Part shown: positions 1 through 64,000 of the stretch, piece by piece
Position numbering within the stretch: the stretch's first letter is position 1
How the letters are laid out: each line of letters opens with the position of its first letter
Virus record (IMG/VR): IMGVR_UViG_3300049491_000716
Span: 16,305-80,304 of that record
Length of the DNA stretch: 64,000 bases
Source of the DNA: a virus
Direction: 5' to 3' (one strand)
Made by a program: the position numbers and the translations under genes
The notes under the pieces: model-generated
The model's input: only the letters and a program-made list of their open reading frames with translations
Database searches by the model: none
What the model was told of the DNA's origin: nothing

Positions 1-2227
1 CAAAGCGCTGGCGCAGATTGCGACGGGCTTTGATCCGCAACGACTCGGCCCCCACCTGTTCGATTTCCAGGCGGCCATCGTCGAGTGGGCTTGCAAGCGA
101 GGCCGCGCTGCGATCTTCGCTGACACCGGCCTGGGCAAGACGGCGATGCAAGCCGAATGGGCCAGACAAGTAGCGGCCCATACTGGTGGCCGCGTGCTGA
201 TCCTGGCCCCTTTGTGCGTGGCACAGCAGACTGTCGAAGAAGAGGCGCGATTCGGCACTGCGATCAAGTATTGCCGCAAAGAGGCACAGACAGAAGGCGA
301 GATCATCATCACGAATTACGAGATGGCGGACCACTTTGACGTAGCCGACTATGCCGGCGTGGTGCTGGATGAGTCTTCGATCCTGAAGAGCCACGACAGC
401 AAGACGCGGGCGCGCATCATAAGCATGTTCGACAAGACGCCGTACCGGTTGAGTTGCACCGCGACCCCAAGCCCGAACGATCACATGGAGCTTGGCAACC
501 AGGCCGAGTTCCTGGGCGTGATGACGGCCGTTGAAACGCTGGCGATGTTCTTTGTTCACGACGGCGGAGACACCGCAAGCTGGCGCCTGAAAGGCCACGG
601 CAAGCAGCGCTTTTGGGAGTGGATGAGGACATGGGCTGTGTGCGTGCGCAACCCGTCGGACCTTGGCTTTGATGGATCGCGCTACATCCTGCCGGGCCTG
701 CAAATGCACGAGCACACAATCGATGTGCAAGAGCCGCTGCCGGGGCAGTTGTTTGCTGGCATTGCGCAGACGCTGACCGAGCGCCGCGACGCAAAGCGGC
801 AGTCGTTGGGCGAACGTGTTTGCATTGCCGCCGATCTGGTCAACAGCCACACGCGGCCAGCCATTGTGTGGTGCCACCTGAACGACGAAAGCAAGGCGTT
901 GGCGCAGGCCATCCCCGATGCCATCGAAGTCACCGGTTCCATGACGGCCGACGAGAAAGAGGCCGCAATCATGGCCTTCACGCATGGCGAGAAGCGAGTG
1001 ATCGTCACAAAGCCAAGTATCGCTGGATTCGGCATGAATTGGCAGCACTGCGCCGATATGGTTTTTGCTGGTCTTGATGACTCGTTCGAGAGCTTTTACC
1101 AGGCGGTGCGGCGCTGCTATCGCTTCGGCCAGAAAGACGTGGTGAACGTGCATCTGGTGTCGTCAAGTGCCGAGGGCGCAGTGAAGGAAAACCTGCAGCG
1201 CAAGCAAGCCCAGGCTACTGACATGGCCGAGAGCATGGTGGCGTACATGCGAGAACTCACGAAACAAACGATCAAGGGTGCGACGATGGAAAAGAGCGAC
1301 TACGTGCGAGAAGTAGCCGAGGGCAAGGGCTGGACGATTCACCTTGGCGATTGCGTCGAAGTGGCAAGCGAACTGCCTGACAACAGCATCGACTTCTCAG
1401 TGTTCAGCCCGCCGTTTGCCAGCCTATACACCTACAGCAACAGCGATCGCGACATGGGTAACTGCAAGAGCTACAGCGAGTTTTACGATCACTTCCGGTT
1501 CCTCGTTGCGCAACTGTACCGCGTCACCAAGCCTGGCCGGCTGCTGAGCTTCCATTGCATGAATCTGCAAACCAGCAAGTTCCGCGACGGCGTGATCGGC
1601 CTGCACGACTTCCGTGGCGAACTCACGCGCATGTTTGTCGCGGCCGGCTGGGTCTTCCATTCCGAGGTTTGCATCTGGAAAGACCCCGTGACCGCGATGC
1701 AGCGCACCAAGGCCCTGGGCCTACTGCACAAGACCATCCGCAAGGATTCGAGCATGAGCCGGCAGGGCATCCCTGATTATCTGGTGACGATGCGCAAGCC
1801 TGGCGAGAATGCCGAGCGCATCAGCCACACTCACGAGAATTTCCCTGTCGAAAAGTGGCAGCGTTACGCCAGCCCGGTCTGGATGGACGTGAACCCGACT
1901 CGCACGCTTCAATTTCGCAACGCCCGCGAGACTGACGATGAGCGCCACATCTGCCCGCTCCAGCTTGACGTGATCGAGCGAGCTATGGAGTTGTGGAGCA
2001 ACCCGGGCGACTTGGTTTTTAGCCCGTTTACGGGCATCGGCAGCGAGGGCTATGTGAGCATCGAAATGGGCCGGCGCTTTGTTGGCGCGGAACTCAAGCG
2101 GAGCTACTTCGACTTGGCAAAACGCAATCTGACTGATGCCCGCAAGACTCAGGTCGAAGGGCTGTTCGCTGACGATTACGAGGATGCATTTGCAGAAGAT
2201 GGCGAGCCACAGGCGGCGGAACTGTGA
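1..2227 (+). CDS. SNF2-like helicase fused to an N4/N6 DNA methyltransferase (5' end outside window)
   Basis: Frame is open from position 2 with Walker A ADTGLGKT, then LDESS, TAT and QAVRRCYRFGQ; C-terminal SPPF motif IV precedes FSPFTGIGS motif I (beta-class order). Confidence 0.9.
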   Translation, partial: KALAQIATGFDPQRLGPHLFDFQAAIVEWACKRGRAAIFADTGLGKTAMQAEWARQVAAHTGGRVLILAPLCVAQQTVEEEARFGTAIKYCRKEAQTEGEIIITNYEMADHFDVADYAGVVLDESSILKSHDSKTRARIISMFDKTPYRLSCTATPSPNDHMELGNQAEFLGVMTAVETLAMFFVHDGGDTASWRLKGHGKQRFWEWMRTWAVCVRNPSDLGFDGSRYILPGLQMHEHTIDVQEPLPGQLFAGIAQTLTERRDAKRQSLGERVCIAADLVNSHTRPAIVWCHLNDESKALAQAIPDAIEVTGSMTADEKEAAIMAFTHGEKRVIVTKPSIAGFGMNWQHCADMVFAGLDDSFESFYQAVRRCYRFGQKDVVNVHLVSSSAEGAVKENLQRKQAQATDMAESMVAYMRELTKQTIKGATMEKSDYVREVAEGKGWTIHLGDCVEVASELPDNSIDFSVFSPPFASLYTYSNSDRDMGNCKSYSEFYDHFRFLVAQLYRVTKPGRLLSFHCMNLQTSKFRDGVIGLHDFRGELTRMFVAAGWVFHSEVCIWKDPVTAMQRTKALGLLHKTIRKDSSMSRQGIPDYLVTMRKPGENAERISHTHENFPVEKWQRYASPVWMDVNPTRTLQFRNARETDDERHICPLQLDVIERAMELWSNPGDLVFSPFTGIGSEGYVSIEMGRRFVGAELKRSYFDLAKRNLTDARKTQVEGLFADDYEDAFAEDGEPQAAEL

Positions 2228-2228
2228 T

Positions 2229-2286
2229 GCACAACGTTTGAATTCACCTGCCGCCGGAGGCGGTCAGGTGGAATGAAGGGTTATGC
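2229..2286 (-). other. Integron attC site (58 bp)
   Basis: Minus strand reads R'' GCATAAC, 5-nt spacer, L'' ATTCCACC, stem-loop, L' GGTGAAT, 6-nt spacer, R' GTTGTGC; extrahelical G and T fall on the + (bottom) strand. Confidence 0.8.
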
Positions 2287-2316
2287 GTCTGATTCAACAA
2301 CGAAGGAATTTGAAGC

Positions 2317-2571
2317 ATGAGACAAAGCCTGTTGGTAGCCGCGCTTGAATATGAGGAAGGCGGACAAACTCTGTGGTTTCATGCGCCTGATGGAACGACG
2401 CTGCTGCGCCTAAAAGTCGATGGAGCTATCACGACACAAACATGCGAGACAAGCCCTGTCGCGCATGCCGATGGATGGGTGAAGGGGAACTTGGTTTTTT
2501 GCGTTCCGGAGAACAAGACGCATAACGTCGGCGATGAGCGGACCGCGAAGGCGCCGCCTACCGACGAGTGA
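2317..2571 (+). CDS. Hypothetical protein in an integron cassette (ORF inverted relative to attC)
   Basis: 84-aa ORF with GAAGGA RBS lying between two attC sites and reading into attC-2. Confidence 0.65.
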   Translation: MRQSLLVAALEYEEGGQTLWFHAPDGTTLLRLKVDGAITTQTCETSPVAHADGWVKGNLVFCVPENKTHNVGDERTAKAPPTDE

Positions 2572-2621
2572 AGAAGCAATGCGGCCCGCCGGAGCGGGTC
2601 CGCTCGATCAACCTGTTCGGC
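2520..2621 (-). other. Integron attC site (102 bp)
   Basis: Minus strand reads R'' GCCGAAC, AGGTT, L'' GATCGAGC, ..., L' GCTCATC, GCCGAC, R' GTTATGC, with two unpaired bases in the stem. Confidence 0.8.
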
Positions 2622-2637
2622 TAGAAGGTGCAAAGCG

Positions 2638-2826
2638 ATGGGAGCTTGCACGTCTTCAATGACTCCGCAACGAGCCAATACGTGAAGGTGTCGGGCTCGG
2701 TCGTGGTTTCTGCTGCGGATGGAGGTGGCCCGGACATGGCAACCTGACTACGCCACCAAGATGGACCGCGATACCTTGCAGCACGCAGAGGACTTCGCGG
2801 ACTGCAAGACGCCCAACGTGTTCTAG
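2638..2826 (+). pseudogene. Probable degraded cassette ORF (in-frame TGA at 2683)
   Basis: ATG after GAAGGTG; frame ends ...KTPNVF* across the core site, like ...KTHNV in the neighbouring cassette. Confidence 0.35.
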
Positions 2827-2845
2827 GCAACTCGTTAGATTGCAA
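2811..2845 (-). other. attI-like site heading the cassette array
   Basis: Minus strand ...GTTGCCTAGAACACGTTGGGC: a GTTRRRY core with no attC hairpin, resembling an attI simple site (attI1 CCCTAAAACAAAGTT). Confidence 0.45.
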
Positions 2846-3028
2846 CCAGACCCAAGAGATGTGAGGATGTGGCGCGCGTATCGCGATGGCGAGCCATGGA
2901 TCGTTGACGGCCGGCCGATGCGCGGCGGTCTTGAGATGATGTGGCGTGCGATCCAAGCCGAGATCGCAAAGCCACTTGGTCGTCGACACTGGAACTGATA
3001 ACTTTCAACCAACAGATAGGAGCACCCT

Positions 3029-4087
3029 ATGAGCAACGAACTCGAAGTCACCAAGCAAGCCATCGTCGAACAAGACACCAGTGCGGCGGGCCTGATGTTC
3101 ACGCCTGGCGCCATGCAGCAACTGGTCGCCGTTGCCGACTTCATGGCCAAGGGTCGCGCCACCGTGCCGAAGCATCTGCAGGGCAACCAAGGCGATTGCT
3201 TGGCTGTCGTGATGCAGGCCACCACGTGGCGCATGAACCCGTTCGCCGTGGCTCAGAAGACGCACCTCGTCAACGGCGTTCTCGGATACGAGGCTCAACT
3301 CGTGAACGCTGTCGTCAACACCATGGCGCCGACCAAGGACCGCATCAACTACGAGTGGTTCGGCGAGTGGACCCGCGTGATGGGCAAGTTCGAGGAACGC
3401 GAGTCAAAGAAGAAGGTCGACGAAGACACCGGCAAGCCACTGAAGTACCGCGTGCCGAATTGGAACATCAAGGACGAAGACGGTCTCGGCATCCGTGTGT
3501 GGGCCACCATGAAGGGCGAGGCCGAGCCGCGCGTTCTTGAGTTGCTGCTCGTGCAGTGCCGTGTCCGCAACTCGCCGCTGTGGGCCGACGATCCGCGCCA
3601 GCAGATTGCCTATCTTGCCGTCAAGCGCTGGACCCGCCTGCACTGCCCCGACGTGCTGCTCGGCGTATACACGCCGGATGAACTCGACGACGCGCCGGTT
3701 CCGAAGGACATGGGCGCCGCCGATGTGGTCGGAAAGCCTGTGGATCCGAAGAATCCTCCGGGCCTGAGCGATGCCGAGCTTGCGGCATGGCGCCGGGAAG
3801 CCACTAAGGGGCTGGCAGCCGCCGAGGCGCACTGGAAGGCCATGGGTCGCGAGTTGCGCATGAAGGCCACCATGGACCAGCAGGTTGAGATGCGCAGGCT
3901 TGCCGAGGAAGCCGACAAGAAACGCACGGTGGACAACGGTGCCGCCGAGACCAAGACGGCGCAGCCCGCCACCAATGCCCCGGCTGCTACCGTGGCCGCC
4001 AAGGCCGACCCAGCAACCGGTGAAGTTGATCCCGACTTCGTGGCCGCCATGGATCGCGCCGAGCAGGCGGCTGGCGCGAAGGCCTGA
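3029..4087 (+). CDS. recT: RecT-family single-strand annealing protein
   Basis: VPKHLQGNQGDCLAVVMQATTWRMNPFAVAQKTHLVNGVLGYEAQL and DPRQQIAYLAVKRWTRLHCPDVLLGVYTPDE; good RBS. Confidence 0.9.
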   Translation: MSNELEVTKQAIVEQDTSAAGLMFTPGAMQQLVAVADFMAKGRATVPKHLQGNQGDCLAVVMQATTWRMNPFAVAQKTHLVNGVLGYEAQLVNAVVNTMAPTKDRINYEWFGEWTRVMGKFEERESKKKVDEDTGKPLKYRVPNWNIKDEDGLGIRVWATMKGEAEPRVLELLLVQCRVRNSPLWADDPRQQIAYLAVKRWTRLHCPDVLLGVYTPDELDDAPVPKDMGAADVVGKPVDPKNPPGLSDAELAAWRREATKGLAAAEAHWKAMGRELRMKATMDQQVEMRRLAEEADKKRTVDNGAAETKTAQPATNAPAATVAAKADPATGEVDPDFVAAMDRAEQAAGAKA

Positions 4088-4090
4088 CCC

Positions 4091-4993
4091 TTGATCTACG
4101 TCCAGTGCGAGCAAGGCGATGCGGACTGGCACCGGGCCCGTTGCGGCCGACCGACCGCTTCGCTTTTCCACATCATGCGGGAGAGCGCCAGGAACAAGCG
4201 CGGCCCCAACGCCGGCGACTGGAGCGACACGCAGAAGAACCTCGCCTTCAAATACGCAATCGAGCGCAAGAGCGGTGAGCCGCTGGACGAAGGCTTCGAG
4301 ACTTTCTTCATGCGCCGCGGCACGGCGCTCGAGCCCGAGGCGCGCCAAGAGTACGAGAAGGAATTCGGCGTTTTCGTGACGCGCGTTGGCTTCGTGATGA
4401 CCGACGACGGCAACTTCGGCGCCAGCTTGGACGGCACGATTGACAACGACGGCAGCCAAGAAATCAAGTGCTACCTGCAGCCCATGAAGTTGCGTGCCAT
4501 TCACACGACCGGCGACATCAGCATGGTCATGGACCAGTGCCAGGGTGGCCTGTGGATCAGCGGCCGCAAGTGGATGGACTTTTGCCTGTACTGCCCGGCC
4601 CTGCGCAGCATCGGCAAGCAGTTGTGGGTGAAGCGCATCTACCGCGATGACAACTACATCGAAGCGCTCGAGGCCGACCTTTGGGCGTTCAAAAGCCTGA
4701 TTGACGAATACGACAGGATCCTGAGTCTTCCCTACGACTCGTCTGCGTTTGAAGTGCAGCCACGGGTGGTGGTCGAGAAGGCCAGCAAGCGGACAGCGAC
4801 ACCCGCGCCGATCGCGCAGCCGCCTGTCGCGCCTGTCTCGCGCTTCGCCGCCCTTTCCGCCCGCATCGCCGCCGCGCCGAGCCGCGCATCCTGCGACCTG
4901 ATCCTTGACGGCGCCAGCGACCTGGATGCCATTGAGTACGCGGCGCTGGTTGGCAAGGCGAATGAGCGGTTTCCGGCAGAACAGGCGGCCTGA
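4091..4993 (+). CDS. YqaJ/lambda-type exonuclease
   Basis: EQGDADWHRARCG, MRRGTALEPEAR, GASLDG, EIKC, QCQGGLWISGRKWMDF; follows recT. Confidence 0.9.
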   Translation: MIYVQCEQGDADWHRARCGRPTASLFHIMRESARNKRGPNAGDWSDTQKNLAFKYAIERKSGEPLDEGFETFFMRRGTALEPEARQEYEKEFGVFVTRVGFVMTDDGNFGASLDGTIDNDGSQEIKCYLQPMKLRAIHTTGDISMVMDQCQGGLWISGRKWMDFCLYCPALRSIGKQLWVKRIYRDDNYIEALEADLWAFKSLIDEYDRILSLPYDSSAFEVQPRVVVEKASKRTATPAPIAQPPVAPVSRFAALSARIAAAPSRASCDLILDGASDLDAIEYAALVGKANERFPAEQAA

Positions 4994-4995
4994 GC

Positions 4996-5289
4996 ATGCA
5001 ACGCAAGCCCGCATCCACTGCCGCCGCTAAGCGCCACATGGGCCGCGTGGCCGCGCTCGGCTGCATCTGCTGCTCCATGCTCGGCTACGGCGAGACGCCT
5101 GCGCAGGTTCATCACATCCGCGAAGGTCGCATCGCACGCAGCGACTGGCTCGTGATCCCGTGCTGCGCGAAGCATCACATCGGCGCCGCGATGTCCATCC
5201 ACATGGACAAGGAACCACTGCTGCGCGCGCTTGGCGTTTTCAGCGAGTTCGATCTGCTTGCCATCGTATTGGAAAGGATTGCGAAGTGA
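4996..5289 (+). CDS. Ref/DUF968-like small HNH protein
   Basis: GCICC...AQVHHIR...IPCCAKHH. Confidence 0.7.
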   Translation: MQRKPASTAAAKRHMGRVAALGCICCSMLGYGETPAQVHHIREGRIARSDWLVIPCCAKHHIGAAMSIHMDKEPLLRALGVFSEFDLLAIVLERIAK

Positions 5290-5339
5290 ACCCGATAAAG
5301 CCGGGGCCGCGTCCTCACATCAATCTAAGGAGAAAGCGT

Positions 5340-5531
5340 ATGCTGAAAAACAGAGAGTCAAACTGGTACGGCATTTTTGTCGTTGCCATGACCGTGTGGG
5401 TTTTCGCTGCATGGTTTACCCATGTCTTTGTTTGCCTGAAATCGTCGGCGTGGGGGTTCCTAGTTGCTGGCGCCATATTCTTCCCCGTTGCATGGGTTCA
5501 CGGCACCGGGATCTGGCTCGGGGTCTGGTGA
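5340..5531 (+). CDS. Small membrane protein
   Basis: AAGGAG RBS; two hydrophobic segments. Confidence 0.65.
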   Translation: MLKNRESNWYGIFVVAMTVWVFAAWFTHVFVCLKSSAWGFLVAGAIFFPVAWVHGTGIWLGVW

Positions 5532-5534
5532 TTC

Positions 5535-6026
5535 GTGAGCGACCAGTTCGTCACCGTAATCGCTACCGAGGAAGGCGCTCGCGCAGCCTTCATCGCGGCC
5601 ATGAACCATGCCAAGTGCATGTTTCTCAACGGCGAGCGCGTCGAGCTTCGCGTCGGGCCAGCGCTGGACCCGATCCGCGCGAAGCAGCGCAAGTTCCTCA
5701 AGGACATCGTGTTCGGCCAGATCGCTGAACAGGTCTGCGTCGGCGAGAAACGCGAGCGCTTCACCAAGGAAATCTGGGCCGAGTTCTTCCGCAGGCGATT
5801 GCTTGGCGACCGCTTCGAGATGCGTAAGCTGCCGGGCGCCAAGAAGGCGACGCCACACAAGGTACGGAACTCGACTGAAGAACTCGGCGTGCGCAAGTAC
5901 GCGGCCTACACCGACCAGGTGATCGACATTGCCGTTGCCGAACACGGCGTGGAGTTTGTATTCGAGACAGGTGAGCGCGAGGCCGTTCGTCACGTCTCCA
6001 AGAAAGACCGTCAGCCGCAATCGTAA
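5535..6026 (+). CDS. NinB/YbcN-like recombination accessory protein
   Basis: R-x-x-Q...QIAEQ...W-x-E-F-F...STEELGVRKYAAY pattern. Confidence 0.55.
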   Translation: MSDQFVTVIATEEGARAAFIAAMNHAKCMFLNGERVELRVGPALDPIRAKQRKFLKDIVFGQIAEQVCVGEKRERFTKEIWAEFFRRRLLGDRFEMRKLPGAKKATPHKVRNSTEELGVRKYAAYTDQVIDIAVAEHGVEFVFETGEREAVRHVSKKDRQPQS

Positions 6027-6113
6027 ACCGCACAACTTTATTTTCCGCAACCCCTTGCGGCACAACAAAAAGGTATGCATCATTTGGAAATGGCAACCGC
6101 AGATGGCAGACAA

Positions 6114-6314
6114 ATGACGGACGAAGAGTTGGACCACACACCAGTCACCAAGGGCAAGTACAGCGGCAAGACGATGAGCCAGATCGCTGAGATTGACCCA
6201 GCCTATGTGATCTGGGCATGCGGCGAGTGGAAGCCGATGCCGTGCAGCAAGTTGCTGCTGCGTGACTGCAAGAAGGACATCGCTGACTCGCGCCGGCCGC
6301 GCGGCAGCGCTTGA
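6114..6314 (+). CDS. DUF3820-like small protein
   Basis: GKYSGKTMSQIAEIDPAYVIW motif. Confidence 0.55.
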   Translation: MTDEELDHTPVTKGKYSGKTMSQIAEIDPAYVIWACGEWKPMPCSKLLLRDCKKDIADSRRPRGSA

Positions 6315-6399
6315 CACGGAAAGGCCGGAGAGGAATCGAAAGACAAGGCACGGCCAGCAAAAGCGTGGCTCGGCAGGAACTGACTTCATTGGAGAACCC

Positions 6400-7896
6400 A
6401 TGAGTGAGCAAGTAGCGGAGAACCCGCAGATTGAAGTGCTGGATGCGGCGCCGAAGATCACCACCGAGGTGGCCGAGTACACCAAGACGGCTGCCGGCCT
6501 GGCCGATCTTCATCGTCGATACGGCAACGTCGCATGGACGGTTGACACGAAAAAAGATGAGGACGCCGCGCGTGCAGTTCGTAGGGAATTGGTGTCGTTG
6601 CGAACCGGACTCGACAAGCTCCGCAAGGACATGAACGCCGACGATCAGGCGCGCATTGCCCTTCGCAACACCGAGGCCAAGCGCATCACAGCCTTGATCG
6701 AAGCGCTCGAGGCGCCGGTGGATGAGGCGATCAAGGCCAAGGAAGATCGCATTGAACGCGAGAAACAAGAGCGCCTACAGGCCGAGGCCGCTCGCATCGC
6801 CGCACTGCGCGCCAGCATTGACGACATTGCGTCGGTCGCGACTCGCGCCTCAAGCCTTTCGTCTCCGGCCGAGTTGGACCGCAAGATCGAAATGCTTGTC
6901 CGCGTGGAGATCACGGAAGCCGCTTTCTCTGAACTGAAGGATCAGGCCTTCGTCGTGAAGGCCGAGGCACTGCGTCGACTCGAGGACTTGAAGGTCTCTG
7001 CTGTGGCCCGCGAAGCCGCCGAAGCCAAGGCCCAGCGCGATGCCGAAGAACTCGAGAAGCTGCGTGCCGAGGCCGCCCAGCGCGAAGCCGATGAAGCCGC
7101 TGAGCGCAGCCGCGTGCTGGCCGAGCGCCACGCCCGAGAAGCCCGGCAGCGCCTGCATGACGACTTCCTTGCCGACCTTCGCCAGCAGATGCGCGGCACC
7201 CTCACCTGCAGCGCCGACCAGGTTTCCCAGAAGATCGAAGCCGTGAAGGCCATGGTGCTGCCGGCCGGGCTGGACGATCTTGCCGCCACGGCAGAGTTGG
7301 CGAAGGCCGACACTCTGGAAGAACTGACCGAGCTGCACGCCGTGGTCGTGCGCCGCGAGGAAGAACAGCACGTGGCTCGCGCCGAAGCCGATCGCGTGCA
7401 GCGCCAGGCCGATGAAGTCGCGGCTGCGCAGAAGCGTATTGATGACGCCGAAGCGCAAAAGGAAGTTTCCAAAAGGGCGGATTTTTTGGATCGCACTCTT
7501 CAAGGTCTTGCGACTGAAGAATTCAAGCAACTGATGAGCGGCGAGACGGCTGCAATCATTGAACCGAAAACCGAAGGCTCACCCGAACTCGCAAAGGCAT
7601 TTGACGATATTGCAGCGCTGGAACCGTCTGCGGCGCAGTTCAATGGCTGGACTGAAGTTCAAGAACCCGATCTTCGCGACACTGTTGACCCGCGGCCCGA
7701 CATCAAGCTTGGCGACATCGCCGCCAGGCTCGGCTTCCCGCTGTCCGAGTCATTCGTCACCGAAGTCCTCAACATCAAGCCGGCTGGCTTCATCAAGCGT
7801 TCCGTGATGTTCCGGGCTGCCGACTTCGACGAGATCTGTTTCGCCTTGACTCAACACATCATCCGCGTGACGACCGCGCATCGGAGGCCGGCATGA
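6400..7896 (+). CDS. Long coiled-coil phage protein (DUF1351-like N-terminus)
   Basis: GGAG RBS; Ala/Glu/Arg-rich helical sequence. Confidence 0.7.
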   Translation: MSEQVAENPQIEVLDAAPKITTEVAEYTKTAAGLADLHRRYGNVAWTVDTKKDEDAARAVRRELVSLRTGLDKLRKDMNADDQARIALRNTEAKRITALIEALEAPVDEAIKAKEDRIEREKQERLQAEAARIAALRASIDDIASVATRASSLSSPAELDRKIEMLVRVEITEAAFSELKDQAFVVKAEALRRLEDLKVSAVAREAAEAKAQRDAEELEKLRAEAAQREADEAAERSRVLAERHAREARQRLHDDFLADLRQQMRGTLTCSADQVSQKIEAVKAMVLPAGLDDLAATAELAKADTLEELTELHAVVVRREEEQHVARAEADRVQRQADEVAAAQKRIDDAEAQKEVSKRADFLDRTLQGLATEEFKQLMSGETAAIIEPKTEGSPELAKAFDDIAALEPSAAQFNGWTEVQEPDLRDTVDPRPDIKLGDIAARLGFPLSESFVTEVLNIKPAGFIKRSVMFRAADFDEICFALTQHIIRVTTAHRRPA

Positions 7897-8138
7897 GCAT
7901 CATGAAGTGGAACAAGGGCGTGCCGCCGAGCATGGGTTGGTGGCCGGCCAGGATCCCGGGTCGCGAAGACGCGCCTTCGTTGCGCTGGTGGAATGGCAAA
8001 GTCTGGAGCTGGCCGGTGATGGTTGGATCAACTCAGATCAAGCACATCGTGGCGTGTGCCGGCATCAAGTCGCTCTGGTCGGATCAAGTAGTGTGGGCCG
8101 ATCGACCGGCTGACTGGCCTGCCCGGAGCCGCACATGA
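7893..8138 (+). CDS. Hypothetical Trp-rich protein
   Basis: ATGA overlaps with both neighbours. Confidence 0.6.
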   Translation: MSIMKWNKGVPPSMGWWPARIPGREDAPSLRWWNGKVWSWPVMVGSTQIKHIVACAGIKSLWSDQVVWADRPADWPARSRT

Positions 8139-8461
8139 GCGGCTTTCACACACCCGGGCCGTGGTTGCCGCGTCGCGTTGACTCTCAGTGCTGGGAGATT
8201 GACGCGCCGAACGGCGACCCGCGGATCGGTCACACGACATGGACTGGATTGGCAGTGGTTTACGGCAGCGATGACGTCGGCCGCACCGCTGCGCCTGTCT
8301 GCGAGGCCAATGCTCGCCTGATCGCCGCCGCCCCGAATTTGCTGGCCGCCCTGCAATTGCTGACCACCAAAAGTGAGAAGCAGGCTACCGGTGCCGGCTG
8401 GAACAAGCGGCTGGCAGCGGCGCGCAAGGCAGTCGCGGAAGCCTTGGGAGAGCAGCCATGA
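8135..8461 (+). CDS. Hypothetical phage protein
   Basis: HTPGPW...EANARLIAAAPNLLAAL, a common phage early-gene motif. Confidence 0.75.
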   Translation: MSGFHTPGPWLPRRVDSQCWEIDAPNGDPRIGHTTWTGLAVVYGSDDVGRTAAPVCEANARLIAAAPNLLAALQLLTTKSEKQATGAGWNKRLAAARKAVAEALGEQP

Positions 8462-8733
8462 GTGCGCCAGACCATGGCAGCCCTGCGCGATGCCATGCTG
8501 AAGGCGAGGCAGTCATGAGCGAACTGAAGTTCTGCAAGGATTGCCGGCACTTCTATGACGATGCTACCGAGCACGTCTACCCACTCTGCTCACACCCGAA
8601 TGCGCGCGGCGAGCCAGACATGGTGACCGGAGGCCGCAATCGCCCAACCTGCGACTTCGCCCGCCGCACCGAGGGCATGTGCGGCCGCGAGGCTCGCTGG
8701 TATCACGAAATTCACACTGAAGGGAAACCATGA
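8458..8733 (+). CDS. Hypothetical Cys-rich protein
   Basis: CKDCRH...CSHP...CGREARWY; translationally coupled. Confidence 0.6.
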   Translation: MSAPDHGSPARCHAEGEAVMSELKFCKDCRHFYDDATEHVYPLCSHPNARGEPDMVTGGRNRPTCDFARRTEGMCGREARWYHEIHTEGKP

Positions 8734-9071
8734 AACGCATCTTGAAAACAACCGCGCTGCTTGCAGCCTTGGCATCTGTCTCCGCATGCACCGTGATCCA
8801 GCCGTCGTGCTGCGCTCAGGCTTGCGCATGCCAGCAACCGGTGGCGGCGGCTCCGATCGTTGCGCCGCCGAGTCATTCGACGCCGCCCGCGATTCCGGTG
8901 GTGGCAGCCGTGGCCCCCAAACCGCCCGCCGTGAAGCCGCCGCCCGTGGCAGTAACGCCTGCGCCGCCGCCGGCTCACAGCAAGCCGCACCCGAAGCCGC
9001 CGGCACCGCCCCCGCCTCCGCCCGCACCCCCGAAGCATTCGCCTGGCAAGCCATGCGTCAAGAAGTCCTGA
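8730..9071 (+). CDS. Proline-rich lipoprotein
   Basis: Signal peptide ending VSAC, Cys cluster, long poly-Pro tail. Confidence 0.65.
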
Positions 9072-9096
9072 ACCCATTCAACCCAAGGGGGTCACC

Positions 9097-9582
9097 ATGA
9101 AAACCAATCGCAATTTCTCCGGCTTCACGTTGATCGAAGTCCTCATCGTCGTGGCGCTGATCGGCATCCTGGCCGCCATCTCGCTGCCGGTCTACCAAGA
9201 CTACGTCAAGCGCACGAAGCTCACCGAAGTCCTGCTGGCCGCATCAACCTGCCGCACCGCGGTTACCGAGGTCGTGCAGACTGCTGGCGTCCTGCCGGCA
9301 GCCGGTGCGTGGGGATGCGAGAGCGCGACACCGACTTCCAAGTACGTGGCTGCCGTCGAGACCGATGCCTTTGGGGCCATCCACGTGCTGGTGTCCGGCA
9401 TCGGCGACAAAAACATTGACGGCCACTACGTGAGCCTCGTACCCTTGGCTACCGGCGACGTTCCGCCTGTGGCCGGCGACACCATCTTCCGCTGGGTTTG
9501 CGGCAACCAAGCCGTGCTTGGCACCAGCACTTTCGTGACCGACATCCCTGCCAAATTCCTGCCGGGCTCTTGCCGCGGCTGA
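9097..9582 (+). CDS. pilA: Type IVa major pilin
   Basis: Class III signal peptide G|FTLIE with E5, hydrophobic helix, PVYQDY, four Cys, ending KFLPGSCRG. Confidence 0.92.
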
Positions 9583-9610
9583 CCTTCAACTTCTGACTGC
9601 GAGGTAATCT

Positions 9611-10612
9611 ATGAGCCTGCTTCCTGCCGCCATGAAATTGGCCGACGACATCCAACCGCTGGGCCCACCGATTCGGCGCCAGCCCGAGTCTAAGCCTGAT
9701 GGGGCAGTCTGCGATCAGATCATGGCCAGCGTGTTGACGCTGATCAAGATCAACAATGGCTTGGACGGCATGCTCGCGAAGTCGAATCCTTCGAGGCTTC
9801 TCAAGGCGAAAGCAGTCGAAGACTTCCGGAAAGACTACTTGGTGGAGGCTCGTATCACCTACGCGAAGGCTACAGCCGAACGCAGCGTCTTTGCTCAGGT
9901 CTGCGAAGAAACATCGCAATCCATTCTGTCGTCAATTCAAGAAAGCGGCGAGGTCAGCGGTGAAGACTACTCAAGGACGAAGACAGCAGATCCAACAACC
10001 CCGAAAGCCCACATGAAATTCGAACTCACGAACCCTACGACGGTCAAGCTCAAGCACGTCAACGCCCGCAAGGAGAACCACGGCGAGGCCAAGGTTCTAG
10101 CCATGGATCTGCGGCTCTGCTGGACCACGAACAATCGCGCTCTGGATGCGATGTTTCCAGGCTTGCGCCAATCTCTCTTTGCCGCCCTGCCGATCGGCGA
10201 ACTGGAAGACGACGAACTCAGCGGCTATACGCTTCGCATGGAGTTTGGCTTGGGCGGAGAGAAGTCCGACACCGTGGTCAAGGTCTGCGTAGTGAAGGGG
10301 TTTTCAGTTTCGCCCATTGAAGGCGGCAGCGTCGAAATTGAGTTTTCGGTTTCTTCATCGGCTGACATCACTGGTGAGGTTTCGGGTCGATTCAACGACT
10401 TCATCCAGCAAGACATCGTCATCACCCTGCTCGCCCCCACCGTGCTGGCCACCGACCTGATCGACGCCAGCGCCGGCAGCGGGGCTCCCGGCACCGGCCC
10501 GGCCGATGAACCCGAGAAGCCGAAGAAGGCCAAGAGCAAGGCCGTGATTGACGCAACGGAAGCCTTCATCCAGCGCAACACCGATGCCGACGGTGCCGCC
10601 CTGCCTCACTAA
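9611..10612 (+). CDS. Hypothetical phage protein; probably two genes in one frame (second start at 10013)
   Basis: GAGG RBS at 9611; internal GAAAG...ATG at 10013 begins MKFELTNPTTVKLKHVNARKENHG. Confidence 0.55.
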   Translation: MSLLPAAMKLADDIQPLGPPIRRQPESKPDGAVCDQIMASVLTLIKINNGLDGMLAKSNPSRLLKAKAVEDFRKDYLVEARITYAKATAERSVFAQVCEETSQSILSSIQESGEVSGEDYSRTKTADPTTPKAHMKFELTNPTTVKLKHVNARKENHGEAKVLAMDLRLCWTTNNRALDAMFPGLRQSLFAALPIGELEDDELSGYTLRMEFGLGGEKSDTVVKVCVVKGFSVSPIEGGSVEIEFSVSSSADITGEVSGRFNDFIQQDIVITLLAPTVLATDLIDASAGSGAPGTGPADEPEKPKKAKSKAVIDATEAFIQRNTDADGAALPH

Positions 10613-10628
10613 ACCCTGCGAGACCATC

Positions 10629-10841
10629 ATGGAAGAACCCGACATCAAGAGCGGCTGGTCCACACACCATGAACTCAGGTTCATCGAGGCGCTGGGGAGC
10701 TACGCAGTCACCGGCTTCACGCCGGTCGAGTTGCTGCGCGGCTATCGCATGGCGCTGATCAACCGGAAGCGCATGGCTGGCATGGATCGCGACAAGTTGC
10801 TGGCCAAGGTGCATGCGCGGATGGATGCGCTGGGCGCCTAA
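10629..10841 (+). CDS. Hypothetical protein
   Basis: ORF in operon context. Confidence 0.55.
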   Translation: MEEPDIKSGWSTHHELRFIEALGSYAVTGFTPVELLRGYRMALINRKRMAGMDRDKLLAKVHARMDALGA

Positions 10842-10844
10842 GCC

Positions 10845-11048
10845 GTGAACATCGAACTTCTGCCGTGCCCGTTCTGCGGGAGCTTTCATGTCTCGGTTGC
10901 CGATGTCGGGACTTCGGCTTGCTCCGTCTTGTGCGGCAACTGCGGAGCCGAAGGCCCTTTTGCTGAGGACGTGGATGCCGCAGCCAACGCATGGAATGCC
11001 CGCACGCTCATCGGTGGCAAAACTGTGTCAAGTGATATTCCTGCATAG
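10845..11048 (+). CDS. Lar-family restriction alleviation protein
   Basis: LLPCPFCG...CGNCGAEGP...AANAWNAR. Confidence 0.8.
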   Translation: MNIELLPCPFCGSFHVSVADVGTSACSVLCGNCGAEGPFAEDVDAAANAWNARTLIGGKTVSSDIPA

Positions 11049-11208
11049 CAGAGCGCCGCCACACCCGAAGATTCATGAGCGCTAGTCATCAATGCGCGGG
11101 CGCATCCCAAAAGATGCCCGACACTCTTATTTGGCTTTGCTTTTCAAGCACGCCATCACATCGCCTCAACTCATCGGCGACTCTCTCAAAGAAATCCGGA
11201 GCAGACCA

Positions 11209-11397
11209 ATGATCATTGAACGCACCAAGATCCTCGAAGCCTACAACCGCGTCATCCAGCAGCTCGGCGAGCACAGCCACGAACAGGCATGCGCAGCCGT
11301 GAGCCAGGCGCTGGGCAACCCGCCCGACGTGGTGTCGGATGTCGTGATGCTGGCAACGCAGGAAGAGGCGGCAGCCGCGCAAGGAGTGGCGGCGTGA
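11209..11397 (+). CDS. Hypothetical protein
   Basis: GGAG RBS; coupled to the next ORF. Confidence 0.55.
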   Translation: MIIERTKILEAYNRVIQQLGEHSHEQACAAVSQALGNPPDVVSDVVMLATQEEAAAAQGVAA

Positions 11398-11847
11398 GCA
11401 CAGATCACCTGACAACCGAGCGCTTCCTGGCGCTTGACGCCGCGCTTGCCAAAGTCCGTGCCGAAGTGCTGGCCGCCATGCAGCGAAGCCTGGGGGCTTG
11501 AGCAGGAAAGCAAGGCGCTGAACCTGCTGGGATCCTTGGTCACGCATCGCCAGTTCAAGCAGTACGTGCTGACCGGCATGTTCGTCGAGTCCAGCAAGCG
11601 CAGTGGTGTGACCTACGTCTTCCGCAGGCTCAAGCCGACCGTGGCGATGCACATCGTGGCCGGCAAGGTCAAGGTGCTGTGTGCGCTCTGCATGCATGCC
11701 TGCGCTCATTACGCAGGATCGTGGGCTGGCGGCATGGCACCAAGCGACGACGTGGCCAGCCATCTCGTCATGATGCGAGGTGATGAGCGGCTCTACTGGG
11801 CCAGAGCAAACCAACACGCCGCATGGCGCGCGGAGGCAGGACTGTGA
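11394..11847 (+). pseudogene. Frame-switched or fused hypothetical gene(s)
   Basis: GTG ORF 11394-11501 stops early; a protein-like frame (EAWGLEQESKAL...ANQH) takes over near 11485 without its own RBS. Confidence 0.45.
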
Positions 11848-12035
11848 AGCGCTACGCCATCCTCATCCTGCTGTGCACGCTCTACGCTTGCTCAGACGAC
11901 TTCGCGGCCAACGGCACCTACTGGCAGTACCAAGCGCTGAAGGATGCCTGCGTGAAGGATTCCATGACGGCCTACCGCACGAAGTCAGCCGAAGGCCAGC
12001 CCATGCTGGTGATCACCTGCCGGGAGAAGAAGTGA
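11844..12035 (+). CDS. Small lipoprotein
   Basis: MKRYAILILLCTLYAC lipobox; GGAGG RBS. Confidence 0.6.
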   Translation: MKRYAILILLCTLYACSDDFAANGTYWQYQALKDACVKDSMTAYRTKSAEGQPMLVITCREKK

Positions 12036-12682
12036 AGCGCATTGACGTCAGGTGCTGCGGCCAGCCGCTGAAGTTGCTGGGCACGTTGCCCGTGATGGAT
12101 GCCGTGCGCGACGGAGATCCGGTCAGATTCATCTTGATGCAGCCGCGAGTCCGGGACTTCGACGCGGCGCAAGGCGGAACCAACACCGAGATGGTGGCTG
12201 TGAACGAAGCCTGGCAAGTGCTCGGCGACGACAAGACGCGCAAGCACTACGACCAGACGGGAGAGAACAGCCCGCCATCGGTTGAGCTTCGCGCCCACCA
12301 GCAGTTGACGGAGTTCTTCGCGGCAGCACTTTCAAACGACCACGTACCGCTGCTTGTTGCCGTTGGCCAGATGCTTGACATGCAGCAGGCGCAGGCCAAG
12401 CAGGCCATCAGCCAGAACGGCCACAAGGTCGTAAAGCTCACGGCGCGCCGGGACAAGATCAAGACGAAGGCCGGCAAGCAGAACTTGGTGCACCAACTCA
12501 TTGACCACGGCATCTTGGTGCTGAACGCGCAGATCGCGGAAGCCGAGGAAATTCTTGTCGTTAACGCCGCGGCTCGAGTGCTGGCGGCCAACTACGAATC
12601 TGAAGAAGACGCTGGGCTGATCGTGCCGCGTGGCCCAGTGTTTAGGGCGGGCTCGTTCACTGGAGGATTTCACAATGGCTGA
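12032..12682 (+). CDS. Protein with a truncated J-domain (no HPD motif)
   Basis: GG...EMVAVNEAWQVLGDDKTRKHYDQTG matches J-domain helices III-IV; helices I-II and HPD are absent. Confidence 0.55.
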   Translation: MKRIDVRCCGQPLKLLGTLPVMDAVRDGDPVRFILMQPRVRDFDAAQGGTNTEMVAVNEAWQVLGDDKTRKHYDQTGENSPPSVELRAHQQLTEFFAAALSNDHVPLLVAVGQMLDMQQAQAKQAISQNGHKVVKLTARRDKIKTKAGKQNLVHQLIDHGILVLNAQIAEAEEILVVNAAARVLAANYESEEDAGLIVPRGPVFRAGSFTGGFHNG

Positions 12683-13292
12683 GACCACCGCAATTTCTTG
12701 GTGCGACAGCACGCTGAATCCGTGGCTAGGATGCACCAAGGTCGGCCCTGGATGCGACAACTGCTATGCCGAGGCGATGATGGACAGGCGCATGCACAAG
12801 GTCAAGTGGGGGGCCGGCCAGCCGCGTGTGCGCACCAATGAGGCCAACTGGCGTCAGCCGATTAAGTGGAATGCATCGCCGTTCTACGAATGCCCGACGT
12901 GCCACTGGCGCGGCGCCGAATCCGATTTGCTGAAGACGCGGCCCGGCTATGCACCGTGGTGCCCGGCCTGCGGGCTCGGCTTGGTCGCCGCGCGGCGACG
13001 CGTGTTCTGCGCCAGCTTGGCAGACGTCTTCGACAACGAAGTTGATCCGCAGTGGCGCGTTGATCTGTTCAAGTTGATTGCCGGCACGCCGAACCTTGAT
13101 TGGCTCCTGCTGACCAAGCGCATCGGCAATGTCGCCAGCATGCCAACTCGACGCATCCATGAAGGAGGTGGAGAGGCTCAGTGGCGCGCTCATAACCGGT
13201 GCCTGACGGAATTCAGGCTCGGGGCATCCGCAGGCCTAATCGGTGTTGCAGTTTACGAACTCATTCCAGAAACACAAAAGCCGAGTGGTTAG
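12675..13292 (+). pseudogene. DUF5131 (phage Gp37/Gp68) protein, apparently C-terminally truncated
   Basis: ISWCDSTLNPWLGCTKVGPGCDNCYAE, RVFCASLADVFD, WLLLTKR; the usual NVWLG/RFLS-EPL half is missing. Confidence 0.7.
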
Positions 13293-13303
13293 CTCGGCTC
13301 TGT
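13272..13303. terminator. Hairpin between the convergent early and late units
   Basis: AAAAGCCGAG-tggttag-CTCGGCT. Confidence 0.5.
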
Positions 13304-13429
13304 GCGGTTCCTGCGTCGCTCGCGTTGCGGCGCCCGGCAGTTTCATCGTTGCCCCGGTGGAACCTATTGCGCAATGCCGCGGATTATGCACTCATTTCAG
13401 GGGAGTGCAAGCGGCCCCGAATTGCTCCA

Positions 13430-13804
13430 TCACAGGGCGTAGCGCCCCGGCTTCTTCTCGTCGGGCTCGGTTTCGTCGGATGCCGGCGCCTTGTCATCGC
13501 TGCACGGGTAAGCATCCCTAAGGATGGACGCCACCAACTTGATAGCCGGCAGGCCAAGCAATGGCGTCAGCCGGGCCATGCGCTCCTGCACGGCGTCTTT
13601 GACATCCCCCGCCGTCAGCGAATCCGGCACGCAGTGCTCGGCGCTTGTCGCGTCATGAGCGGCCAGCACGAAAATCAGGGCTTGCGCCTGGCCCTTCTCG
13701 TTTCCATCGAACAACTCCAACAGGCGCTGCCCAGTGAGGTAGTAGCCGCCGGCGTGAGTCATCCCGCAGACCGAAAGCAATGCTGCCGCAAACATGGACT
13801 TCAT
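13430..13804 (-). CDS. Rap1a/Tai-like immunity protein
   Basis: Signal peptide, TGQRLL...HDA...CVPDSLT...A-x-x-LV...LRDAYPC pattern. Confidence 0.65.
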   Translation of the reverse strand: MKSMFAAALLSVCGMTHAGGYYLTGQRLLELFDGNEKGQAQALIFVLAAHDATSAEHCVPDSLTAGDVKDAVQERMARLTPLLGLPAIKLVASILRDAYPCSDDKAPASDETEPDEKKPGRYAL

Positions 13805-13878
13805 CTGATTTCCTGCTCAAGTTGTGGGTACTTCGGGCCAGCAAGATTGAAGCCAGCGGCGGCGGCTGGCTTCATTCC

Positions 13879-14217
13879 TCACTTGGCTGGCGGCGGGCTC
13901 TTGGTGAGCGGCGTGGACTTCGCTGGCGGAGGGCTCTTGGCCATGGCTGCCTTGGCAAGATCCGTAGCTTCGGCGATGCTGTAGTTGCTCTCCGGCAGCG
14001 GGAAGCCGCGGCGCACCGTCTTCGGCTTCTGGCCGACGGCATGCACCACCATGCGTGCGTAGGGCATGTGCCGGCCGGCCGTCATGAAGGCGCGGCGCGC
14101 GTTCGCCGGTGAGTCAAAGGATTCCTCGGTGCTGATCTTCTTGCCGTTGCTGGCCGTCGTGTTGACGAACCATGCACCCCGGGCGTTCTGTCTGAGGTTG
14201 ATGATCCACATGGTCAC
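13879..14217 (-). CDS. DUF1508/YegP-like protein
   Basis: GAWF...ASNGKKI...ESFDSPANARRA; KSPPPAK repeats. Confidence 0.5.
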   Translation of the reverse strand: MTMWIINLRQNARGAWFVNTTASNGKKISTEESFDSPANARRAFMTAGRHMPYARMVVHAVGQKPKTVRRGFPLPESNYSIAEATDLAKAAMAKSPPPAKSTPLTKSPPPAK

Positions 14218-14408
14218 GGCACCCTAGGCAAGGTGGCCTGAGCAGCCAAGGCGTCGGTGGCGGCCACGGCAGCGGCTCGCATGGCGGCAATCTCGGCGTC
14301 GCTGACGTCGCGGCCTTCGGCGGCGGCAGCGTTCAGGATGGCCGAGAGCTTCGCGGCTTCGGTCAGGGATGCCAGCAGGAGCTGGGTCACGAGCAGCGTG
14401 TTGTTCAT
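14214..14408 (-). CDS. Hypothetical protein (lysis region)
   Basis: Coupled 64-aa Ala-rich ORF. Confidence 0.6.
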   Translation of the reverse strand: MNNTLLVTQLLLASLTEAAKLSAILNAAAAEGRDVSDAEIAAMRAAAVAATDALAAQATLPRVP

Positions 14409-14764
14409 GGCTTCACTCCTTGTTGGCTGGCCAGGTAGGACTCGAGGGCGGTCAAGATCGTCAGGGTGGCCGTCAGCTTGGTCTGCGCGGCACCAAGGTC
14501 GGTCTTGGCTGTGGCGGCGGCGATGTCCAGGCCAGCGATCGCCTGACGGTTGGTCGACACCACGTTCTCAAGATCGGAGTCGCTGAGCTTGCCGGCGGTG
14601 CGCAGGACGCCAGCCGTCTTGGCCACGGTCGTCACCGTCGCGTAGCCGCCGAGCAACTTCTTGTTGAAGGTGTCGGCAGTCGGAACGCCGAGAGCGGCGC
14701 AGGCCACCAAGGCTGTGGCCAGCATCACTGCGATGCCGGTCTTCAGGGTTTGAAGCAGTTTCAT
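14405..14764 (-). CDS. Lipoprotein (lysis region, possible spanin-like role)
   Basis: LVAC lipobox; helical body; downstream of the endolysin. Confidence 0.55.
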   Translation of the reverse strand: MKLLQTLKTGIAVMLATALVACAALGVPTADTFNKKLLGGYATVTTVAKTAGVLRTAGKLSDSDLENVVSTNRQAIAGLDIAAATAKTDLGAAQTKLTATLTILTALESYLASQQGVKP

Positions 14765-14791
14765 GAGTTGCCTTTCAGGCGGTTGGGGTGA

Positions 14792-15511
14792 TCAGTTCAC
14801 GGTGACGGTTGAGATGCCGCCTGCAGGCACGCTGCCATGGCAGTAGAAGCCGATTTCGACGTACTTCTTGACCCACGTTCCGGTGGGAACCATCTTGCGG
14901 GACGGCGCACATGAGATGCCGGCTGGCACGGTGAACAAGTGATGCGAGTAAAGCCATGCCGGGTCGTTGACATAGATCGCTGTGTCTGCCGAAACTCGAG
15001 CCTGGCCGCTGTTGTCGAACACCACGTAGGGCATCTGCCACGTTGCGGTGGCCTGCTTCGCTGGCGTCAAATAACAGGTGATCGGGTTCGGCCACAACTC
15101 TTGGTCGTAGAAGGTTTCGCCGTCGTTCGTCAGCGTCAAATGCAAGTCTTGCAAGATGCCGCCGTCAGCCGGGCACGTGTATCGCTGCACGCTGGTCGTT
15201 TGAAGATGAAACTGACCGGGGCCTGCGCAGGTGAAGCCGATATAGGTGACGCCGTTGAACTTTGGCACGTAGTCGCGCACGCAGTTGCCGCTGATGATCC
15301 ACTGGTAAGACAGGTCAACCGCTAAAGTGTTCCAGCGCACCACGCCGCCATCCGTGACGATGACAACGTCGGTGCCGCGACCCGGCGGTGTCGGCAACGG
15401 AACCAGTTCTCCGCCATAGACATCCTGCTTGAATGCGGCGGCGCCAGCGTAGGCCGGTGATGCGACAAGAAAACTGGCGAACGCCAGCAGGACAAAGAAG
15501 AGTTTCTTCAT
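14792..15511 (-). CDS. Secreted Cys-containing beta-rich hypothetical protein
   Basis: Sec signal ...SPAYA; six Cys; GAGG RBS. Confidence 0.65.
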   Translation of the reverse strand: MKKLFFVLLAFASFLVASPAYAGAAAFKQDVYGGELVPLPTPPGRGTDVVIVTDGGVVRWNTLAVDLSYQWIISGNCVRDYVPKFNGVTYIGFTCAGPGQFHLQTTSVQRYTCPADGGILQDLHLTLTNDGETFYDQELWPNPITCYLTPAKQATATWQMPYVVFDNSGQARVSADTAIYVNDPAWLYSHHLFTVPAGISCAPSRKMVPTGTWVKKYVEIGFYCHGSVPAGGISTVTVN

Positions 15512-15537
15512 GGTTCACCTCTTGGGTGGTTGGGGGG

Positions 15538-15711
15538 TCAATGAGTCGGGGGTAGCGGAATTTCGGTCTGGAACTTGCCGTCGGCATCGACCATCACGCC
15601 TTTGGCTGCGCCTTCGACTTGTCGCAACACGGGCTGCGCCTGCGGCTTTTCGGATCGGATTGGCTTACCGAGAACGAAGTCGTCGGCGTCGTCTTGGTCA
15701 AGGTCTTTCAT
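15538..15711 (-). CDS. Small hypothetical protein
   Basis: ATGA overlap with the endolysin stop. Confidence 0.45.
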   Translation of the reverse strand: MKDLDQDDADDFVLGKPIRSEKPQAQPVLRQVEGAAKGVMVDADGKFQTEIPLPPTH

Positions 15712-16253
15712 GGAACTCCCAGTGCAAGTTTGGCGGCGCCCCAAAGGGCGATGCGTTGGTCTAGGTGGGTGAGCCCGCCGTTGATGCGGCGGGTGAGTCC
15801 GGTGAAGTCGCCGTTGTCGGCGTAGGCGTTCAGGTGGTTGGATGCCCAGAACCAGGCCGCGCTGCGAGACGCGAGGCCGGGCTCGGCCAGTAGTTGCGGG
15901 AATGCTTCGAGGTCGACGCCGAGGGCGGCGCCGCAGCGCCTGTAGTTGGCGCGGCCCGTCACCTGCAGAAGGCCGCGGCCAAGGAAGCGGATGCCATCGC
16001 CGGGCTGCGTGTTCCCGAGATCGGCGGCTTTCTTGCCGGGCGGCTCGTATCGCCGCTGAGCAATCGTTGGGCCCCACAACTCGGTCAACCAATGAAGGCC
16101 GCCGCTTTCGTGGCCAATCTGAGCCAGCCAAGCCGCCTGACGCCGCGGGGTGTCAATGCCGAACTCCGTCATGGCTGCCGTGATGAACGGCAAGAATCTG
16201 GACGCCCGGTCAATCCGGGCGCCGGTGCAGGCCACGAGCGTCTGCGGCGTCAT
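15708..16253 (-). CDS. Endolysin, glycoside hydrolase family 19
   Basis: LAQIGHESGGL, GRGLLQVTGRANY, SAAWFW, TRRINGG. Confidence 0.92.
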   Translation of the reverse strand: MTPQTLVACTGARIDRASRFLPFITAAMTEFGIDTPRRQAAWLAQIGHESGGLHWLTELWGPTIAQRRYEPPGKKAADLGNTQPGDGIRFLGRGLLQVTGRANYRRCGAALGVDLEAFPQLLAEPGLASRSAAWFWASNHLNAYADNGDFTGLTRRINGGLTHLDQRIALWGAAKLALGVP

Positions 16254-16254
16254 C

Positions 16255-16533
16255 TCACTTCGTCGGCGGCGTAGCCTTGGCTGCCGGGATGCTGCCGGAC
16301 ACTTCAGCCGGCGCATCGGGGCTCGGCTCGATCGGCTCTGATTCCTCCAAGGCGACGCCATCGAAGAAGTAGGCCAGCGGCACCTTGGCGTTGGCGATGA
16401 TGGCGCCGATCAGCGTACCGACCATCGTCATCTGTGTCGGCGTCATGTTGGCGAAGGTCACCAGCAGCACGCAGGCGAACAGCATGGCGGTCATGCCATA
16501 CGCCAGGACGGCGCGAACAGTCTGTGAGTTCAT
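16255..16533 (-). CDS. Holin candidate
   Basis: Two TM segments, immediately upstream of the endolysin. Confidence 0.65.
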   Translation of the reverse strand: MNSQTVRAVLAYGMTAMLFACVLLVTFANMTPTQMTMVGTLIGAIIANAKVPLAYFFDGVALEESEPIEPSPDAPAEVSGSIPAAKATPPTK

Positions 16534-16559
16534 TCGGGTTCTCCTTGGGTTGAACTGTA

Positions 16560-17003
16560 TTACGGCAGCGTGGTTGACGCCATCACTTCAAAGGATCCGC
16601 TGTACCACGTGATCAGTTCGGTGCGCACGGTTCCCTGAACCTCGGCGCTGCCCTCAACATGGTAGATGCCGGGCGCCGTCTTGGGTGGCACCACGTTGAT
16701 CGCGCTGGTCGCAGTTGTGCAACCCGGCACGATTGAAGCCTGAGTGACGGGCAGCAGGATGGTTGGCAAGCCTTCGCCGACAAGCTGGTGGGCGATGGAA
16801 TAGACGCGCGGCCGGTGGTCGGAGTTGCATCGCCTCACCTCGAGCAGAACGGCTTGGCCGGGTTGGACTTGCGGTGTCAGCACCTTGAACGGGAGATCCG
16901 GATAGCTCAGGTAGGGTGCCTCGATCATGCCGTAGTAGGCGCCGACAACCAGCACCAAGATCAGCGATCCCGTGTTGAAGGCGCGGTACAGGGTCTTCAT
17001 CAT
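16560..17003 (-). CDS. Membrane-anchored hypothetical protein
   Basis: N-terminal TM helix plus beta domain with a Cys pair. Confidence 0.6.
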   Translation of the reverse strand: MMKTLYRAFNTGSLILVLVVGAYYGMIEAPYLSYPDLPFKVLTPQVQPGQAVLLEVRRCNSDHRPRVYSIAHQLVGEGLPTILLPVTQASIVPGCTTATSAINVVPPKTAPGIYHVEGSAEVQGTVRTELITWYSGSFEVMASTTLP

Positions 17004-17359
17004 GGTGGCGTTCTCCCGCCGTGGGTGATTGCGTAGATGGCCGACCAGATGGCGACACCGGCGCCGGCTACGATGCCGGCCCATCGCACGAGCTTCATGA
17101 TGCCGCGGCCGACCATTGCCAGCCCGCGGCCAAACTTCGCGATGGCCGACATGCCGGCGCGCCAGGCGAGCAGCATCTCGTGCACGTCTCGCGTCATGTC
17201 GGTGTTCTCTTTGACCTCGCCTTCAATGCGGTCCATGCGGCGGGCGCCGAGGGCCAAGCGTTTTTCGATGGAGTCGAAGCGGCTCTGATCATTCAGGGTG
17301 TCAAAGTCGGTATCGATGTCGCCTGGGCTTGTCTCTTTGAATTCTTGTTCGTTGGTCAT
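17000..17359 (-). CDS. Coiled-coil membrane protein (holin/antiholin-like)
   Basis: Coiled coil plus C-terminal TM helix at the head of the lysis cassette. Confidence 0.55.
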   Translation of the reverse strand: MTNEQEFKETSPGDIDTDFDTLNDQSRFDSIEKRLALGARRMDRIEGEVKENTDMTRDVHEMLLAWRAGMSAIAKFGRGLAMVGRGIMKLVRWAGIVAGAGVAIWSAIYAITHGGRTPP

Positions 17360-17376
17360 GTCTTGTCTCAGTTATT

Positions 17377-18243
17377 TCAGGCAAGGGTGATGGCCAACGA
17401 GTCGGCGGCGTGCGATTGCGGGCTGGAACCCGAGGCGATGGTTCGTGATGCGATGGCGCCCCAGAACATCAGGTTGCCGGCGGTGCTTGCGTCTTTGAGG
17501 CCTTCAAACCCAACGGTTCCCCATGATGCGGTGGCTGTCGGGTAGGTCAGTGCCGAGTTGTTGCTGATGCGGCCGCTGGTGCCCGTGCTCGCCGTGGTGC
17601 TGCCAGCCGACTGCGTGCCACTCCACGCGGCAAGGCTTGACGCGATGGCCGGCCGCGCGTAGCTGCCACCCGACACTTCGGTGCCGCCGCCGGCGTTGCT
17701 TGGCGTCGCCGTGTACAGGGCGCCGTAGAGGTTGCTTGGCCACGAGTAGGCCTGAGCGCGGAAGATCAGGTCAATCAACTTGTTGGCGCAGTAGTCGGTC
17801 ATGCCGCCACTGAGGCCAAGCGTCACAGCGACGCTGCCGATGGCAATGCTGACCGGGATGCCGCCGGCGCCGATCGCAATGGGAACCGGCAGGCTGAACC
17901 ACATCCAGCAGTTACCGCCGCTGCCGGCGTCGAAGAGTCCCAGATGGCTTGCCGTTCCCCATGCGCCACCCGATGTGCCGAAGTCCCACAGCGTGTTGTT
18001 GCTGGTGGCGTGGCTTGTGCCTGTGCTGGCCAGCGTGGAACCAGCGCTCTGCGTTCCGGCGAAGTTGGCCAGGCTGCGTGCTACGCCGAACCGCGAGTAA
18101 CCGGTTCCGCTGAGTTCAGTGAATGCGCTGTCGGATGCCGCACTCCCAAGCGCGACAGACCAGTTGGTTGGCAAGCCCGCCAAGCCTTGACCCCGAAAGT
18201 AATCGGCAATCTTGTTCTCGCCGTAGTCCGTGAATTGGCTCAT
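17377..18243 (-). CDS. Phage tail/fiber-associated structural protein with an internal duplication
   Basis: Two homologous halves (TDYGENKIADYFRGQ / TDYCANKLIDLIFRAQ; ELSGTGYSR / EVSGGSYAR). Confidence 0.7.
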   Translation of the reverse strand: MSQFTDYGENKIADYFRGQGLAGLPTNWSVALGSAASDSAFTELSGTGYSRFGVARSLANFAGTQSAGSTLASTGTSHATSNNTLWDFGTSGGAWGTASHLGLFDAGSGGNCWMWFSLPVPIAIGAGGIPVSIAIGSVAVTLGLSGGMTDYCANKLIDLIFRAQAYSWPSNLYGALYTATPSNAGGGTEVSGGSYARPAIASSLAAWSGTQSAGSTTASTGTSGRISNNSALTYPTATASWGTVGFEGLKDASTAGNLMFWGAIASRTIASGSSPQSHAADSLAITLA

Positions 18244-18255
18244 GAGTTTTCCTTT

Positions 18256-21003
18256 TTATACCGTGCCAGCCAACATGCTGATCGTTGCCGAAGCAAGGAT
18301 TGTTGTCTCACCAACCTTGCGGATATCCAGTCGGAAGTAGGCCGTTCCATAGCGAGCCTGAGATCCGTTCGGCGCGGCTTGCGTGATGGACCAAGTTCTG
18401 TTCGTCCCAAGGTTCAACCAAACCCCAATGTTGCCGGGATTCGTGGTGACAGCGATTGGGTTGCCGCCATAGCCAGGCATGCCACCAAGGAATGTTGCGT
18501 AGACCTCGTAGAGCGCGGCGACCGTTGGCTCAACAATGCCGTACAGCATCCACTCGGTCGGGTAGGCGTGCGACCCGCTGTCGTCGCCGCGAATCGCATT
18601 TCCGTCGTTGCGCAACGAGAAGCTGTTGGCGCCCGAGTAGTAGGTGCGGATGTAGTGGCTGCTGAGATTGGCGATGTACAGGACACCAGAGCCAGGATCA
18701 ATCACATCGGATCCAATGACGATCGGATCTTGAATGTCGCCGGGGCCTGGCAGATAGGCATTGTCAGCGGTGTGGACGCGCTCGTCGTCAATCACGCCGT
18801 CAACGTCGTAGAGTTGCTCGCCCTCTTGTCCACGGCCGCCGTCTCGGATGGCCAGCACCTTCACGAGTTCGTCACCACCGACCTGCGGGCCAAGCAGGTA
18901 CTTCGGGCGCTCACGGGTGCCATCGTCAATCACGAGATCAAAGTCCGGAGCCGCGGGAAGCGTGATGTCGTAGTTCGTCGGTCCCGGCGTCACCGCCACC
19001 GGAGTCGTGAGCGTGCCATCGTCCTTCTGCATCGTCAGGTAGAGCGACGCCGCGCCAAACACAGGTGGCTCTGTCAGGCCGAGAACGAGATTCGCAGGAT
19101 CCCAGTAGGCAACGTCGCCGCTCTGCCCGTAGCCGTAGATCTCAGGCATCCAGCGCACGGCGCTCATGAAAGCCGGCAGCACGCCCTGCATCTCGGTCTT
19201 GCAGGTCGTGGTGCGAGGCCGATACGTGAGGTTCGCTGCTTCGTACATGCCCTCGCGTCGGGCCTGCGTGGCGCCGGTGACGCCTTCAATGAACTTGCGC
19301 ACGGGGTTGGTCATCACCGTGACGCCGGGACACGGGCATTCGATCGGCGTCTTCAGCCATGTGCGGTTGTCTTCGTACTCAATGACATAGCCGTCGGGCG
19401 TGTCGTTCGTTGGCAGTTTCTCGCTGATCACCATGCTGCCCGGCATGCAGTTGCGGTGCGTGAAGGCAGTCACGGGAAGCGTAGCGAGTTCGTCTCTGGC
19501 AATCGTGTAGACGCCATTGCGGCGGAACACTCTGGAGCGGCATGATCTGGCGATCAATTGCGCAGCATCCCACAACGGCATGGCGGTGTCGAACACCCAG
19601 TCGAAGCGGTCTTGCCTCAGATTGGCCGTGAGGGAGATGTCGTAGAAGGACTGCAAGTCAATTCTGTCATCCGCATAGCCGCCACCCCATGTGGACTTGC
19701 TCAGCAGATCCATGAGCCACAGCATGCCGTTGCGTGTCGCGACCTCGGAACCCCAGCCACCGCCGGGCGTCCATGTCCGGCACTTGCCGGTGACGATCAA
19801 CGCGATGTCGCGCTGCGACAGTTGGCTGAGTTGATCACTGGCGCGCAGCACGACTTCATAGTGCGCAGTGTTGGCGTTCAGTGGTGCCGGCTCATTGGTG
19901 TAGGCGCGCAATCCGGCCCATGTGATTTCATGGGCGGCCGTGGAGTCTGGATCTTTCGGGTCGGTGCGGACAACTCTGACTTCAATGCGCGCCGGCGTTG
20001 AAAGCACAAACTTCTGGCTCCAACGTTGCGGGGTATTCGTGGCGCCCGTCTTGGTGCCGCTGCCAAGCGTTGACCACACGCTTGTCGCAACACCGAAGTC
20101 ATCAATGGTCCTACTCTCGACGCGCCAAGAAACCGTGAGCGGGCTGGTGCCCTTGCCAAGGCCTCGAGTTGCCACGATGTCAATGCCGATGGCGGCACAC
20201 GTGCGCTTTGGCTTGCAGGCCGCAAAGCCACCGACATAGCGGCCACTGTCAAGCAGGCTCCCGCTCACCGCGGGGCAGTTGCTGACGTTGGCGAGCACTT
20301 GACTCGGCGGCGTGCCTGGTGGCAAATACTGACTGACGATGACGTCGTCATAGTGACCGATCGGGGTGCCACCGATCAGCGCCTGCTCAAGATCATGGTT
20401 TCCCTCGCCAACAGCGAACAGGGCGTAGTAGAACTGATCGCAGTCAAAGCCTGTATCGGTTTCGGCGAACTCAAGATACGGCTCGCATGCAAACGGGGGC
20501 GTGATCTTGCGGCGACCGCATACCTTCCAGATCGGCTGATCCAGCTTCGCTTGGTTGCCGCTGAGCGATGTGCTGAAGACGGCATTGGCTGCCTGCTGGT
20601 TCTGGGACTCGGGAAGCGTTGGCGGCAGCAGGAGGTTGCTGACTGTGAGGCCAACACCCACGGCAACCACCGCGCCACCAAACGTGAGCGCGCCGAAACC
20701 GCTGGTAGCAGCGATGTATGCGGCGGCCACCACCACGGCCAAAACACCGCGTACCGTGCCATCACTTTCTGGCGGGTCAATGGTGAAGACGACGATGTCC
20801 TGCGGCTGCAGTTTGTAGCCCCACTGCTCCCGCGGGATGTAGCCAGGGATCCCGGAGACTTGGCATACCACCGGCTTGTCGGTAATCGGCGCCACCTCGG
20901 CAATCGTGCGACCCGCTGGCTCGGCCCGCATGTCCTGCGGGCGCAGGCCCAACAGCGGGTTGTCGACGACCCCAACGGTCGCGTCGAAACTCAGCATGAA
21001 CAT
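18256..21003 (-). CDS. Tail tip/central tail protein (TipJ-like host specificity factor)
   Basis: 915 aa after NlpC/P60; DLQSF, RQDRFDWVFD and gpJ-like layout. Confidence 0.8.
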   Translation of the reverse strand: MFMLSFDATVGVVDNPLLGLRPQDMRAEPAGRTIAEVAPITDKPVVCQVSGIPGYIPREQWGYKLQPQDIVVFTIDPPESDGTVRGVLAVVVAAAYIAATSGFGALTFGGAVVAVGVGLTVSNLLLPPTLPESQNQQAANAVFSTSLSGNQAKLDQPIWKVCGRRKITPPFACEPYLEFAETDTGFDCDQFYYALFAVGEGNHDLEQALIGGTPIGHYDDVIVSQYLPPGTPPSQVLANVSNCPAVSGSLLDSGRYVGGFAACKPKRTCAAIGIDIVATRGLGKGTSPLTVSWRVESRTIDDFGVATSVWSTLGSGTKTGATNTPQRWSQKFVLSTPARIEVRVVRTDPKDPDSTAAHEITWAGLRAYTNEPAPLNANTAHYEVVLRASDQLSQLSQRDIALIVTGKCRTWTPGGGWGSEVATRNGMLWLMDLLSKSTWGGGYADDRIDLQSFYDISLTANLRQDRFDWVFDTAMPLWDAAQLIARSCRSRVFRRNGVYTIARDELATLPVTAFTHRNCMPGSMVISEKLPTNDTPDGYVIEYEDNRTWLKTPIECPCPGVTVMTNPVRKFIEGVTGATQARREGMYEAANLTYRPRTTTCKTEMQGVLPAFMSAVRWMPEIYGYGQSGDVAYWDPANLVLGLTEPPVFGAASLYLTMQKDDGTLTTPVAVTPGPTNYDITLPAAPDFDLVIDDGTRERPKYLLGPQVGGDELVKVLAIRDGGRGQEGEQLYDVDGVIDDERVHTADNAYLPGPGDIQDPIVIGSDVIDPGSGVLYIANLSSHYIRTYYSGANSFSLRNDGNAIRGDDSGSHAYPTEWMLYGIVEPTVAALYEVYATFLGGMPGYGGNPIAVTTNPGNIGVWLNLGTNRTWSITQAAPNGSQARYGTAYFRLDIRKVGETTILASATISMLAGTV

Positions 21004-21410
21004 CTCCAGATTTCAACGGGGCCAGCAACGTGGCGCAGTGCTTCGTCTATCGGCGGCGCCACTACACAACCAACGGCGCCGCGCTCACCAAGGTGGCCGT
21101 CGCTGTGCAGCAGGCGCAGCGCACGATCCGCGTAGATCACGACGCCGACGTGCCTGCGATGGAATGGGCTTGTCATCACGAGAACGTCATCGACTTGCGG
21201 CTCGCCTTCGATGCGACGCCAGCCTGACAGCGATGCCGTGTGCTTGATGGCGGCCACGTTCTCGGCGGCATGGTCTTCGGTGTCGCCGACCACGACCTGC
21301 GGCATGTCCAGTCCGCAGCGCAGCGCGAAGAACTGGCGCACCAGCCACCAGCAGTTTCTGGCTGGCGTCCAAGGCTCACCGATCAGGTGAGCCGCCCAGT
21401 GCGCCGCCAT
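20991..21410 (-). CDS. NlpC/P60 tail assembly protein
   Basis: LIGEPW...NCWWLV...HVGVV...LLHS. Confidence 0.8.
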   Translation of the reverse strand: MAAHWAAHLIGEPWTPARNCWWLVRQFFALRCGLDMPQVVVGDTEDHAAENVAAIKHTASLSGWRRIEGEPQVDDVLVMTSPFHRRHVGVVIYADRALRLLHSDGHLGERGAVGCVVAPPIDEALRHVAGPVEIWRCSC

Positions 21411-21955
21411 CAGGCCAGCCCTGAGTATTCGGCGCGGCGGAACGTGAGGCGCGGAATGCTCACGTTGGCTGGATCTGCAAAGCTGGCGCGGATGCTGGCG
21501 CCGTTGCCGCTCATGTCGGCCTGGCTGATCATGTAGGTCAGCACCGGCAACTTGGCTGGCCCCGTCGTGTCGTCGCTGGCATACAGCCGCTCAATCAGGA
21601 TCCACGGTACCAGTGACCCGCGGGCCGCGTCGAAGGCTTGTTTCAGCAAGCCACTGATGCCTTCCCGGCTGAGTGTCACTTCTGGCGTGGCTGCTGTATC
21701 GCTTTCCTCGGGACGCTCAACGGAGAGCGGAACCGAGATGAAGGTCTGCGATGTGCCGGCGTTGCGATCGGCTCCGGCTTCAATCTTTGCCGTGAGGTCG
21801 GCCTTGTCGTCCACGAAGTAGATCGGGGTCGCGAGGCTTGGGTGCCAGAGTTCATAGGCCCACAGCATGGCTCTGCCAAGCGGGGCGATGGCTGCCGCCT
21901 CTTGGTAGGCAACGCTGTATGAGACGCCGCGAAGTGGTGTGCTGTATGAGGGCAT
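21410..21955 (-). CDS. DUF1833-like minor tail protein
   Basis: ELWHPSLATPIYFV...RLYASDDTTGP; position in the tail tip module. Confidence 0.75.
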   Translation of the reverse strand: MPSYSTPLRGVSYSVAYQEAAAIAPLGRAMLWAYELWHPSLATPIYFVDDKADLTAKIEAGADRNAGTSQTFISVPLSVERPEESDTAATPEVTLSREGISGLLKQAFDAARGSLVPWILIERLYASDDTTGPAKLPVLTYMISQADMSGNGASIRASFADPANVSIPRLTFRRAEYSGLA

Positions 21956-21956
21956 G

Positions 21957-22886
21957 TCAGCAGACGTCCAAGTCAGAGATCGTGCTCGGCGACGGCGATG
22001 AACTGACGTCGGCGTTGAACTCAATCGAGTCGTAGGTGATCGGCGGATGCGCCAAACTGAAGTTCGTGGAGTCAATCACGACGTTGTCGCTCAAGCGCTT
22101 GATCGTGCAGTTCGTGGCGCCGGCGACCGCAGAGAACGTGAATGTGAACTCGTACCAAGTGCCAAGCGTCAATGCTGCCGTGGACACGAAGTTCGACTCC
22201 GATGGTGTGGCGACGAGCGCGCGGCGCGTTGCATCGCCAGAACTAGCACGCCTTGCGATGATCGCAATCACCTGCGTGGCACCGTTGTTCAGAACAACCG
22301 GAATGGAGTCATCGGATGCCGATGAAACGACCAGCGACTTGAATGTGATGCTGCTCACGCGACGCGGGGTCACCGTCTTTCTAAGGTAGGTCTGCGCAGT
22401 GGTGTTCAAGCCGACAAGGTGAACGCCATACCCATAGGGGGTGGTGACAACAGTGAATTGGCCAGCATCCCCGCTGATCAAGGAATAGGACGAAAGGCTC
22501 CTGAACTTTTCATGGATGCAGGTTGTCGGCAAGACGCCGACGCCACGCACCTCAAGCACGCCGCTGACCTTCCATCCGATGGCCGCCATGTACTCCCAGC
22601 GTGGCGGCTGCACGAAGCGCCCAACGAATGGCGACACCGGGTTCGGCACAAGCCAGCCCGCATAGAACCAGCAGGCGCCGTAGACGAGATCAGTCTTCCA
22701 CCACGCCCTGAACACCGATGCGTGAGCAAAGGTGAAGGCAAACGAGACCTCGCACTTGGAAAGTCTGTCGCGCTGAAGAGGCCGCGTCTCGCGCGGATCC
22801 ATCTGAGCAATGGCGCGCAGTTCCTCCAGTTCGAATGGCGATGCCGTTGGACCCGGCAGGCTCTCTGGATAGATGACTTCAAACAT
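21957..22886 (-). CDS. Minor tail protein (distal-tail-like N-terminus plus beta-sandwich domain)
   Basis: FRAWWKTDLVYGACWF N-domain; S/T-rich C-domain. Confidence 0.65.
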   Translation of the reverse strand: MFEVIYPESLPGPTASPFELEELRAIAQMDPRETRPLQRDRLSKCEVSFAFTFAHASVFRAWWKTDLVYGACWFYAGWLVPNPVSPFVGRFVQPPRWEYMAAIGWKVSGVLEVRGVGVLPTTCIHEKFRSLSSYSLISGDAGQFTVVTTPYGYGVHLVGLNTTAQTYLRKTVTPRRVSSITFKSLVVSSASDDSIPVVLNNGATQVIAIIARRASSGDATRRALVATPSESNFVSTAALTLGTWYEFTFTFSAVAGATNCTIKRLSDNVVIDSTNFSLAHPPITYDSIEFNADVSSSPSPSTISDLDVC

Positions 22887-22893
22887 GAGTGCC

Positions 22894-24183
22894 TTACTGC
22901 AACGTAAAGTCGTCAACCATCAAGCCTGCAATACCAACGCCTGGGCCAAACTCTGGCTTTCCGATGCGCCACTTCAGCCCAGATCCAGATGGCAATGTAA
23001 TGCCAGTCATGTCATATGTTGCTGCTGTGTTGTTGCCAACCTGAAGACTCAGTGTGTTGCCGACCATCTTCACCTTGTAAACAGCAACATTGTTTGATGG
23101 ATTCATTCCGCTTGTTCTGCTCAAAACTTGTGACCGCGTTGTGCCATCGCTTATATAAAGCAAAATATTTCCAGCCGACTCAAACAAGGCAAAAACAGTT
23201 CCAGAAGCAGATGCTGATGAATCTTGAGCCGACAGGATATAGCCAGATGGATTGACTGTTGCGCATTTGAATGAGCAAATCATTTCAAAGTCACCGTGAC
23301 CTGGCAGGCCATTTGTTGATTGAACGTAGTTGGCCTCGATGTAATCGCTGTCTGCTGTAAGAAGCAATGAACTTGATCCAGATATCGGACTGCCTGTAGT
23401 CAGCGCAGCGCCTCCAGTACCTGACCAAGATGACCCACCGGATCCGTTATCGGTATACGTTGTTGAGCCATTAGAGCCTTCAAAGTACATCTTGATTTTG
23501 TAAGAATCAAGCGGAAGTCCGGTGAACGAAAGCGAGCCTGATCCAGGAAAGGCAAACATCCCAGTGCTTCGGAATGCCGTTGGCGTCAACGTGCTGAGCG
23601 CCATGGACCCAACGCTTGGCGCCACGTATACCGCGAACGACAACTGCACAAGCGCCGCCGAGAACGAAAGCGACCCGACTGCCGCGATGCTTTGAAGGGC
23701 GACGCTGATCTCAAGAGCCAGCGGTTGCGGCGCCGAGAGTGCCGCCGTGCCAAGCAGAGGCACCGAGATAGACATGGCCAGCGCCGACGACACCGGCGCT
23801 ACGCTGCTGCCCTCTCCGAACAGGATGATGACGCCAGTCACGCGCCAGCGATTGCTGGTCAGCGGTGTCGCCTTGAACGGAGCCGCCCACTTGGCCTTCC
23901 ACCACAGCAGGCCGCGCGAGTCTTGGTCCTTCACGCGGATGCTGAAGTAGTTGGAGCCGACGTCCAGCGCGTTGTGAAACCAGTCTTCGAAGACCGCCAT
24001 CTCGGCGGCGTCAAGCGACCAGTTCACGGGGATCTGACGGTCGGGCACCGTGTAGCGGCGGCGCATGCGGCCGTGGCCGGTAGCCGGCTTGACGGCGGCG
24101 AACACCGACGACTCTTCAATGGCATGGCCCTCACCCAGCAGGATGGGGATGCCGTCGGGAACGGTGATGCCTGGAAGTGCCAT
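22894..24183 (-). CDS. Minor tail protein with a lectin/LamG-like C-terminal domain
   Basis: RMRRRY...FEDWFHNALDVGSNYF N-domain; FEGSNGSTTYTD...VDDFTL C-domain. Confidence 0.7.
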   Translation of the reverse strand: MALPGITVPDGIPILLGEGHAIEESSVFAAVKPATGHGRMRRRYTVPDRQIPVNWSLDAAEMAVFEDWFHNALDVGSNYFSIRVKDQDSRGLLWWKAKWAAPFKATPLTSNRWRVTGVIILFGEGSSVAPVSSALAMSISVPLLGTAALSAPQPLALEISVALQSIAAVGSLSFSAALVQLSFAVYVAPSVGSMALSTLTPTAFRSTGMFAFPGSGSLSFTGLPLDSYKIKMYFEGSNGSTTYTDNGSGGSSWSGTGGAALTTGSPISGSSSLLLTADSDYIEANYVQSTNGLPGHGDFEMICSFKCATVNPSGYILSAQDSSASASGTVFALFESAGNILLYISDGTTRSQVLSRTSGMNPSNNVAVYKVKMVGNTLSLQVGNNTAATYDMTGITLPSGSGLKWRIGKPEFGPGVGIAGLMVDDFTLQ

Positions 24184-24185
24184 GT

Positions 24186-27100
24186 TCAGGTGCGACGCGG
24201 AATGTTGCCGCCTGTGGGGATGCCGATCGCCTTCATGGCGACGCCGGCTGGGCCCGTGCGGCTTGCGATGTCGGCAGCCACGGCGTGCCGCGACTGCTCA
24301 ACGGCTTGACGGATGATCAGGCGAACCTGCTCGCGGCCATCGGGGCCAGTCTCCTGCGTCTTCTGAATGTCGGCGCCGTGGTTCTCGATGACGATGTTGG
24401 TGCCGCCGCCAGCCGCGCGGCCGCTGACCTGGGGAGTCTTGGCCGGTGAGGTTTCGGCCGATGGTGGATCCGCGTAGAACGACCCGCCGGTAGCAAAGGC
24501 GCGCACACCCGCCGTGCCGCTTGCAAATGCCCCGCCTTTGGCGAATGCCTGCACACCAAGAGAACCACCGGGGCCGCGGGTCAACGCAAGCACGGGGCCC
24601 GGCCGACCATTGGCGCGATAGGACTGAACGCCCTGCACGCCGCCGCCACGCTTGAGCGGCACCACGGCTTCCGGACCGGCTTCGCCCATCAGGCCGAGGC
24701 GCGACTTGCCGCCATCTTTGAAACGGAAGTAAGTCGGCTGCGAAACCACGCGGTTCGTGAACTGGCCGCCCGCCGCGAACTTCTGGGCGCGCGGCTCGGC
24801 GTCGCGCTCAAAGGCGCCTCCCTTGGCAAACGGGAAGATGCCGTCGGCGGCGAAGCGGTTTCCTTCGGCGAAGGCCATGACAGAGCCACCGGAGAATGCA
24901 TCGCCCTTGGCTTTCGCAAACACACTGACCGCGCTTCCGCCTGCCGCTTTAGCCGCGGCCGCCGTGACCGCAGATGCGAACAACTCAACGGCTGCCAGCG
25001 CGTTGATGATGCCGTCACCAAAACCCGAGATGAAGATTGCCGAGGCAGCCGACTCCGAGCCGATCGCGTTGACGCCGAGTGATGCCGTCGTGGCTTCGCT
25101 GGTCAGCGCGCTGATCACGGGCGCCGCGGCGCTCGCCGCCGTGCCGACTGACGTCAGGCCGGTGGATGCCGTCGTGGCAGCAGTTGCGGCGGCCGCATCT
25201 GCGGAGGCTCCGCTGACGGAAGACGCGGCGCCGACCAAGCCCGTGTCCTTGGCTGCCGAGAACCCGGCGCCAGTGGCGTTGATGCCGGCGTCGTTCTTCG
25301 GGTTGCCGCGGCTGCCGAACTTCAGGAACTCTGCGAAGCCGCTGCCGCCGTCAATGAAGGTGCGGATCTGGCCTTGAATGGCGGTCTCAAGCGGCTTTTC
25401 GTAGAACTCTTTGACGAGGATCTGGACGGCCTTGTCCTTGATGGACTCCAGCAGATCCTTGAAGCTCTTGGCATGCAGGGCGGCATCGCTGAAGATCTGA
25501 GCGAGCCCGGTTCCGAGGTCTTCGCCGGCGCCACGCAGGCGCGTGATGTACGGGTTGACGGAGTCCAAGGCCTGCGCGTACTTCAGGGAGGCATCTGCGG
25601 CTTCCCCGATGATCTTCGGGTTGTAGGCGCGTCCCGCGGCATCGGCGGCGTCACGTTCGCGCTGGGCCAGTTTCTCGGTCTCGTCCGCATAAACCTTGAG
25701 TTGGTCGACAAGCGTTCCGCGGATCGCGAAGACTTGCTTTTCTTGCGCCTCCAGCGACAAACCGTCCTGAGTGGCGCGCAGCAGGAAGGCAGTCTCGGCG
25801 CGAGCCGCATCGAAGGCAGCGATGCCAACCTTGCGTTGTGCTTCGGCCAGATCGTTGGTGATGGCCAGGGCTGTTTGCAGACCCGACACGTCAACCGGTG
25901 GCGCCGACTCGAAGCGGCGCACGCCGCCCGGCGTCTTGATGTCGGGACGCGCCTGATTCGCGAGTTGGCGCGCCGCCGCGACTTGCTGCTGGGCACGCAG
26001 GTCGGCGGCCGTCTTCTCGTCGCCCACGAGTTGCGCCAGGCTGGCGCGGTAGTCGTTGACCTGTTGACCGAGAGCCTTGAAGGCGGCGACCTGTTCAAGG
26101 TTCGACAGCGTGATGTCGTTGGCCGCCTTGATCTGGATGGCCGCGCTCTTGTCGGCGCTGGCGTTGATCTCGGTCTGAGTCTTCTCTTTGTCGGAGCCCG
26201 ACGTCGTCTTGAGGTCGCGGTACTCAGCGAGTTTCTTGCGTTCGGCGGCAAGCGTCGCTAGTTCGTCGGCCACACCCTTGGCGGTGTTGGCGTTGCGCTC
26301 TGCGTAGAAGTCGATCAGAGACTTGCCGCCAGCCGCGTAGATAGCCTGCAACTCTTGGTTGTGGAACTGCACGGCCACACGTTCGGCGGCGAGTTCGTCT
26401 TCGAGCGCCTTCAGTGCGCTGGCGAGGCGGGCCTTGCGCAGGCGCTCGGCTTCGCTTTCACTTTTGCTGACGGCGCCTGTGTCGGTAAAGTCCTTCTTGA
26501 GTTGAGCGAGCGCTGCCTTCTGATCAGTTTCGCTGACGGGGTCACCTAGAGATGCGCTCTTGCGGAAGTCTTCTTGAATTTTATTCAGCGCCTTCTGGTA
26601 TTCAGCGCCAGACTTCGCTTTGACCAAGAGACCCTTGAGACGCTCTTGGAATGCTGCGACATCCTTGGTGTCAGATGCACGCTCGGCATCCGCGAAAGCG
26701 TTGTCGTCTTGGCGCAGTTTCTTGCGCGACAAGGACAGCACGTCGGCTGCAGCCTTTGCTTTTGCAGCCTCTGTGCCTTGTCTCAGGTTCGCCGCATCGC
26801 CAGTGTTTTCGGGTGCGATCGGGCCGTTGGCTGGTGCCTCGGTGACGATCTTGGTTTTGGCGAGTGTGGCCTGCAAAGCAATGGCACGCTTCAGGTTCTC
26901 TTCGACTGTCTGCGCGCGGCCGGTGCCAGTCGCGGCATCCCAAAACTTGTCCCAGAGGTTCGCGGTTCCACGCAGCAGTTTGTCAAGGCCCGTGAGGTTA
27001 TCCTCCAACCCACGGAAGCGCAAATTCAGGGCGTCATAGACGATGCCCTGCGCCTCGGCGGCGCGCCCCTGCTCTTGAAGAGTGCGGATCTGGCGGAACT

Positions 27101-29870
27101 GCGCGACGCTCAGGAAGTTGAGCGAGCGGTTGTGCTCCGTCGCCCATGCTACGACATCGCGCGACATGCTGGCGAAGTCGCCCGCCACTTCTTGCGCCGT
27201 CTTGCCGGTTGCCGCACCGTAGCGCGCCGCGGCTTCCGTAGCTGAGCCAAGAACACGCGGGCCAACTTCGCCGGTGCTGATAAGTGCTTGGCCGAACTTG
27301 CGGGCCGTGCTGGCGCTAATCTCGCCAGTCGCCGCAACGCTCTTGGCGAGTGCGTTGAACTGGCCTTCCGTGACACCAGCGTAGCCGCCGGTGAGCACCA
27401 AGCTGTCTGCAAAGGCTTTGCTCTGCTTGCTGCCTTCATAAAAGGCAAAGGCTGTAGCAGTAGCCGCAGCAGCAACACCACCAAGCGCAAGGCGAAGCGG
27501 CGTTACAAAGCTCAGCAAGCCTTTGAAGAATGCCCCGACACCGCCGCCTTGTGCGCCCGGCCCGGTGAAGGCGTCAATGACCTGCCCACCCTGTTGCAGC
27601 AGGATGGTGAGCGGAGAGATGCCGCTGGCCGCGGACGCCGCGATGTCGCCGATCGTGTACTGCAGGGTCAGCAGTTGATTGCGTGACGCGAAGGCCGACT
27701 TGCCGAGTTGGCCGGTGCGCGCATCGAAGGCGGCGATCTTGGCGATCGCGGCTTCGGCTTCCTTGCTGAGGCCACGTTCGGCGGCTTGCAGTTGAAGGAT
27801 TTCAACGCGGGTCTTGCCGGCGGCGACGGCTTCGCGCTCAAGTTGCGCCAAGAAGGCCGTGTTGCCGCTGGTGACGGCGTCCTGTCTGGCCTTCGCTGCC
27901 GCCAACTCTTGATTGGCCGTCGTCAGACGTTGCAGTTCAGCGATGGCAGCGGCCGTCTCTGTCGTCAGCCCCTTCTCGGCGGCACGCAGCGCCAGCACTT
28001 CGGTTGCCGTCTTGCCGAATTCCTCGGACAGCCGACGCTGCGTCAGGATCTGCGCTTCGATGCTGGCGACGAACTCGGTGTTGCCGGTTGCCTTGATTTC
28101 GGCAGCAGCGACACCGGCATTCACGCCGGCGCGGGCGGCGCGCAGCGTCAGCAGTTCCTCGCGGGTCTTGCCAATCTCTTCGCGTTCACGGACCAGGTCG
28201 CGGATGAACTGATCGGCCGGCGTGGTCGGTGCCTGCACGCCTCCGAGTGATGCGTTGGCCTCCTTCAGCGCCTTGAGTTGCGCAATGGCCGGCGCCAGCG
28301 ACTCGCCGAGCCCGCGCTGCGCGGCTTCGAGTTGCAGGATCTCGATTTCGGTCTTGCCGAACTCGGCGGCGAGTTTCTGCTGGGCGGCAATCTCGGCCTG
28401 CACGCGAGCCACGAAGCCATCGGAAGCCGCCTTGGCTTCGTCGGCGCGACGTGCGGCTGCCGCCACGTCTTCGTAGGCTTTCTGTTCGCGTTGCAGCGCC
28501 GCAATGGCCGCCGCGTTCTCGGCGCCGGTGCCCTGTTGGGCGGCGCGAAGTTGCAGGATCTCGGCGGCTGTCTTGCCGAACTCTTCGCGGAGTGCGCGGA
28601 CCTTCAGAGTCTGCGCAGCAATGTCCGCCGTGAGTTCGGCCTTGCCGAGCCCGGTGATCAGTGGCTCGGCTTGTTGCGAGCGACCGACGGCAGCGGCTTC
28701 GAGACGCAGTTTCTCTTCGCGCGTCTTGCCGATGGCGAAGACCTGCGCGTTCAGGTTCTGGATGAAGCGGTTGCCGGCCTCGATCTCGGCATCGTTCTGC
28801 GTGGCTTGGCGAGCCGTGTCGCCGAGCTTCACGTAGCCGGTAGTCAGGACTTCGATGCGTGCCTGCATCGCCTGGAATGCGTTGGCGCGCAGCCGCGTGC
28901 CTTCCACAACCGCGGCGGCGGCGGCCTTCTCTTCGGCGATCTGCTTTTGTTGGCTGACGAAGGCCGGTTGCTGCTCGACCAACTTCGTCTTGGCCTGCAG
29001 GAACTCGGGGCCCGTCAACTTGTCTTTGGCGAGCAGCGCCTCGAGGTCTTTGAGTTGCTGGCGGTACGAGGCCGAGATTCCGTTGTTGGCGTCGATGACC
29101 TTTTGGGCGGCGGCGACTTCAGCTTGGCGCTGCTGGACAACTGGCTGTGCACTGACTAGCTTGGCGCCCTCTTCGCGGAACTTGGCCGGCGTGATGTCTC
29201 CGGCATCCCGCAGAGCGCGCAGCGATTGCAACTGCGTGCGGTAACTGGCGCTCAACCCATTCTGGGCATCGGTGAGTTTCTGGATCGCCGCAGCGCGCCT
29301 GATGGCACCTTGCTCGGCAACCGAGGAAATTTCAAGTTCTGCGGCCTTCTGATCGCGTGCCGCACGGAAGCCCGTAATGGCGTCGTCGCGCTGCTGGCGC
29401 GCGTTCGCCAAATCGGCCTTGAGTTTGTCGCTTGTGATAGCGCCAGATGTGCCTTGTTCGCGAATGGCATCGCGCTTCTGGCGATACAGCGCGTTGATCT
29501 CGAGCAGGCCCTGGCGCTCCTGCGCATTCAGGGCGGCCAGTTGCTGTTCGTAGGACTGCGCTGCAACGCTCGCCGCCGTGTAGCCCTCGGCGGCGGCCTT
29601 GCTTGCGCGTGCCGTGCCTTCCTGTTCGCTGAGCTTCGCCAGTTTCTCGCTGGTGTCGATCAGGCCGGCCTGCGCGGCCTGCACGGCCAAGGCTTCGGTG
29701 GACGTGCGCTTGAACTGATCCTGCTGCTTCTGAAACGCCGCCTCAACGGCGCGAGCCGCCCGCGACATCTTCTCGCTGTCGCGAGTGATGATTTGGGCTG
29801 CCTTGCCGCTGTCGCCCTCGAATTTCGCGAGCGCAAGTGTCAGGTCAACTGAAAGACTGGCCAAGGCCAT
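24186..29870 (-). CDS. Tape measure protein
   Basis: 1894 aa, Ala-rich helical; LLQQGGQ, FAKGG repeats, GEAGPEAVVPL. Confidence 0.95.
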   Translation of the reverse strand: MALASLSVDLTLALAKFEGDSGKAAQIITRDSEKMSRAARAVEAAFQKQQDQFKRTSTEALAVQAAQAGLIDTSEKLAKLSEQEGTARASKAAAEGYTAASVAAQSYEQQLAALNAQERQGLLEINALYRQKRDAIREQGTSGAITSDKLKADLANARQQRDDAITGFRAARDQKAAELEISSVAEQGAIRRAAAIQKLTDAQNGLSASYRTQLQSLRALRDAGDITPAKFREEGAKLVSAQPVVQQRQAEVAAAQKVIDANNGISASYRQQLKDLEALLAKDKLTGPEFLQAKTKLVEQQPAFVSQQKQIAEEKAAAAAVVEGTRLRANAFQAMQARIEVLTTGYVKLGDTARQATQNDAEIEAGNRFIQNLNAQVFAIGKTREEKLRLEAAAVGRSQQAEPLITGLGKAELTADIAAQTLKVRALREEFGKTAAEILQLRAAQQGTGAENAAAIAALQREQKAYEDVAAAARRADEAKAASDGFVARVQAEIAAQQKLAAEFGKTEIEILQLEAAQRGLGESLAPAIAQLKALKEANASLGGVQAPTTPADQFIRDLVREREEIGKTREELLTLRAARAGVNAGVAAAEIKATGNTEFVASIEAQILTQRRLSEEFGKTATEVLALRAAEKGLTTETAAAIAELQRLTTANQELAAAKARQDAVTSGNTAFLAQLEREAVAAGKTRVEILQLQAAERGLSKEAEAAIAKIAAFDARTGQLGKSAFASRNQLLTLQYTIGDIAASAASGISPLTILLQQGGQVIDAFTGPGAQGGGVGAFFKGLLSFVTPLRLALGGVAAAATATAFAFYEGSKQSKAFADSLVLTGGYAGVTEGQFNALAKSVAATGEISASTARKFGQALISTGEVGPRVLGSATEAAARYGAATGKTAQEVAGDFASMSRDVVAWATEHNRSLNFLSVAQFRQIRTLQEQGRAAEAQGIVYDALNLRFRGLEDNLTGLDKLLRGTANLWDKFWDAATGTGRAQTVEENLKRAIALQATLAKTKIVTEAPANGPIAPENTGDAANLRQGTEAAKAKAAADVLSLSRKKLRQDDNAFADAERASDTKDVAAFQERLKGLLVKAKSGAEYQKALNKIQEDFRKSASLGDPVSETDQKAALAQLKKDFTDTGAVSKSESEAERLRKARLASALKALEDELAAERVAVQFHNQELQAIYAAGGKSLIDFYAERNANTAKGVADELATLAAERKKLAEYRDLKTTSGSDKEKTQTEINASADKSAAIQIKAANDITLSNLEQVAAFKALGQQVNDYRASLAQLVGDEKTAADLRAQQQVAAARQLANQARPDIKTPGGVRRFESAPPVDVSGLQTALAITNDLAEAQRKVGIAAFDAARAETAFLLRATQDGLSLEAQEKQVFAIRGTLVDQLKVYADETEKLAQRERDAADAAGRAYNPKIIGEAADASLKYAQALDSVNPYITRLRGAGEDLGTGLAQIFSDAALHAKSFKDLLESIKDKAVQILVKEFYEKPLETAIQGQIRTFIDGGSGFAEFLKFGSRGNPKNDAGINATGAGFSAAKDTGLVGAASSVSGASADAAAATAATTASTGLTSVGTAASAAAPVISALTSEATTASLGVNAIGSESAASAIFISGFGDGIINALAAVELFASAVTAAAAKAAGGSAVSVFAKAKGDAFSGGSVMAFAEGNRFAADGIFPFAKGGAFERDAEPRAQKFAAGGQFTNRVVSQPTYFRFKDGGKSRLGLMGEAGPEAVVPLKRGGGVQGVQSYRANGRPGPVLALTRGPGGSLGVQAFAKGGAFASGTAGVRAFATGGSFYADPPSAETSPAKTPQVSGRAAGGGTNIVIENHGADIQKTQETGPDGREQVRLIIRQAVEQSRHAVAADIASRTGPAGVAMKAIGIPTGGNIPRRT

Positions 29871-29885
29871 GGTTAGACCCTCACT

Positions 29886-30157
29886 TCAATTGATTGGCAG
29901 CGAATCTTCATCTGGTGTCCTGTGCGTCTTGATCGTGATCAGGCGATCCGTGAGGCCGTCAATGTCTTCAACGCCGTATTTGGCCGCCATCAACTCAATG
30001 CCAGACCAGTCAACGCCGCCCATCCCATTGCTCAGTGCATTGAAGATGAGCAGGCTAACGTCGTCGTCGTGCGTGAACTCGGGACCGACTCCCTCAAACC
30101 TAGCGCCCGGCTGAGCCGCAAGACGAGCTTGCAGCGTCAACCGGGCGGTCAGTTTTT
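29886..30157 (-). CDS. Tail assembly chaperone, frameshifted (gpT-like) part
   Basis: -1 frame after slippery A AAA AAC; GGVDWSGIELMA. Confidence 0.7.
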
Positions 30158-30523
30158 TGCAGCCTTGTCGCGCTCCGTGATGTGGTCCACCACCGAATCC
30201 AAGATGGCTTGGCCAACCTTCTGCTGCCAATCGAATCGGTCACCGACGACCTCAGCCCAAAGGGCCGGGTCGAAGGGTTCTTCATCGCTGCTGCCAATGG
30301 CGGAGCCGATCATGTCGGCCTCGGTGATACCTTTCCACCCGGTCACGTACTTGCGCACGTGTTCCAAGGTGATGTTCCACACGCCCTTGCCGTCCGTGAA
30401 GGACAGCAGGGATGGGAAGTCGGCCTCGAGCGGCCGTTCGAATTGAACGGTCTTGCCCTCGGCGACTTCCACGCTCTTTTCGCGGCGAGCCTTGAGCTTC
30501 GCCAGCAACTCCTTCGCGGCCAT
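30149..30523 (-). CDS. Tail assembly chaperone (gpG-like)
   Basis: Between tail tube and tape measure; ends GCA AAA AAC TGA. Confidence 0.8.
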   Translation of the reverse strand: MAAKELLAKLKARREKSVEVAEGKTVQFERPLEADFPSLLSFTDGKGVWNITLEHVRKYVTGWKGITEADMIGSAIGSSDEEPFDPALWAEVVGDRFDWQQKVGQAILDSVVDHITERDKAAKN

Positions 30524-30526
30524 GGT

Positions 30527-31192
30527 TTAGGCCGTTTCGCCAAGGTACAGGATCTGGCCGCGGATCGTCACCGACAACTGGCCGGTGCCCGTGGCGCCCT
30601 GCTGCACCGACTCGCCCGGGATGGACGGTTGGCCGCGGAACAGACGCTGTGCGCCGCCCGGCATCGTGATGCGGAACACCATGAAGCCGAGGTTGCGCGC
30701 CACCGAGCGGATCTTGGCGAGCGCCTGGTTGTCGACCTTCAGCGAGCGGATGTCGATCGTCACCGTCTCGGCCGCGTTCTTGATGGTCAGCAGCTTTTCA
30801 CGGGTGTCGATCAGCGTGCCCACGTCTTCGGTCTTGCCGGCGCCGCCGCCCAGTTGGTACTGGGTGGATTGCGACAGCGTGGACCAGGCCGTGACGGGCA
30901 CGAAGCTGCCGGCGGTGAAAGCCGGGAACGACGTGGTGTCCAAGTCTTCCAGACCGAAGTTGTCGGCGGACGGCGAGCCAGCCGAACCCACGCGGGCGGC
31001 TTGGCCGTCCAGCGGGTCCATGCCGGTCACGTCGGTGAAGTAGCCAGCGCTGCCGACCGCCAGACCGTGAGCGGCTTTCGACGCCACGGCGGGAGAAGCC
31101 AAGCTCACAGCAGAGATCGTGACGGCCGCACCTTCGGTGTAGCCGATTTCGACCTTGACGCCGCTGCCCAGGATGATTTCGTTCGATGCCAT
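30527..31192 (-). CDS. Major tail tube protein
   Basis: Position; ITMPGG...LFRGQPS tail-tube pattern. Confidence 0.8.
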   Translation of the reverse strand: MASNEIILGSGVKVEIGYTEGAAVTISAVSLASPAVASKAAHGLAVGSAGYFTDVTGMDPLDGQAARVGSAGSPSADNFGLEDLDTTSFPAFTAGSFVPVTAWSTLSQSTQYQLGGGAGKTEDVGTLIDTREKLLTIKNAAETVTIDIRSLKVDNQALAKIRSVARNLGFMVFRITMPGGAQRLFRGQPSIPGESVQQGATGTGQLSVTIRGQILYLGETA

Positions 31193-31296
31193 TTCAATGA
31201 CCTTTCAGGGGGGAGAAACCCGGAATCCCGGGCGGGGTTGGGGGAAACAGAATGGCTCGCCAGAGACGGGCCGGTGAGGTGGTTGATCGGAGTGCA

Positions 31297-31328
31297 GAAA
31301 CAAAAAAGGCCACCCGAAGGCAGCCTGT
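31297..31328 (-). terminator. Rho-independent terminator
   Basis: AGGCTGCC-TTCG-GGTGGCC-TTTTTTGTTT on the - strand. Confidence 0.7.
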
Positions 31329-31519
31329 GAAGATGTGCTGGTTACGACTCCAGCGGCATGTCGCCCGGGTTGTTGCGCTTGCCAGTGCGCTTGTCTAGGC
31401 AGTAGGTGGTGACGTGTGGGCTGGGAGTTGCGCTTCCGGTACGCGCGGCGCCCGAGTTGCCGGTCTTGCAGTTCGTTGAGACCCCCGTCGCCGCAAGTCG
31501 CTTCGGGTGAATTTGGTGA

Positions 31520-31894
31520 TCAGATGACCTCGGGTGTGATCCAGGTCGGCACGAACACGTCGGCGCAGCGCACGTCAACTGTCGGGTCCATGCCGTCAGG
31601 GCCGTTGGCGTCCGGAATCAGGCCGGCGGCGATCAGCGCCGTCACGACCTCTTCTTCCAACTGGTTCGCCTGTTCGCGAGTCTCGCCCCAGCACTCAAGG
31701 TGATAGGTCTGCTTCTTGGCCATCAGCGTGTTGTCAAGGCCGAAGATGCGCTCAACCGCCACACTGTGGCCGACGATGAAGGGGTAGGCGTCGGTGTCGA
31801 TAGCGGCATCCACGCGGATCTTCTCGCCGGCCGACGTGGGTGTAGGGCTGCCCGTGGTCAGGGCCGCCACGACTTGTTCCCAACCGGTTGCCAT
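31520..31894 (-). CDS. Tail terminator/completion protein (DUF3168-like)
   Basis: YPFI...LECWGETREQANQLEEEV; position. Confidence 0.7.
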   Translation of the reverse strand: MATGWEQVVAALTTGSPTPTSAGEKIRVDAAIDTDAYPFIVGHSVAVERIFGLDNTLMAKKQTYHLECWGETREQANQLEEEVVTALIAAGLIPDANGPDGMDPTVDVRCADVFVPTWITPEVI

Positions 31895-31895
31895 G

Positions 31896-32387
31896 TCAGA
31901 AGAGTTTCAGTTGGTTCATGGACTGGATGTCGACGCCGAGCGAGTTCTTGATCTCGGTGAGGGCTTGGCCTTCAAGCTGTGCGGCACCAACCAGAAGGAA
32001 CGGGCGCGGCGTGTTGTTGCGCTTGGTCTTAAAGTGAATCCAGCGCCAGTAGTAGTTATCGTTCGGGTTGTTCTTGCCGCGATCGGCGCCGCGCGCCGGC
32101 GCCACGTTCACGAACACGCCGACGTCGCCGGTCTTCGCCGTGTCCTTGCTGGTCCGCGTCTTGATGGCGTCACGCACCGCGCCTGGCTTGCGGATCAGCA
32201 CGCCGCGGCGATAGATCGGATTGCCGAGCACGGGCACGACACCCGGCGACGCCGCCACCTTGCGCACGACCTCGGCGCCCTTCAGCAGCGCCTTGCGGGC
32301 GAAGCGGCGGCGAATGGTCGGCGTCATCTCGGCGAGACGCGCATTCAGGCGCTCAATGCCTTCAATGCTCAGTTGAAAGATGCTCAT
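31896..32387 (-). CDS. HK97 gp10-like tail completion protein
   Basis: IEGIERL...YYWRWIHFKT...PRPFL. Confidence 0.8.
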   Translation of the reverse strand: MSIFQLSIEGIERLNARLAEMTPTIRRRFARKALLKGAEVVRKVAASPGVVPVLGNPIYRRGVLIRKPGAVRDAIKTRTSKDTAKTGDVGVFVNVAPARGADRGKNNPNDNYYWRWIHFKTKRNNTPRPFLLVGAAQLEGQALTEIKNSLGVDIQSMNQLKLF

Positions 32388-32728
32388 GTCAGCCGTCCGT
32401 CGCCGATGCCGGCGTTGCACATCAAGTCCACCCACTCGTTCGCTGCCTGAACCGGGTTCACGGCGGCGATGTCGTAGGGCTGGTCGCGCCACAGCAGGCG
32501 CATCTTCGTCGTCACATCGGTGCGGTGGCGGATGCGGAACACGATCGTGCTCTGCGCCTGCTCTTGGCCGGCGGCGAAGAACTCCTTGCCGCGCGGCGTG
32601 TAGACCTTGGCCCAGATGCCGGCCGGCGTGTACATGATCCAGGCCTTCGACTGCTCGCGCAGGGCACCCAGCGTAGGGTCGCGGCGCTGCAGGTAGATGC
32701 GCTGGTTCAGGTCACCGGCGACTGTCAC
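32384..32728 (-). CDS. Head-tail adaptor (head closure)
   Basis: AGDLNQRIYLQ...IWAKV...FRIRHRTDV. Confidence 0.85.
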   Translation of the reverse strand: MTVAGDLNQRIYLQRRDPTLGALREQSKAWIMYTPAGIWAKVYTPRGKEFFAAGQEQAQSTIVFRIRHRTDVTTKMRLLWRDQPYDIAAVNPVQAANEWVDLMCNAGIGDGRLT

Positions 32729-33330
32729 GCGAAACCTCGGCGGATCTTCACGGTGTCCAAGAAACAGGTGGCGCCCATCGGAATGGTGGTCAACGCGGCC
32801 TGACTTGAAGCCTCGCGATTCTTGTACAGGTGGCCGATCGTCAGCAGCAGCGCCACCTTGATGGACCGCGGCATCGGGTTGTCTTGCGGACTCTCGCCGG
32901 GCGCCGAGTAGCCGACGGCATAGAACACGCGGATGCCGTTGGTCTGCGTGCCGACGTCATCCGGCCACGTGGCATCCGGCGCCAGGATCACGCGCGCCGG
33001 CGTGCTGAAGGTGTCGAGTTGGTAGTCGGCGGCCGGCACCACGAGTTCAAGGCCGTCCTTGTCCAGGTAGGTGATGTAGGCAATGCCGATCACCGGGCCG
33101 TAGGGGAAGGTGATCTCGGCAGGGAAGGCGGTCAGCGCCATCTCGAGCGTGCGGCCGCCGAGCGCGAGCCCGGTGTACTGCTCTGCCCACTCTCGGGCGG
33201 CTGAGATGAACAGCTCCAGTAGCAAGTCGTCGGGGTGCGACGGCGGGCTGCCGAAGGCGTCGATCTTGCACTGCAGCCGCGCTTCTTCGAGCGATACAGG
33301 CTCGTAAGTCGGGGCGGGCAGATTGCTCAC
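32725..33330 (-). CDS. Head-tail connector (gp6-like)
   Basis: EPVSLEEARLQCKID...AAREWAEQYT...IGHLYKNRE. Confidence 0.88.
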   Translation of the reverse strand: MSNLPAPTYEPVSLEEARLQCKIDAFGSPPSHPDDLLLELFISAAREWAEQYTGLALGGRTLEMALTAFPAEITFPYGPVIGIAYITYLDKDGLELVVPAADYQLDTFSTPARVILAPDATWPDDVGTQTNGIRVFYAVGYSAPGESPQDNPMPRSIKVALLLTIGHLYKNREASSQAALTTIPMGATCFLDTVKIRRGFA

Positions 33331-34013
33331 AGGGTTTCCTTCAGCCAGATGTCATCGAACTCGTGTGGCGCCCAGTCCGGGAGGAACGGGCCGCCTTCTG
33401 TGAAGTGCGCGATTTGCGGAACCGCTGGCTTCGGCATCACGCCGACCAGCCAATTCCATTCGTAGGGCAACTCGCCGATTTCGCTGTCGTGTAGCCAGCA
33501 GAACTGGTGCAGGTCGATGCCGCGCGTGTGGTTGATGGCATCCAACGTCAGGCGGCGGTTGCCCGGGTGGCCCACGTTGAACAGCATCACGCTTGACCAA
33601 CCCTTGCGCTCGTAGGGCACCTGAGCCTGGCCATCCATCTTCTCGCCGGCGCGGAAGTCGGCGTAGTGCTTCACAACCTGCACGGCCTTCGTGTAGTCGG
33701 CCAGCGCGAAGAGTTTGGTCACGTCTCCGAGAAAGACGACGTCGCTGTCAACGAACAGCGCGAGGCCGTTCTGCGCGAGGATCGGCGTCAGAAATCGGCT
33801 GATCGCGAAGCCAGTTGAGCATGGCGCGTTGCTTGTCAGGTCGTACATGCTGCCGCGCAGATCGGTCGGGCGGCGCAGCAGGCCGCAGCGCTCCAGGTTG
33901 TCGCGGTTCAGCGGCGTGATGCTCACCGGGGCCTTCGTGCGGCGCAGCATGGACTTCACGGCCACGTCGTAGGCGCGCTGCTCGCGCGGCTCGTGGCCGA
34001 TGTAGACGCGCAT
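33327..34013 (-). CDS. GT-A glycosyltransferase (GT8/CDI-like)
   Basis: STGFAISRFL, FVDSD (DxD), WSSVMLFN, LPYEWNWLV, HFTEGGP. Confidence 0.8.
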   Translation of the reverse strand: MRVYIGHEPREQRAYDVAVKSMLRRTKAPVSITPLNRDNLERCGLLRRPTDLRGSMYDLTSNAPCSTGFAISRFLTPILAQNGLALFVDSDVVFLGDVTKLFALADYTKAVQVVKHYADFRAGEKMDGQAQVPYERKGWSSVMLFNVGHPGNRRLTLDAINHTRGIDLHQFCWLHDSEIGELPYEWNWLVGVMPKPAVPQIAHFTEGGPFLPDWAPHEFDDIWLKETL

Positions 34014-34015
34014 GG

Positions 34016-34222
34016 TCAAGACACCTTGCCGTATCGCCATTTCATTTCTTCAAAGGCAGCCTCTGGGTCGCCTCCGCTGTTCAGCCAGACTTCATTGATT
34101 TCTACAGCAGGTGCACCGAACGCCTCGCGGCACTTTGTGTAGAAGGATTTCGCGACCTTAATATTTTCATAGCCGCGGTCCGGCCGGCGAGCAAAGGCCA
34201 ATCCAATTTCAGTCAGGCTCAT
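34016..34222 (-). CDS. Hypothetical protein
   Basis: 68-aa ORF with GGGG RBS. Confidence 0.45.
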   Translation of the reverse strand: MSLTEIGLAFARRPDRGYENIKVAKSFYTKCREAFGAPAVEINEVWLNSGGDPEAAFEEMKWRYGKVS

Positions 34223-34237
34223 GGCGCCCCCTATTGA

Positions 34238-34888
34238 TCAATCGCAGGTCATCAGGTAGTCGCCGCTCATCTCCTTGCGCACCTTGTAGCCCAAGGATTG
34301 AAGATAGGGAACGGCGTCGGTGTCGCCGATGCCGTAGCGCACGGCGTGGCCCTTCTTCTGTTCGACGCAGATCACCGGCTTGCAGCGTGCGATGGTTTCC
34401 TCGGCGCCGCGGAGCACGAACAGTTCATGGCCTTCGGTGTCGATCTTGATCAGGTCCACTCGGCTCAGCGCGAAGCTGTCCAGCGTGTGCATCGGGATGT
34501 CGCCGTCGCCGTCCACGCGGCTGTCGCCTGAACTGGTCGGTTCGGTGCGGATGGCAACCATGCCTTCGTGATCACCCAGCGCGCAGGCGTGAAGCGTGAT
34601 GTTGTCGCAGGCAAGCGTGTTGGCCAAAAAGCACTCGCGATGCGCAGCCACCGGCTCGAAGGCGTGGACTTCGTCGAACTCGTGCGACAGGTTGAATGAC
34701 CACAGACCCACGTGGCCACCAACGTCGATCGCGACGCGCTTCTGTTTGCAGAGGCCCATCGCAGCCACCTGCTTCTGGCCTTGGTAACTCGCGCGACCGT
34801 TCAAGTGCATACGCACCTTCGGGTTGGCCATCCAGATGGGGAGGTGGGCTTCGCGATCGGGGAAATACCAGCCGTCAGTCTTCAGCAC
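34238..34888 (-). CDS. FkbM-family methyltransferase
   Basis: AIDVGGHVGLW, AFEP, IKIDTEGHELFVLRGA; likely GTG start at 34888. Confidence 0.88.
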   Translation of the reverse strand: MLKTDGWYFPDREAHLPIWMANPKVRMHLNGRASYQGQKQVAAMGLCKQKRVAIDVGGHVGLWSFNLSHEFDEVHAFEPVAAHRECFLANTLACDNITLHACALGDHEGMVAIRTEPTSSGDSRVDGDGDIPMHTLDSFALSRVDLIKIDTEGHELFVLRGAEETIARCKPVICVEQKKGHAVRYGIGDTDAVPYLQSLGYKVRKEMSGDYLMTCD

Positions 34889-35619
34889 AGAATCTGCTCC
34901 AGGTTTGTTTGAACTTCGTCGACCGTAATGGCCAGCATGGATGCGCGGCAACCAGCGCAGGGAACTCGAGAGCCGCAGGCGCCGCCGGCGTGCCGCAGGT
35001 TGCGGTGCTGCGGATAGCCGGTGTAGTCGGGGTGGATGAACTCCGAAAAGAGCACAACCGCTGGGATGTTCAATGCGGCCGCCGCGTGACCGAGGCCGCC
35101 CTCGGCGCCAACGAATGCCCGGCTGACCGCCAGCACCGCCATGGCATGCCGGAAGGTCGGCGTCTCGACGAACTGCACGCCATTCAAGCGCTCGGTGGCT
35201 GGCTTGCCGATCTGAATGCACTGGCCGGCGTTGCGGTCCGCGAGTTCCTGCCAGCGCTCCCAGATCCAGGCCTTGTTGGAGCCCGGAACCTTGGTGCATG
35301 GTTCGATCAGGATGTGGCCGGCGTGCGGCGCCGCCCACGTTCGCTCGCCATGGCTCAGGTAGACCTCGCCGGGCTCGATCTGCCATCGCTTCCAAGTCCA
35401 CGCCGTGGCTGACTTCGCCGCGATGTAGGGCCGCACGCCGCCACCGTTGATCAACTTCACGGCGCCGCGGTCGCCGGCTCGGGCGATGCGCGGGTTGTTC
35501 TCGAAGACCTCAGACCACTGGTGCCGTCCGTCCCTGCCGAGCACCATCACCTTGCGTTTCGTCTCGACATTGAGTTGCCGAACCTGTGCAGTGCACATCA
35601 GCCAATCGCCGACGCCCAT
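34882..35619 (-). CDS. GT9-like (heptosyltransferase-fold) glycosyltransferase
   Basis: MGVGD, NNPRI, NK-x-W...WQEL, FVGAEGGLGHAAAALNIPAVVLF, CAGC...ITVDEV. Confidence 0.8.
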   Translation of the reverse strand: MGVGDWLMCTAQVRQLNVETKRKVMVLGRDGRHQWSEVFENNPRIARAGDRGAVKLINGGGVRPYIAAKSATAWTWKRWQIEPGEVYLSHGERTWAAPHAGHILIEPCTKVPGSNKAWIWERWQELADRNAGQCIQIGKPATERLNGVQFVETPTFRHAMAVLAVSRAFVGAEGGLGHAAAALNIPAVVLFSEFIHPDYTGYPQHRNLRHAGGACGSRVPCAGCRASMLAITVDEVQTNLEQILC

Positions 35620-35626
35620 GACAGCC

Positions 35627-36430
35627 TCAGGCGCCGCGGCGGGTGTACTTGCGCTTCGGGCGCTCCTGCTCTTGGCTTGTGGCGTCAGGCAGCAGGTCTT
35701 GCTGGGGTTCGGTGACTTCGGGTTGCAGGGTCACCGGTTCGGCATCATGCATCGTCGTCACGTCCAGCGCCACCGGTTCCGCGGCGGCATCCTGAAGCAT
35801 GGCGTTGAAGCCCGGCATCGTGTCGAAAACTTCGGTTTCCGTAGACACGTCGGCTTCGACGTGTACAGTTTTCGGAGTTTCCTGAACACGTCGGCGGAAG
35901 TAGCCCTGCCATTCGCCGCGCGGGCCCTCGCCTTCGGTTTCCAGGTCGAAGCCTTCGCTGGCCATGACAGCCAGGATGTCGTGCGGCACGTTCTCGCTGC
36001 GCAGGTCGCGGATCACGGGGCCGTAGGGCGGCAGGCGGATGACCACAAGGTCATCACAAGCCGCGGCCAACATGGAGCACACAGCGCTCGGGTTCTTGAG
36101 TTTGTGAAGCGACGCGAGCATCACGATGATGTCGTATCGCTCGTCTTCCGGGTGAGCATAGTGGTTCAGATTCGCCTGTTGAAATTCGCAAGGCAAGTCG
36201 CCGGCCAACGTTTTTGCAACCGGTATGTACCAATCCACGATCTCCAAGCCCTTGCAGAACTTGGCCCCAGCTTTCGCCAACTCCATGGAGATCAGGCCCT
36301 CTCCGGCGCCAACGTCAAGAACGGTTTTCCCGGGAACTTCTTTGAGCAACTGACCCAAGCCGGTCATCTGCTCATCAATCGTCCTGTCTCCGTCTTGCAC
36401 GCCTTCGATCTTGAACCAGCCTTTTTTCAT
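35627..36430 (-). CDS. Class I SAM-dependent methyltransferase with acidic tail
   Basis: GKTVLDVGAGEG, YDIIVMLASLHKL; GGAG RBS. Confidence 0.8.
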   Translation of the reverse strand: MKKGWFKIEGVQDGDRTIDEQMTGLGQLLKEVPGKTVLDVGAGEGLISMELAKAGAKFCKGLEIVDWYIPVAKTLAGDLPCEFQQANLNHYAHPEDERYDIIVMLASLHKLKNPSAVCSMLAAACDDLVVIRLPPYGPVIRDLRSENVPHDILAVMASEGFDLETEGEGPRGEWQGYFRRRVQETPKTVHVEADVSTETEVFDTMPGFNAMLQDAAAEPVALDVTTMHDAEPVTLQPEVTEPQQDLLPDATSQEQERPKRKYTRRGA

Positions 36431-36520
36431 TGTTTGCTCCACTAAAATAGGCGAGCCCCTGAAGCGTGGCAACGCGACAGGGGCCCTGATCACACCTTGA
36501 CCTGCTTCATAGGCCACAGC

Positions 36521-37039
36521 ATGACTGTTGAAAATTCTCTCACAGCGGAACGTCTCCGCGAACTTCTTCACTACGACCCGGCCATCGGCGTCTTCAAGCG
36601 CATTCTTGAACTAAGTCGAAGGCGTCGCGACAAGGTCGGCAGCCTAACTTGGAACAAGTACCTGCTGATCTGTGTTGATGGTAAGCAGTACCGTGCTCAT
36701 CGATTGGCTTGGCTCTACATGACTGGATCTTGGCCAACCAGCGACATTGACCACAAGAATCGGATCAAGACGGACAACCGATGGACGAATCTTCGTCAGG
36801 CCACCAGAAAGCAAAACATGGAGAACACTGGCCTGCAGAAAAATAACAAATCAGGCATTTGTGGCGTGTATTGGGATACCAACCGAGAGCGATGGCACGC
36901 GATGATTCAACACAACAAAAGGATGATCCACATCGGACGGTTCGTGGCGTTTGAGGATGCAGTGAAGGCTCGCAAGGACGCTGAAAACCTCTACTTCACT
37001 CATCACTTGAAAGAGCCGACCACGCAAAACCAGATCTGA
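36521..37039 (+). CDS. HNH homing endonuclease with AP2 domain (antisense to the late operon)
   Basis: YRAHRLAWLY, IDHKNRIKTDNRWTNL, NNKSGICGVYW. Confidence 0.9.
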   Translation: MTVENSLTAERLRELLHYDPAIGVFKRILELSRRRRDKVGSLTWNKYLLICVDGKQYRAHRLAWLYMTGSWPTSDIDHKNRIKTDNRWTNLRQATRKQNMENTGLQKNNKSGICGVYWDTNRERWHAMIQHNKRMIHIGRFVAFEDAVKARKDAENLYFTHHLKEPTTQNQI

Positions 37040-37754
37040 ACTCGTCAAGGCTCCACTGCTGGTCGGCCAGTTGGTTCGCCCACTCGTGGCGGCCATCAGG
37101 CGTCGGCAGGTTTTCGATCTGCTCAAGCGTGCCGCTCATGGGTCGCGCTGAGCAATCATCCGATTCAACAACGACTGGTATGCCCGCCAGCAGCGCAGTG
37201 ACGGCTGCGGCTGACGACCAAGTGACCAGCGCATGTGCGCCGACCAAGTCTGCAGCCAGCGTTGCAGAGGACTTGCTCTTGTTTGCCGACCACGGCCGGA
37301 CACGGATCTCGCGGTCAGTGACCGTCTTGAGTCGCTGCAGCGTCTGTTCAGTCCAGTCAAATTCGACTCCAGCCAAGGTCTTCATGAAGTGGGCCGACTG
37401 GGGGCACACGACGATGTGGCTGCCGCTGCTGCGCCACGGCTTGATCTCAATGCCGAGCGCGGCAAAGCGCGTGCCGTCACTGGCGCCCTCGGCGATCGGC
37501 TGCAACATGTTCTTGGCGACGCGGAAGTAGGCTTCGCGAGCCGAGTCGAACAGGCTGCCGTCCGAGTAGAAGATGGTGCGTCCGTCTTGCGATCCCTGCC
37601 ACGCCTCCAGGTTGCCGGCCGTCACGCCGTAGAAGAACGATCCGCCTTCGCTGCGCAGCTTGTAGGCAATCTGGCCATTGCAACCACGGGCAAAGGCCAA
37701 GCAGATGTCGGCACTCTTCTGCTTGTGCGGAACCGGGTAGGCGGTCACGATCAC
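36996..37754 (-). CDS. Capsule_synth/KpsS-like GT-B domain protein
   Basis: IVVCPQ, IRVRP, ALVTWSSAAAVTALLAGIPVV. Confidence 0.6.
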   Translation of the reverse strand: MIVTAYPVPHKQKSADICLAFARGCNGQIAYKLRSEGGSFFYGVTAGNLEAWQGSQDGRTIFYSDGSLFDSAREAYFRVAKNMLQPIAEGASDGTRFAALGIEIKPWRSSGSHIVVCPQSAHFMKTLAGVEFDWTEQTLQRLKTVTDREIRVRPWSANKSKSSATLAADLVGAHALVTWSSAAAVTALLAGIPVVVESDDCSARPMSGTLEQIENLPTPDGRHEWANQLADQQWSLDEFRSGFAWSALSSDE

Positions 37755-38530
37755 GATGCCAACTTTCTCAGGATCCTGGCGAAAGGCTCGCCGCTCTCAA
37801 TGTCGGCCACGCTCCATTGTGCGTGGGCCATGCGCGAGAAGGCATCAAGCCGTGACTGATCGTCACGCTTCAACTCGGCCAGCCCGTCAGACCAGCGCGT
37901 CGCGGCGCCACCGCAGATCCAGTGCGGCGCCGAGTAGACCACCGGCACACCCTCGATCAGTGCCTTTACCCCGCTGGCGCTGCTCCACACGAAGCACGCC
38001 TCGCAGCCTGCCAGTTCGGTGTCAAGCGTCATCTTTGGCGGGAAGCGGCCCGGGTGGCGGCGAATGCGAACCTGAAGGCCCATTCCCCGCAGTTGCACCG
38101 TAGTGCGGTCTTCCCATCCGTGCGGGCTGGCCATCTCGGTGGAGCCGACGCCGCGCTGACCACATACCAAGACGTGCTTTCCCTTCTGCCAAGGCTTGAA
38201 GTTGATACCGAGAAGCGAGAGGCGGTCATCTTGTTCCACGGGGAACCAGCCGCTTCCGTTGTGGCCGCCGACGGCGATGGCATAGTTCGGCCGGCCTTCG
38301 CTGTCTTGGCCGTAGTAGCCGTTCTCGCACACCACCACGGTGCCGCCCTTCAGTTCCCAGTTGCGGGCCAACTCCTGTTCGGCACCCTGCCGATTCCAGA
38401 GGATGAGCATGTCGCGCTCGTCCTTCGGGTCACCGGCAACAGTGACGGCGTAGCCGAGGCGGCGGAGCCCGGCTTCGAATGCGTCGCGTCGGTATTCCGG
38501 CTTGAACCGGATATTGCAGAGAGCGATCAA
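37751..38530 (-). CDS. Capsule_synth/KpsS-like GT-B domain protein (paralog)
   Basis: CENGY, VLVCGQ, IRRHP, VWSSASGVKALIEGVPV, AQWS...GE. Confidence 0.6.
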   Translation of the reverse strand: MIALCNIRFKPEYRRDAFEAGLRRLGYAVTVAGDPKDERDMLILWNRQGAEQELARNWELKGGTVVVCENGYYGQDSEGRPNYAIAVGGHNGSGWFPVEQDDRLSLLGINFKPWQKGKHVLVCGQRGVGSTEMASPHGWEDRTTVQLRGMGLQVRIRRHPGRFPPKMTLDTELAGCEACFVWSSASGVKALIEGVPVVYSAPHWICGGAATRWSDGLAELKRDDQSRLDAFSRMAHAQWSVADIESGEPFARILRKLAS

Positions 38531-39270
38531 GCCAGGGCTTCCTTCAAGTCGGCGAGTCGGAAGCACGTCAGGCGCGTTGACCGCGTGCAGTTCACCACCT
38601 CCACGCCGGCCTTCTTGATGTCGTGCGCCAGCGGGTCAAATGCCTGAATCCAGAGTTCGAAGAGGTAGTTCGGGATGCCTGTCAGCGGCTTCGGGTGATC
38701 GCTGTGCCAGTGCTTGCCGTGCATGTCGAAGCCCAGCAGGATGATCTTCTTGGCGCCGGCCTGATACGCGAGGTTGATCGCCTGGTAACCGCCGTTGCGG
38801 CCTTGGTTGATCACGCCGGGCGTCTTGTTCAGGCCTGAACCCGGCCGGCTTTCGATGTGCTTGACGCCTTCGTGGGCGACATTCTTGTCTTGTGTCCAGA
38901 ACTCGGATTTGCTGACGCGGCGCGCTTCGCCGATGTACTGGTTCCACCACGGCGCATCGCATGCGTAGAGGACGTCCGCCCACGGCGCCAGCATGAAGGT
39001 GGTGTTGATCGCGATGACCCGGCGGCCGCCCGCGGCTTCTCGCCACTCGCGCACCAGCTCGCAGTCGGCCAATTTCAGGCTCTGCCCGCTGGCCAGAATC
39101 ACGACTGTGTCGCCGGCCCACTCGAGGCCGCGCCACGCGAAGCCGCCAAACGGGCGGGCTTCACCCGTCGCGATCATGGCTTCTGCCGTGGTCTGATCAG
39201 CCTCAAAGGTGGACCCTTCAAAGATGGTGCCGACGGCATGGCCGATCGGCTTCAGCGCGATCATCTTCAT
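38527..39270 (-). CDS. DUF115/MptE-like (Maf/GT-related) protein
   Basis: VVILASGQSL, VIAIN, ADVLYACD, GGYQAINLAY-GAKKIILLGFDM. Confidence 0.7.
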   Translation of the reverse strand: MKMIALKPIGHAVGTIFEGSTFEADQTTAEAMIATGEARPFGGFAWRGLEWAGDTVVILASGQSLKLADCELVREWREAAGGRRVIAINTTFMLAPWADVLYACDAPWWNQYIGEARRVSKSEFWTQDKNVAHEGVKHIESRPGSGLNKTPGVINQGRNGGYQAINLAYQAGAKKIILLGFDMHGKHWHSDHPKPLTGIPNYLFELWIQAFDPLAHDIKKAGVEVVNCTRSTRLTCFRLADLKEALA

Positions 39271-40940
39271 GTGTATCGGCGGTCTTGCCCGGGCAGGCCG
39301 CGCTCTCCCTTTTCGCCACGATCACCGTCTTTGCCGTCGCGGCCGTCGCTGCCCTTCTTCACGATCAACTGCCAATCGGCGGTCAGCGGCTTCTCACGTG
39401 TTCGGGTCTTGCAGTGATGCATCGAACCAGCCCATGTGACCTGATCACCAGGCAGGTATTCCTCGCCTTCGCGGAACACGCCCTTGTAAAGCGGCACCGG
39501 GATGTTGAAGGACTCGGCGGCGGCCGTCTTCCCGAATGCGGTGATGCTCTTGAACTCAAAGGATCTCGGGTCGGTTTCGCTTTGCACGAACACAGTCTTC
39601 ACAACCGGGTCAAGGATGATGTCCCAACCGGATTCCTCAACGCCGGCCGTGATCGGGTCCGTTGTGCGGATGGCGGTCATCAAGCCGCCGCGGTGCTTGG
39701 CAAAGGTGCCGCGGGCGTAGCTTCGGGTTTCGTCAATCGCCGGCAGGATGGTGATGTGCAGAGCATCGCGGCCCGGCGCGCCATCCTTGCCGTCGCGCGG
39801 CGCTGGCATGTCCTGAGCTGCCCGAGCCACCATCAAGCGAATCACGGCCGGGTCGGCATCGGCTCCTTTTTCGCCGTCCTTCCCGTCTCGGCCGTCCTTC
39901 GGCGTCGGGATCTCGGCAACCGCCTTTGCCACGAGTTCGGCGACGACAGCCGGGTCGACATCTTTGCCGGGGGCGCCAGGTTCTGCCGGCGGCAGCGACT
40001 TGACGTGTGCAGCCACGATCTCGGCAACCATCTGGACGCTGACATCCTTGCCGTCGGCACCGTTCGCCCCGTCTTTGCCGTCAACACCATCACGAGGCCG
40101 CGGGATCTGGTCAACCGCCTTCGCCACCAAGTCAATGATGACAGCCGGGTCAACGCTCTCGCCATCGCGGCCGTCTTTAGGAACCGGGATCTCATCCAAG
40201 AATTTGCTGACTTCAGCCAAAACATCCTTGGCGATTTCGGCGGGGTCTGCGTCTTTCCCGTTCGCGCCGTCCTTCGGCTTCGGCATGGCAGCCACGGCCT
40301 CAGCCACGCTGGCCTGCACCATGGCTGCCAGTTCTTCAGGATCCGGGCCTTCACCGTCACAGCCGTCGGCGCCGGGCGGGCCGACCAGCGAGTCCAGCCA
40401 TTCTGGCTCTGTGCCGACGAAGCCATTGGCCACAGCCAGTTCGTAGGCTGACTTGCCGTCGGCGCCGTTGATGCCATCCTTCGGGATCGGGATTTCATCC
40501 AAGAACTTGCTGACCTCAATCAGAACGTCCTTGGCAATCTCGGCGGCGTCGGCATCTTTGCCGTCCACCGCCTTCGGGAGAAGCGCGACGGCGCGCTGCA
40601 CGGCGGCATCGATGACGGCCGGGTCGGCGTCGCGACCATCGCTGCCGTCTTTGCCGTCCATGCCTTTCTCGCCGGGTTCGCCCTTGACCGACTCGCCGCG
40701 AAGAGACTTCAGCCATGCGGCCTGGTCGCCATCGAAACCGCAGGCCTTGGCAACCTCAAAGGCGCCGAGACCGTTCAAGCCGTCGGCGCCGTCCTTGCCG
40801 TCCTTGCCCGCCGGGATCTCGGCAAAGCGAGCCAGCAACGGCTCGATCGCCGTCTTGAGGCGACGATCGAACTCGACACCAACATAGCCTTTGACGGCCA
40901 GGAAGATGGAGTCCGAGAGTGCTTTGATGTCGCCCTTCAT
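39267..40940 (-). CDS. Portal-associated collagen-like head protein
   Basis: Gly-X-Y runs (GKDGKDGADG), repeated DPA/PKDG units; C-domain GRDAL...YKGVFREGEEY-PGDQVTWAGS. Confidence 0.7.
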   Translation of the reverse strand: MKGDIKALSDSIFLAVKGYVGVEFDRRLKTAIEPLLARFAEIPAGKDGKDGADGLNGLGAFEVAKACGFDGDQAAWLKSLRGESVKGEPGEKGMDGKDGSDGRDADPAVIDAAVQRAVALLPKAVDGKDADAAEIAKDVLIEVSKFLDEIPIPKDGINGADGKSAYELAVANGFVGTEPEWLDSLVGPPGADGCDGEGPDPEELAAMVQASVAEAVAAMPKPKDGANGKDADPAEIAKDVLAEVSKFLDEIPVPKDGRDGESVDPAVIIDLVAKAVDQIPRPRDGVDGKDGANGADGKDVSVQMVAEIVAAHVKSLPPAEPGAPGKDVDPAVVAELVAKAVAEIPTPKDGRDGKDGEKGADADPAVIRLMVARAAQDMPAPRDGKDGAPGRDALHITILPAIDETRSYARGTFAKHRGGLMTAIRTTDPITAGVEESGWDIILDPVVKTVFVQSETDPRSFEFKSITAFGKTAAAESFNIPVPLYKGVFREGEEYLPGDQVTWAGSMHHCKTRTREKPLTADWQLIVKKGSDGRDGKDGDRGEKGERGLPGQDRRYT

Positions 40941-40953
40941 GCTGTGCCCTTGT

Positions 40954-41265
40954 TCATGGTGTCACGACAACGACAGTTCGTTCGCAATCGGTCATGTCTG
41001 CTGCCACTCGCGTGGCCGCTCCGTCAACCGAATCGAATTCAACATGTTCGTGTCCAGTACCTTGGTTCGTGATTCGTGTCTTGCCGGCCGCCACTGCCGC
41101 CAGCAGGCGGAACAGTTGCGCCGCCGTGTACGGTGTTTCGATCACGGCATCCAAGTCGCTCGGGCTGAGCAACAGTGCTTCTGAGTTGGCTTGGGCTTCA
41201 ATGAGCCCTGCTTGGCTTGGGTAGCCGTTGTCGAGCGTGAAGCTCCAGATGCTTGATGCCGACAT
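40954..41265 (-). CDS. Stand-alone paralog of the repeat protein's C-terminal domain
   Basis: Aligns with the last ~105 aa of 41274-43820 (AVAAG-T, G-GH-HVEF, ERT-VV-TP). Confidence 0.7.
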   Translation of the reverse strand: MSASSIWSFTLDNGYPSQAGLIEAQANSEALLLSPSDLDAVIETPYTAAQLFRLLAAVAAGKTRITNQGTGHEHVEFDSVDGAATRVAADMTDCERTVVVVTP

Positions 41266-41273
41266 GTCTTTGC

Positions 41274-43820
41274 CTACGGTGTGATGACGACGTTCGTGCG
41301 TTCGCTGCCTGTCATTTCGGCGGCCACCACCACGTGGGTGTCGTCAATCGCGTTGAACTCAACGTGTGCGTGGCCGTTGCCCTGCGCTGCCACCGAAGTG
41401 CGGCCAGCCGCCACGGCGGTGATGATTTTCAGCATCTCGCCGGCCGTGTAGGCGCCCTCGATCACGGTGTCCCATGTCGCCGGGCGATCCAGCAGGGTCT
41501 GCAAGTTCGTCTGGATCTCAATCAGCGTGGCCTGCGCGGTCATGCCGTTCGTGAGAACGTAGTTCCAGACCTGTGCGGCGCTTGCCCCGCCTTGGCTGTC
41601 TTCTTGAGCGAACGGCGTGTAGCCAGCGAAGGCGATGCCGCCGGCGCCCGGCGCGCACACGATGTTGTTTGTGACAACGATCTGCGGGCCATAACCTGTG
41701 ACCTGAAGATCAGCGGCGCCGGGTCGCGCAATCTGCTGAACCAGCGCCGTCGGCGCCTGGCCGGCAATGATCAGTTGACCCTGCGCCGGTTGGGCAATGA
41801 CGCCCTGAACCGCCGCCGGCGCCAGCCCTGTGATGGCCAGACTCGCCGCTGCCGGCTGGCTCAGCGTGCCATCGGTCTGGATGCCGATCGGCGCGGCGCC
41901 CGTCAGGATCAGCGCGGCTGCCCCGACTTCGGCAATCGTGCTGTGTGTTTCGACTATCGTGGGCGTGCGGCCCGTAACGACAATCTGTCCGGCTGCAGGT
42001 TGCGCTGTCGTGCCGGTGCTGCTGACCGCGGTCGGTTGTTGACCTGTCAGCGTCAGCCCGCCGGCGCTAGGCTGTGCTGTCGTGCCATCGGTCTGCGCAA
42101 CAGCAGGTTGTTGACCCGTCAGCGTCAGCGCACCGGCCGCGGGTTGCGCTGTCGTGCTGTGAGTCTCTGCCGCTGTCGGCGTGAGCCCCGTGATCGCCAA
42201 GGCCGCGGCGCCAGGCTGCGCGACGGTGCCAGCCGAAGACACGGCTTGCGGAGCGGCTCCGGTGAGCACCAGCGCCGCGGCAGCCGGCTGCGCGATGACG
42301 CCATTCGTCTGCACCGCCGTCGGCGCCAGACCGGTCGTCGTGATCTGGCCGGCACCCGGCTGAGAGATCGTGCTCAGCGTGACAACCGCCGTCGGCGCCA
42401 ACGCAGTCAGCGTCAGCGCGCCGGCGGGCGGCTGAGCGTAGATGTTGTTGCCAGTGAAGGCGACGGGTTGCGCGCCGGCGAAGGCAAGGGCGCCAGAAGC
42501 CGGCTGAGCCACGGTGTTCGCCGTGGTAACCAGTGCCGGCGTCAGGCCGGTGATGACAAGCGCCGCGGCTCCGGGTTGCGCCGTGGTGCCGTTCGTTTGA
42601 ACTGCGGTCGGCGCGAGGCCTGTGATCTGCAGGGCTCCGGCGGAAGGCGCCGAGAACACGTTTGCCGTGGTCGACGCCGTGGGCGCCAGCCCCGTGAAGT
42701 TCAGCGTGCCCTGCGCCGGCGCAGAGATTCGGTTGTCAGAAAGTGCCGCAGTCGGCGCGGCGCCGGTCAAGATCAGCGAGCCAACACCCGGCGCCGGGAT
42801 GTAAGCTAGCAGCAATGAAGGCGCGAGCCCGCTGAGAGCCAGTGCCCGCACAGGCACAGAGACGACCGCGCCGGCAACGGCTACGGGCGCGAGGCCCGTG
42901 AGAGAAAGGACACCAACTGCAGGAGAAGCAACGGTGCCCGCAACCGCTACCGGCGCGGCGCCTGAAATCGTCAGCGTGCCCTGTGCCGGGCTGGCCACAA
43001 TGCCGGCACCCGTGCTCGGCGGCAGGCCGGTGAATGTGATGGCGCCGACACCCGGGCTGGCCACGACACCCGACAGCGCGCTCGGCGCCAAGCCAGTCAG
43101 GCTGAGTGAGCCGGCGCCCATCTGCGCGACGGCGCCCGCGATGGCGGTTGGCGTGAGGCCGGCAAGCGTCAGCGTTCCGGCGGCCGGCAGGTAGGCCGTT
43201 CCGTAGGCGGCAACTGGTGCCTGACCCGTGAAGGCCAGAGTGCCGGCGCTAGGCGAAACCACGGTGCCGGCAATCAGCGCCGGCGTCAGGCCGGTCAGCG
43301 TCAGCGTGCCCTGCGCGGGTTGCGCGGTAATGCCGGTGGTGACCACCAGCGTCGGCGTCAAACCGGTCAGGGCCAGACTGCCTTGCGCAGGCGTCGCCGT
43401 GCGATTGTCAGTCCAGACCGTCGTCGGCTGTTGGCCGGTCAGGCTCAGGGTGCCGACACCGGGCAGCGCGAAGTCCGCACGAACCGTTGTCGGCGCCAAA
43501 CCGGTCAAGGCAAGCGTGCCTTGCGCCGGATACACGATCGTGCCGGCAACGGCGACAGGCGTCAGGCCCGTGATCGCCAGAGTTCCCTGCGCCGGCGAGA
43601 TGACGGTGCCGGCAACAGCAACCGGTGTTTGCCCAGTGAGAGCCAGTGTGCCGGCGGCCGGCGAGATGTAGGCTGCGACCAGCGCAACCGGCGCCAGCCC
43701 CGTCAGTGCAAGTGATCCAGCGCCCGGCGTCGCATTGGTATTCGATCCGCCGCCTGTATTTCCACCGGGGATCTGAAACCCGTCGCTCTGGAATGCGCCG
43801 GGTTGAAACGCTGCGGTCAC
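41274..43820 (-). CDS. Thr/Ala/Gly/Pro-rich tandem repeat fiber protein
   Basis: About 31 repeats of 22-24 aa, consensus xPxxGxLxxTGxxPxxx. Confidence 0.8.
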   Translation of the reverse strand: MTAAFQPGAFQSDGFQIPGGNTGGGSNTNATPGAGSLALTGLAPVALVAAYISPAAGTLALTGQTPVAVAGTVISPAQGTLAITGLTPVAVAGTIVYPAQGTLALTGLAPTTVRADFALPGVGTLSLTGQQPTTVWTDNRTATPAQGSLALTGLTPTLVVTTGITAQPAQGTLTLTGLTPALIAGTVVSPSAGTLAFTGQAPVAAYGTAYLPAAGTLTLAGLTPTAIAGAVAQMGAGSLSLTGLAPSALSGVVASPGVGAITFTGLPPSTGAGIVASPAQGTLTISGAAPVAVAGTVASPAVGVLSLTGLAPVAVAGAVVSVPVRALALSGLAPSLLLAYIPAPGVGSLILTGAAPTAALSDNRISAPAQGTLNFTGLAPTASTTANVFSAPSAGALQITGLAPTAVQTNGTTAQPGAAALVITGLTPALVTTANTVAQPASGALAFAGAQPVAFTGNNIYAQPPAGALTLTALAPTAVVTLSTISQPGAGQITTTGLAPTAVQTNGVIAQPAAAALVLTGAAPQAVSSAGTVAQPGAAALAITGLTPTAAETHSTTAQPAAGALTLTGQQPAVAQTDGTTAQPSAGGLTLTGQQPTAVSSTGTTAQPAAGQIVVTGRTPTIVETHSTIAEVGAAALILTGAAPIGIQTDGTLSQPAAASLAITGLAPAAVQGVIAQPAQGQLIIAGQAPTALVQQIARPGAADLQVTGYGPQIVVTNNIVCAPGAGGIAFAGYTPFAQEDSQGGASAAQVWNYVLTNGMTAQATLIEIQTNLQTLLDRPATWDTVIEGAYTAGEMLKIITAVAAGRTSVAAQGNGHAHVEFNAIDDTHVVVAAEMTGSERTNVVITP

Positions 43821-43829
43821 GTCACTCCG

Positions 43830-44405
43830 TTACGGACGCTTGGAGAGCGTGACGATGAGGTCGCGCCATGCGTTGGTGTAGTGGTTCATGGCGAATTGTT
43901 TGTACTCGGCGTTGCGGACTTCAAGGGACTGATCCCAAGACGCTGCGATCGTGTGGTCGAAGTCGCACGTGAAGCCGGTGTGCGGCGCATTCGCGGCGCG
44001 CCATTCCTTGTGCAGGTAGAGCGGATACCACTGCGACATCGGCGGCCATTGGTGGGTCGGATCGCCGTAGGCGCAGGCATGCGACCAGTTCGGCGTGATG
44101 ATCAGGGCCTGCGTGCCGGGCTTCATGACGCGGTACAACTCGTTGAAGAACGACACGCGCTCGGCACCAGTCAGGTGTTCAACGAAGTGGCAACTTCGGG
44201 CTTCGTCGACCGAGTTGTCTTCCAGCCAAGTCAGGCCGTTTCGCACGTCGCGCACATGCTTCTGGCCGAAGTCGATGCTGTCGACGCCTTCCCAGCCTTC
44301 GGGAGTCGTCTTGCCGCAGCCGATGTCAATTCGGACGGCCGCCGCGGGTTCCGGAAGGGTCGGGTCGCTGAGTTCGACCGCGCGCATTACGCTGCCCTTT
44401 GCCAT
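43830..44405 (-). CDS. SAM-dependent methyltransferase
   Basis: IDIGCG...GWEGVD, HFVEHL, ELYRVMKPG, DPTH. Confidence 0.85.
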   Translation of the reverse strand: MAKGSVMRAVELSDPTLPEPAAAVRIDIGCGKTTPEGWEGVDSIDFGQKHVRDVRNGLTWLEDNSVDEARSCHFVEHLTGAERVSFFNELYRVMKPGTQALIITPNWSHACAYGDPTHQWPPMSQWYPLYLHKEWRAANAPHTGFTCDFDHTIAASWDQSLEVRNAEYKQFAMNHYTNAWRDLIVTLSKRP

Positions 44406-44448
44406 CTTTCTCTCCTTGGTTCATACACGTTTTTCGTGACCATCGAAC

Positions 44449-44454
44449 TATAAT
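44449..44454 (+). promoter_or_regulatory. -10 box for the antisense HNH gene (leaderless candidate)
   Basis: TATAAT ending 6 nt before the ATG at 44461; no SD sequence. Confidence 0.45.
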
Positions 44455-44460
44455 GTTGCG

Positions 44461-44943
44461 ATGGAATGGGGAAGGCATTACAGACACTCAATCGAAAGCG
44501 CCCGCGCTCGATTCATGTCCCGCATTGAAGTTGAACCGTCGGGTTGCTGGCGCTGGATGGGCGCGATCGGAAGCCATAAACGCTATGGGTCTGTTCACAT
44601 CGCCGGCAAGAGCTGGCTTGCGCATCGCGGCGCATGGTTCTTGTTCAAGGGAGATCCTGGCGCCTTGAATGTTTGCCATACCTGCGACAACGGGATGTGC
44701 GTCAATCCAGATCATCTGTTCCTTGGAACGCAATTGGACAATGTCCATGACATGGAAGCCAAGCAGCGGTCCAAGCATCCTTCTGGCGCGGCTCACGGCA
44801 GGTCAAAGTTAACTGCGACCGATGTCGAAGACATCCGCCGCTGCTGCACGACAGAGTCCATTCTGTCTATGGCTACCAGATTCAAGGTATCAAAACCAAC
44901 CATAGCCAGAATCGTGAAGGGTGTTGGCTGGGTCACCAAGTAG
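44461..44943 (+). CDS. HNH homing endonuclease (His-Cys box) with C-terminal HTH, antisense
   Basis: CWRWMG, AHRGAW, VCHTCDNGMCVNPDHLFLGTQLDN. Confidence 0.9.
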   Translation: MEWGRHYRHSIESARARFMSRIEVEPSGCWRWMGAIGSHKRYGSVHIAGKSWLAHRGAWFLFKGDPGALNVCHTCDNGMCVNPDHLFLGTQLDNVHDMEAKQRSKHPSGAAHGRSKLTATDVEDIRRCCTTESILSMATRFKVSKPTIARIVKGVGWVTK

Positions 44944-45658
44944 TGTCCGGGGGGCCAAATTTCCCTTCGAGATCAAAGTGTCCAATTTGCACGCCGCAGT
45001 CGATCGCGCAACGATAGCCATGCCGCTGAGCATCGGACCAGAAGTAGAGGTCTTGCGTGGCAATGCCTCCCTCGGTCTGAGTCTTAAACCATGGTCTTCG
45101 TAGGTCGCCATCTTTGAACATGTCAAGGCGCCACAGGTTGAATCCCATGCCGGTTCCCCAGCATTCGACCAACTGGCCGGCAATCGGCGGCTGCGGACGG
45201 AAATTCATCACGGGGTCGCGACGGTCCCCCCAAATTTGGGCTTGGCCGCCCTCGCCCTTCGTAAAATAAATTCCGCCGATGCAGTCGTATTCTGGGTGAG
45301 CCTCCATCTGCGCAAGCAGTTTGATGAGCCCATCCGGGGGAACGATCGAATCGTGCTCGATCGTCAAGATGTACTTGAACTTCGACAACTCTGGATGCGC
45401 GAGGATGGCTTCGATGGCGAGAGAGTATGCCTCTCCCACCTCGACGCCAATGGCCCACATGCGATGCAGCGCATTGTTCGGCGGCGAGTAGAGATTCATC
45501 CAACTGGCGACTGCCTTGGTAGGCACCGTGCCGCCGGCTGGGATGATGATGATCGTGTCCAGCTTCTTCCACGCCGACGTCTCTTTGACGCGAGCGATGG
45601 ATGCTTCGAGGTCTGCGTTGTGCTTGCCGTAGTCGACGGCGACGAACTGGGGACGCAT
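44933..45658 (-). CDS. GT-A (GT2-like) glycosyltransferase
   Basis: YILTIEHD, IGGIYF, CWGTGMGFNL, PWF...QDLYF. Confidence 0.7.
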   Translation of the reverse strand: MRPQFVAVDYGKHNADLEASIARVKETSAWKKLDTIIIIPAGGTVPTKAVASWMNLYSPPNNALHRMWAIGVEVGEAYSLAIEAILAHPELSKFKYILTIEHDSIVPPDGLIKLLAQMEAHPEYDCIGGIYFTKGEGGQAQIWGDRRDPVMNFRPQPPIAGQLVECWGTGMGFNLWRLDMFKDGDLRRPWFKTQTEGGIATQDLYFWSDAQRHGYRCAIDCGVQIGHFDLEGKFGPPDTTW

Positions 45659-45707
45659 GCTTAGGGATCTCCTAATTTGCTGGCAACAGGTAGTCTAGCG
45701 AAGCCCG

Positions 45708-46628
45708 TCAGGCGCGGGCCCAACCAAGAATCGCGCTTGGCAAGACGGTCAACAGCGCGCTTCCTGAAGACGTTGTTCCGACATCATCGGAGACATCGCA
45801 TGTGATCAAAGAGCCGTTGTCGCCAAACACCGTTGTTGGCGCATAGGTGCTGCTATCTGTTCCGACATTGCTGCCATCGTCTTTCCATTGATAGTGCAGG
45901 GCGCCAGTGCCGGTTGCAGAGACTGTGAATGTTGCAACCTGCCCGGCATATACAACCTGAGGGCTTGGATTGCCAGTTATCACCGGGCCAGCGGCCGGCA
46001 GTGAAACCACAAATCCACCGAAGCCAGCCGCCCCCGTACCTGTGAGCCTTGTAGCGGTGGCAGTCAGCGTGCCTGTTGCACCAGCCGATATGTTGTCTTG
46101 CGTCCAGCCGGTCAGGTTGGACCAGATGCCATCGGCAACGTCTTGGCGGCTCGTAAACCCAGAGAGCCCACTGAATCCCCAAGTGTCCGCGTTGGTGTTC
46201 TGGTCAAGGCCGCAGCCGTAGAACAGATCCGAACCTCCCGATGCAGTGACGCCTGTCAGCGCGCATGAAATGGGCGTTGCATTGGCGCTGATGTTGGTGG
46301 TGACTGCCACCACTGCTGTCGCTGCGTTATCTCGACCGGAAAAAGCAAATAGTTGCAAGATGCCTGAATTGGCCGCGACCGAAACAAATGCATAGGAATC
46401 TGAACCTGTGGCATCCTTCAGTTCGAACAGTTGAACCGTGTGCCCATCGGGGCCAGAAAGATCAGCGTTCCCGATCTGCGCCCATCCCGATGGCGGCGTA
46501 ATAACGCGGATCGTGTCTTGAACCAGAACCGCAAGCAATCGATCATGCGCGACAACGCCAGCCGGAGCCGTGCCAGTAAAAGCCGTCGTTCCGTTGAACG
46601 ATGTTGACGATGACGAGCGAAACGCCAT
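45708..46628 (-). CDS. Structural protein with a C-terminal Ig-like domain
   Basis: PVITGNP...ATFTVSATG...YQWK...TCDVS; S/T-rich N-domain. Confidence 0.7.
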   Translation of the reverse strand: MAFRSSSSTSFNGTTAFTGTAPAGVVAHDRLLAVLVQDTIRVITPPSGWAQIGNADLSGPDGHTVQLFELKDATGSDSYAFVSVAANSGILQLFAFSGRDNAATAVVAVTTNISANATPISCALTGVTASGGSDLFYGCGLDQNTNADTWGFSGLSGFTSRQDVADGIWSNLTGWTQDNISAGATGTLTATATRLTGTGAAGFGGFVVSLPAAGPVITGNPSPQVVYAGQVATFTVSATGTGALHYQWKDDGSNVGTDSSTYAPTTVFGDNGSLITCDVSDDVGTTSSGSALLTVLPSAILGWARA

Positions 46629-47002
46629 TACGTCGTCTCCACCACGATGCTTGCCGCCGTGAAGTTCTGCAAGGTCTGCGCGTCACACTTGATGTGAGTA
46701 GGCACGATCAAGGCGCCCGCCGCGGTGCGCTGCCATGGGGACTCGACGGTCGTGAACGGGACCGGCGTTGTCCCATCCTTTTCAAGAAAGACGCCGCCGA
46801 CCAGTGACACGCTGAACTGCCGAACCCACGTCGCTTGGTTGTCAAAACTGAACCATGGCGTTGCGTTGAGCAGAGCCCCTGAGGGAAGACTGCTGCGGCT
46901 GATTCGAACGCGCAGCCCATTTCCGGCTGGTGTAGCCCATGGGCCAAGCGTTTGGTTGCCGACGACAAGCGCCTGAGCCGTCAGCGTCACGAGAACGGTC
47001 AT
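46628..47002 (-). CDS. Hypothetical structural protein
   Basis: Coupled beta-rich ORF. Confidence 0.6.
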   Translation of the reverse strand: MTVLVTLTAQALVVGNQTLGPWATPAGNGLRVRISRSSLPSGALLNATPWFSFDNQATWVRQFSVSLVGGVFLEKDGTTPVPFTTVESPWQRTAAGALIVPTHIKCDAQTLQNFTAASIVVETT

Positions 47003-47006
47003 AGCA

Positions 47007-48116
47007 TCAGGCGTTGTTGATCATCTGCACGTAGGGCGCGACATGCGACGCCGACGAGCTGATCTGCGACAGCGCGATGCTTGCCGTGGTGGCGCCGGCA
47101 TTGCTGTACGAGCCCAAGCCCTGCTGCCACTGATTCGATGCGCTGTTGGCGATGCCGAACAAGCCGATCGTGTTGTTCGGCTGGCTCATGCCGATGTGGC
47201 TGTGCACGATGCGGGCCGCGCTCAAGTTCGCAGTGCCCTGCGTGGTCTGCGTCGTTGAAACGCCGTAGGCCATGAACATCAAGCCTGCCTGTCGCGAAGC
47301 CGCGAACTTCGTATCCCACATCTTCATGCCGCTCAGCGCCGTCATGTGAGTTGTGCTCACCTGCATCGTGCTGTTCGTGGCGGCGTAGCTGAAGCTCAGC
47401 GATGACGTGCCGTTGCTGACCGGGTAGGTCAGGCCGTGCGTCACGCTGATGTTGTTCGTCGTGTTCTGGCTGACGTTGATTGAGAAGCGGAAGCTCACCG
47501 AACTTGACGAGAAAGACTGCAGGCTCATCGAACTCGCGCCTGTTCCCAGACTGTACAAGACGATGTTGTGGGTTTCCTGCTGGTTGTAGCTGTACGCGCT
47601 GTTGCCGGTGGATGCGAACGACGTCGAGGCCAAGCTCACGGTGTGCGCCATGCGCATGAAGCCGGCCGAGAACTGCTCCCTGACCTGCATCGGGAACACC
47701 ACCGACGTACTCTGCTGAACGGTCTGCGATTGGCTGTTCAGCAGATACGGGACAGCGTTTGCAAAGTAGCTCAGCAGCGGTTGGTAGATGCTGATCGTGT
47801 TGCCGGCCGTGCTGACGGCAATGCCGGATGCGCCGACCAGCGATGAGCTGGCAAGTGCCGACACAATCATGGTTTGATCGGTGGCCGACAACGTGACGTT
47901 GTTGCCGGCTTGGTAGACGAGGTTCGTGCCGCTCAGCGTGCTGGCACCAGCGGTGTTGCCGCTGATCGTCATGAACTGGTTGTGCGCGCTGTTCCAGTCA
48001 CTCGGACGGACCAGCGCGGTAGCCAACGTGGTCGTGGTGGCGCCGAGACTGTTGAAGACCGTGACGGTTCCCGTGAAGTCGGCAACTGAGTTGGACTTGA
48101 CGTGGGAGACTGCCAT
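47007..48116 (-). CDS. Ser/Thr-rich structural (fiber-like) protein
   Basis: LVRPSDWNSAH motif; very high S/T/N content, few charged residues. Confidence 0.7.
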   Translation of the reverse strand: MAVSHVKSNSVADFTGTVTVFNSLGATTTTLATALVRPSDWNSAHNQFMTISGNTAGASTLSGTNLVYQAGNNVTLSATDQTMIVSALASSSLVGASGIAVSTAGNTISIYQPLLSYFANAVPYLLNSQSQTVQQSTSVVFPMQVREQFSAGFMRMAHTVSLASTSFASTGNSAYSYNQQETHNIVLYSLGTGASSMSLQSFSSSSVSFRFSINVSQNTTNNISVTHGLTYPVSNGTSSLSFSYAATNSTMQVSTTHMTALSGMKMWDTKFAASRQAGLMFMAYGVSTTQTTQGTANLSAARIVHSHIGMSQPNNTIGLFGIANSASNQWQQGLGSYSNAGATTASIALSQISSSASHVAPYVQMINNA

Positions 48117-48159
48117 GTGTTTCTCGGTTCCGGGGTTCGACGACTACGTTGGCCTTGGC

Positions 48160-48513
48160 TCAGGGAGCCGGGGTCGCGTCGGGCACCAGTGCGTCGACGG
48201 TGCCGGCGGCGGCCGCGACGGAAGCCGATGCGGCCTTGGCGGCATCGAAGGCTGCCTGCATGGCCGGCGAGACATCGTTCAGACTGGCGATCACGACTTC
48301 GAGGTCAGCGATCTTCTGGATCAGACCTGCGGTTTCGGTGCCGACCTTGGTGATCTGCGTGGTTGCAGCGGTCAGTTGAGCGGTGACTTCCGTCAGGCCT
48401 TGGGCGAGAGCGTCTTGGGACATGGTGATTTCCTTGAGTAGTTGAAGAACGGGCTCGAGACCCGCGATGGAGAACGTGATGCGGTGCTCAACGATGAAGT
48501 TGGGTTCGGTCAT
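48160..48513 (-). CDS. Hypothetical coiled-coil protein
   Basis: Coupled ORF. Confidence 0.6.
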   Translation of the reverse strand: MTEPNFIVEHRITFSIAGLEPVLQLLKEITMSQDALAQGLTEVTAQLTAATTQITKVGTETAGLIQKIADLEVVIASLNDVSPAMQAAFDAAKAASASVAAAAGTVDALVPDATPAP

Positions 48514-49181
48514 TGTTTCACGCAAGCCGTGACTTCGGTTTTCACGGCTCCGGCGATTGCGCAGTACGTGGTAGTGCCGACAACGGCTTTCGCCGAGGCG
48601 CAGTCACAGATGGCGCCCTTGACAGCCTTGCGGCCCGTGACGCCGGTGAGCTTGCCTCCAGCGTAGGTGAAGATGGTTCCCGCCGTCGGCGTGACCCACG
48701 TTCCGGCCGGCGGAGTGATCGGCGTCGGTTTGTAGACTTCGCACCTGGCGGCCGGCTTCACGACGTGCGGCACCATGTTCGACGGCGGGTTGCCGGCAGA
48801 CAGGCATGCCGCGTAGATGAGCGACTTCCAGTCGTACTCGTCTTGTGACCCGGCGGCCGGGGTGATGGTGGCGCTGGTAACCACCGAGTTCAGCGCCAAC
48901 AACTTGTCCGGCGCAGACAGCACACCAGCCATCACGGCCAGCGGGTCGCTGATCGTATTCTGATACTTCTTGAGAACGGCGAACGACTGCCAACGCCACA
49001 TGTTTGTGGTGTTGGGCTCGGGGCACCAGAAGTACACCCAGCGCCCAAGTGGCGTGGCTTCGCTGACCTGAATCGTGCCGGCTTCATTCGGCGACGACTC
49101 GGTCTTTGGCGCGCACATGAACTGCGCGTGGGCTGCTGCCGCCGAGGCAAACAGCACCAGGGCGGTGAGCAGGTTTCGCAT
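48510..49181 (-). CDS. Secreted Cys-rich hypothetical protein
   Basis: Signal peptide ...AAAHA; eight Cys. Confidence 0.65.
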   Translation of the reverse strand: MRNLLTALVLFASAAAAHAQFMCAPKTESSPNEAGTIQVSEATPLGRWVYFWCPEPNTTNMWRWQSFAVLKKYQNTISDPLAVMAGVLSAPDKLLALNSVVTSATITPAAGSQDEYDWKSLIYAACLSAGNPPSNMVPHVVKPAARCEVYKPTPITPPAGTWVTPTAGTIFTYAGGKLTGVTGRKAVKGAICDCASAKAVVGTTTYCAIAGAVKTEVTACVKQ

Positions 49182-49183
49182 TT

Positions 49184-49741
49184 TCAGTCCTGACTGGAAT
49201 ACTGGTTTGGCAGATGCCTGAAGCAAGTGCACGAGATGCAATGCTGTTGCTCTTGGACGCGGGCGCCGCAGGGCTGCGCTTTCTTCCAAAGCTCAAGATT
49301 TTCAGGCCGGTTGTCGGTTTTGATGCCGTTTTTGTGATGGACGTTCTCGCTGCGCAGAAGGGGCCTGCCAAGCAACCGTTCCATCACGAGGCGGTGTTCT
49401 AGCACGTAGCGACGGGTCGTGCCCGCAAGAGATGGGTGGTCTGGCGCATTGGTCATGATGTAACCGCTGCGGTTCATGAGCGTGCCGCCCTTCCACCTAC
49501 CACCCTTCTCACCTTTGGTCTTGCCGGGATTTTCGGCGTACATCTTCAGCAGCGCACAACTACGTGTGCAGTGAATCGCACGCTGAGTTCTTGACCTGTA
49601 TGGGGGCAAGAATTCCTCTTTGCACCACACACATATTTGTGGTGCTATACGCGTGCGGAGACCCGCGTGCTTTTGGCCGTAGTGATACCACCACTGACCA
49701 TCAGCATCCTGCTTGAATCTCTCTGTGTCGAACGGCTTCAT
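49184..49741 (-). CDS. HNH homing endonuclease
   Basis: CVWC...HCTRSC, WKGG, YVLEHRLVME, VHHKNGIKTDNRPENLEL. Confidence 0.88.
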   Translation of the reverse strand: MKPFDTERFKQDADGQWWYHYGQKHAGLRTRIAPQICVWCKEEFLPPYRSRTQRAIHCTRSCALLKMYAENPGKTKGEKGGRWKGGTLMNRSGYIMTNAPDHPSLAGTTRRYVLEHRLVMERLLGRPLLRSENVHHKNGIKTDNRPENLELWKKAQPCGARVQEQQHCISCTCFRHLPNQYSSQD

Positions 49742-49783
49742 TGGCACTCCTTGTGGGAGCGCCAATTATGCCAGCGTGAATCA

Positions 49784-50218
49784 TCACGAAAGGGTAAACA
49801 CCCCCAAAGAATTCATTTGCACAGTCAGCGTGTTGCCGTTGGTGACCGTGAACTGCGCGGTCGACAGTTTCGACCAGCACAGGCACTTGGCGCCCGACGT
49901 GCCGATCACGGCGAACTTGACGTTGTTCAACGCCGAGCCGCTGGCCGTGAAGACCAGGTCGGTGGAGTCGAACTTGTAGGACTTGGCCGAAGCGCCGACC
50001 GTCCAGGCCAAGCCGCCGAGAGCACGGCCGCCGGCGACGTAGCCACCACGCGCGCTGATTTCATTGGTGATGGAAGCGAACGTCGAGAGCGTGAACGTGG
50101 ATGCGTTGCTCGCGCTCGTCGTGAGTTTCATCTTCAAGGCGGTCGTGCCGAGAACGATGGTGCCGTTTCCGATGTACTTTTTGCTTTTGTTGTAGATTTG
50201 CCACGCTGATGCTGCCAT
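49784..50218 (-). CDS. Structural protein (putative fiber/appendage base)
   Basis: NEIS-GGYVAGG, TVTNGNTLTVQ...GVFTL, a common phage structural pattern. Confidence 0.6.
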   Translation of the reverse strand: MAASAWQIYNKSKKYIGNGTIVLGTTALKMKLTTSASNASTFTLSTFASITNEISARGGYVAGGRALGGLAWTVGASAKSYKFDSTDLVFTASGSALNNVKFAVIGTSGAKCLCWSKLSTAQFTVTNGNTLTVQMNSLGVFTLS

Positions 50219-50219
50219 T

Positions 50220-50864
50220 TTAGAACCTCATGAGTTTGAGTAAAGGTTGGGTCGCAACCACCAACGTTTTGTCGGGGTGCAGTTCTCGGAAAAGTCGATG
50301 CTTGTTCTGGCTTGCTTCGTTGAGCCAACCTTTGACTTCCCAATAAGCATCAATCTCGGGAAGGTAGAAATCTGGCAAGTAGGTGCACACGCCGAGGTCG
50401 AATCGGTGCCGCTCGTATTCCCACTTGATGCCGTCACGATCAAAGACTTGCGCAAGGCGCGCTTCCCATGACGATCTGAACGTGACTCCGGCGTATTGAA
50501 CGCGAGGCGTGTGCTGCGGCGATCGGCCCCAATGTGGGCTGTTGCGGCCGGTGAGCTTTTCGCGTTGAGCCTGCGTCCAAGATGTGCCACGCATACGCGA
50601 TGCAGTGGCTGCCCGCTCAGCCTCGGATTGCCGATGACTGAATTTGCCTTTCTTGGCTGCGCTCATCGCGGCGCGAGCGGCATCAGACTTCGGCTTTCCC
50701 AGCGCTGCAGCACTCATCTTGGCCTTTGTAGCCTCGGATGTGATCTTCCCGCGATGCGCAGCACCGATCTTTGCCTTCGTCTCTTCGGAGAGTTTCTTGC
50801 CACGATTCGCCGCGGCCAATTTGGCGCGGTGCTCGGCGGACTTTGGCACGCCAGCGAGCGCCAT
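50220..50864 (-). CDS. NUMOD3 + PD-(D/E)xK homing endonuclease
   Basis: SEETKAKI repeats; FRSSWE, YLPDFYL, EVKG. Confidence 0.85.
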   Translation of the reverse strand: MALAGVPKSAEHRAKLAAANRGKKLSEETKAKIGAAHRGKITSEATKAKMSAAALGKPKSDAARAAMSAAKKGKFSHRQSEAERAATASRMRGTSWTQAQREKLTGRNSPHWGRSPQHTPRVQYAGVTFRSSWEARLAQVFDRDGIKWEYERHRFDLGVCTYLPDFYLPEIDAYWEVKGWLNEASQNKHRLFRELHPDKTLVVATQPLLKLMRF

Positions 50865-52306
50865 TATTTGGACTCCGCGATGTCGGAGAGATCCGCCCCG
50901 GTCTTCAAGATGTGCGAGATGAGGCCGTCGCCATGGACTTGCAGTTCCACCTCATCACCGAGAAACTTCACGAGATCCATGAACTCGGTGGCCTGCGAAA
51001 GCATCCACGGCGTGCACGTGAAAGTGCGGCCGCCGCAAGTCACGGGCATCGTGAACTCGCTGTCGTTCTCGGTCTGCTGATAGGCGTGGTGATTTCCGGT
51101 TTCGCTCATGCACGAGTCGAAGCCGAAGACATGCATGCGACGGAAGCCCAACATCATCAGCAGCGGGATGGCGCGAAGCACCACCGTGCTGCCGCCAGGG
51201 ATCGGGTAGAAAGCGCCGGCTGCCTCGCGGATCAGCGCTTCGGCCTCTTCGTTCACGCCGGAGTGCCAGAGCAGCGTGCGGTCGCGCGGCAGGCCGGCCA
51301 GCGTGCTCGGGTGAACCTGCGAGGCGATCAGGTACTTGCAGTCGGCCTGCACGTTGCGCGTGAAGCGCGCGTTGAACTCGCGGGCGTCAAGCACGATCTG
51401 CGCGCTGACCTTGATCCAATTTTCGAGCGCCCAGTCGTAGGCGCCGTTGACCGTGACAATCGCGCACCCGGCTTCGCGCAGCGCCTTAATGTCTTCGACG
51501 TGGGCCGCCATGCTCGGACCGCCAGCGAGCAGCGCGATCTCGCGGTCTTGCCGGTCGTGCGGCAGCGCGTGACCCCAGCCCGCCAAGATGTTGGACTTGA
51601 CCTGCGCGTCAACCACGGCTTCGTCCGTGTTGATGCGGCCGATTTTGACGATGTCCTTGGCGTTTTTCCACGACGTGCAGTAGATCGCGCAGGCGCCTTC
51701 GAAGTCCTGCGACCAATGCACGACGGCGCCGAGCGCCTTCAGTTGATCCACCCACCAGGCCAGCGGCTGCACGGTCAGGTGCAGTTGCTCGCCGATGCGC
51801 TCGCCCATGACGTCGGGCTCGGTCGCGATGCCGAAGAAGACGTGGTTGGCTGAGTCGAGGATGTTGGCCAGCACCGTCGCCACGTCTTGCGGCGGGATGT
51901 GTTCCATGACGTCGCAGCAGTAGCCGTAGGCGGCCTTGGCGGCGATCGGCTTGGTGAGGTCGCCGACCTCGAAGCTGATGCGGCTGGCCTGAGTGATGCA
52001 GGATTCCGCGACTTCGTGGTCCAAGCAGTTGGCCGCGAAGTCAATCATCTTGACGCGCATGTTGCCGAACAGGCAGAGCATCCATGCGCCGCGGCCGGTG
52101 CCGCAGCCGAAGTCGATGGCCTCGCTGTCGCGCGGCGGCTTGGCCTGCTGCAGGAACAACTGCGCCCAGTGCTCGCCGGGCGAGACCGTGCGGTAGTCGG
52201 GGATGTCCCACATCCGCTGGTACTTGCTGAGTTCGGGGTTCACGGCCTCAATCGGCTTGATGAGAACGTTCGGCGCGTGGCCGACTGCGCCTGCTTGAGT
52301 GATCAT
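50864..52306 (-). CDS. SAM methyltransferase fused to a DUF115/MptE-like (Maf-related) domain
   Basis: IDFGCGTG, CCDVMEHI; then LLAGGPSM, VTVNG, GGSTVVLRA...LGFRRMHVFGFDSC. Confidence 0.8.
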   Translation of the reverse strand: MITQAGAVGHAPNVLIKPIEAVNPELSKYQRMWDIPDYRTVSPGEHWAQLFLQQAKPPRDSEAIDFGCGTGRGAWMLCLFGNMRVKMIDFAANCLDHEVAESCITQASRISFEVGDLTKPIAAKAAYGYCCDVMEHIPPQDVATVLANILDSANHVFFGIATEPDVMGERIGEQLHLTVQPLAWWVDQLKALGAVVHWSQDFEGACAIYCTSWKNAKDIVKIGRINTDEAVVDAQVKSNILAGWGHALPHDRQDREIALLAGGPSMAAHVEDIKALREAGCAIVTVNGAYDWALENWIKVSAQIVLDAREFNARFTRNVQADCKYLIASQVHPSTLAGLPRDRTLLWHSGVNEEAEALIREAAGAFYPIPGGSTVVLRAIPLLMMLGFRRMHVFGFDSCMSETGNHHAYQQTENDSEFTMPVTCGGRTFTCTPWMLSQATEFMDLVKFLGDEVELQVHGDGLISHILKTGADLSDIAESK

Positions 52307-52341
52307 CTGGGTGCTCCAGGTGGTTTGAAGATTGGCTGGCG

Positions 52342-52911
52342 CTATGCCCAGCCGCCGGGGAAATACGAGTTGCAGGATCCGCTGCCGGATCCACCGCCAC
52401 CGCCACCACCGCCGGCGCCGGCGCGACCGCGGGGACCGGCGGGACCGCGAAGGTCAACCCACTCGCCCCATTCGCCGCCCGGCAGTTCGAAGCGCAACTT
52501 CGTGCCGTCCCATTCGTGCAGCGGGATGGCGCCGGTGTCGCCCTTAATGCCGTCGGGCCCCATGAAGCCGCGCTCGCCGCGCGGGCCACGTTTGCCTTCG
52601 ATGCCATCGGCGCCGTTGCGGCCATTGATGCCAGCGTCGCCCCTCTCGCCGCGGGCGCCGCGCAGGAAGGCAAGCCATTCCGCCTCGGTGCCTTCAAATC
52701 CAGCGGTCTGCGCAATCTCAAAGGCAGACTTTCCGTTCAGGCCGTCAATGCCGCGGTCGCCGCGGATGCCGGCGCCATCCTTGCCGTTGATGCCGTCGAG
52801 GCCATCTCTGCCGTCAACGCCATCGCGGCCATCTCTGCCATCTCGACCGGGACGAGCTTTAGCGATGATCTCTTCGATCAGCGCCGCCGTTTCAGGCGCC
52901 AGAGCACTCAC
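52342..52911 (-). CDS. Collagen-like protein
   Basis: Gly-X-Y repeats; GKSAFEIA...GFEGTEAEWL motif shared with 39267-40940. Confidence 0.75.
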   Translation of the reverse strand: MSALAPETAALIEEIIAKARPGRDGRDGRDGVDGRDGLDGINGKDGAGIRGDRGIDGLNGKSAFEIAQTAGFEGTEAEWLAFLRGARGERGDAGINGRNGADGIEGKRGPRGERGFMGPDGIKGDTGAIPLHEWDGTKLRFELPGGEWGEWVDLRGPAGPRGRAGAGGGGGGGGSGSGSCNSYFPGGWA

Positions 52912-54331
52912 GGGCAAATCGCGCGATCAGGTCAACAGCCAAGTCGCGCACCTCATCGCTGACTTCGTCATCAGCGCTGGCTTCAATTGACTTGACCGGG
53001 GCCGGAGTTGGCTCGGCCGGCAGCGCGGCGGGGGCCGGAGACGGAGGCGGCACACTGCCAGGGATCGGCTGCTTGGCCAGCGCGGCGATCGGGAATTTCT
53101 GCTGCTGCATGTACGGCGTCTTGCCGCCTTCGACGGGCGGCAGATTAACGCTGCGGCGGGCTTCGTCGGGAGCCAAGTAGCCGGCGTCCAATTCGATCTG
53201 GTTCTTCTGTGCAATCTGGAGTGGATCCATGCGCAGCAGGCCGTCCAGGTCCAACTCGATGCCGAGTGTCTGGGGGCCGCCAGTGAGTCCGAGGCCTTCG
53301 TCCAGCAGCAACTCGATGTTCTCGATCAGGACTTGCAGCGTTTGGCTGTAGTAGTCCTGGTTCATCTGCGCCATATTGGCGTACTTGATGCCGGAGTCGC
53401 TGGCGATCTTGTGCAGCGGCACATGGAAGCAACGCGCGACGTCCTCGACGGTCCAGCGCAGTTGCTCGATGAGTTGCGCCTGTTGGGCGGGGATTGTCAT
53501 CGGCTCGTACTTCAGGCCGTCGCCGGTCACCAACAGGCGGCCAAGATTGCCGCCGCTGAAGTTGCTCTCAAAATGGGCCTTGAGACGCGCTGACGTTTCA
53601 TCGCTGATCGTTCCGGCGGCCGTGAGGTGCCCGCTGGGTCGGCTCATGTTGTCGAAAAACTTGGCCGAGTTGGTCTGGATACGGCCACCCTGCGTAGCCG
53701 AGATCGCGCAGGCATAGATCGGGCCGACACCGATCAGCGGATGGAAAAAGCAGATGGCGCGGTCGTGGATGACCTCGCTTGCCGGGACCGTGATGCTGTT
53801 TTGCGTGCCAGTCAGGCGGTTCATACCGCACTCGTAGAACACGCTGCCGTCGTCTGCCACCAGCGCCTTCACGAGACGCGGGTCCAAGATGAACATCTGG
53901 ACCACGATGCCACGGTTGTCGCGAACCTTCAGCACGTAGGTATTGCCGTACAGCAGTTTCGACTGAACCCACTGGTTGATGAACTGGATGCGCGTCTGGT
54001 ACTGATTCGGCTTGCGCAGCACCGGGCTGAATGCGGCGTTCGTGGTTTCCTGCCAAACGCCTTCCGAGAAAGCGACGAGCTTCAACCGCAGTTTGGAGAT
54101 GTCGTCGGCGATGAGCGTGACGCAGGCGTAGACGGCACTGAAGGCGAGCAGGCTGTGCTGCGGGTCGGCGATGACGTTGGACTGCCAGGCGCCGGCATAG
54201 GATTCACGGATCGGGCCAAGCCACGAACTGCCGTTGACGGCGTAGGCCGGCACGTTGGTCACCGGCACCGAGGCCTTCTGCAGCGCTCCGATCGCGCTGG
54301 AAACAGTTGACAGCAGACTGAACTTAGCCAC
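52892..54331 (-). CDS. Portal protein (HK97 family)
   Basis: SAVYACVTLIA, LRKPN, YGNTY, EVIH, FFDNMSRPSG, VARCFHVP. Confidence 0.92.
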   Translation of the reverse strand: MAKFSLLSTVSSAIGALQKASVPVTNVPAYAVNGSSWLGPIRESYAGAWQSNVIADPQHSLLAFSAVYACVTLIADDISKLRLKLVAFSEGVWQETTNAAFSPVLRKPNQYQTRIQFINQWVQSKLLYGNTYVLKVRDNRGIVVQMFILDPRLVKALVADDGSVFYECGMNRLTGTQNSITVPASEVIHDRAICFFHPLIGVGPIYACAISATQGGRIQTNSAKFFDNMSRPSGHLTAAGTISDETSARLKAHFESNFSGGNLGRLLVTGDGLKYEPMTIPAQQAQLIEQLRWTVEDVARCFHVPLHKIASDSGIKYANMAQMNQDYYSQTLQVLIENIELLLDEGLGLTGGPQTLGIELDLDGLLRMDPLQIAQKNQIELDAGYLAPDEARRSVNLPPVEGGKTPYMQQQKFPIAALAKQPIPGSVPPPSPAPAALPAEPTPAPVKSIEASADDEVSDEVRDLAVDLIARFARECSGA

Positions 54332-54545
54332 GTGTCATTCCCCGCCAAAGAGTGATGCCGAAGATCAGCGGCAACGGCGCCGCCGAGATGAGCGACCAGC
54401 CAAGGCCGAAGACGATGTAGATGCCAGCAGACAGTGAGGCGGCTCCGGCGAGCACGCAGATCAGGGCGGTCGCAAAAACGACGGTTTGACCATCGTTCGC
54501 GGCGGCCGGCTGCGGGCCCAGCATCACGGTTTGCGTTTCGTTCAC
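54324..54545 (-). CDS. Small membrane protein
   Basis: Two hydrophobic segments, just before the portal. Confidence 0.6.
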   Translation of the reverse strand: MNETQTVMLGPQPAAANDGQTVVFATALICVLAGAASLSAGIYIVFGLGWSLISAAPLPLIFGITLWRGMTRG

Positions 54546-54778
54546 GGCTGCGCGGTCAGGTCGCGGCGGGTGTACGTGCGCTTGGCGCGCTGCGGTTCGA
54601 CGGCTCCGATGTCGGGCGTCAATTCGCGGACTTGGTAGAAATCGGCGCGGCGCGCAAAGCCGATGGCGCGCAACTCGTCGGCGTCACGTTCGCAGTCGGT
54701 TTCGAACGGGTCGCCGTTCTTCAACCATACGCCGTTGTAGCAATGGCTGCCGGTGGCAATCATCTTGACTTTGGTCAT
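54542..54778 (-). CDS. Small head-associated hypothetical protein
   Basis: KRTYTRRDLTA C-terminus, typical of genes after the capsid gene. Confidence 0.6.
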   Translation of the reverse strand: MTKVKMIATGSHCYNGVWLKNGDPFETDCERDADELRAIGFARRADFYQVRELTPDIGAVEPQRAKRTYTRRDLTAQP

Positions 54779-55569
54779 GGGAGTGTTTCCTCAATTGGGG
54801 CAGAAGCGGCTGCCTTCCTGCGCGCCCATCCGATGCGTTTTGCTTCGGAGATGGCGGCGCTGCGTTTGGCCGCGGCGATTGGGTCTGCCCATGCGGCTTT
54901 GGTCGCAGCGGCCTTTTTCTCAGCCATGCCAGGGCGAGACCAGACTTCTTTCCAGTGAACGCTTGATGCAGCCTTTGCCTCATCGCAGGCATAGAAGGCA
55001 CGAAGTGCTTCAGACTTTTTGGCTTTGGTGGTTGGCCTGTTGGCAACCTCGCGTTTTTTCTGCAAGCCTTCTGGACTTGCGTGCGCTTGACGCAGAGCGG
55101 CTACGCGACGCTGGCGTACCTCAGGATCAGCCCAGGCCTTCACCGCCCTGTCTTTGGCCGACAGGGTTTGTTCTGGCGTCTGAATTTGGTCGTTCCCACC
55201 ACCGTCGCTTGCGTTTGTAAGATCGAAACCGAACGACTTCGCCGATGCGATGAAGAACCTCTCGGCGTCTTGCCATGCCATCTCTCGTGGCACACGAAAG
55301 AAAATCAGCAGTTGCGGAGCAAGCCCTGATGAAAGCAGGCTGCGCACCCACTGGCATTGATGGCGGTCGCTACGACCCGATGCAGCGATGCTGATGTGTT
55401 GCATCAACCGCTTCTTCGGCCTGTTCGATTTCCCGATGTACCGAACCTCATTTGTCTTTGGGCAGCACAAACAGTAGATGAATGAAGGATCTAGTTCAGC
55501 TACTGTTTGTGGGCTTGAAGATGCCCCGGATGCTTTGATCTTTTGGATCTTGCTTCCGGGGCCGCTCAC
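54775..55569 (-). CDS. GIY-YIG-like homing endonuclease (start uncertain)
   Basis: FIYCL...VRYIGKS...RLMQH...E-x-x-FI...LTN-x-x-DGG; AWADP repeats. Confidence 0.8.
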   Translation of the reverse strand: MSGPGSKIQKIKASGASSSPQTVAELDPSFIYCLCCPKTNEVRYIGKSNRPKKRLMQHISIAASGRSDRHQCQWVRSLLSSGLAPQLLIFFRVPREMAWQDAERFFIASAKSFGFDLTNASDGGGNDQIQTPEQTLSAKDRAVKAWADPEVRQRRVAALRQAHASPEGLQKKREVANRPTTKAKKSEALRAFYACDEAKAASSVHWKEVWSRPGMAEKKAAATKAAWADPIAAAKRSAAISEAKRIGWARRKAAASAPIEETLP

Positions 55570-55587
55570 ACTTGCTACCTGCTCAGG

Positions 55588-57588
55588 TCAGATGTACGAC
55601 ACGCCGTCCAGGTAGACCACGCCCGTTGAGCGACGACGCTGCCAGTTCATCTCGCGCACGGCACGCAGACCGACCAAGTCGTTCTGGAACAGCGACACGA
55701 GCGACTGCGCGCCGGTGGACGGGTTCGTCAGCATCTGCACGCTGGCTTCCGTGGTGTAGTCCATTGTGATGCCGCCGTCGTCGGCGAAGTACACCTCGTC
55801 GGCCTTCACCAATGCGATGATCGAACCACCGGACACCGAGCCCGGCACCGAGTTCGACGTCACGACCGGCAGGCCAAACCAGGTGCCGCCGTCCATGGTG
55901 ATGTCCGGGAAGATCGCGATGTCTTGCGACGTGCGCTTCATGGACAGGTCCAGCGCGGTCGCCGGCTTCATCACCCACACGCAGCCGGCCATGTCCAGTT
56001 CGGCTGCGATGAACAGCTTCTTCAGGGCGGAGACGTCGGTGTAGATCGCGGCTACCGTACTGCCACTCGATGCGATCGACGCGGCACCGTTGGTGATCGA
56101 AGCCGGGCTGACGTTGGCCGAGGCCGCGATCGCCGGATCGATGAACTGTTGGTCGGCGAACTTGGTCATCGTCGACAGGATGTCGTCACGCACGACCATT
56201 TCGGCCTGCGGGTTCGACATGGTGGCCAGTTCGCGGGTCATCACGACCAGGCTGGCGGCCTTCGAGTGACCGAGAGTAACCGAAGTGAAGGCCATGGCGC
56301 TCGCCGCGATCGGCGTGCCTTCACCAACCCACGCGGAGCTGGTGCCCGACGACGTGCCGCCGATGCGGACGTTGAACGGGATGCGGCGCAGGCCGGGGAT
56401 GCGACCGATGATGGTCTTCGGGTACAGCAGGCCGTAGAACTCCGACGCCAAGTCGTTGTAGTAGACCAGTTGGCTCGCCCAGCCCGACGTGTTGCTGTCG
56501 CCGACGGCAACGGCAGCCTTCAGGTTGGTGTTGCCGACGTTGGCCATGGCGCCCATGACCGTGGCCAGACGGGGGTCGTCGGTCCAACGCTTGGCGATGT
56601 CGGCGGCTTGGCCGAGGTTGCCCTTGGCGGTGATCATGGCTTGAGCCAGTCGCGCAAAGCCGATGCCCTTGGGCAGGTTCGACTTGACGGCGATCACGGA
56701 GCCCGGCACGTTTACGGTGGTGCCGCGCGACGCCGGGGCGCCCTTTTCTTCGACAGCCGGCTTGGCCGACTTCGCCATCAGCGCTTCGTGCTCGGTGAGC
56801 ATGGTGATGTGCTCATCGATCTCGGCGTTCTCGGTGGTCAGCGACTTGCGCAGATCCTTGGCCTCGGCATCCAGCGTCTCGCCGGTTTCCAGGGACTTGT
56901 TGACCATTTCGGTCAGCTTGGCTTCGTTCTCGGCCTTCTTCGCCTTGAAGTCGGCAATGCGTTCAGCGATCGTCTTCATTTCGGTACCTTTCGGGTTTGC
57001 AGAAACAGGAAGCCCACGTTGGGCGGGCATGGCTTTGGTTCCCGAAACGCCGGGAGGGGGTGCACCGAGTCGCACCACAGAGCGCTGCGTGAGGCCTAGC
57101 GCGGCCCGTTGCTCTCTGTCAATGGACTTGATGGCTGTGATTCCGCAGTCGGCATTCGCCGGCACGGTGACAGTTGAAAGCTCGATCACCTCGGCCGCCA
57201 AATAGCGAACACCGTAGGTTCCTTCAATGCGCGCGGTTTCGAGTGCGTTGAAGCCAATGCTGAGACCTTGCACGAGCTTCGCCTTCAGCATTTGCCAAGC
57301 CATCGTGAGGCGGTCCTGCAGCGGGCCCGGCTCGTCAACGCTTGCAACCTCGCAGTCGACTTCCACGCCTTTGTCGGTGACTCGGGCTGCCACCACCCAC
57401 CCGATCGGATCGCGGGCGTTGTGCTGCCATAGCAGAGGAAACGGCAACTTCATCTTCAAACCCTTGGGCTCGACGATGTCGTCCATGCGGTCAACAGTTG
57501 GTGTCGAAGCGATGCCAGTGAAGGTTCGCTTCTTCCCGGGCGCGTCAACTAGCGCCTTGATCTCAAAGGTGGTGTAGGCGCGTTCCAT
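55588..57588 (-). CDS. Prohead protease-major capsid protein fusion (HK97 fold)
   Basis: DRMDD, LLWQH, GLSIGF, ELSTVTVPAN; then AWVGEG...SLFQNDLVGLRA. Confidence 0.92.
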   Translation of the reverse strand: MERAYTTFEIKALVDAPGKKRTFTGIASTPTVDRMDDIVEPKGLKMKLPFPLLWQHNARDPIGWVVAARVTDKGVEVDCEVASVDEPGPLQDRLTMAWQMLKAKLVQGLSIGFNALETARIEGTYGVRYLAAEVIELSTVTVPANADCGITAIKSIDREQRAALGLTQRSVVRLGAPPPGVSGTKAMPAQRGLPVSANPKGTEMKTIAERIADFKAKKAENEAKLTEMVNKSLETGETLDAEAKDLRKSLTTENAEIDEHITMLTEHEALMAKSAKPAVEEKGAPASRGTTVNVPGSVIAVKSNLPKGIGFARLAQAMITAKGNLGQAADIAKRWTDDPRLATVMGAMANVGNTNLKAAVAVGDSNTSGWASQLVYYNDLASEFYGLLYPKTIIGRIPGLRRIPFNVRIGGTSSGTSSAWVGEGTPIAASAMAFTSVTLGHSKAASLVVMTRELATMSNPQAEMVVRDDILSTMTKFADQQFIDPAIAASANVSPASITNGAASIASSGSTVAAIYTDVSALKKLFIAAELDMAGCVWVMKPATALDLSMKRTSQDIAIFPDITMDGGTWFGLPVVTSNSVPGSVSGGSIIALVKADEVYFADDGGITMDYTTEASVQMLTNPSTGAQSLVSLFQNDLVGLRAVREMNWQRRRSTGVVYLDGVSYI

Positions 57589-57602
57589 GGCTTCTCCAAA
57601 TG

Positions 57603-57635
57603 CAAAAAGCCGCCGTGATTTCTCATGGCGGCTTT
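57603..57635. terminator. Terminator-like hairpin
   Basis: AAAAAGCCGCCGTG-atttct-CATGGCGGCTTT. Confidence 0.6.
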
Positions 57636-57652
57636 AGTAGAGGTGGTTGCTG

Positions 57653-57992
57653 CTATTCGTCTGGGCTTGCGGCTTTTCGTTTGTACGGGCCGCGCTTGAC
57701 GCCAAGTTGTGCAGCGATTTGATTCGCGCGATGTTCTGCGCTCGCTTTTCGACCCCGAAGTGACTCAGCGATCTTTCGGCGGTGGTCTTGCGACTTTGGA
57801 CGCTTGACCCCAATGTTCCTGGCCAAGTTGGCGGCCTTCCATTCTTCAGTGTGCTGTGATCCAGCCGCGTGCTTGTTGCCGAAAAGATGAGCGACTTGTT
57901 CCGGCGACCTTTTTATGCCTCGAATCTTCTCGGCGCGCTTCTCTACGACTTCTGGCGAATACTTGCGCCCGATAGCCTTCTGGGAGATCTTT
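57653..57992 (-). pseudogene. GIY-YIG/NUMOD3 homing endonuclease, 3' fragment
   Basis: Joins in frame to the 60961+ fragment when the IS and one TSD copy are removed (…ETKSKISQKAIGRKYS…). Confidence 0.85.
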
Positions 57993-58057
57993 CGGAAGTA
58001 TGTAGTTGACAACCGCACTTCTGGGGCGGAAAATTGCTCTATCGAAGGGGCAATTCA

Positions 58058-58333
58058 ATGAAACAAAAGCCAGTTCAACGCCCGATGATTTGGGAAAAGA
58101 CGGACATCAACGTTGTTGAGTTGAACTTTGGCGGCGGTCCGCATCGTTCGCTTGAGGTGCGACTCCAGATTGCAGAAATTCACTCCACGCCTGGGCATAG
58201 GCGGCCGAACGTGGTGACTCAAACGCCTTGGTACGTCCTACCACTCGACGCAGCAGAGAGCCTTGCTCAACAGCTAGCCGAAGTTGTTCGGCAAGCGAAG
58301 GCAATGCAGGCCTCGGCCGGTCCTCAACAATAG
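58058..58333 (+). CDS. IS passenger hypothetical protein
   Basis: ORF between the left TIR and the transposase. Confidence 0.55.
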   Translation: MKQKPVQRPMIWEKTDINVVELNFGGGPHRSLEVRLQIAEIHSTPGHRRPNVVTQTPWYVLPLDAAESLAQQLAEVVRQAKAMQASAGPQQ

Positions 58334-58374
58334 ACGTATCTGGACTTGGCTGGTAGCTCATTCGGAATCCAATC

Positions 58375-59292
58375 ATGTCAACAGCAACTCACACAGAACC
58401 TCAATTCAACGATGACGACGCGGCACGCGAGCACCTGGAAGCCATCCGCTGGCCCAATGGACCCGTCTGCCCGCATTGCGGTGGCACAGAGCGCAATAGT
58501 CGCCTGAATGGCGCCTCGCATCGCCCCGGCCTGCTGTTCTGTGGCGACTGCCGCGAACAGTTCACCGTGACTGTCGGCGCTGTGTTTGAGCGCTCGAAGG
58601 TGCCGCTTCACAAGTGGGTCTATGCGTCGCACCTGATGGCCGCCAGCAAGAAAGGCGTCAGTTCCAAGCAATTGGAGCGTGTGCTCGGCGTGACCTACAA
58701 AACAGCTTGGTTCATGTCGCACCGTCTGCGCGAAGCCATGAACATCGAACCCAGCGGCATGCTGGGCGGTGGCGGCGGCCCCGTGGAGGTCGATGAAACC
58801 TTCTGGGGCAACAAGGGCAAGCAGAAGCCCGGCGCGCGTTCCTACCACCACACCATGAAAGTTGTGTCGCTGGTCGAACGCGGCGGTGAGAAGCGTTCGT
58901 TCCATGTTCCGAACGTGAGCCCGACTACCTTGCGCCCGATCCTCAATGCGCAGATCGCCAAGAAGGCGCGCCTGATGACGGACGAGGCCGGTGTCTACAC
59001 CAAGATCGGCCGTGACTTCGACTCGCACGAAGTCGTGAACCACAGCGCGAAGGAATACTCGCGCGGCGACGTGACCACGAATAGCGCCGAATCCAGCTTC
59101 GCGCTTCTCAAGCGTGGCCTTGTCGGCACCTTCCACAGCGTGAGCGAGCAGCACTTGCAGCGCTACGCCACTGAGTTTGATTTCCGCTGGAATACCCGCC
59201 AGTCGCTCGGCTTCAACGACGCCGACCGTGCCGCGCTGGTGCTCAAGAACATCGGCGGCAAGCGCTTGACCTATCGGCGGATTGACGCATAG
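58375..59292 (+). CDS. IS1595-family transposase
   Basis: RWPNGPVCPHCG Zn ribbon, LGVTYKTAW, VEVDETF, LMTDE, TTNSAES, EFDFRWN. Confidence 0.95.
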   Translation: MSTATHTEPQFNDDDAAREHLEAIRWPNGPVCPHCGGTERNSRLNGASHRPGLLFCGDCREQFTVTVGAVFERSKVPLHKWVYASHLMAASKKGVSSKQLERVLGVTYKTAWFMSHRLREAMNIEPSGMLGGGGGPVEVDETFWGNKGKQKPGARSYHHTMKVVSLVERGGEKRSFHVPNVSPTTLRPILNAQIAKKARLMTDEAGVYTKIGRDFDSHEVVNHSAKEYSRGDVTTNSAESSFALLKRGLVGTFHSVSEQHLQRYATEFDFRWNTRQSLGFNDADRAALVLKNIGGKRLTYRRIDA

Positions 59293-59533
59293 GGCGTCTT
59301 CCAACAATCACACCGCCACGCCGCGAACCACGAAGCTAAAGAAGGTAGCGGCGATGCGAGCCAAGACAACGAAGCAGGCGGCGACGTATTCACCAGTGGT
59401 CGGCGCTGAGCACTGTCCTGTGTGCTGGGTTCAGCACGATTTCATGAACCGACTCAGAACCGAGAAACATGCAAATGGCGATGCTGTCGCAGTCGTCGTC
59501 TGCGATGTGTGCGGACTGTATCTGCCACTTTGA
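59282..59533 (+). CDS. IS passenger Zn-ribbon hypothetical protein
   Basis: CPVC...CDVC. Confidence 0.45.
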   Translation: MTHRASSNNHTATPRTTKLKKVAAMRAKTTKQAATYSPVVGAEHCPVCWVQHDFMNRLRTEKHANGDAVAVVVCDVCGLYLPL

Positions 59534-59540
59534 CCAAGCC

Positions 59541-60212
59541 ATGACCAAACAATCACGGGATGAGGTATTCAAGGCCGTTCAGACTGAACATGAAAATTTC
59601 AAGCTGGCGCTCGGAAACTTGATGCTGTCATGGGCTGATGCCGAATCAGCCCTCTACTGCGTACTCCGTCACTATGCTGGCGTCTCCGATGACGTCGCTC
59701 GCGCAGTCTTCTCTGGTACTCGCGCGAAGGGCATGATCGAGTTCATCAACAACATCGGCCACAACACCAACATGGATTCGGCGAGACGAAATGACCTAGC
59801 GATCGTCTTTTCTCATATGAGCGCGATCAACACGATGCGGGATCGCCTTGTTCACAACTCAAGCGCAGGTGAGATTCGGTTTGAAATGGACGATCCGGGG
59901 TCGCGGTAGTTGACCAACGAAGGCCGCGTAAGTCGTCGAGGAAACGCGTTCAGGTATTCGATAGGTTCCTCGCTCATTAACGACATGAGCACTGACCTCC
60001 TATCTATTTGCTGGCACCTTCTTGCCCACCGTGACAGTGTTCCATTTCAGCCGTGGGCTGGTGTGTCTGGTCGAGAGCGGCCATACGCATGGCTTTATAG
60101 ACCTCCACAACCAGCAAGTGCTTCGGGTAGGTCTGATAAAGCGCCTCGTAAACTGAAAGGCCAGCCTCTTCCATCTCGGAAGAAACCTGCGCGCGACAAG
60201 GATCAGACATGA
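59541..60212 (+). pseudogene. IS passenger gene split by an in-frame TAG (59907-59909)
   Basis: Two ORFs abut in the same frame; R-D-x-L-V-H (HEPN-like) motif. Confidence 0.55.
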
Positions 60213-60355
60213 AGACACCTCAACAAAATGAGCCTTCCCCACTCACTGGGGACGAAATCCTTCGGCGCATGCTCAATACGCCGCCTAAGCCGCACGAACC
60301 GAAGTCAGCGGCTACTCCGGCGCCAGCAAGAAAGCGAGCTAAGAAGCCGACCTGA
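60209..60355 (+). CDS. Small IS1595-associated peptide (48 aa)
   Basis: MKTPQQNEPSPLTGDEILRRMLNTPPKPH...; ATGA overlap; below the ORF-track cutoff. Confidence 0.55.
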   Translation: MKTPQQNEPSPLTGDEILRRMLNTPPKPHEPKSAATPAPARKRAKKPT

Positions 60356-60423
60356 AATGGCGGGCGCCCGCTCCCGTGGTGCAATTGGCTTCTCACAAGC
60401 AATCACCCACGAAAGGGGCTCCC

Positions 60424-60825
60424 ATGAAATCGTTCTTCGTAAAAGGGATCACAAGTCAGGGGCTCGACGAGGACGGCGCTACTGGCTACGTGACGCTGGA
60501 CATTGAGGGCGACGAGCCATTCGAGTTGCGCATTCCGATGGGCGCGCCTGTGGCGCAACTCATTGAGGTTCTGCTTGACCAATCGAACGCCGCCGGCCCC
60601 AAGCAACGCGCGCACCAAGGCGCATCAACGCTCCACCAAGCCATACCCGTGCCGATGCGACCCTCAGATATAGGAGTCGCGGCAGCCGGGAATGAGGTTG
60701 CGCTCTCGTTTCACTTTGGATCGTTGCGTCTTCTGCTTCCAGTTCCCAGCGCGCAAGTTCGATCCATTGCCGAGAGTCTGGTGACGGCAGCGGGATTGAA
60801 ATCCGGCCCTGGATCAGTTCACTAG
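60424..60825 (+). CDS. IS passenger hypothetical protein
   Basis: GAAAGGGG RBS; 133 aa. Confidence 0.55.
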   Translation: MKSFFVKGITSQGLDEDGATGYVTLDIEGDEPFELRIPMGAPVAQLIEVLLDQSNAAGPKQRAHQGASTLHQAIPVPMRPSDIGVAAAGNEVALSFHFGSLRLLLPVPSAQVRSIAESLVTAAGLKSGPGSVH

Positions 60826-60960
60826 CGCTGCGCCCCGCATCAAAGTCGTTCATGGAAGCCCCAATGAAAAGGCCCGCTCAGCGCGAGCCTTGACACGAAT
60901 TCTGGCCTGTCATCCATATTGGACCTCTCCCGGCTTGCGTTTCTCACCTACACACTTCCG

Positions 60961-61305
60961 AGATCTTTGACTTTGTTTCTCGTGTCGCTTTCCGACCCAG
61001 CGAGTTTCCCGCGACCTTCAGCACGTTGTACTCAGGAGACAGCGCGTCAAGCGCGATCTGCTCGTACAGCAACAGGCTGGGCTTGTCGCACAGGATCAAG
61101 ACTTGAAACTGGAAGGCACCCTGTCCGTACTTGTTCCAAGCGGGCTGAAGGTGCCGGCTGTGTGGCTCCCGGCACGCAAACCTGCGCGATGACAGTTCCA
61201 TCGCTTCGTAAATGACAGCGCGCTTCCGACGTATCTGGCGCCGTTGACCGTATTAACGATCTCATAGATGCCCGTGTTGTGCGGGCGTACACTCTTCTCA
61301 GCCAT
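60961..61305 (-). pseudogene. GIY-YIG homing endonuclease, 5' fragment (frameshift near 61160)
   Basis: GIYEIVN...YVGSA...RW in one frame, HSRHLQ-AWNKYG...EQ...PEYN in another. Confidence 0.85.
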
Positions 61306-61399
61306 CGCTGATACCCTAGATCAGTGGTGGTCAGAAGCCCGCTGATGTTTCCGCACCTTCGGGCTTCGCTATTTCATGCGCCTATTCTCGCCTTTTCCA

Positions 61400-63070
61400 T
61401 CAAGCGCCGATCGAGAACATCTGAAATTGCGGCGGCTTTGGTGCCACCGGGTTCAGCGAGAGCAGCGTGACGGCATCCATCAGGGCCATCAGCGGGTCAA
61501 TCTTGGCGGTGCCGCTTGCCTGCTTCGTGATCAGCACGGCGTTGCCGGTGAGCACGATGCGGGCGTTTCCGCAGCACCAGTTCATCATGCGTTGGCCGCC
61601 GTGGATTAGCGCGCCTTCGGCCAACTTGCGTTCGGCTGTCTTGATGGCGCCGGCCATCTTCCAGCCCTGCGAGACCCCGATGATCTTGTCTTCGGGGATC
61701 TTCAAGGCAATCAGGGCATCAAGGATGCCGCCGAGACCGTGAGGGTCAACGCCGATCTTGTCAAGTTTCTTGCTGGCTTCGACGCGGGCGCAGATTTCAG
61801 CCAACTCGGTGACGTCTTCGCCGATCATCTCCACGAAGGTCAGGTCGCCGTCGTCGCGGAAACCGTTCATCTGTGTGACTTCGCTTTTGCGCAACTCAAG
61901 CACGGACGGATGGGCCCATGCGTGAGTCCATGCCAACCACTTGCCGGTTTCGGCTTCGCGGCCGGCGACGGCCAGGCCAAGCAAGTCATCCAGCCCGCCG
62001 CCGTCAATCCCGATGTCCAGCACTTCGCAGCGGCGGATCAGTTCGTCCAGCGTCAGGCCGGGGCGTGCTTGGCGCTCCCAGAAATTTGCACCGGCCCATC
62101 GGTCGCTTCGGAGATGCAGGCCAACTTCGACGTTCGCGAACTTGGCCAAGAATCCGCGGATCGTCTCTTCGCCGCCATCCTGCGCCTCTTGATACTTGCG
62201 CGCGTGGAAGGCTTCGTCAACGCTGGCGCCGAGATTTGGGTTGGTGACGTAGAAGTTCTTGATGTCGCGGCATGCGCCAGACTTGATCATCGCCGGTGGA
62301 AACTCGTAGAGGACTGGCAAGAAAGCGTTGTCGCTCACCTTCCCATCACGCACGCGCCTGGCGTATTCCAACTTCTGCTTGAACACGCCGGCCGGCGCCT
62401 CGTTGGAGTGCGTGCTGGCGTAGATCACGAAGCCTTCGGGGCGCGATGCCATGCCGCCGGTTGCCTCCAGCAGCATGTCGGCGGCGCCCGGCTTCTTGCC
62501 GAAGGCCCAAAGTTCGTCGACGAATGTGCCAATCCACTTCTTGCCGGTCACGGTGTCGCTGTCGGCGGCCACGACCTGCAAGGTGCCCCCATTCTGGCGG
62601 TGCGTGATCGTGCGGATGTGGTCCTGCACGTGCAGCAGGTCGCTCAACTCTTCGTCGCGCCGAATCATGTCGCGCGCCGGGCGGAAGGCGTTGTTCGCTG
62701 CCTCCATGGTTGGGGCCAAGATGCCGAACTCACCGCTCTCACGCCAATTGCGAATCAGCGCAGTCAGCATGATTCCAGCCGCCGTGGTGCTCTTGGCGTT
62801 CTTCTTCGAGATCAGCAAGAAGTATTCGGCGATCAGGCGGCGGCCGACTTCCGAGTCATACGACCCGAAGATCGCCTTCGCGAAATCCCTGACCCACGGC
62901 CTGGCCGCATCGCCCATCCGCGGGCTTCCGGGAGCATCAACGATCAAGAGGTCGTCGAAGACGAGCATTGCTGCGTCGGCTTCTTCTGGGAACAGTGGGT
63001 CAAACGAAATCAGCGACTTGCCGGCGACGATCCGACTTTCCCAGTCAAGGCAGGCGGTTGACCATTCCAC
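61400..63070 (-). CDS. Terminase large subunit
   Basis: ISKKNAKST Walker A, FVDELW Walker B, GIDGG, KIDPLMA. Confidence 0.93.
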   Translation of the reverse strand: MEWSTACLDWESRIVAGKSLISFDPLFPEEADAAMLVFDDLLIVDAPGSPRMGDAARPWVRDFAKAIFGSYDSEVGRRLIAEYFLLISKKNAKSTTAAGIMLTALIRNWRESGEFGILAPTMEAANNAFRPARDMIRRDEELSDLLHVQDHIRTITHRQNGGTLQVVAADSDTVTGKKWIGTFVDELWAFGKKPGAADMLLEATGGMASRPEGFVIYASTHSNEAPAGVFKQKLEYARRVRDGKVSDNAFLPVLYEFPPAMIKSGACRDIKNFYVTNPNLGASVDEAFHARKYQEAQDGGEETIRGFLAKFANVEVGLHLRSDRWAGANFWERQARPGLTLDELIRRCEVLDIGIDGGGLDDLLGLAVAGREAETGKWLAWTHAWAHPSVLELRKSEVTQMNGFRDDGDLTFVEMIGEDVTELAEICARVEASKKLDKIGVDPHGLGGILDALIALKIPEDKIIGVSQGWKMAGAIKTAERKLAEGALIHGGQRMMNWCCGNARIVLTGNAVLITKQASGTAKIDPLMALMDAVTLLSLNPVAPKPPQFQMFSIGA

Positions 63071-63073
63071 AGG

Positions 63074-63415
63074 TCAGCGGCCGATGGCCAGAAGTGCAGC
63101 AGCCTCTTCGCGCTGTTTTGCCCCCGAATGGCATGGGCCACACAAACTTTGCCAATTTTCCTCGGACCAAAAGAGAACCTGGTCTCCGCGGTGCGGGATC
63201 TTGTGGTCGACGACGTTTGCTGCTTCAATCAGGCCTGCGGTCTCGCACTTCACGCACAGCGGATTGCGCGCCAGGAACCGCTCGCGCGCCTTACGCCATG
63301 CGTAGGTATAGCCGCGCGAGTTGGAGTTGGCGCCGGTCGGGAACCAAGTTCCCACCGACACCGACGACTTCAAGCCGGTCTGCACATTGGCAAGACGCGG
63401 CTGCACGGTCTTCAT
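63074..63415 (-). CDS. Terminase-associated HNH endonuclease (HK97 gp74-like)
   Basis: RGY-x-x-W, PLCVKC, VVDHKIPHRGD, NWQSLCGPCH. Confidence 0.88.
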   Translation of the reverse strand: MKTVQPRLANVQTGLKSSVSVGTWFPTGANSNSRGYTYAWRKARERFLARNPLCVKCETAGLIEAANVVDHKIPHRGDQVLFWSEENWQSLCGPCHSGAKQREEAAALLAIGR

Positions 63416-63930
63416 GGTCGGTTGCTGACCAAGCGCGGCGGCGCAGAGGCCGCGAACTTGCCAGCCCCCGCAGTCTTGGCGGCCACCTGCTGAATCAGTT
63501 TCTTGCCACTCTCACCCTGCTTCTTGTGCAGGTAGACGGCTGCCGCAACCGCCATGCGATCCCGCCTGCCGGCATCGGCAAGGGGGTTGTTCATGACGGC
63601 GAGCATGTACTCAAGGGGGCTTCTCTTGTCACCGTCCAGGTTGCCTTCGTCTTCACCCTGATGGGCCGTGACGGCGGCGTCTGCATCGGTCGTTTTGACC
63701 TGTTCTGCGGTAACCGTAGGCTCAGCCTGCGCCTTGGCGTTCGGCGCGCGTGGCACCCCGAACTTCTTGGCCTTCGGCTTTGTCGCCGCCTTGGCGGCCG
63801 GGGCCAACACCTTTTTCGGCGCAACCACGCCGGCAGCCTTTGCCGCAGCGCGTGCCGCTCGAGCCGCCAACTTCTGCGCCTCGGTCATCTTCGGGCGCCC
63901 TGCGCCAACTCGTGGACCACCTCTCGACAT
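63412..63930 (-). CDS. Terminase small subunit
   Basis: RGGPRVGAGRP, PLEYMLAVMN...RRDRMAVAAA; position. Confidence 0.75.
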   Translation of the reverse strand: MSRGGPRVGAGRPKMTEAQKLAARAARAAAKAAGVVAPKKVLAPAAKAATKPKAKKFGVPRAPNAKAQAEPTVTAEQVKTTDADAAVTAHQGEDEGNLDGDKRSPLEYMLAVMNNPLADAGRRDRMAVAAAVYLHKKQGESGKKLIQQVAAKTAGAGKFAASAPPRLVSNRP

Positions 63931-64000
63931 TTCAAACGTCCTTCACCTTTGGTTTTCAAAGGGGCGCACCGTTTTGTTGTGCGCCGGCTATTCATACGAC

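Follow-up and report, generated by a model that had tools for sequence, protein, structure and literature searches.

A probable integrase-less attC cluster with reversed cassettes in the early region of an uncultured freshwater-sediment phage

Most of what is known of integrons concerns bacteria, in which they gather resistance and defence genes. In a once-circular cassette the R'' box complements the first bases of the same cassette, which in an array serve as the R' box of the attC site before it. Groups of at least two attC sites that lie close together (within 4 kb in IntegronFinder) and have no integron integrase nearby are termed CALINs. A different kind of modular exchange has been proposed for T4-type phages, in which the short stem-loops of PeSL cassettes stand at the boundaries of small early genes and would allow these genes to be shuffled between phages; PeSLs are promoter-plus-stem-loop repeats that depend on homologous recombination and are not attCs cut by a tyrosine recombinase. 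Clusters of attC sites in phages are already known (Qi et al. 2023, PMC9892861). In that paper the phage CALINs comprise at least two attCs within a few kb, lack intI, and carry small cassettes, with an N6_N4 methyltransferase among the cargo, and all of these features recur in the locus described here; the paper also reports that IntI1 recombined five of the six attCs tested from virulent phages. Unlike those CALINs, the present locus has its genes on the bottom strand of the attCs, some start codons of this type of array fall within an attC, and the layout recurs across metagenomic phages and is known from sequence alone. Canonical cassettes (aadA1 and those of the Thauera, Dechloromonas, and Methyloversatilis integrons) follow the same grammar as the sites reported here, with AAC/GTT cores and a bulged G16, and canonical arrays show the same complementarity between each R' box and the next R'' box; the sites here measure 58-102 nt. 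In contrast to canonical integrons, no intI was found, the ORFs occupy the opposite strand, and the cargo consists of phage early genes. Insertion of cassettes is possible outside att sites as well (Loot et al., 10.1101/2022.09.11.507474), and this attG insertion, which gives rise to SALINs, offers a route by which cassettes enter integron-free genomes and form small integrase-less clusters; that report describes the process for bacterial chromosomes, whereas no insertion target site could be defined at the present locus. Within the literature searched, some of it accessible in excerpt, we found no published account of systematic reversed polarity, or of start codons within attCs, in phage arrays.

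The stretch of DNA that was analysed, hereafter the window, has a length of 64,000 nt and corresponds to bases 16305-80304 of the 80,304-bp IMG/VR virus record IMGVR_UViG_3300049491_000716, for which the completeness rating is 68%. Positions are those of the window except where genome positions, meaning those of the full record, are specified. A search of public sequencing runs found the region in one DNA run only, a freshwater-sediment metagenome that is probably the source sample, and listed no RNA runs that hold it. The attC sites are situated in the phage early region, where the ORF list and Pfam matches place all of the early genes on the plus strand. These begin with a SNF2-type helicase fused to an N6/N4 DNA methyltransferase (2..2227; PF01555, PF00271, and PF00176), continue with small ORFs, and proceed to RecT (3029-4087), a YqaJ-type exonuclease (4091-4993), and a RecA-dependent nuclease (4996-5289). 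GenBank phages yielded distant matches only, to the methyltransferase and RecT genes. An Rfam scan of the whole window returned zero family matches, and a promoter and terminator consensus scan of positions 1800-3300 revealed no promoter, and no terminator at the sites. The helicase-methyltransferase gene (window -31 to 2184 in the alignments) shares 73-80% nucleotide identity with many phage contigs whose flanks are wholly different, and among its closest relatives (at most 90% amino acid identity) the gene itself is the sole common part. As judged from these alignments, the gene behaves as a self-contained mosaic module.

A preliminary description of the window, made from its letters, had pointed to two sites of attC architecture on the minus strand, and the grammar of both was confirmed. 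Site 1 (2229-2286, minus strand, 58 nt) is intact and reads GCATAAC-CCTTC-ATTCCACC-(18 nt)-GGTGAAT-TCAAAC-GTTGTGC; site 2 (2520-2621, minus strand, 102 nt) reads GCCGAAC-AGGTT-GATCGAGC-(62 nt)-GCTCATC-GCCGAC-GTTATGC. Both have the form R''(7)-5-L''(8)...L'(7)-6-R'(7). A third intact site, termed site U, was located 1.5 kb upstream of the window (genome 14660-14759, minus strand), with the boxes R'' CTCTAAC and R' GTTAGGC. The AAC and GTT triplets are exact in all three sites, several boxes having one departure from the R/Y consensus (RYYYAAC / GTTRRRY); the L'' and L' boxes pair at 7/7 positions in both window sites and at 6/7 in site U, and the spacers are 5 and 6 nt long throughout. In sites 1 and 2 the 8-nt L'' box possesses one C more than the 7-nt L' box, which corresponds to a bulged G16 on the bottom (plus) strand, where position 16 is counted from the 3' end. 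Site 1 has a bulged T23 as well, and a 6-bp stem (CAGGTG) separates the two extrahelical bases, as in the G16/T23 rule given by Nivina et al. 2016 (PMC5027507). The layout of site 1 (7-5-8 / 7-6-7, with bulged G16 and T23) is that of the aadA1 attC of In2/Tn21 from plasmid R100, position for position (GTCTAAC-AATTC-GTTCAAGC-CGACGCC...GGCGCG-GCTTAAC-TCAAGC-GTTAGAT), and it has exactly the L'' box, L' box, and 3' spacer of a Thauera chromosomal attC (L126:3985-4053). Nivina et al. also state that the extrahelical bases share an arm with AAC in the attC top strand, and this establishes the minus strand as the attC top strand here. In site 2 the R and L boxes and the bulged G16 are intact, the T corresponding to the second extrahelical base is paired, and the long central part has lost its symmetry; the second extrahelical base is thus missing from site 2, and probably from site U.

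Folding calculations separated site 1 from the other two sites. The minimum-energy fold of site 1 is the attC fold (-14.8 kcal/mol for the bottom strand and -13.8 kcal/mol for the top strand; fold z = -4.6). In site 2 the attC fold is 5.2 kcal/mol less favourable than the minimum-energy fold, and in site U 4.2 kcal/mol less favourable, compared with a gap of at most 0.6 kcal/mol in 11 of 16 real long attCs, and these predicted energies place sites 2 and U in the poorer-folding tail of real attCs. The inner hairpin of site 2 (GGACCCGC..GCGGGCC) resembles the inner hairpins of real attCs and that of site U.

The sites were compared with chance expectation, which they exceed, by use of a strict scanner, which demands exact AAC and GTT, L boxes paired at 7/7 with one bulge, and at least 2/4 pairs in the outer R box. 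When applied to both strands of the whole 80-kb record, the scanner returned two matches, sites 1 and 2, and in 916 kb from 80 RecT-related phage loci it returned six. It picked out the R100 aadA1 attC on the right strand, and of its matches upstream of 80 bacterial intI1-like genes, 58 had the expected strand and 1 the opposite one. A covariance model, R1, was also built from 33 real bacterial attCs located beside intI (57-72 nt, 20 base pairs, no phage site). These attCs, chosen by a scanner with the same grammar, represent class 1 integrons as well as the IntI1-like integrons on the chromosomes of Thauera, Dechloromonas, Methyloversatilis, and other bacteria. With filters off, R1 found three matches with E<1 in the whole record, all on the minus strand, namely site 1 (54.9 bits, E=1.8e-11), site U (46.1 bits), and site 2 (41.8 bits, E=3.8e-8), R1 E-values being rough; the next-best match had 12 bits. 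A covariance-model search had been suggested in the preliminary description as a check on its two sites, and our own model bore out both (E of roughly 1e-11 and 4e-8). No R1 match at E<=10 was obtained in the 916 kb of control DNA from the 80 RecT-related phage loci. In 17 bacterial integron loci the model gave 50 matches of 24-77 bits, many of them not in the training set, and 49/50 were on the expected strand; by this model the phage sites have mid-range scores among real attCs. The sites are attCs by sequence and structure. A palindrome at 47154-47181 (GCCGAAC...GTTCGGC) scored 11.6 bits (E=1.7) on both strands, which is chance level.

The ends of the units bear on how they were assembled. 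The R' box of site 2 (GTTATGC) complements the R'' box of site 1 (GCATAAC) at 7/7 positions, and extension yields an exact 11-bp inverted repeat, GTTATGCGTCT at 2280-2290 and AGACGCATAAC at 2516-2526, or 16 nt at 88% identity; the 11-bp complement of the cassette ends, which the preliminary description had called expected of a once-circular cassette, is thus present exactly. The match between a site's own R'' and R' boxes is 6/7 in site 1 and 5/7 in site 2. Cassette B, the 291-nt unit delimited in this way (2235..2525, minus strand), extends from AA|C of site 1 to AA|C of site 2 and comprises site 1 and the body of a reading frame, ORF84. On its other side, site 1 has an R' box (GTTGTGC, extended to 13 bp) that complements a half attC situated shortly before the window (genome 16141-16177), of which the R''-L'' arm only is present, with ~75% identity to the corresponding arm (L''-R'') of site 1. 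The exact 13-bp inverted repeat in question consists of GTTGTGCATCACA at genome 16165-16177 and the complementary copy at window 2223-2235. Site 1 and this half attC (genome 16141-16171) would bound a putative reversed cassette of 2.4 kb that has the helicase-methyltransferase gene as cargo. Across the subject and related phages, the R' box complemented the R'' box of the next site at 7/7 bases in all 8/8 adjacent junctions (3/3 in contig L220, 1/1 in L233, 1/1 in L167, 2/2 in L245, and the site 2-site 1 junction of the subject), and the match between own R'' and R' boxes in these sites was mostly 4-6/7, with one site at 7/7. The sequences of these junctions indicate that recombination at the G|TT core linked the units, in the manner in which IntI joins once-circular cassettes. 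As a separate matter, AGACGCATAAC was considered as a dispersed operator and rejected; with up to 2 mismatches it had 7 matches against 11 expected, and it is no genome-wide motif.

The content of the units in the window is less clear-cut than their ends. ORF84 (2317..2571, plus strand, which is the attC bottom strand) crosses the crossover of site 2 (CAT AAC GTC), and its last 15 codons and stop come from within that site; in the circular cassette it would end in ...THNV, by way of the TGA in the cassette's own first bases. No homologues of ORF84 were found among 5.8 billion clustered proteins, it had no Pfam or PHROG match, and its GC3 is 0.59 versus 0.75-0.80 in the neighbouring genes. This orphan frame of low GC3 may be no gene. 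The body of cassette C (2622..2816, minus strand) contains three short overlapping frames and no clean single frame, the ORFs at 2534-2662, 2628-2747, and 2719-2826 each occupying a different frame, and from this arrangement we read cassette C as chimeric or decayed. The preliminary description had the ORFs ending in HNV and PNV across the core site, a claim that stood in part. The ORF at 2719-2826 does end in ...TPNVF and a stop, whereas ORF84 runs on for 15 codons to 2571, and an HNV end is found merely in a 4-codon mini-ORF (MHNV and a stop, 2227-2241).

Within cassette C, the segment 2720-2819 alone has a relative. By blastn its plus strand is identical at 98/100 positions to the 3' end of an intact gene in phage contig L245, with unrelated flanks; L245 is the one other viral contig matched by a pattern that represents the third unit's end. 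The shared stretch ends at ...CCCAACGT, at most 3 nt from the predicted AA|C crossover (core AACGT), and in L245, which has three attCs in total, an intact attC (41.1 bits) directly follows the shared stretch. In the source run, 2720-2819 forms a separate 100-nt contig with a depth of 117 versus ~26 in its flanks, and two other continuations are found after 2819/2820, one of which matches the L245 attC arm. One and the same cassette end thus has different partners at the core site, and the 4-5x flank depth together with the alternative neighbours shows that other, more abundant genomes in the sediment carry this cassette end. Extra depth was also observed at window 2209-2241, where a contig of the source run agrees with the record from the last part of the helicase-methyltransferase gene as far as ...AACGTTTGA and departs from it thereafter (CATGAGCCGAAAACCCGGCTC); in a relative, this core would seem to be followed by another site or neighbour. 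Comparison of related phages, another check named in the preliminary description, gave a homology breakpoint at the core site with L245 and no whole-cassette presence/absence polymorphism, no close relative sharing the flanks.

The third unit ends at a site that the model does not score. The minus strand of 2811-2840 reads ATCTAAC-GAGTT-GCCTA-GAACAC-GTTGGGC, in which the R'' and R' boxes are kept with their spacers and the L boxes and hairpin are gone. At the equivalent junction, contig L245 has a full attC with the identical R' box GTTGGGC. Replication slippage can delete folded attC hairpins, according to 10.1101/2022.09.11.507474, and 2811-2840 is probably an attC after loss of its hairpin. 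A comparable arrangement of R''-5-6-R' with neither L boxes nor hairpin, ATCCAAC-CGACG-TCAGGC-GTTGGGT, occurs on the plus strand at genome 3908-3932 (12.3 bits, E=1.2) and could be another collapsed attC or a chance match.

Further sites lie upstream of the window. Site U is placed between convergent genes, and the TAA stop of a 64-aa HTH-like ORF (genome 14754-14948, minus strand) falls within its R'' box, CTCTAAC; this ORF has canonical cassette polarity and is the sole exception among the units. No partner R' box (GTTAGAG) for the R'' box of site U was present within 1.5 kb. A degenerate attC (genome 14220-14302, minus strand, R1 10 bits) retains a good L'-spacer-R' arm (GGTTAGC-TCAACC-GTTAGGC) together with a perfect inner hairpin, but its L'' arm is gone; a bottom-strand gene between it and site U matches phrog_5086 (2e-20). 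With one collapsed, one half, and one degenerate site and a chimeric cassette C, the array looks partly fossil, and on these sequence features mobility today is likely to be confined to site 1 in this phage.

The reversed polarity noted in the preliminary description, with ORFs running against the cassettes and along with the phage early genes, was upheld at this locus, where the ORFs are on the plus strand, and it extends to other phages. We collected 80 phage loci in which a helicase-methyltransferase homologue occurs and turned each so that this gene read along the plus strand; R1 gave 15 attC matches in 7 of these loci, every one on the minus strand, opposite to the gene. Polarity was then counted as the strand of the longest ORF in each interval between adjacent attCs. 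In bacterial arrays the longest ORF was on the top strand in 27/27 intervals and on the bottom strand in 0/27, versus 2/10 top and 8/10 bottom in phage arrays. The reversed layout recurs in at least 8 phage contigs, with different cassettes and always opposite to the early genes. The 80 RecT-related viral loci, by contrast, all differ from the subject upstream of RecT and gave no attC matches. The bottom-strand ORFs of the phage arrays include a Lar-like restriction-alleviation protein (PF14354, phrog_599), whose start lies within an attC, and others that match phrog_13613 (1e-22) and phrog_30366; these family assignments identify the cargo in relatives as ordinary phage early genes, such as the predicted Lar-like restriction-alleviation gene. 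In long phage attCs the asymmetric central part bears the translation start signals of the following gene, both ribosome-binding site and start codon. Individual cases in which the start and Shine-Dalgarno sequence of the next bottom-strand gene fall within the attC centre are L198:1031-1105 and L198:1073-1261, L167:7312-7424, and L245:835-928. Such placement means that site and gene share sequence.

A search for tyrosine recombinases of family PF00589 gave no match at E<=1 in the 80-kb record, in keeping with the earlier remark that no integrase was in view. Five related records likewise had no match that passed the family cut-off; one of the five, which has attC matches, is rated 100% complete. 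Sites 1 and 2 are 233 nt apart with no PF00589 match in the record, which is the arrangement of a CALIN. A complete integron would have an intI gene with attI and a Pc promoter beside the array; no tyrosine recombinase was detected in the record, although with a completeness of 68% an integrase could lie in the missing part. The ORFs are on the bottom strand, whereas a canonical cassette has a promoterless top-strand ORF with the attC at its 3' end. We consider it about 70% probable that the locus is a CALIN in the early operon of an uncultured freshwater-sediment phage, assembled by IntI-type recombination from reversed cassettes and requiring a host integrase for movement.

Other origins of these sites were weighed against this reading. 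GC-rich hairpins with no relation to integrons, such as terminators, RNA processing sites, or protein-binding palindromes, might come to look like attCs by chance or convergence. The positions at gene boundaries, with site U between convergent genes, would suit this explanation, as would the view, expressed in PMC9892861, that attCs act as weak terminators. However, a T-run is missing after every one of the hairpins, where the terminator scan was empty as well; the L box sequences differ, yet the pairing, the bulge position, and the 5/6-nt spacers are constant; the scores of 42-55 bits are mid-range for real attCs, with 0 matches in 916 kb of control phage DNA; and the complementarity between R' and the next R'' would be left without explanation. 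We therefore regard chance or convergent hairpins as highly improbable. A less remote idea, which we nevertheless judge unlikely, is that a piece of a bacterial integron array was captured in one illegitimate recombination and is now inert, the plus strand ORFs being unrelated to the cassettes. Signs of decay are indeed at hand in the collapsed site, the half site, the chimeric cassette C, and the poor folding of sites 2 and U; ORF84 is an orphan, and there is a likeness between the attCs and those of chromosomal integrons of the Thauera and Dechloromonas type. Against such a capture stand the strand of the cargo, opposite to that of all bacterial cassettes examined (27/27 top strand), the membership of the cargo in relatives in phage protein families, and the occurrence of the reversed layout with different cassettes in at least 8 phage contigs. 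En-bloc capture would, moreover, have brought top-strand bacterial ORFs, and none was seen.

The sites might also be genuine attC-type sites that are moved by a recombinase of the phage lineage, encoded in the unsequenced third of the genome or belonging to an unrecognised family, and not by host IntI. The 68% completeness of the record leaves room for such an enzyme, but the 80 kb gave no match to PF00589 at E<=1, and the related record rated 100% complete has attCs and no tyrosine recombinase above the cut-off; we think this explanation improbable too. In the favoured reading, that of a phage CALIN of IntI-type assembly, a host integron integrase, SOS-induced during infection, would fold and cut the bottom strands of the attCs, and the excised cassettes would then be inserted at other attCs or at secondary sites in phage genomes. 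The phage would in this way swap small early genes, and the cassette genes would be expressed by read-through from the phage early promoter and not from the integron Pc. Borrowing of a host IntI in trans, with transcription from the phage's own promoter, had been proposed in the preliminary description, and the analysis supports that interpretation as regards the nature of the sites, the signature of their assembly, the reversed strand of the genes, and the lack of a tyrosine recombinase in the record.

A broader proposal, which we advance tentatively and hold to be possible though open to considerable doubt, is that phages maintain their own pool of reverse-polarity cassettes, exchanged through the host's SOS-induced IntI and mutually silent with those of bacteria. 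The small early genes on the bottom strand, some of them anti-restriction genes, would be read only from the phage early promoter and would be silent in a bacterial integron; the top-strand cassettes of bacteria, many of which carry anti-phage defences, would be silent in the phage; and co-infecting phages would exchange cassettes by means of the SOS-induced IntI of the host. Within this proposal the layout may itself favour recombination, because the recombinogenic bottom strand would be the displaced non-template strand of a heavily transcribed operon. If such a mirror-image, host-integrase-dependent pool exists, integrons would be a gene-exchange platform for viruses too, and the reversed polarity would explain how phage and bacterium avoid expressing each other's cargo. 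The arrays also bear on the origin of new cassettes, in that ordinary phage genes are here bracketed by attCs. Site 1 and cassette B are directly testable substrates.

The position of the crossover within reading frames was examined in the phage arrays. The AAC triplet served as an in-frame Asn codon across the crossover in 9/20 sites, against one third expected in this crude test, and did so in all five of the longest crossing ORFs and in 5/7 sites with at least 60 open upstream codons. A frame preference at the crossover AAC is suggestive only, the counts being not demonstrably above chance overall. In many attCs, from loci L084-L163 and from phages, the conserved L'-R' spacer has the form TCAxxC, so that the bottom strand reads AAC-Gxx-TGA and has a stop two codons past an in-frame AAC. 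Reversed phage ORFs that end in ...N-A/V and a stop at the L'-R' spacer were noted in L220, L233, L167, and L198.

Follow-up and report, generated by a model that had tools for sequence, protein, structure and literature searches.

A homologue of the type IVa major pilin PilA encoded in the early operon of a freshwater sediment phage, a candidate mimic or replacement of the host pilus receptor

Type IV pili rank among the receptors that phages use most often. Several small phage proteins inhibit their assembly, with Tip, Zip and Aqs1 acting on PilB and PfsE acting on PilC, and in other phages early lytic proteins of the T5 Llp and T4 Imm-Sp type block the receptor or the entry step, which prevents superinfection and the loss of progeny on debris. 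The phage-encoded pilin described here presumably shares with Tip, Zip, Aqs1 and PfsE the aim of denying the receptor to pilus-dependent phages, but these proteins are unrelated to it and the pilin would act as a mimic of a structural subunit. With T5 Llp and T4 Imm-Sp the analogy is functional only, with no relation in sequence or structure, and these proteins bind or mask the receptor and do not replace it. Sztanko et al. (2026, Cell Rep, PMC12952977) showed that pili take up prophage-encoded FimU copies (P-FimU) at their tip and that phages binding there are blocked. On sequence evidence only, the same study described PilA-like genes of Xylella fastidiosa prophages and of virulent phages belonging to four groups. 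Incorporation into the pilus, blocking phage adsorption, is proposed there for the phage PilA-like proteins (P-PilA) and demonstrated for P-FimU only. The original prediction for this DNA took ATPase inhibitors to make up most of the described phage anti-pilus factors, a premise that is no longer current.

We analysed a 64-kb stretch of DNA (the window), corresponding to bases 16305-80304 of an 80,304-bp IMG/VR virus record; all coordinates are given in window numbering. The record is linear with a CheckV completeness of about 68%, and the sequencing runs searched for this DNA gave one DNA run, a freshwater sediment metagenome that is probably its source, with no RNA run listed. Like P-PilA (PMC12952977), the window pilin is a lone major-pilin homologue of a tailed phage without pilus machinery, with a pilin-like predicted fold and roughly 50-70% identity to host-type PilA. 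It differs from P-PilA by its probable host clade, the Comamonadaceae-type Burkholderiales of freshwater sediment, and by its gene, which belongs to the recombination/early operon of a phage of lambdoid appearance. In the same way as P-FimU from the F10-like Pseudomonas aeruginosa prophages, it is a phage copy of a pilus subunit relying on the host machinery. However, P-FimU is a minor, tip pilin made from a prophage promoter at host-like levels, whereas the window pilin is a major (shaft) pilin, with its best matches among PilE/PilA, and appears to be the product of an early lytic gene.

The pilin gene encodes a protein of 161 aa from the earliest start codon available in its frame. The predicted leader peptide, MKTNRNFSG, is basic and is followed by the mature start FTLIEV, with Phe at +1 and Glu at +5, so that the prepilin peptidase PilD is predicted to cleave between Gly-1 and Phe+1. 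Four cysteine residues are present at precursor positions 52, 74, 135 and 159 (codons at 9250, 9316, 9499 and 9571), and each of them occupies a column that is invariant in an alignment of 75 relatives. We found also that the protein retains 32 of the 32 family-invariant columns, including Gly-1, Phe1, Glu5, Pro22 and both cysteine pairs. The full prepilin cleavage site, the E5 residue and the four cysteines announced by the original prediction are thus all present. The Pfam Pilin model PF00114 matched with 56.1 bits (cut-off 22) over profile positions 2-108 of 108, N_methyl PF07963 with 34.1 bits (cut-off 21.2) and the NCBIfam prepilin model TIGR02532 with 28.7 bits against a cut-off of 16.3. 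In a phmmer search of PDB sequences, residues 10-160 aligned with the entire gonococcal/meningococcal PilE (2hi2) with an E-value of 1.4e-15; Cys135 and Cys159 aligned with the D-region disulphide pair of gonococcal PilE, and a disulphide is predicted here as well, while the second pair, 52/74, is family-specific.

The AlphaFold2 (AF2) model, built with 75 relatives, has a mean pLDDT of 93 and consists of a helix (12-62) and four strands (84-89, 95-99, 111-117 and 132-135), which gives the lollipop fold of an alpha1 helix of about 53 residues packed against a four-stranded antiparallel sheet. With this model, Foldseek returned Neisseria PilE (1ay2/2hi2) as the best match with a TM score of 0.70, followed by Burkholderia, Dichelobacter and Pseudomonas PilA, and the top 17 matches were all major type IVa pilins. 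The resemblance to Neisseria PilE (2HI2, 1AY2) extends to the fold, the four cysteines and the C-terminal motif at 31-35% identity; with the cellular PilA of Comamonadaceae/Sphaerotilaceae (Polaromonas, Hylemonella, Curvibacter, Ramlibacter, Acidovorax), the window pilin shares family, fold, four cysteines and C-terminal motif, and it is distinguished from them in being phage-encoded, in the absence of a sigma-54 promoter and in eight changes in the N-terminal part of alpha1 (alpha1-N).

Other assignments were considered and rejected. The GspH model TIGR01708 scored 26 bits against a cut-off of 80 and covered the N-terminus alone, and the model of the type II secretion pseudopilin GspG, TIGR01710, scored 27.1 bits against 88.85, on the N-terminal helix alone. 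No Pfam match to a minor-pilin head domain (GspH/FimU-type) was obtained with the pilin at E <= 0.01, and a headless mini-pilin is ruled out by the full 161 aa with a complete head. The identification as an intact type IVa major prepilin is therefore confirmed by the Pfam, PDB, AF2 and Foldseek results, as had been predicted. The features of the pilin gene and of its surroundings are listed in Table 1.

Table 1 Coordinates of the pilin gene, its parts and the surrounding genes in the 64-kb window
Feature	Position	Strand	Basis or remark
Helicase/methyltransferase	upstream of RecT	+	first in listed + strand order
RecT	3029-4087	+	recombination module; PHROG 561, 149, 72 for RecT/exonuclease/NinB-like
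Exonuclease	4091-4993	+	recombination module, PHROG
NinB-like gene	5535-6026	+	recombination module, PHROG
phrog_16469 protein	6262-7896	+	followed by several small genes before the lipoprotein
Predicted Pro/Ala-rich lipoprotein, upstream neighbour of pilin	8730-9071	+	signal peptide with lipobox VSAC
Shine-Dalgarno AAGGGGG	9085-9091	+	5 nt before pilin ATG; read from sequence
Prepilin gene, type IVa major pilin, PilA/PilE-like	9097-9582	+	Pfam, PDB phmmer, AF2, Foldseek
Class III signal (leader) peptide, 9 codons, Gly-1 last	9097-9123	+	sequence, N_methyl/TIGR02532 matches
Alpha1 helix, mature residues 1-53, with Glu5, Gly14, Pro22	9124-9282	+	AF2 helix 12-62
Globular head: alpha-beta loop, four-stranded sheet, C-terminal D-region (Cys135-Cys159), Cys 52/74	9283-9579	+	AF2, invariant Cys columns, PilE alignment
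333-aa protein, downstream neighbour of pilin	9611-10612	+	no family hit (Pfam, PHROG, NCBIfam)
Lar-like restriction alleviation gene	10845-11048	+	Pfam PF14354, 48 bits; followed by more small genes
Endolysin	15708-16361	-	PHROG 181, E 1e-65

The pilin gene lies in the phage early region, in agreement with the original prediction, since RecT, exonuclease, NinB-like and Lar genes are on its strand and opposite to a convergent endolysin gene. The endolysin marks the late/lysis side, where the early operon ends, and beyond it the minus strand carries the tail, sugar-modification, portal, capsid and terminase genes. The 16 kb preceding the window are phage-like (RusA and others), with no host genes found. 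The GC content of the pilin gene by codon position, 0.60/0.49/0.80, is like that of the neighbouring phage genes. In an independent assembly of the probable source run, one Logan contig of 9,292 nt carries the pilin together with at least 2.4 kb of the phage genes that follow it; upstream the assembly breaks at 8931-8952, about 150 nt before the pilin, in a Pro-codon repeat of the lipoprotein gene, and the depth on the two sides of this break is similar (24 versus 27). The phage genes on both sides and the Logan contig, which does not bridge the join 150 nt upstream, led us to discard a host flank or a chimeric contig. We confirmed in this way that the pilin is encoded inside the phage genome, in the early operon. 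That no other pilus genes would be found nearby holds across the whole 80,304-bp record (about 68% complete): the single N_methyl match is the pilin itself, no Peptidase_A24 (PilD) or T2SSF (PilC) match was found, and the best T2SSE match for PilB/T, at 11.5 bits, is sub-threshold. As the phage is without PilB, PilC and PilD, the pilin could act only via the host machinery.

The two neighbours of the pilin gene were also considered. The start codon of the lipoprotein gene shares bases with the stop codon of the gene before it (ATGA), and the lipoprotein frame has the highest GC3 among the overlapping frames; in the predicted 113-aa product, the lipobox is followed by clustered cysteines and an extended tract rich in Pro and Ala. 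It gave no Pfam, PHROG or NCBIfam hit, and no homologue was found at the other pilin loci. The adjacent lipoprotein and pilin, both predicted to be envelope-targeted, could form a surface-remodelling pair. Homologues of the 333-aa protein in the viral locus L147 (loci compared here carry L-numbers and are IMG/VR stretches, with some cellular ones, L014, L016, L017, L018 and L051) adjoin RecT and exonuclease, apart from the L147 pilin, and this protein is part of the recombination/early module without a specific tie to the pilin. A conserved lipoprotein-pilin-333-aa cassette was rejected, because the lipoprotein is absent at other pilin loci and the homologues of the 333-aa protein are located elsewhere.

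We then compared the pilin with its relatives. The best matches among 5.8 billion proteins are pilins of equal length with 60-70% identity, the named ones being from Curvibacter, Caldimonas, Polaromonas, Hylemonella, Ramlibacter and Acidovorax (Comamonadaceae and kin). The cellular Comamonadaceae PilA proteins are 60-65% identical to the phage pilin and no sequenced cellular PilA exceeds about 65%, which argues that the capture was not recent. A tblastn search of the pilin against 50,697 GenBank phage records returned nothing at 1e-5 and a megablast of 20 kb gave one irrelevant 137-bp match, so that no cultured relative was found; a host search through the capsid in 401 Burkholderiales genomes gave 4 weak matches of 32-40% identity. 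The host is best described as probably Comamonadaceae-like, judging from the pilin itself.

Relatives of the pilin are encoded on 190 IMG/VR stretches. The closest one of known context, L131, with 69-71% identity, is in another phage, where the gene order is annealing protein, RecE-like exonuclease, NinB and, further on, the pilin, opposite to an endolysin, a layout as in the window. In L005 the order is Erf, exonuclease, phrog_16469, SSB, HNH, pilin and integrases, and the layout with an annealing protein, an exonuclease and then the pilin is common to the window, L131 and L005. Elsewhere the pilin gene is found immediately before an SU10-type portal gene (L003, L004, L006), next to a D5-type primase (L007, L008), in a Mu-like phage (L009) and, in L194, whose complete 61-kb genome has terminal repeats (DTR), within the late operon. 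Phage hallmark genes thus stand beside the pilin in at least five unrelated types, SU10-like podophage, Mu-like, D5-primase, lambdoid recombination operon and complete DTR phage. In a 201-sequence tree, the phage pilin belongs to a 13-member clade with an SH-aLRT support of 89, in which the query and L131, the only members whose context is known, both come from viruses. The viral label requires 11 changes on this tree, at least 4 of them being forced by well-supported branches, which indicates that pilins entered phages repeatedly and are able to persist there.

Many IMG/VR contigs match the first 45-65 residues of the pilin only, with 45-69% identity (L151, L153, L170, L172, L174, L176-L180, L182, and further L193, L195-L197, L199, L200 and L202). 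These may encode mini-pilins that lack the head or differ in another way, comparable to the truncated PilA-like phage proteins of PMC12952977.

The comparison with L131, the closest viral relative, gave a dN/dS of 0.206/1.19 = 0.17, an approximate value as the dS of 1.19 is near saturation, which indicates that the phage pilin is under purifying selection. This bears on the view that the gene is a neutral passenger, a host pilA gained by illegitimate recombination, unused and decaying. Pilin genes are short, abundant and often adjoin integration hot spots, and their position varies among phages, all of which would fit such a gain. However, the frame is intact with every invariant residue retained, the dN/dS of 0.17 was obtained against another phage copy, the GC3 of 0.80 is like that of the phage neighbours, the spacing is tight with a strong ribosome-binding site, the absence of a sequenced cellular PilA above about 65% identity speaks against a recent capture, and the recurrence in many phage lineages argues for selection. 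We consider a passenger very unlikely.

We next examined the regulation of the gene. A sigma-54 motif, TGGCAC-N5-TTGCW with at most 1 mismatch, was searched 55-90 nt upstream of the cleavage-site codon. A sigma-54-type promoter was found at 36 of the 55 cellular homologues, those without it being mostly second copies within tandem arrays. In contrast, the motif was found at none of the 14 genes formed by the phage pilin and its 13 closest viral relatives (0/14 versus 36/55; Fisher p = 5e-6), and none was present on the plus strand of the window between 4500 and 15000. The sigma-54 promoter is typical of cellular pilA genes and is not a defining trait of the protein family. Some more distant pilins on viral contigs have kept a sigma-54-type promoter at 55-95 nt, the cellular distance (L140, L141, L144, L145, L147, L152, L165, L167, L171, L179, L181, L191, L192, L199); these are either host flanks of prophage calls or cassettes captured with their promoter. 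Among the cellular loci, tandem pilA variants, two or three, were observed in several Burkholderiales genomes (L014, L016, L017, L018, L051), and Ramlibacter paludis has three pilA copies of 152 aa each within 2 kb; in such arrays a clear sigma-54 promoter is usually present at the first copy only.

The intergenic gaps around the phage pilin gene are 25 nt upstream and 28 nt downstream. Scans for consensus sigma-70 promoters and for terminators, which are insensitive and gave no more sites than shuffled sequence, found nothing adjoining the pilin. With short gaps and no promoter-like or terminator-like site, the pilin is most simply read as a member of the early operon. In cellular systems PilR with sigma-54 drives pilA, and in Pseudomonas PilS interacts with PilA for autoregulation (PMC6058289). 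The absence of the sigma-54 promoter would place the phage copy outside the PilS-PilR control loop, from which it probably escapes.

This regulatory context also bears on a benefit to the host, in which the pilin would equip the infected or lysogenic cell with a functional or extra pilus, useful in adhesion, twitching, biofilm formation or DNA uptake, and thereby aid the phage indirectly. The pilin is intact and looks assembly-competent, the cellular relatives often have two or three tandem pilA variants, which implies that alternative pilins are naturally used, and integrases are found near the L005 pilin. Against this, the pilin is without its own promoter in a recombination/early operon, which lambdoid phages leave silent in lysogens, which lends no support to expression in a lysogen; the 80 kb examined yielded neither an integrase nor a repressor; the L194 pilin is in the late operon of a complete phage; and a few minutes of lytic expression would leave little scope for a gain in motility. 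We regard a benefit to the host as quite unlikely.

The N-terminal helix of the phage pilin is divergent. Over the first 32 mature residues, 122 relatives differ from the consensus by a median of 0 residues and the phage pilin by 8. All 8 substitutions are conservative hydrophobic exchanges, with Glu5, Gly14 and Pro22 unchanged, and four of them (M7L, I12L, A20S and A23V) are unique to the phage pilin in this set. Between the query and L131 the dN of alpha1 equals the dN of the head, whereas between L131 and Polaromonas, a viral-cellular pair, alpha1 evolves five times slower than the head. These eight changes could impair co-assembly with host PilA and would then favour a dominant-negative or regulatory decoy, in which the phage pilin would enter the inner membrane and be cleaved, but would then fit badly against host PilA or simply occupy PilS, PilD or the assembly platform to saturation. 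Pili would be lost or stalled together with motility, and the cell would again be left with no pilus receptor. Such a decoy would be consistent with the unusual number of substitutions and with the equal rates of helix and head, with an expression uncoupled from sigma-54/PilR, with the discussion in PMC12952977 of overexpressed pilins and truncated phage PilA-like proteins as assembly inhibitors, and with the sensing of PilA by PilS (PMC6058289). It is disfavoured by the conservative nature of all substitutions and the intact Glu5, Gly14 and Pro22, by the purifying selection on the head, both disulphide pairs and the C-terminal motif, which would be needless for a mere membrane decoy, and by the tendency of phages using decoys toward headless mini-pilins. 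A poisoning or decoy action appears unlikely to us.

We propose that the gene provides a phage-encoded copy of the host major type IVa pilin, a 'P-PilA', for which we give mimicry or replacement of the receptor an even chance of being the role. The pilin would be transcribed with the phage early operon and not from a PilR/sigma-54 promoter like that of cellular pilA. The host prepilin peptidase PilD would cleave the phage prepilin, which would enter the inner-membrane pilin pool, and the host machinery would polymerise it alongside or instead of host PilA. Since PilS senses this pool, host pilA transcription may drop while the uncontrolled phage copy continues to be made. The pili of the infected cell would then have an altered surface, or fewer of them would be usable, and adsorption would fall for pilus-binding phages, among them siblings and the progeny set free in the vicinity, resulting in superinfection exclusion and in protection of the progeny. 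The functions put forward in the original prediction, in which the phage pilin enters or poisons host pili or lowers host pilA expression through PilS, with receptor switching or superinfection exclusion as the result, are partly supported: they agree with the P-FimU and P-PilA precedents, with the promoter loss and with the purifying selection on the gene in several phage lineages. The intactness of the protein, its selection, its recurrence, the layout shared with other phages, the promoter loss and the precedent of P-FimU all favour mimicry or replacement, to which on balance we assign about half of the probability. A point against it is that mixed filaments with many host subunits may still bind phages.

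Several observations concern the other genes of the record. A sugar-modification cluster of the window, 34882-39270 (-), is collinear with one in L194 (L194:8962-12418), with five window genes matched at 35-48% identity; in L194, the pilin (38% identical to the query) lies between a methyltransferase and a GT9 gene of the cluster, which comes right after the capsid gene. The window phage and L194 are thus two related phages with one pilin each, and these pilins differ in lineage and place. L202 has two cluster genes in common and a short pilin match. No pilin O-oligosaccharyltransferase (Wzy_C) was found in the record of the window. The head module, 52892-57588 (-), has an unusual order, as transcription reaches the protease-capsid fusion (55588-57588) before the portal gene (52892-54331), and about 19 kb of sugar-modifying genes then separate the portal from the connector and tail genes. 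A pair of paralogues of about 305 aa, assigned alike to phrog_25593, was observed at 58375-59292 (+) of the window, among the minus strand head genes, and at 8677-9597 (+) of L130 (genome 8677-9597), which is the same record as the window; they lie close to opposite ends of the record at a distance of 66 kb, and each is about 56% identical to one L137 gene.

A bolder reading can be formulated, in which the pilin is a regulated switch. Free of sigma-54/PilR and with a re-tuned helix, it would silence host pilA via PilS, continue to be made itself and convert the pilus surface within one latent period. This conversion may also be coupled to the phage sugar-modification cluster, a link suggested by the single observation of the pilin placed between the methyltransferase and GT9 genes in L194. 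If this coupling were true, a new pilin and the tools for decorating the cell or pilus surface would both come from the phage. We hold this switch to be highly speculative and would give it little probability.

Phage-encoded PilA-like proteins are already known as a kind (PMC12952977), and the window pilin adds no new kind of system. The new elements here are the host clade, a gene position that recurs in three phages of lambdoid type, the loss of the sigma-54 promoter and the divergent alpha1-N; the promoter loss, the divergent helix and a position common to two other phages are not found in PMC12952977 for PilA-like genes. So far, a minor pilin of Pseudomonas is the only case in which a phage was shown to substitute its own look-alike for part of a receptor. 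Our results extend phage-borne major pilins to freshwater Burkholderiales phages and indicate that such pilins are common in IMG/VR (190 stretches) and under selection. The regulatory contrast between the cellular copies, which are sigma-54 driven, and the phage copies nearest to the query, which are not, makes a replacement of the host pilin through PilS feedback directly testable.

Follow-up and report, generated by a model that had tools for sequence, protein, structure and literature searches.

Two portable enzyme modules in a phage head operon and their possible role in decorating virion proteins with methylated glycans

Analysis of the genes lying between the portal and the head-tail connector of an uncultured phage reveals two conserved portable modules (A and B), accompanied by a GT2-like/methyltransferase pair and selfish insertions, rather than one insert; the first-pass annotation had treated them as a single system inside the head operon. 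Module A comprises a Maf-like DUF115 transferase, in most cases accompanied by a SAM methyltransferase, together with a 144-aa Gp80-like protein and a long protein of 22/24-aa repeats. Module B is a seven-gene enzyme cassette coding for a DUF115 protein, two beta-Kdo-transferase-like proteins, a methyltransferase, a GT9, an FkbM and a GT8-like protein. We propose, with a probability of about one half, that both modules together decorate virion appendage proteins with methylated glycans; that the acceptor is a virion protein is inferred, as are the donors, the sequence of reactions and where on the particle the glycans sit. Our literature search found no paper describing either module. The window, i.e. 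the whole stretch of 64,000 nucleotides that was analysed, belongs to an 80-kb IMG/VR contig (IMGVR_UViG_3300049491_000716) with an estimated completeness of ~68%.

The block contains 22 ORFs (33327-52917), every one on the minus strand, as are the flanking genes for the portal protein upstream (52892-54331; PF04860, 8.9e-77) and the gp6-like head-tail connector downstream (32725-33330; PF05135, 2.1e-6), beyond which lie a head completion protein and then a tail tube protein. The upstream side of the portal shows an unusual gene order, with a protease-capsid fusion gene. Stop and start codons overlap at approximately 9 junctions of the block, three intergenic gaps measure from 197 bp to ~565 bp, GC content drops at 36-38 kb and 44-46 kb, and minus-strand promoter-like and terminator-like sites show no excess over the shuffled expectation. 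Domain and profile searches detected sugar-modifying-type domains (glycosyltransferase-like or methyltransferase) in exactly ten genes, with unequal support, in agreement with the first-pass annotation, which had counted about ten such genes, co-oriented and often overlapping. Its FkbM, fusion, DUF115, GT9 and methyltransferase assignments hold, whereas the GT8-like and GT2-like ones fall below Pfam cut-offs. A hydrophobicity scan found no transmembrane-grade segment in any of the ten enzymes, which are soluble, bearing out the earlier statement that no membrane glycosyltransferase is present. The same is true of nucleotide-sugar synthesis: CMP-sugar cytidylyltransferase (PF02348) was not found in the 80-kb record, and searches of the record for nucleotide-sugar, integrase and DNA-precursor families found none, including no integrase. 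The non-enzyme ORFs code for collagen-like, Ig, Ser/Thr-rich and 31-repeat proteins, whose presence among the enzymes is confirmed by domain search and composition; the block further contains a secreted protein and a pair of homing endonucleases, which the first-pass annotation had not mentioned.

The module A enzyme (50864..52306, 480 aa) joins an N-terminal class I SAM methyltransferase (PF13649, 1e-6) to a Maf-like DUF115 domain (PF01973, 3.3e-14, 53.4 bits against a cut-off of 34.6), strongly supporting a sugar-modifying-type assignment. A profile of its DUF115 domain (A3) matches the Maf structure 5MU5 (2.4e-11), with the GxGPS, GxD and H...Q positions in register. Among 68 IMG/VR relatives the two domains are fused in both orders or encoded by separate genes, and only 6 MAG contigs carry the fusion. 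The 144-aa gene lies directly downstream of the enzyme in 27 of these 68 loci; when loci are instead anchored on the 144-aa gene, a DUF115 gene is directly upstream in all 31 and the repeat protein follows in most. Two loci (L026 and L011) have a canonical HK97-type gene order in which the trio is flanked by the capsid gene and the connector. In the window, a homing endonuclease of the NUMOD3 plus endonuclease I-like type (50220..50864; PF07460 1.8e-10, PF05367 4e-7) separates the enzyme from its partner; this insertion site is also occupied in L007 and L008 and is empty in most loci.

The partner (49784..50218; phrog_644, 1.7e-15) is a Ser/Thr-rich, predicted β-sandwich virion protein whose profile is matched by 2,813 clusters (50% identity). 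Its AF2 model (pLDDT 75.6) gave VIA matches to a KP1 baseplate chain (Z 11.9), the GP4 'Fiber I and fiber-tail-adaptor' chain 8jou_a (9.0), the Bxb1 tail tip (8.5) and the Sf14 neck (7.2), with an ESM Atlas lead to Gp80 (PF23140). The modelled fold thus resembles that of small fibre, neck or tail-tip adaptors, and a neck or tail site is therefore as possible as the capsid. Accordingly, of the earlier proposal that cytoplasmic enzymes glycosylate capsid fibres, the soluble enzymes co-oriented with virion genes stand, but the capsid is just one candidate site. The third member is a putative fibre of 848 aa (41274..43820) with 31 repeats of 22 or 24 aa (PxxGxLxLTGxxP...), the number previously given and recovered in our recount, and a C-terminal domain of ~102 aa; a stand-alone 103-aa paralog of this domain is encoded at 40954..41265 (BLASTP, 49% identity over 102 aa, 2e-31).

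The candidate acceptors of the block contain 20-29% Ser+Thr and 4-10% charged residues. One extreme is a 369-aa protein (47007..48116; 29% Ser/Thr, 4% charged), a candidate glycan acceptor or fibre with no match in Pfam or PHROG and an 81% identical homolog in a close relative (L092). Adjacent to it are a 124-aa protein with 21% Ser+Thr (46628..47002) and a 306-aa protein with a C-terminal Ig-like domain (45708..46628; PF13927 2.6e-6, below cut-off; phrog_3995 'tail protein', 4e-11), which has homologs in L001 and L092. At the portal end, a 191-aa collagen-like protein (52342..52917; PF01391, 1.1e-11) overlaps the portal stop codon and matches PHROGs annotated as collagen-like tail or fibre, with a homolog after the portal in L001. 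A 557-aa protein (39267..40940) combines KDG repeats and collagen-like stretches with a C-terminal domain that is conserved, and its homolog directly precedes the module B cassette in 16 of 65 loci; the two PHROGs that it matches (phrog_1289, 2.3e-65; phrog_2271, 3.2e-46) are both annotated 'portal protein'. Also present are an intruding HNH homing endonuclease (49184..49765; PF13392, 4.2e-9), a 121-aa Ala-rich protein with only sub-threshold Pfam matches (48160..48525) and a Cys-rich protein (48510..49181) with an N-terminal hydrophobic, signal-peptide-like segment and no Pfam or PHROG family match, which probably starts at the ATG at 49181, where a Shine-Dalgarno-like sequence is present. 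The GT2-like GT-A candidate (44933..45658) is weakly assigned, by sub-cut-off matches to PF13632 (2.8e-4) and PF00535 (1.4e-3) and a weak SpsA match. Its neighbor, a 191-aa class I SAM methyltransferase (43830..44405; PF08241, 24 bits against a cut-off of 21.2; phrog_6636 methyltransferase, 9.6e-9), is assigned with moderate support, and the pair recurs in L092.

Module B keeps the same gene order in 65 viral contigs. Its first gene (38527..39270, 247 aa) codes for a strongly supported DUF115/sialyltransferase-like transferase (phrog_4603 'alpha-2,3-sialyltransferase', 1.1e-47), with CstII (GT42) as its best, weak match among PDB sequences (E 0.013). Profile-profile comparison of its family (A5) with the Maf-like profile A3 (97.9%, 5e-13) places the DUF115 enzymes of the block in a Maf/sialyltransferase-like group, as judged from sequence. 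Gene 2 (37751..38566, 271 aa) is strongly predicted, from its AF2 model (pLDDT 93.6), to be a beta-Kdo-transferase-like GT-B enzyme: the top 26 Foldseek rows are exclusively KpsC, KrkA or WbbB (best E 1.1e-6), as are the top VIA matches (Z 11.6, 11.5, 11.4 and 9.3 over 210-230 residues), and the HPG, WSS and QRG motifs are invariant in the family. Of 325 homologs found, the 120 listed are all without a Pfam domain or functional name. Gene 3 (36996..37754) appears with strong profile support to be a diverged paralog of gene 2 (hhalign against A4: 99.4%, 3.6e-21) without the His-Pro motif, showing RPWS opposite the family RHPG. Gene 4 (35627..36571) is strongly assigned as a class I SAM methyltransferase (PF13489 4.1e-9, PF13649 1.2e-8) with an acidic low-complexity C-terminal tail, its true start probably at 36430-36493. 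There is moderate support for gene 5 (34882..35619, 245 aa) as a GT9 of the heptosyltransferase family (PF01075, 1.8e-7, 31.2 bits, cut-off 22), with weak matches to the NCBIfam heptosyltransferase I and II models and to WaaF 1PSW, and strong support for gene 6 (34238..34891) as an FkbM-family methyltransferase (PF05050 1.7e-18; phrog_8156 6.9e-30). Gene 7 (33327..34040; phrog_28018, 3.5e-47), whose stop codon overlaps the connector start, is a weakly assigned GT8-like GT-A candidate: PF01501 is below cut-off (1.9e-3), and the assignment comes from an ESM Atlas lead, with viral neighbors and a TM of 0.91 to a cluster with PF01501 in 43% of its members. The block families are phage-specific, their ESM Atlas clusters being 70-100% viral and the Kdo-transferase-like profile matching 1 of 400 sampled bacterial genomes.

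The synteny check suggested earlier traces the modules, which recur in many other uncultured phages, as two separate units found apart in most contigs. Within each, gene order is kept at 35-70% identity across dozens of contigs, indicating that the modules are functional units, and both combine a DUF115-type transferase with the same methyltransferase family. Module B lies among structural genes in 23 of the 65 contigs and behind replication genes, away from any structural operon, in 26, where its neighbors are an SNF2 helicase gene (2.6e-17) and a gene weakly matching PolA, with an endolysin gene convergent to it; its head-operon position is therefore weak evidence for what its enzymes do. 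In two complete genomes of the latter type no homologs of the fibre genes of this phage were detectable, and thus module B can do without these acceptors nearby.

In the proposed mechanism, the fibre proteins would receive an ulosonic-acid-type sugar on Ser/Thr from the module A transferase, acting in the cytoplasm ahead of assembly and using a CMP-activated donor of the host. Module B would start or extend a methylated oligosaccharide of the Kdo, heptose or hexose type. Since the searches of the phage turned up no sugar-activating gene, the donors for module B would be drawn from the host pools that usually supply LPS synthesis. This proposal is supported by the shared orientation of the ten enzyme genes and the virion genes, by their overlapping junctions, by promoter and terminator signals inside the block not exceeding expectation, and by the strict linkage of the DUF115 gene to two genes of virion type across dozens of unrelated contigs. 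It is also supported by the match of the DUF115 domain to Maf, the occurrence of the methyltransferase and DUF115 domains fused in both orders, the trio's place in the two HK97-type loci, the adaptor-like fold of the 144-aa protein and the Ser/Thr-rich, sparsely charged composition of the candidate acceptors, by the phage-specificity and solubility of the enzymes, and by the failure to find an integrase, CMP-sugar cytidylyltransferase, ThyS homolog, Tet/JBP or C5 DNA methyltransferase in the record. Against it stand the replication context of module B, the sub-cut-off GT8-like and GT2-like matches, a Maf match confined to the central domain and the incompleteness of the record. Kdo-transferase-like, GT9 and GT8 enzymes are, moreover, classic LPS and capsule families, which also counts against a virion target, as does the report of phage LPS-type glycosyltransferases acting on DNA (10.1101/2023.12.21.572611).

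We consider it unlikely that module B instead remodels the host envelope. Its enzymes would then use lipid-linked precursors of the LPS core, O-antigen or capsule as substrates, on the cytoplasmic side of the inner membrane, and add e.g. a Kdo or methyl cap or additional core sugars; or the cassette would simply drain CMP-Kdo and ADP-heptose. With such additions the cell surface would be altered in infection, resulting in superinfection exclusion or sparing progeny adsorption to debris, and Kdo and heptose sequestration has been discussed as such an exclusion route (Pyle et al. preprint, 10.1101/2023.12.21.572611), which fits this possibility. So do the lipid-linked glycan substrates of KpsC, WbbB and KrkA, the LPS-core nature of GT9 and GT8, the portability of module B and its association with middle or replication genes, and the secreted protein of the block. 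However, no membrane protein, flippase-like segment or integrase was found, and the near-absence of the cassette families from bacterial genomes indicates that this is no common prophage conversion module. Known seroconversion relies on one to three genes that bring their own signals for expression, unlike the block with its lack of promoter or terminator excess, and the strict DUF115 linkage to two virion-type genes would be left unexplained.

Rather improbable is a mosaic of unrelated accessory genes (morons, homing endonucleases and fibre genes) gathered at a permissive late-operon site, with enzymes having several unrelated targets. The interleaved homing endonucleases and secreted protein, the GC dips, the intergenic gaps and the separation of the modules in most contigs point this way, as does L092, which has no match to the repeat protein and carries adjacent methyltransferase and collagen-like genes in its place. 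Yet the conserved gene order within modules and the pairing of a DUF115-type transferase with the same methyltransferase family in both argue against a chance assembly.

LPS-related phage enzymes of the GT-A and GT-B types are reported to decorate 5hmC with mono- to trisaccharides of hexose, heptose and Kdo, with a GT8-like enzyme as secondary transferase and clusters adjoining structural genes (10.1101/2023.12.21.572611). That module B similarly attaches sugars and methyl groups to a modified base of the phage's DNA, evading restriction, would suit these precedents and its position after polymerase and helicase genes in 26 contigs, but is very unlikely: the documented routes depend either on a homolog of thymidylate synthase or on a TET-like oxygenase together with a C5 methyltransferase, none of which was found in this record (the Tet/JBP negative being weak, from a search with no positive control) or in five 93-100% complete replication-context genomes carrying the cassette, and the block methyltransferases fall into the generic class I and FkbM groups rather than into families that methylate DNA. 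ThyS occurred in one of 10 other phage records searched, ~30 kb away from the cassette; a complete 118-kb relative yielded neither ThyS nor cytidylyltransferase.

For virion-protein modification, the mechanism suggested for module A is an analogy to Maf enzymes, whose substrate is flagellin. A preprint describes these as O-glycosylating flagellin Ser/Thr and as able to transfer Kdo and Neu5Ac (10.1101/2020.06.03.131540). The module A enzyme differs from Maf in that only the central catalytic domain is matched and the domains by which Maf binds flagellin are absent. In this reading module A is a fibre encoded with its own modifying enzyme.

The window takes up the right-hand 64 kb of a linear IMG/VR viral record of 80,304 bp, whose completeness CheckV estimates at 68% and which has no close DNA relatives among annotated phage records (blastn coverage of only 5-8%). 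The late genes lie along the minus strand, with a fused gene for prohead protease and major capsid protein (PF04586, PF05065) at 55588-57588, then a GIY-YIG endonuclease (54775-55569) that stands with a small ORF between this fusion and the portal, and the portal itself (52892-54331; PF04860, 8.9e-77). Directly past a 19.6-kb block follow a gp6-like connector (32725-33330), a head completion protein, a tail tube protein and a 1,894-aa ORF, a candidate tape-measure gene by its position. The location of the capsid fusion gene upstream of the portal reverses the usual portal-protease-capsid order, and the same protease-capsid-before-portal arrangement is common to six related viral loci (L001, L007, L049, L098, L100 and L102).

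The 22 ORFs that separate portal from connector are all encoded on the minus strand, with overlapping stop and start codons at about nine junctions, in line with the co-orientation and frequent overlaps described in the first-pass annotation. Its count of about ten sugar-modifying-type genes also holds: ten carry glycosyltransferase-like or methyltransferase domains, with uneven support from gene to gene; in terms of domains the block contains seven that are transferase-like and four methyltransferases. That annotation was silent on three other genes of the block, two for homing endonucleases and one for a signal-peptide protein. Three larger intergenic gaps are seen (44406-44932, about 36431-36995 and 34041-34237), and promoter-like and terminator-like matches on the minus strand show no excess over shuffled expectation, on which ground a reading of the genes as morons with their own promoters was rejected. 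The first two gaps (527 bp and about 565 bp) both fall in lower-G+C stretches (0.575-0.583) of an otherwise tight operon, and a promoter-like site occurs at 36472-36444 (minus strand) ahead of a methyltransferase gene; no such spacing separates the GT2-like gene from the methyltransferase gene in the close relative L092, where the two adjoin. In all, the late operon contains three homing endonucleases, each of another family: the GIY-YIG enzyme (54775-55569), a NUMOD3 and endonuclease-I-like protein (50220-50864) and an HNH enzyme (49184-49765). The gene immediately following the HNH enzyme (48510-49181), midway through the structural block, encodes a Cys-rich protein that seems to carry a Sec signal peptide, for which no family match was found and whose one weak homolog follows the enzyme cassette described below in the related locus L098.

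Examination of the block and its relatives resolves two conserved gene groups, which we term modules A and B. The central enzyme of module A is a fusion of a methyltransferase to a DUF115 domain (50864-52306), a strongly supported assignment in which PF01973 (MptE-like) scores 53.4 bits against a gathering cut-off of 34.6. A profile of the Maf-like DUF115 domain (A3) matches the structure of the Maf flagellin glycosyltransferase 5MU5 with an E-value of 2.4e-11 over chain residues 254-429, which form the catalytic core, aligning the GxGPS, GxD and H...Q motifs; the flanking N- and C-terminal domains of Maf are not matched, so that the similarity is confined to the central domain. The phage protein comprises 480 aa, including its N-terminal methyltransferase, as against 666 aa for 5MU5. 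The fusion has 68 relatives in IMG/VR and is found on 6 MAG contigs, its methyltransferase and DUF115 parts being fused in either order or encoded by adjacent genes. In 27 of the 68 loci a homolog of a 144-aa protein is encoded directly downstream of the enzyme, with a large repeat protein within a few kilobases. Reverse searches seeded with two members of the 144-aa family recovered 15 and 16 loci, in all 31 of which a DUF115 gene lies directly upstream of the 144-aa gene, the repeat protein being directly downstream in most. In two loci (L026 and L011) this trio has the capsid gene on one side and the connector on the other, in canonical gene order. The NUMOD3 endonuclease gene lies between the DUF115 and 144-aa genes, a site that is likewise filled in L007 and L008 and empty in most loci. 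A second group of phages carries DUF115-MTase fusions in the reverse domain order (L021, L028-L032, L035, L037, L041, L042, L048, L060 and L061), which follow a conserved run of genes of about 320 aa and then about 163 aa, by eye a capsid and decoration pair; these neighbors gave no Pfam hit, and we do not claim a capsid context for them. The distant family member P0270, used as a query, recovered no viral locus.

The 144-aa protein (49784-50218) is predicted to form a β-sandwich (pLDDT 75.6). Its fold is like that of a KP1 baseplate chain and of small proteins from the fiber, neck or tail tip of GP4, Bxb1 and Sf14, with Z-scores of 7.2-11.9, and its nearest named cluster in the ESM Atlas is the GP4 'fiber I gp80' family. 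Its family profile matched 2,813 clusters at 50% identity in a library of 1.84 billion proteins, and a single-protein query of bacterial genome contigs returned no match. The repeat protein (848 aa) is built of 31 repeats of 22 or 24 residues, the number given in the first-pass annotation, and its last ~102 residues are duplicated at 49% identity by a separate 103-aa gene. A 429-aa tail protein (22894-24183), encoded after the ORF in the tape-measure position, contains two copies (at about residues 186-225) of a PxxGxLxxTGxP motif that also occurs in the 848-aa protein. The other fiber-like genes that had been proposed are likewise present, namely two collagen-like proteins, an Ig-domain protein and a Ser/Thr-rich protein of 369 aa in which Ser and Thr make up 29% and charged residues 4%. 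In its C-terminal half, one of the collagen-like proteins (557 aa, 39267-40940) matches two 'portal protein' PHROGs, phrog_1289 (2.3e-65) and phrog_2271 (positions 694-856 of 859), which might reflect either a C-terminal extension on some portals or wrong PHROG labels, and its last 70 residues bear, by eye, a likeness to a CBM5/12-type sugar-binding motif.

Module B is a cassette of seven enzyme genes. The first (38527-39270) encodes a second DUF115 protein, strongly supported through its family: the sequence scores only 19.2 bits against PF01973 and 10% probability against the Maf-like profile, and it is the family profile (A5) that is needed for a match to the latter, at 97.9%. The next two genes (37751-38566 and 36996-37754) encode Kdo-transferase-like proteins, again a strongly supported pair. 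They have no Pfam (Capsule_synth) or NCBIfam match, and a PDB sequence search with both proteins and the family profile returned nothing; the identification thus comes from fold comparison. An AlphaFold model of 37751-38566 (pLDDT 93.6, built on 38 homologs) retrieved KpsC, WbbB and KrkA on top in both fold searches, with all of the top 26 Foldseek rows belonging to this group and VIA Z-scores of 11.6, 11.5, 11.4 and 9.3 over 210-230 residues, above generic GT-B hits, so that the predicted fold bears out the earlier 'KpsS-like' call. The matched chains exceed the phage proteins in length by about 50-120 residues. The phage family has invariant H171-P172-G173, a candidate counterpart of the nucleotide-binding His-Pro motif of β-Kdo transferases, and W194-S195-S196, and the paralog at 36996-37754 aligns at 99.4% probability and is devoid of the invariant His-Pro motif.

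The fourth gene of module B (35627-36571) encodes a strongly supported methyltransferase, whose C-terminal tail, about 140 aa long, is acidic and of low complexity, with a basic patch at its end. A small second methyltransferase gene follows it in most other cassettes and is missing in this phage. Next is a GT9 protein (34882-35619), supported with moderate confidence by PF01075 (31.2 bits versus 22), the match lying mainly over the C-terminal half of a protein of only 245 aa. A candidate role for it as a TibC/Aah-type protein heptosyltransferase acting on AIDA-like repeats gained no support: TibC gave no match, and the sole PDB sequence match is a weak one to WaaF (1PSW, E 0.022). An FkbM protein (34238-34891; PF05050, 67.7 bits versus 22.7) is strongly supported. 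The last gene (33327-34040) is tentatively GT8-like: PF01501 scores 18.3 bits, below the gathering threshold of 24.3, over 38 residues around the DxD motif, and a structural neighbor cluster in the ESM Atlas with PF01501 in 43% of its members provides a lead. Outside module B the block encodes a tentative GT2-like protein (44933-45658; PF00535, 19.0 versus 23.3; PF13632, 21.2 versus 27) and a moderately supported methyltransferase (43830-44405). PDB sequence matches of the GT8-like and GT2-like proteins are not significant.

A search of IMG/VR with the Kdo-transferase-like profile identified 65 loci, so that at least 65 IMG/VR contigs carry the cassette; contexts for the family, which numbers 325 homologs, were drawn from IMG/VR only. 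One gene order is kept throughout (DUF115, Kdo-transferase-like 1 and 2, MTase, often the second small MTase, GT9, FkbM and GT8-like), with the seven genes detected, in that order, in 60, 65, 65, 54, 51, 55 and 54 of the 65 loci at 35-70% identity. A structural-gene context is seen in 23 loci, with the cassette either between a portal with a collagen-like gene and the connector, as here, or in the gap between connector and head completion genes. In another 26 it follows genes for an SNF2 helicase (2.6e-17) and a PolA-like protein (a weak match, 8.8e-5) and faces, in convergent orientation, a gene for a GH19 endolysin; the remaining 16 were assigned to neither class. Two complete 60-kb genomes of the replication context have nothing else detectable in common with this phage. 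In phage genomes of about 52-60 kb, some of which, including the roughly 60-kb ones of L146 and L147, have direct terminal repeats, the cassette is placed at the 3' end of a replication operon coding for the PolA-like protein, SNF2 helicase, DUF2800 and DUF6378, and very large genes (900-1,500 aa) accompany the endolysin gene on which it converges (L095, L103-L105, L108-L110, L117, L119, L120, L124-L126, L128, L130, L133, L135-L138, L140, L146, L147 and L155). In bacteria, the profile gave one weak match in 400 sampled genomes. The Kdo-transferase-like family is almost restricted to phage contigs. Since the cassette is portable, finding it in the head operon is by itself no evidence for a virion target.

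We propose, at roughly even odds, that late or middle cytoplasmic enzymes of the block add sugars and methyl groups to proteins of the phage's own appendages; where these proteins sit on the particle (capsid, neck or tail), which sugars are used and which residues accept them are matters of inference. Module A would then constitute a fiber with a dedicated Maf-like enzyme, and module B a portable glycan-building cassette. Modification of virion proteins, which the first-pass annotation had suggested for the block as a whole, is thus partly supported and fits module A well. In contrast to Maf genes, the module A enzyme gene is not linked to flagellin or CMP-nonulosonic acid synthesis genes, and its neighbors are phage virion genes. 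Module B fits only by extension, in that its first gene is homologous to the Maf-like domain and in both modules a DUF115 enzyme is paired with the same methyltransferase family. A CMP-sugar synthetase (PF02348) was found neither in the record nor in four complete cassette-bearing genomes, so that host donors must be used. There is a real chance that part of the block does something else.

A serious rival is that the cassette glycosylates DNA, a possibility raised by its replication-gene context and by LPS-type phage transferases that are reported to place Kdo and heptose on 5hmC (10.1101/2023.12.21.572611). These DNA-sugar pathways start from a thymidylate-synthase homolog (ThyS), or from a C5 methyltransferase together with a TET-like oxygenase, and the 5-hydroxycytosine pathway has the same starting enzymes (PMC13326640). 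ThyS, Tet/JBP and C5 methyltransferase were all absent from the 68%-complete record and from five replication-context cassette genomes of 93-100% completeness, the Tet/JBP search having been run without a positive control. In all, nine of the ten other phage records searched lack ThyS, among them three further contigs of structural context and the closest relative, the complete 118-kb contig that carries L092; the exception (G413) encodes it about 30 kb from the cassette. These negative searches lower the probability of DNA hypermodification. Conversion of the host surface by the block enzymes, favored by the families to which they belong, has several results against it. Lysogenic O-antigen conversion modules would have membrane components of Gtr, Wzy or Oac type and a temperate life style, yet no enzyme has a transmembrane-grade segment and the record, 68% complete, contains no tyrosine integrase; the families are near-absent from bacterial genomes (the one weak match in 400 and the 6 MAG contigs), and module A is strictly tied to virion-type genes.

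If virion proteins are the acceptors, phage glycobiology would extend beyond actinobacteriophages, with a bearing on stability, adsorption, immune recognition and engineering; were the acceptor LPS or DNA, the cassette would represent a new multi-enzyme surface-remodelling or anti-restriction system. A bolder version of the appendage reading, which we consider rather unlikely, is that the two portable modules jointly produce a methylated Kdo-heptose-hexose glycan, similar to the LPS inner core, on the phage's own fiber proteins, started by Maf-like transferases and drawing on host CMP-Kdo and ADP-heptose, and thus form a widespread, so far unrecognised 'phage glycocalyx' in phages of Gram-negative bacteria, with possible roles in masking, adhesion and particle stability. 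Both modules are conserved, portable and common in metagenomic phages, and the literature searched yielded no description of Maf-like enzymes or of the seven-gene cassette in phages.

Among known systems, the Maf flagellin glycosyltransferases (DUF115/PF01973, 5MU5) share with the module A enzyme a homologous central catalytic domain, and both are soluble, cytoplasmic and encoded beside a gene for a Ser/Thr-rich filament-type protein. They differ in that the phage enzyme, whose activity is predicted, has a SAM methyltransferase in place of the Maf N-terminal domain and no Maf terminal domains, and has as partners the Gp80-like protein and repeat fiber, with no flagellin or nonulosonic-acid synthesis gene nearby. 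The phage Kdo-transferase-like proteins match the retaining β-Kdo transferases KpsC, KpsS, WbbB and KrkA (GT107/GT99) over the whole protein fold, with no sequence-level match, and their invariant His-Pro and Ser-Ser motifs are reminiscent of conserved motifs of that group. Maf enzymes are reported to use CMP-ulosonic acids including Kdo (10.1101/2020.06.03.131540). The phage DNA sugar-hypermodification clusters of Pyle et al. are likewise multi-transferase, related to LPS enzymes, dependent on host Kdo, heptose and hexose donors and located in some cases near structural and in others near replication genes; they are defined, however, by a neighboring ThyS homolog, or a C5 methyltransferase with 5mYOX, which are absent from this record, and a Maf-like or KpsC-like fold is not mentioned in the sections of that study consulted (10.1101/2023.12.21.572611).

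The collagen-like and Ig-domain proteins of the block are of the same kinds as SPP1 gp12 and T4 Hoc. The SPP1 gp12 collagen-like trimers and T4 Hoc Ig-domain proteins are capsid decorations encoded in head modules. In the chlorovirus PBCV-1, soluble glycosyltransferases and a methyltransferase domain, all encoded by the virus, work in the cytoplasm without recourse to host glycosylation enzymes and assemble a methylated glycan on a virion protein; the glycans of this eukaryotic virus are N-linked to its major capsid protein, and its enzymes are not known to be related to those of the block. In the literature found, phage virion glycosylation is documented only for mycobacteriophages, whose system reportedly consists of a few glycosyltransferases. 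These are proposed to act on the phages' own virion proteins with host sugar donors, the modified sites in these actinobacteriophages being the C-termini of capsid and tail-tube subunits (PMC12619734, citing Freeman et al. 2023). With its seven transferase-like and four methyltransferase domains, drawn from other families (Maf-like, Kdo-transferase-like and GT9) and joined to dedicated fiber genes, the block points to an enzyme repertoire unlike that of the mycobacteriophages and far larger, in phages whose hosts are probably Gram-negative.
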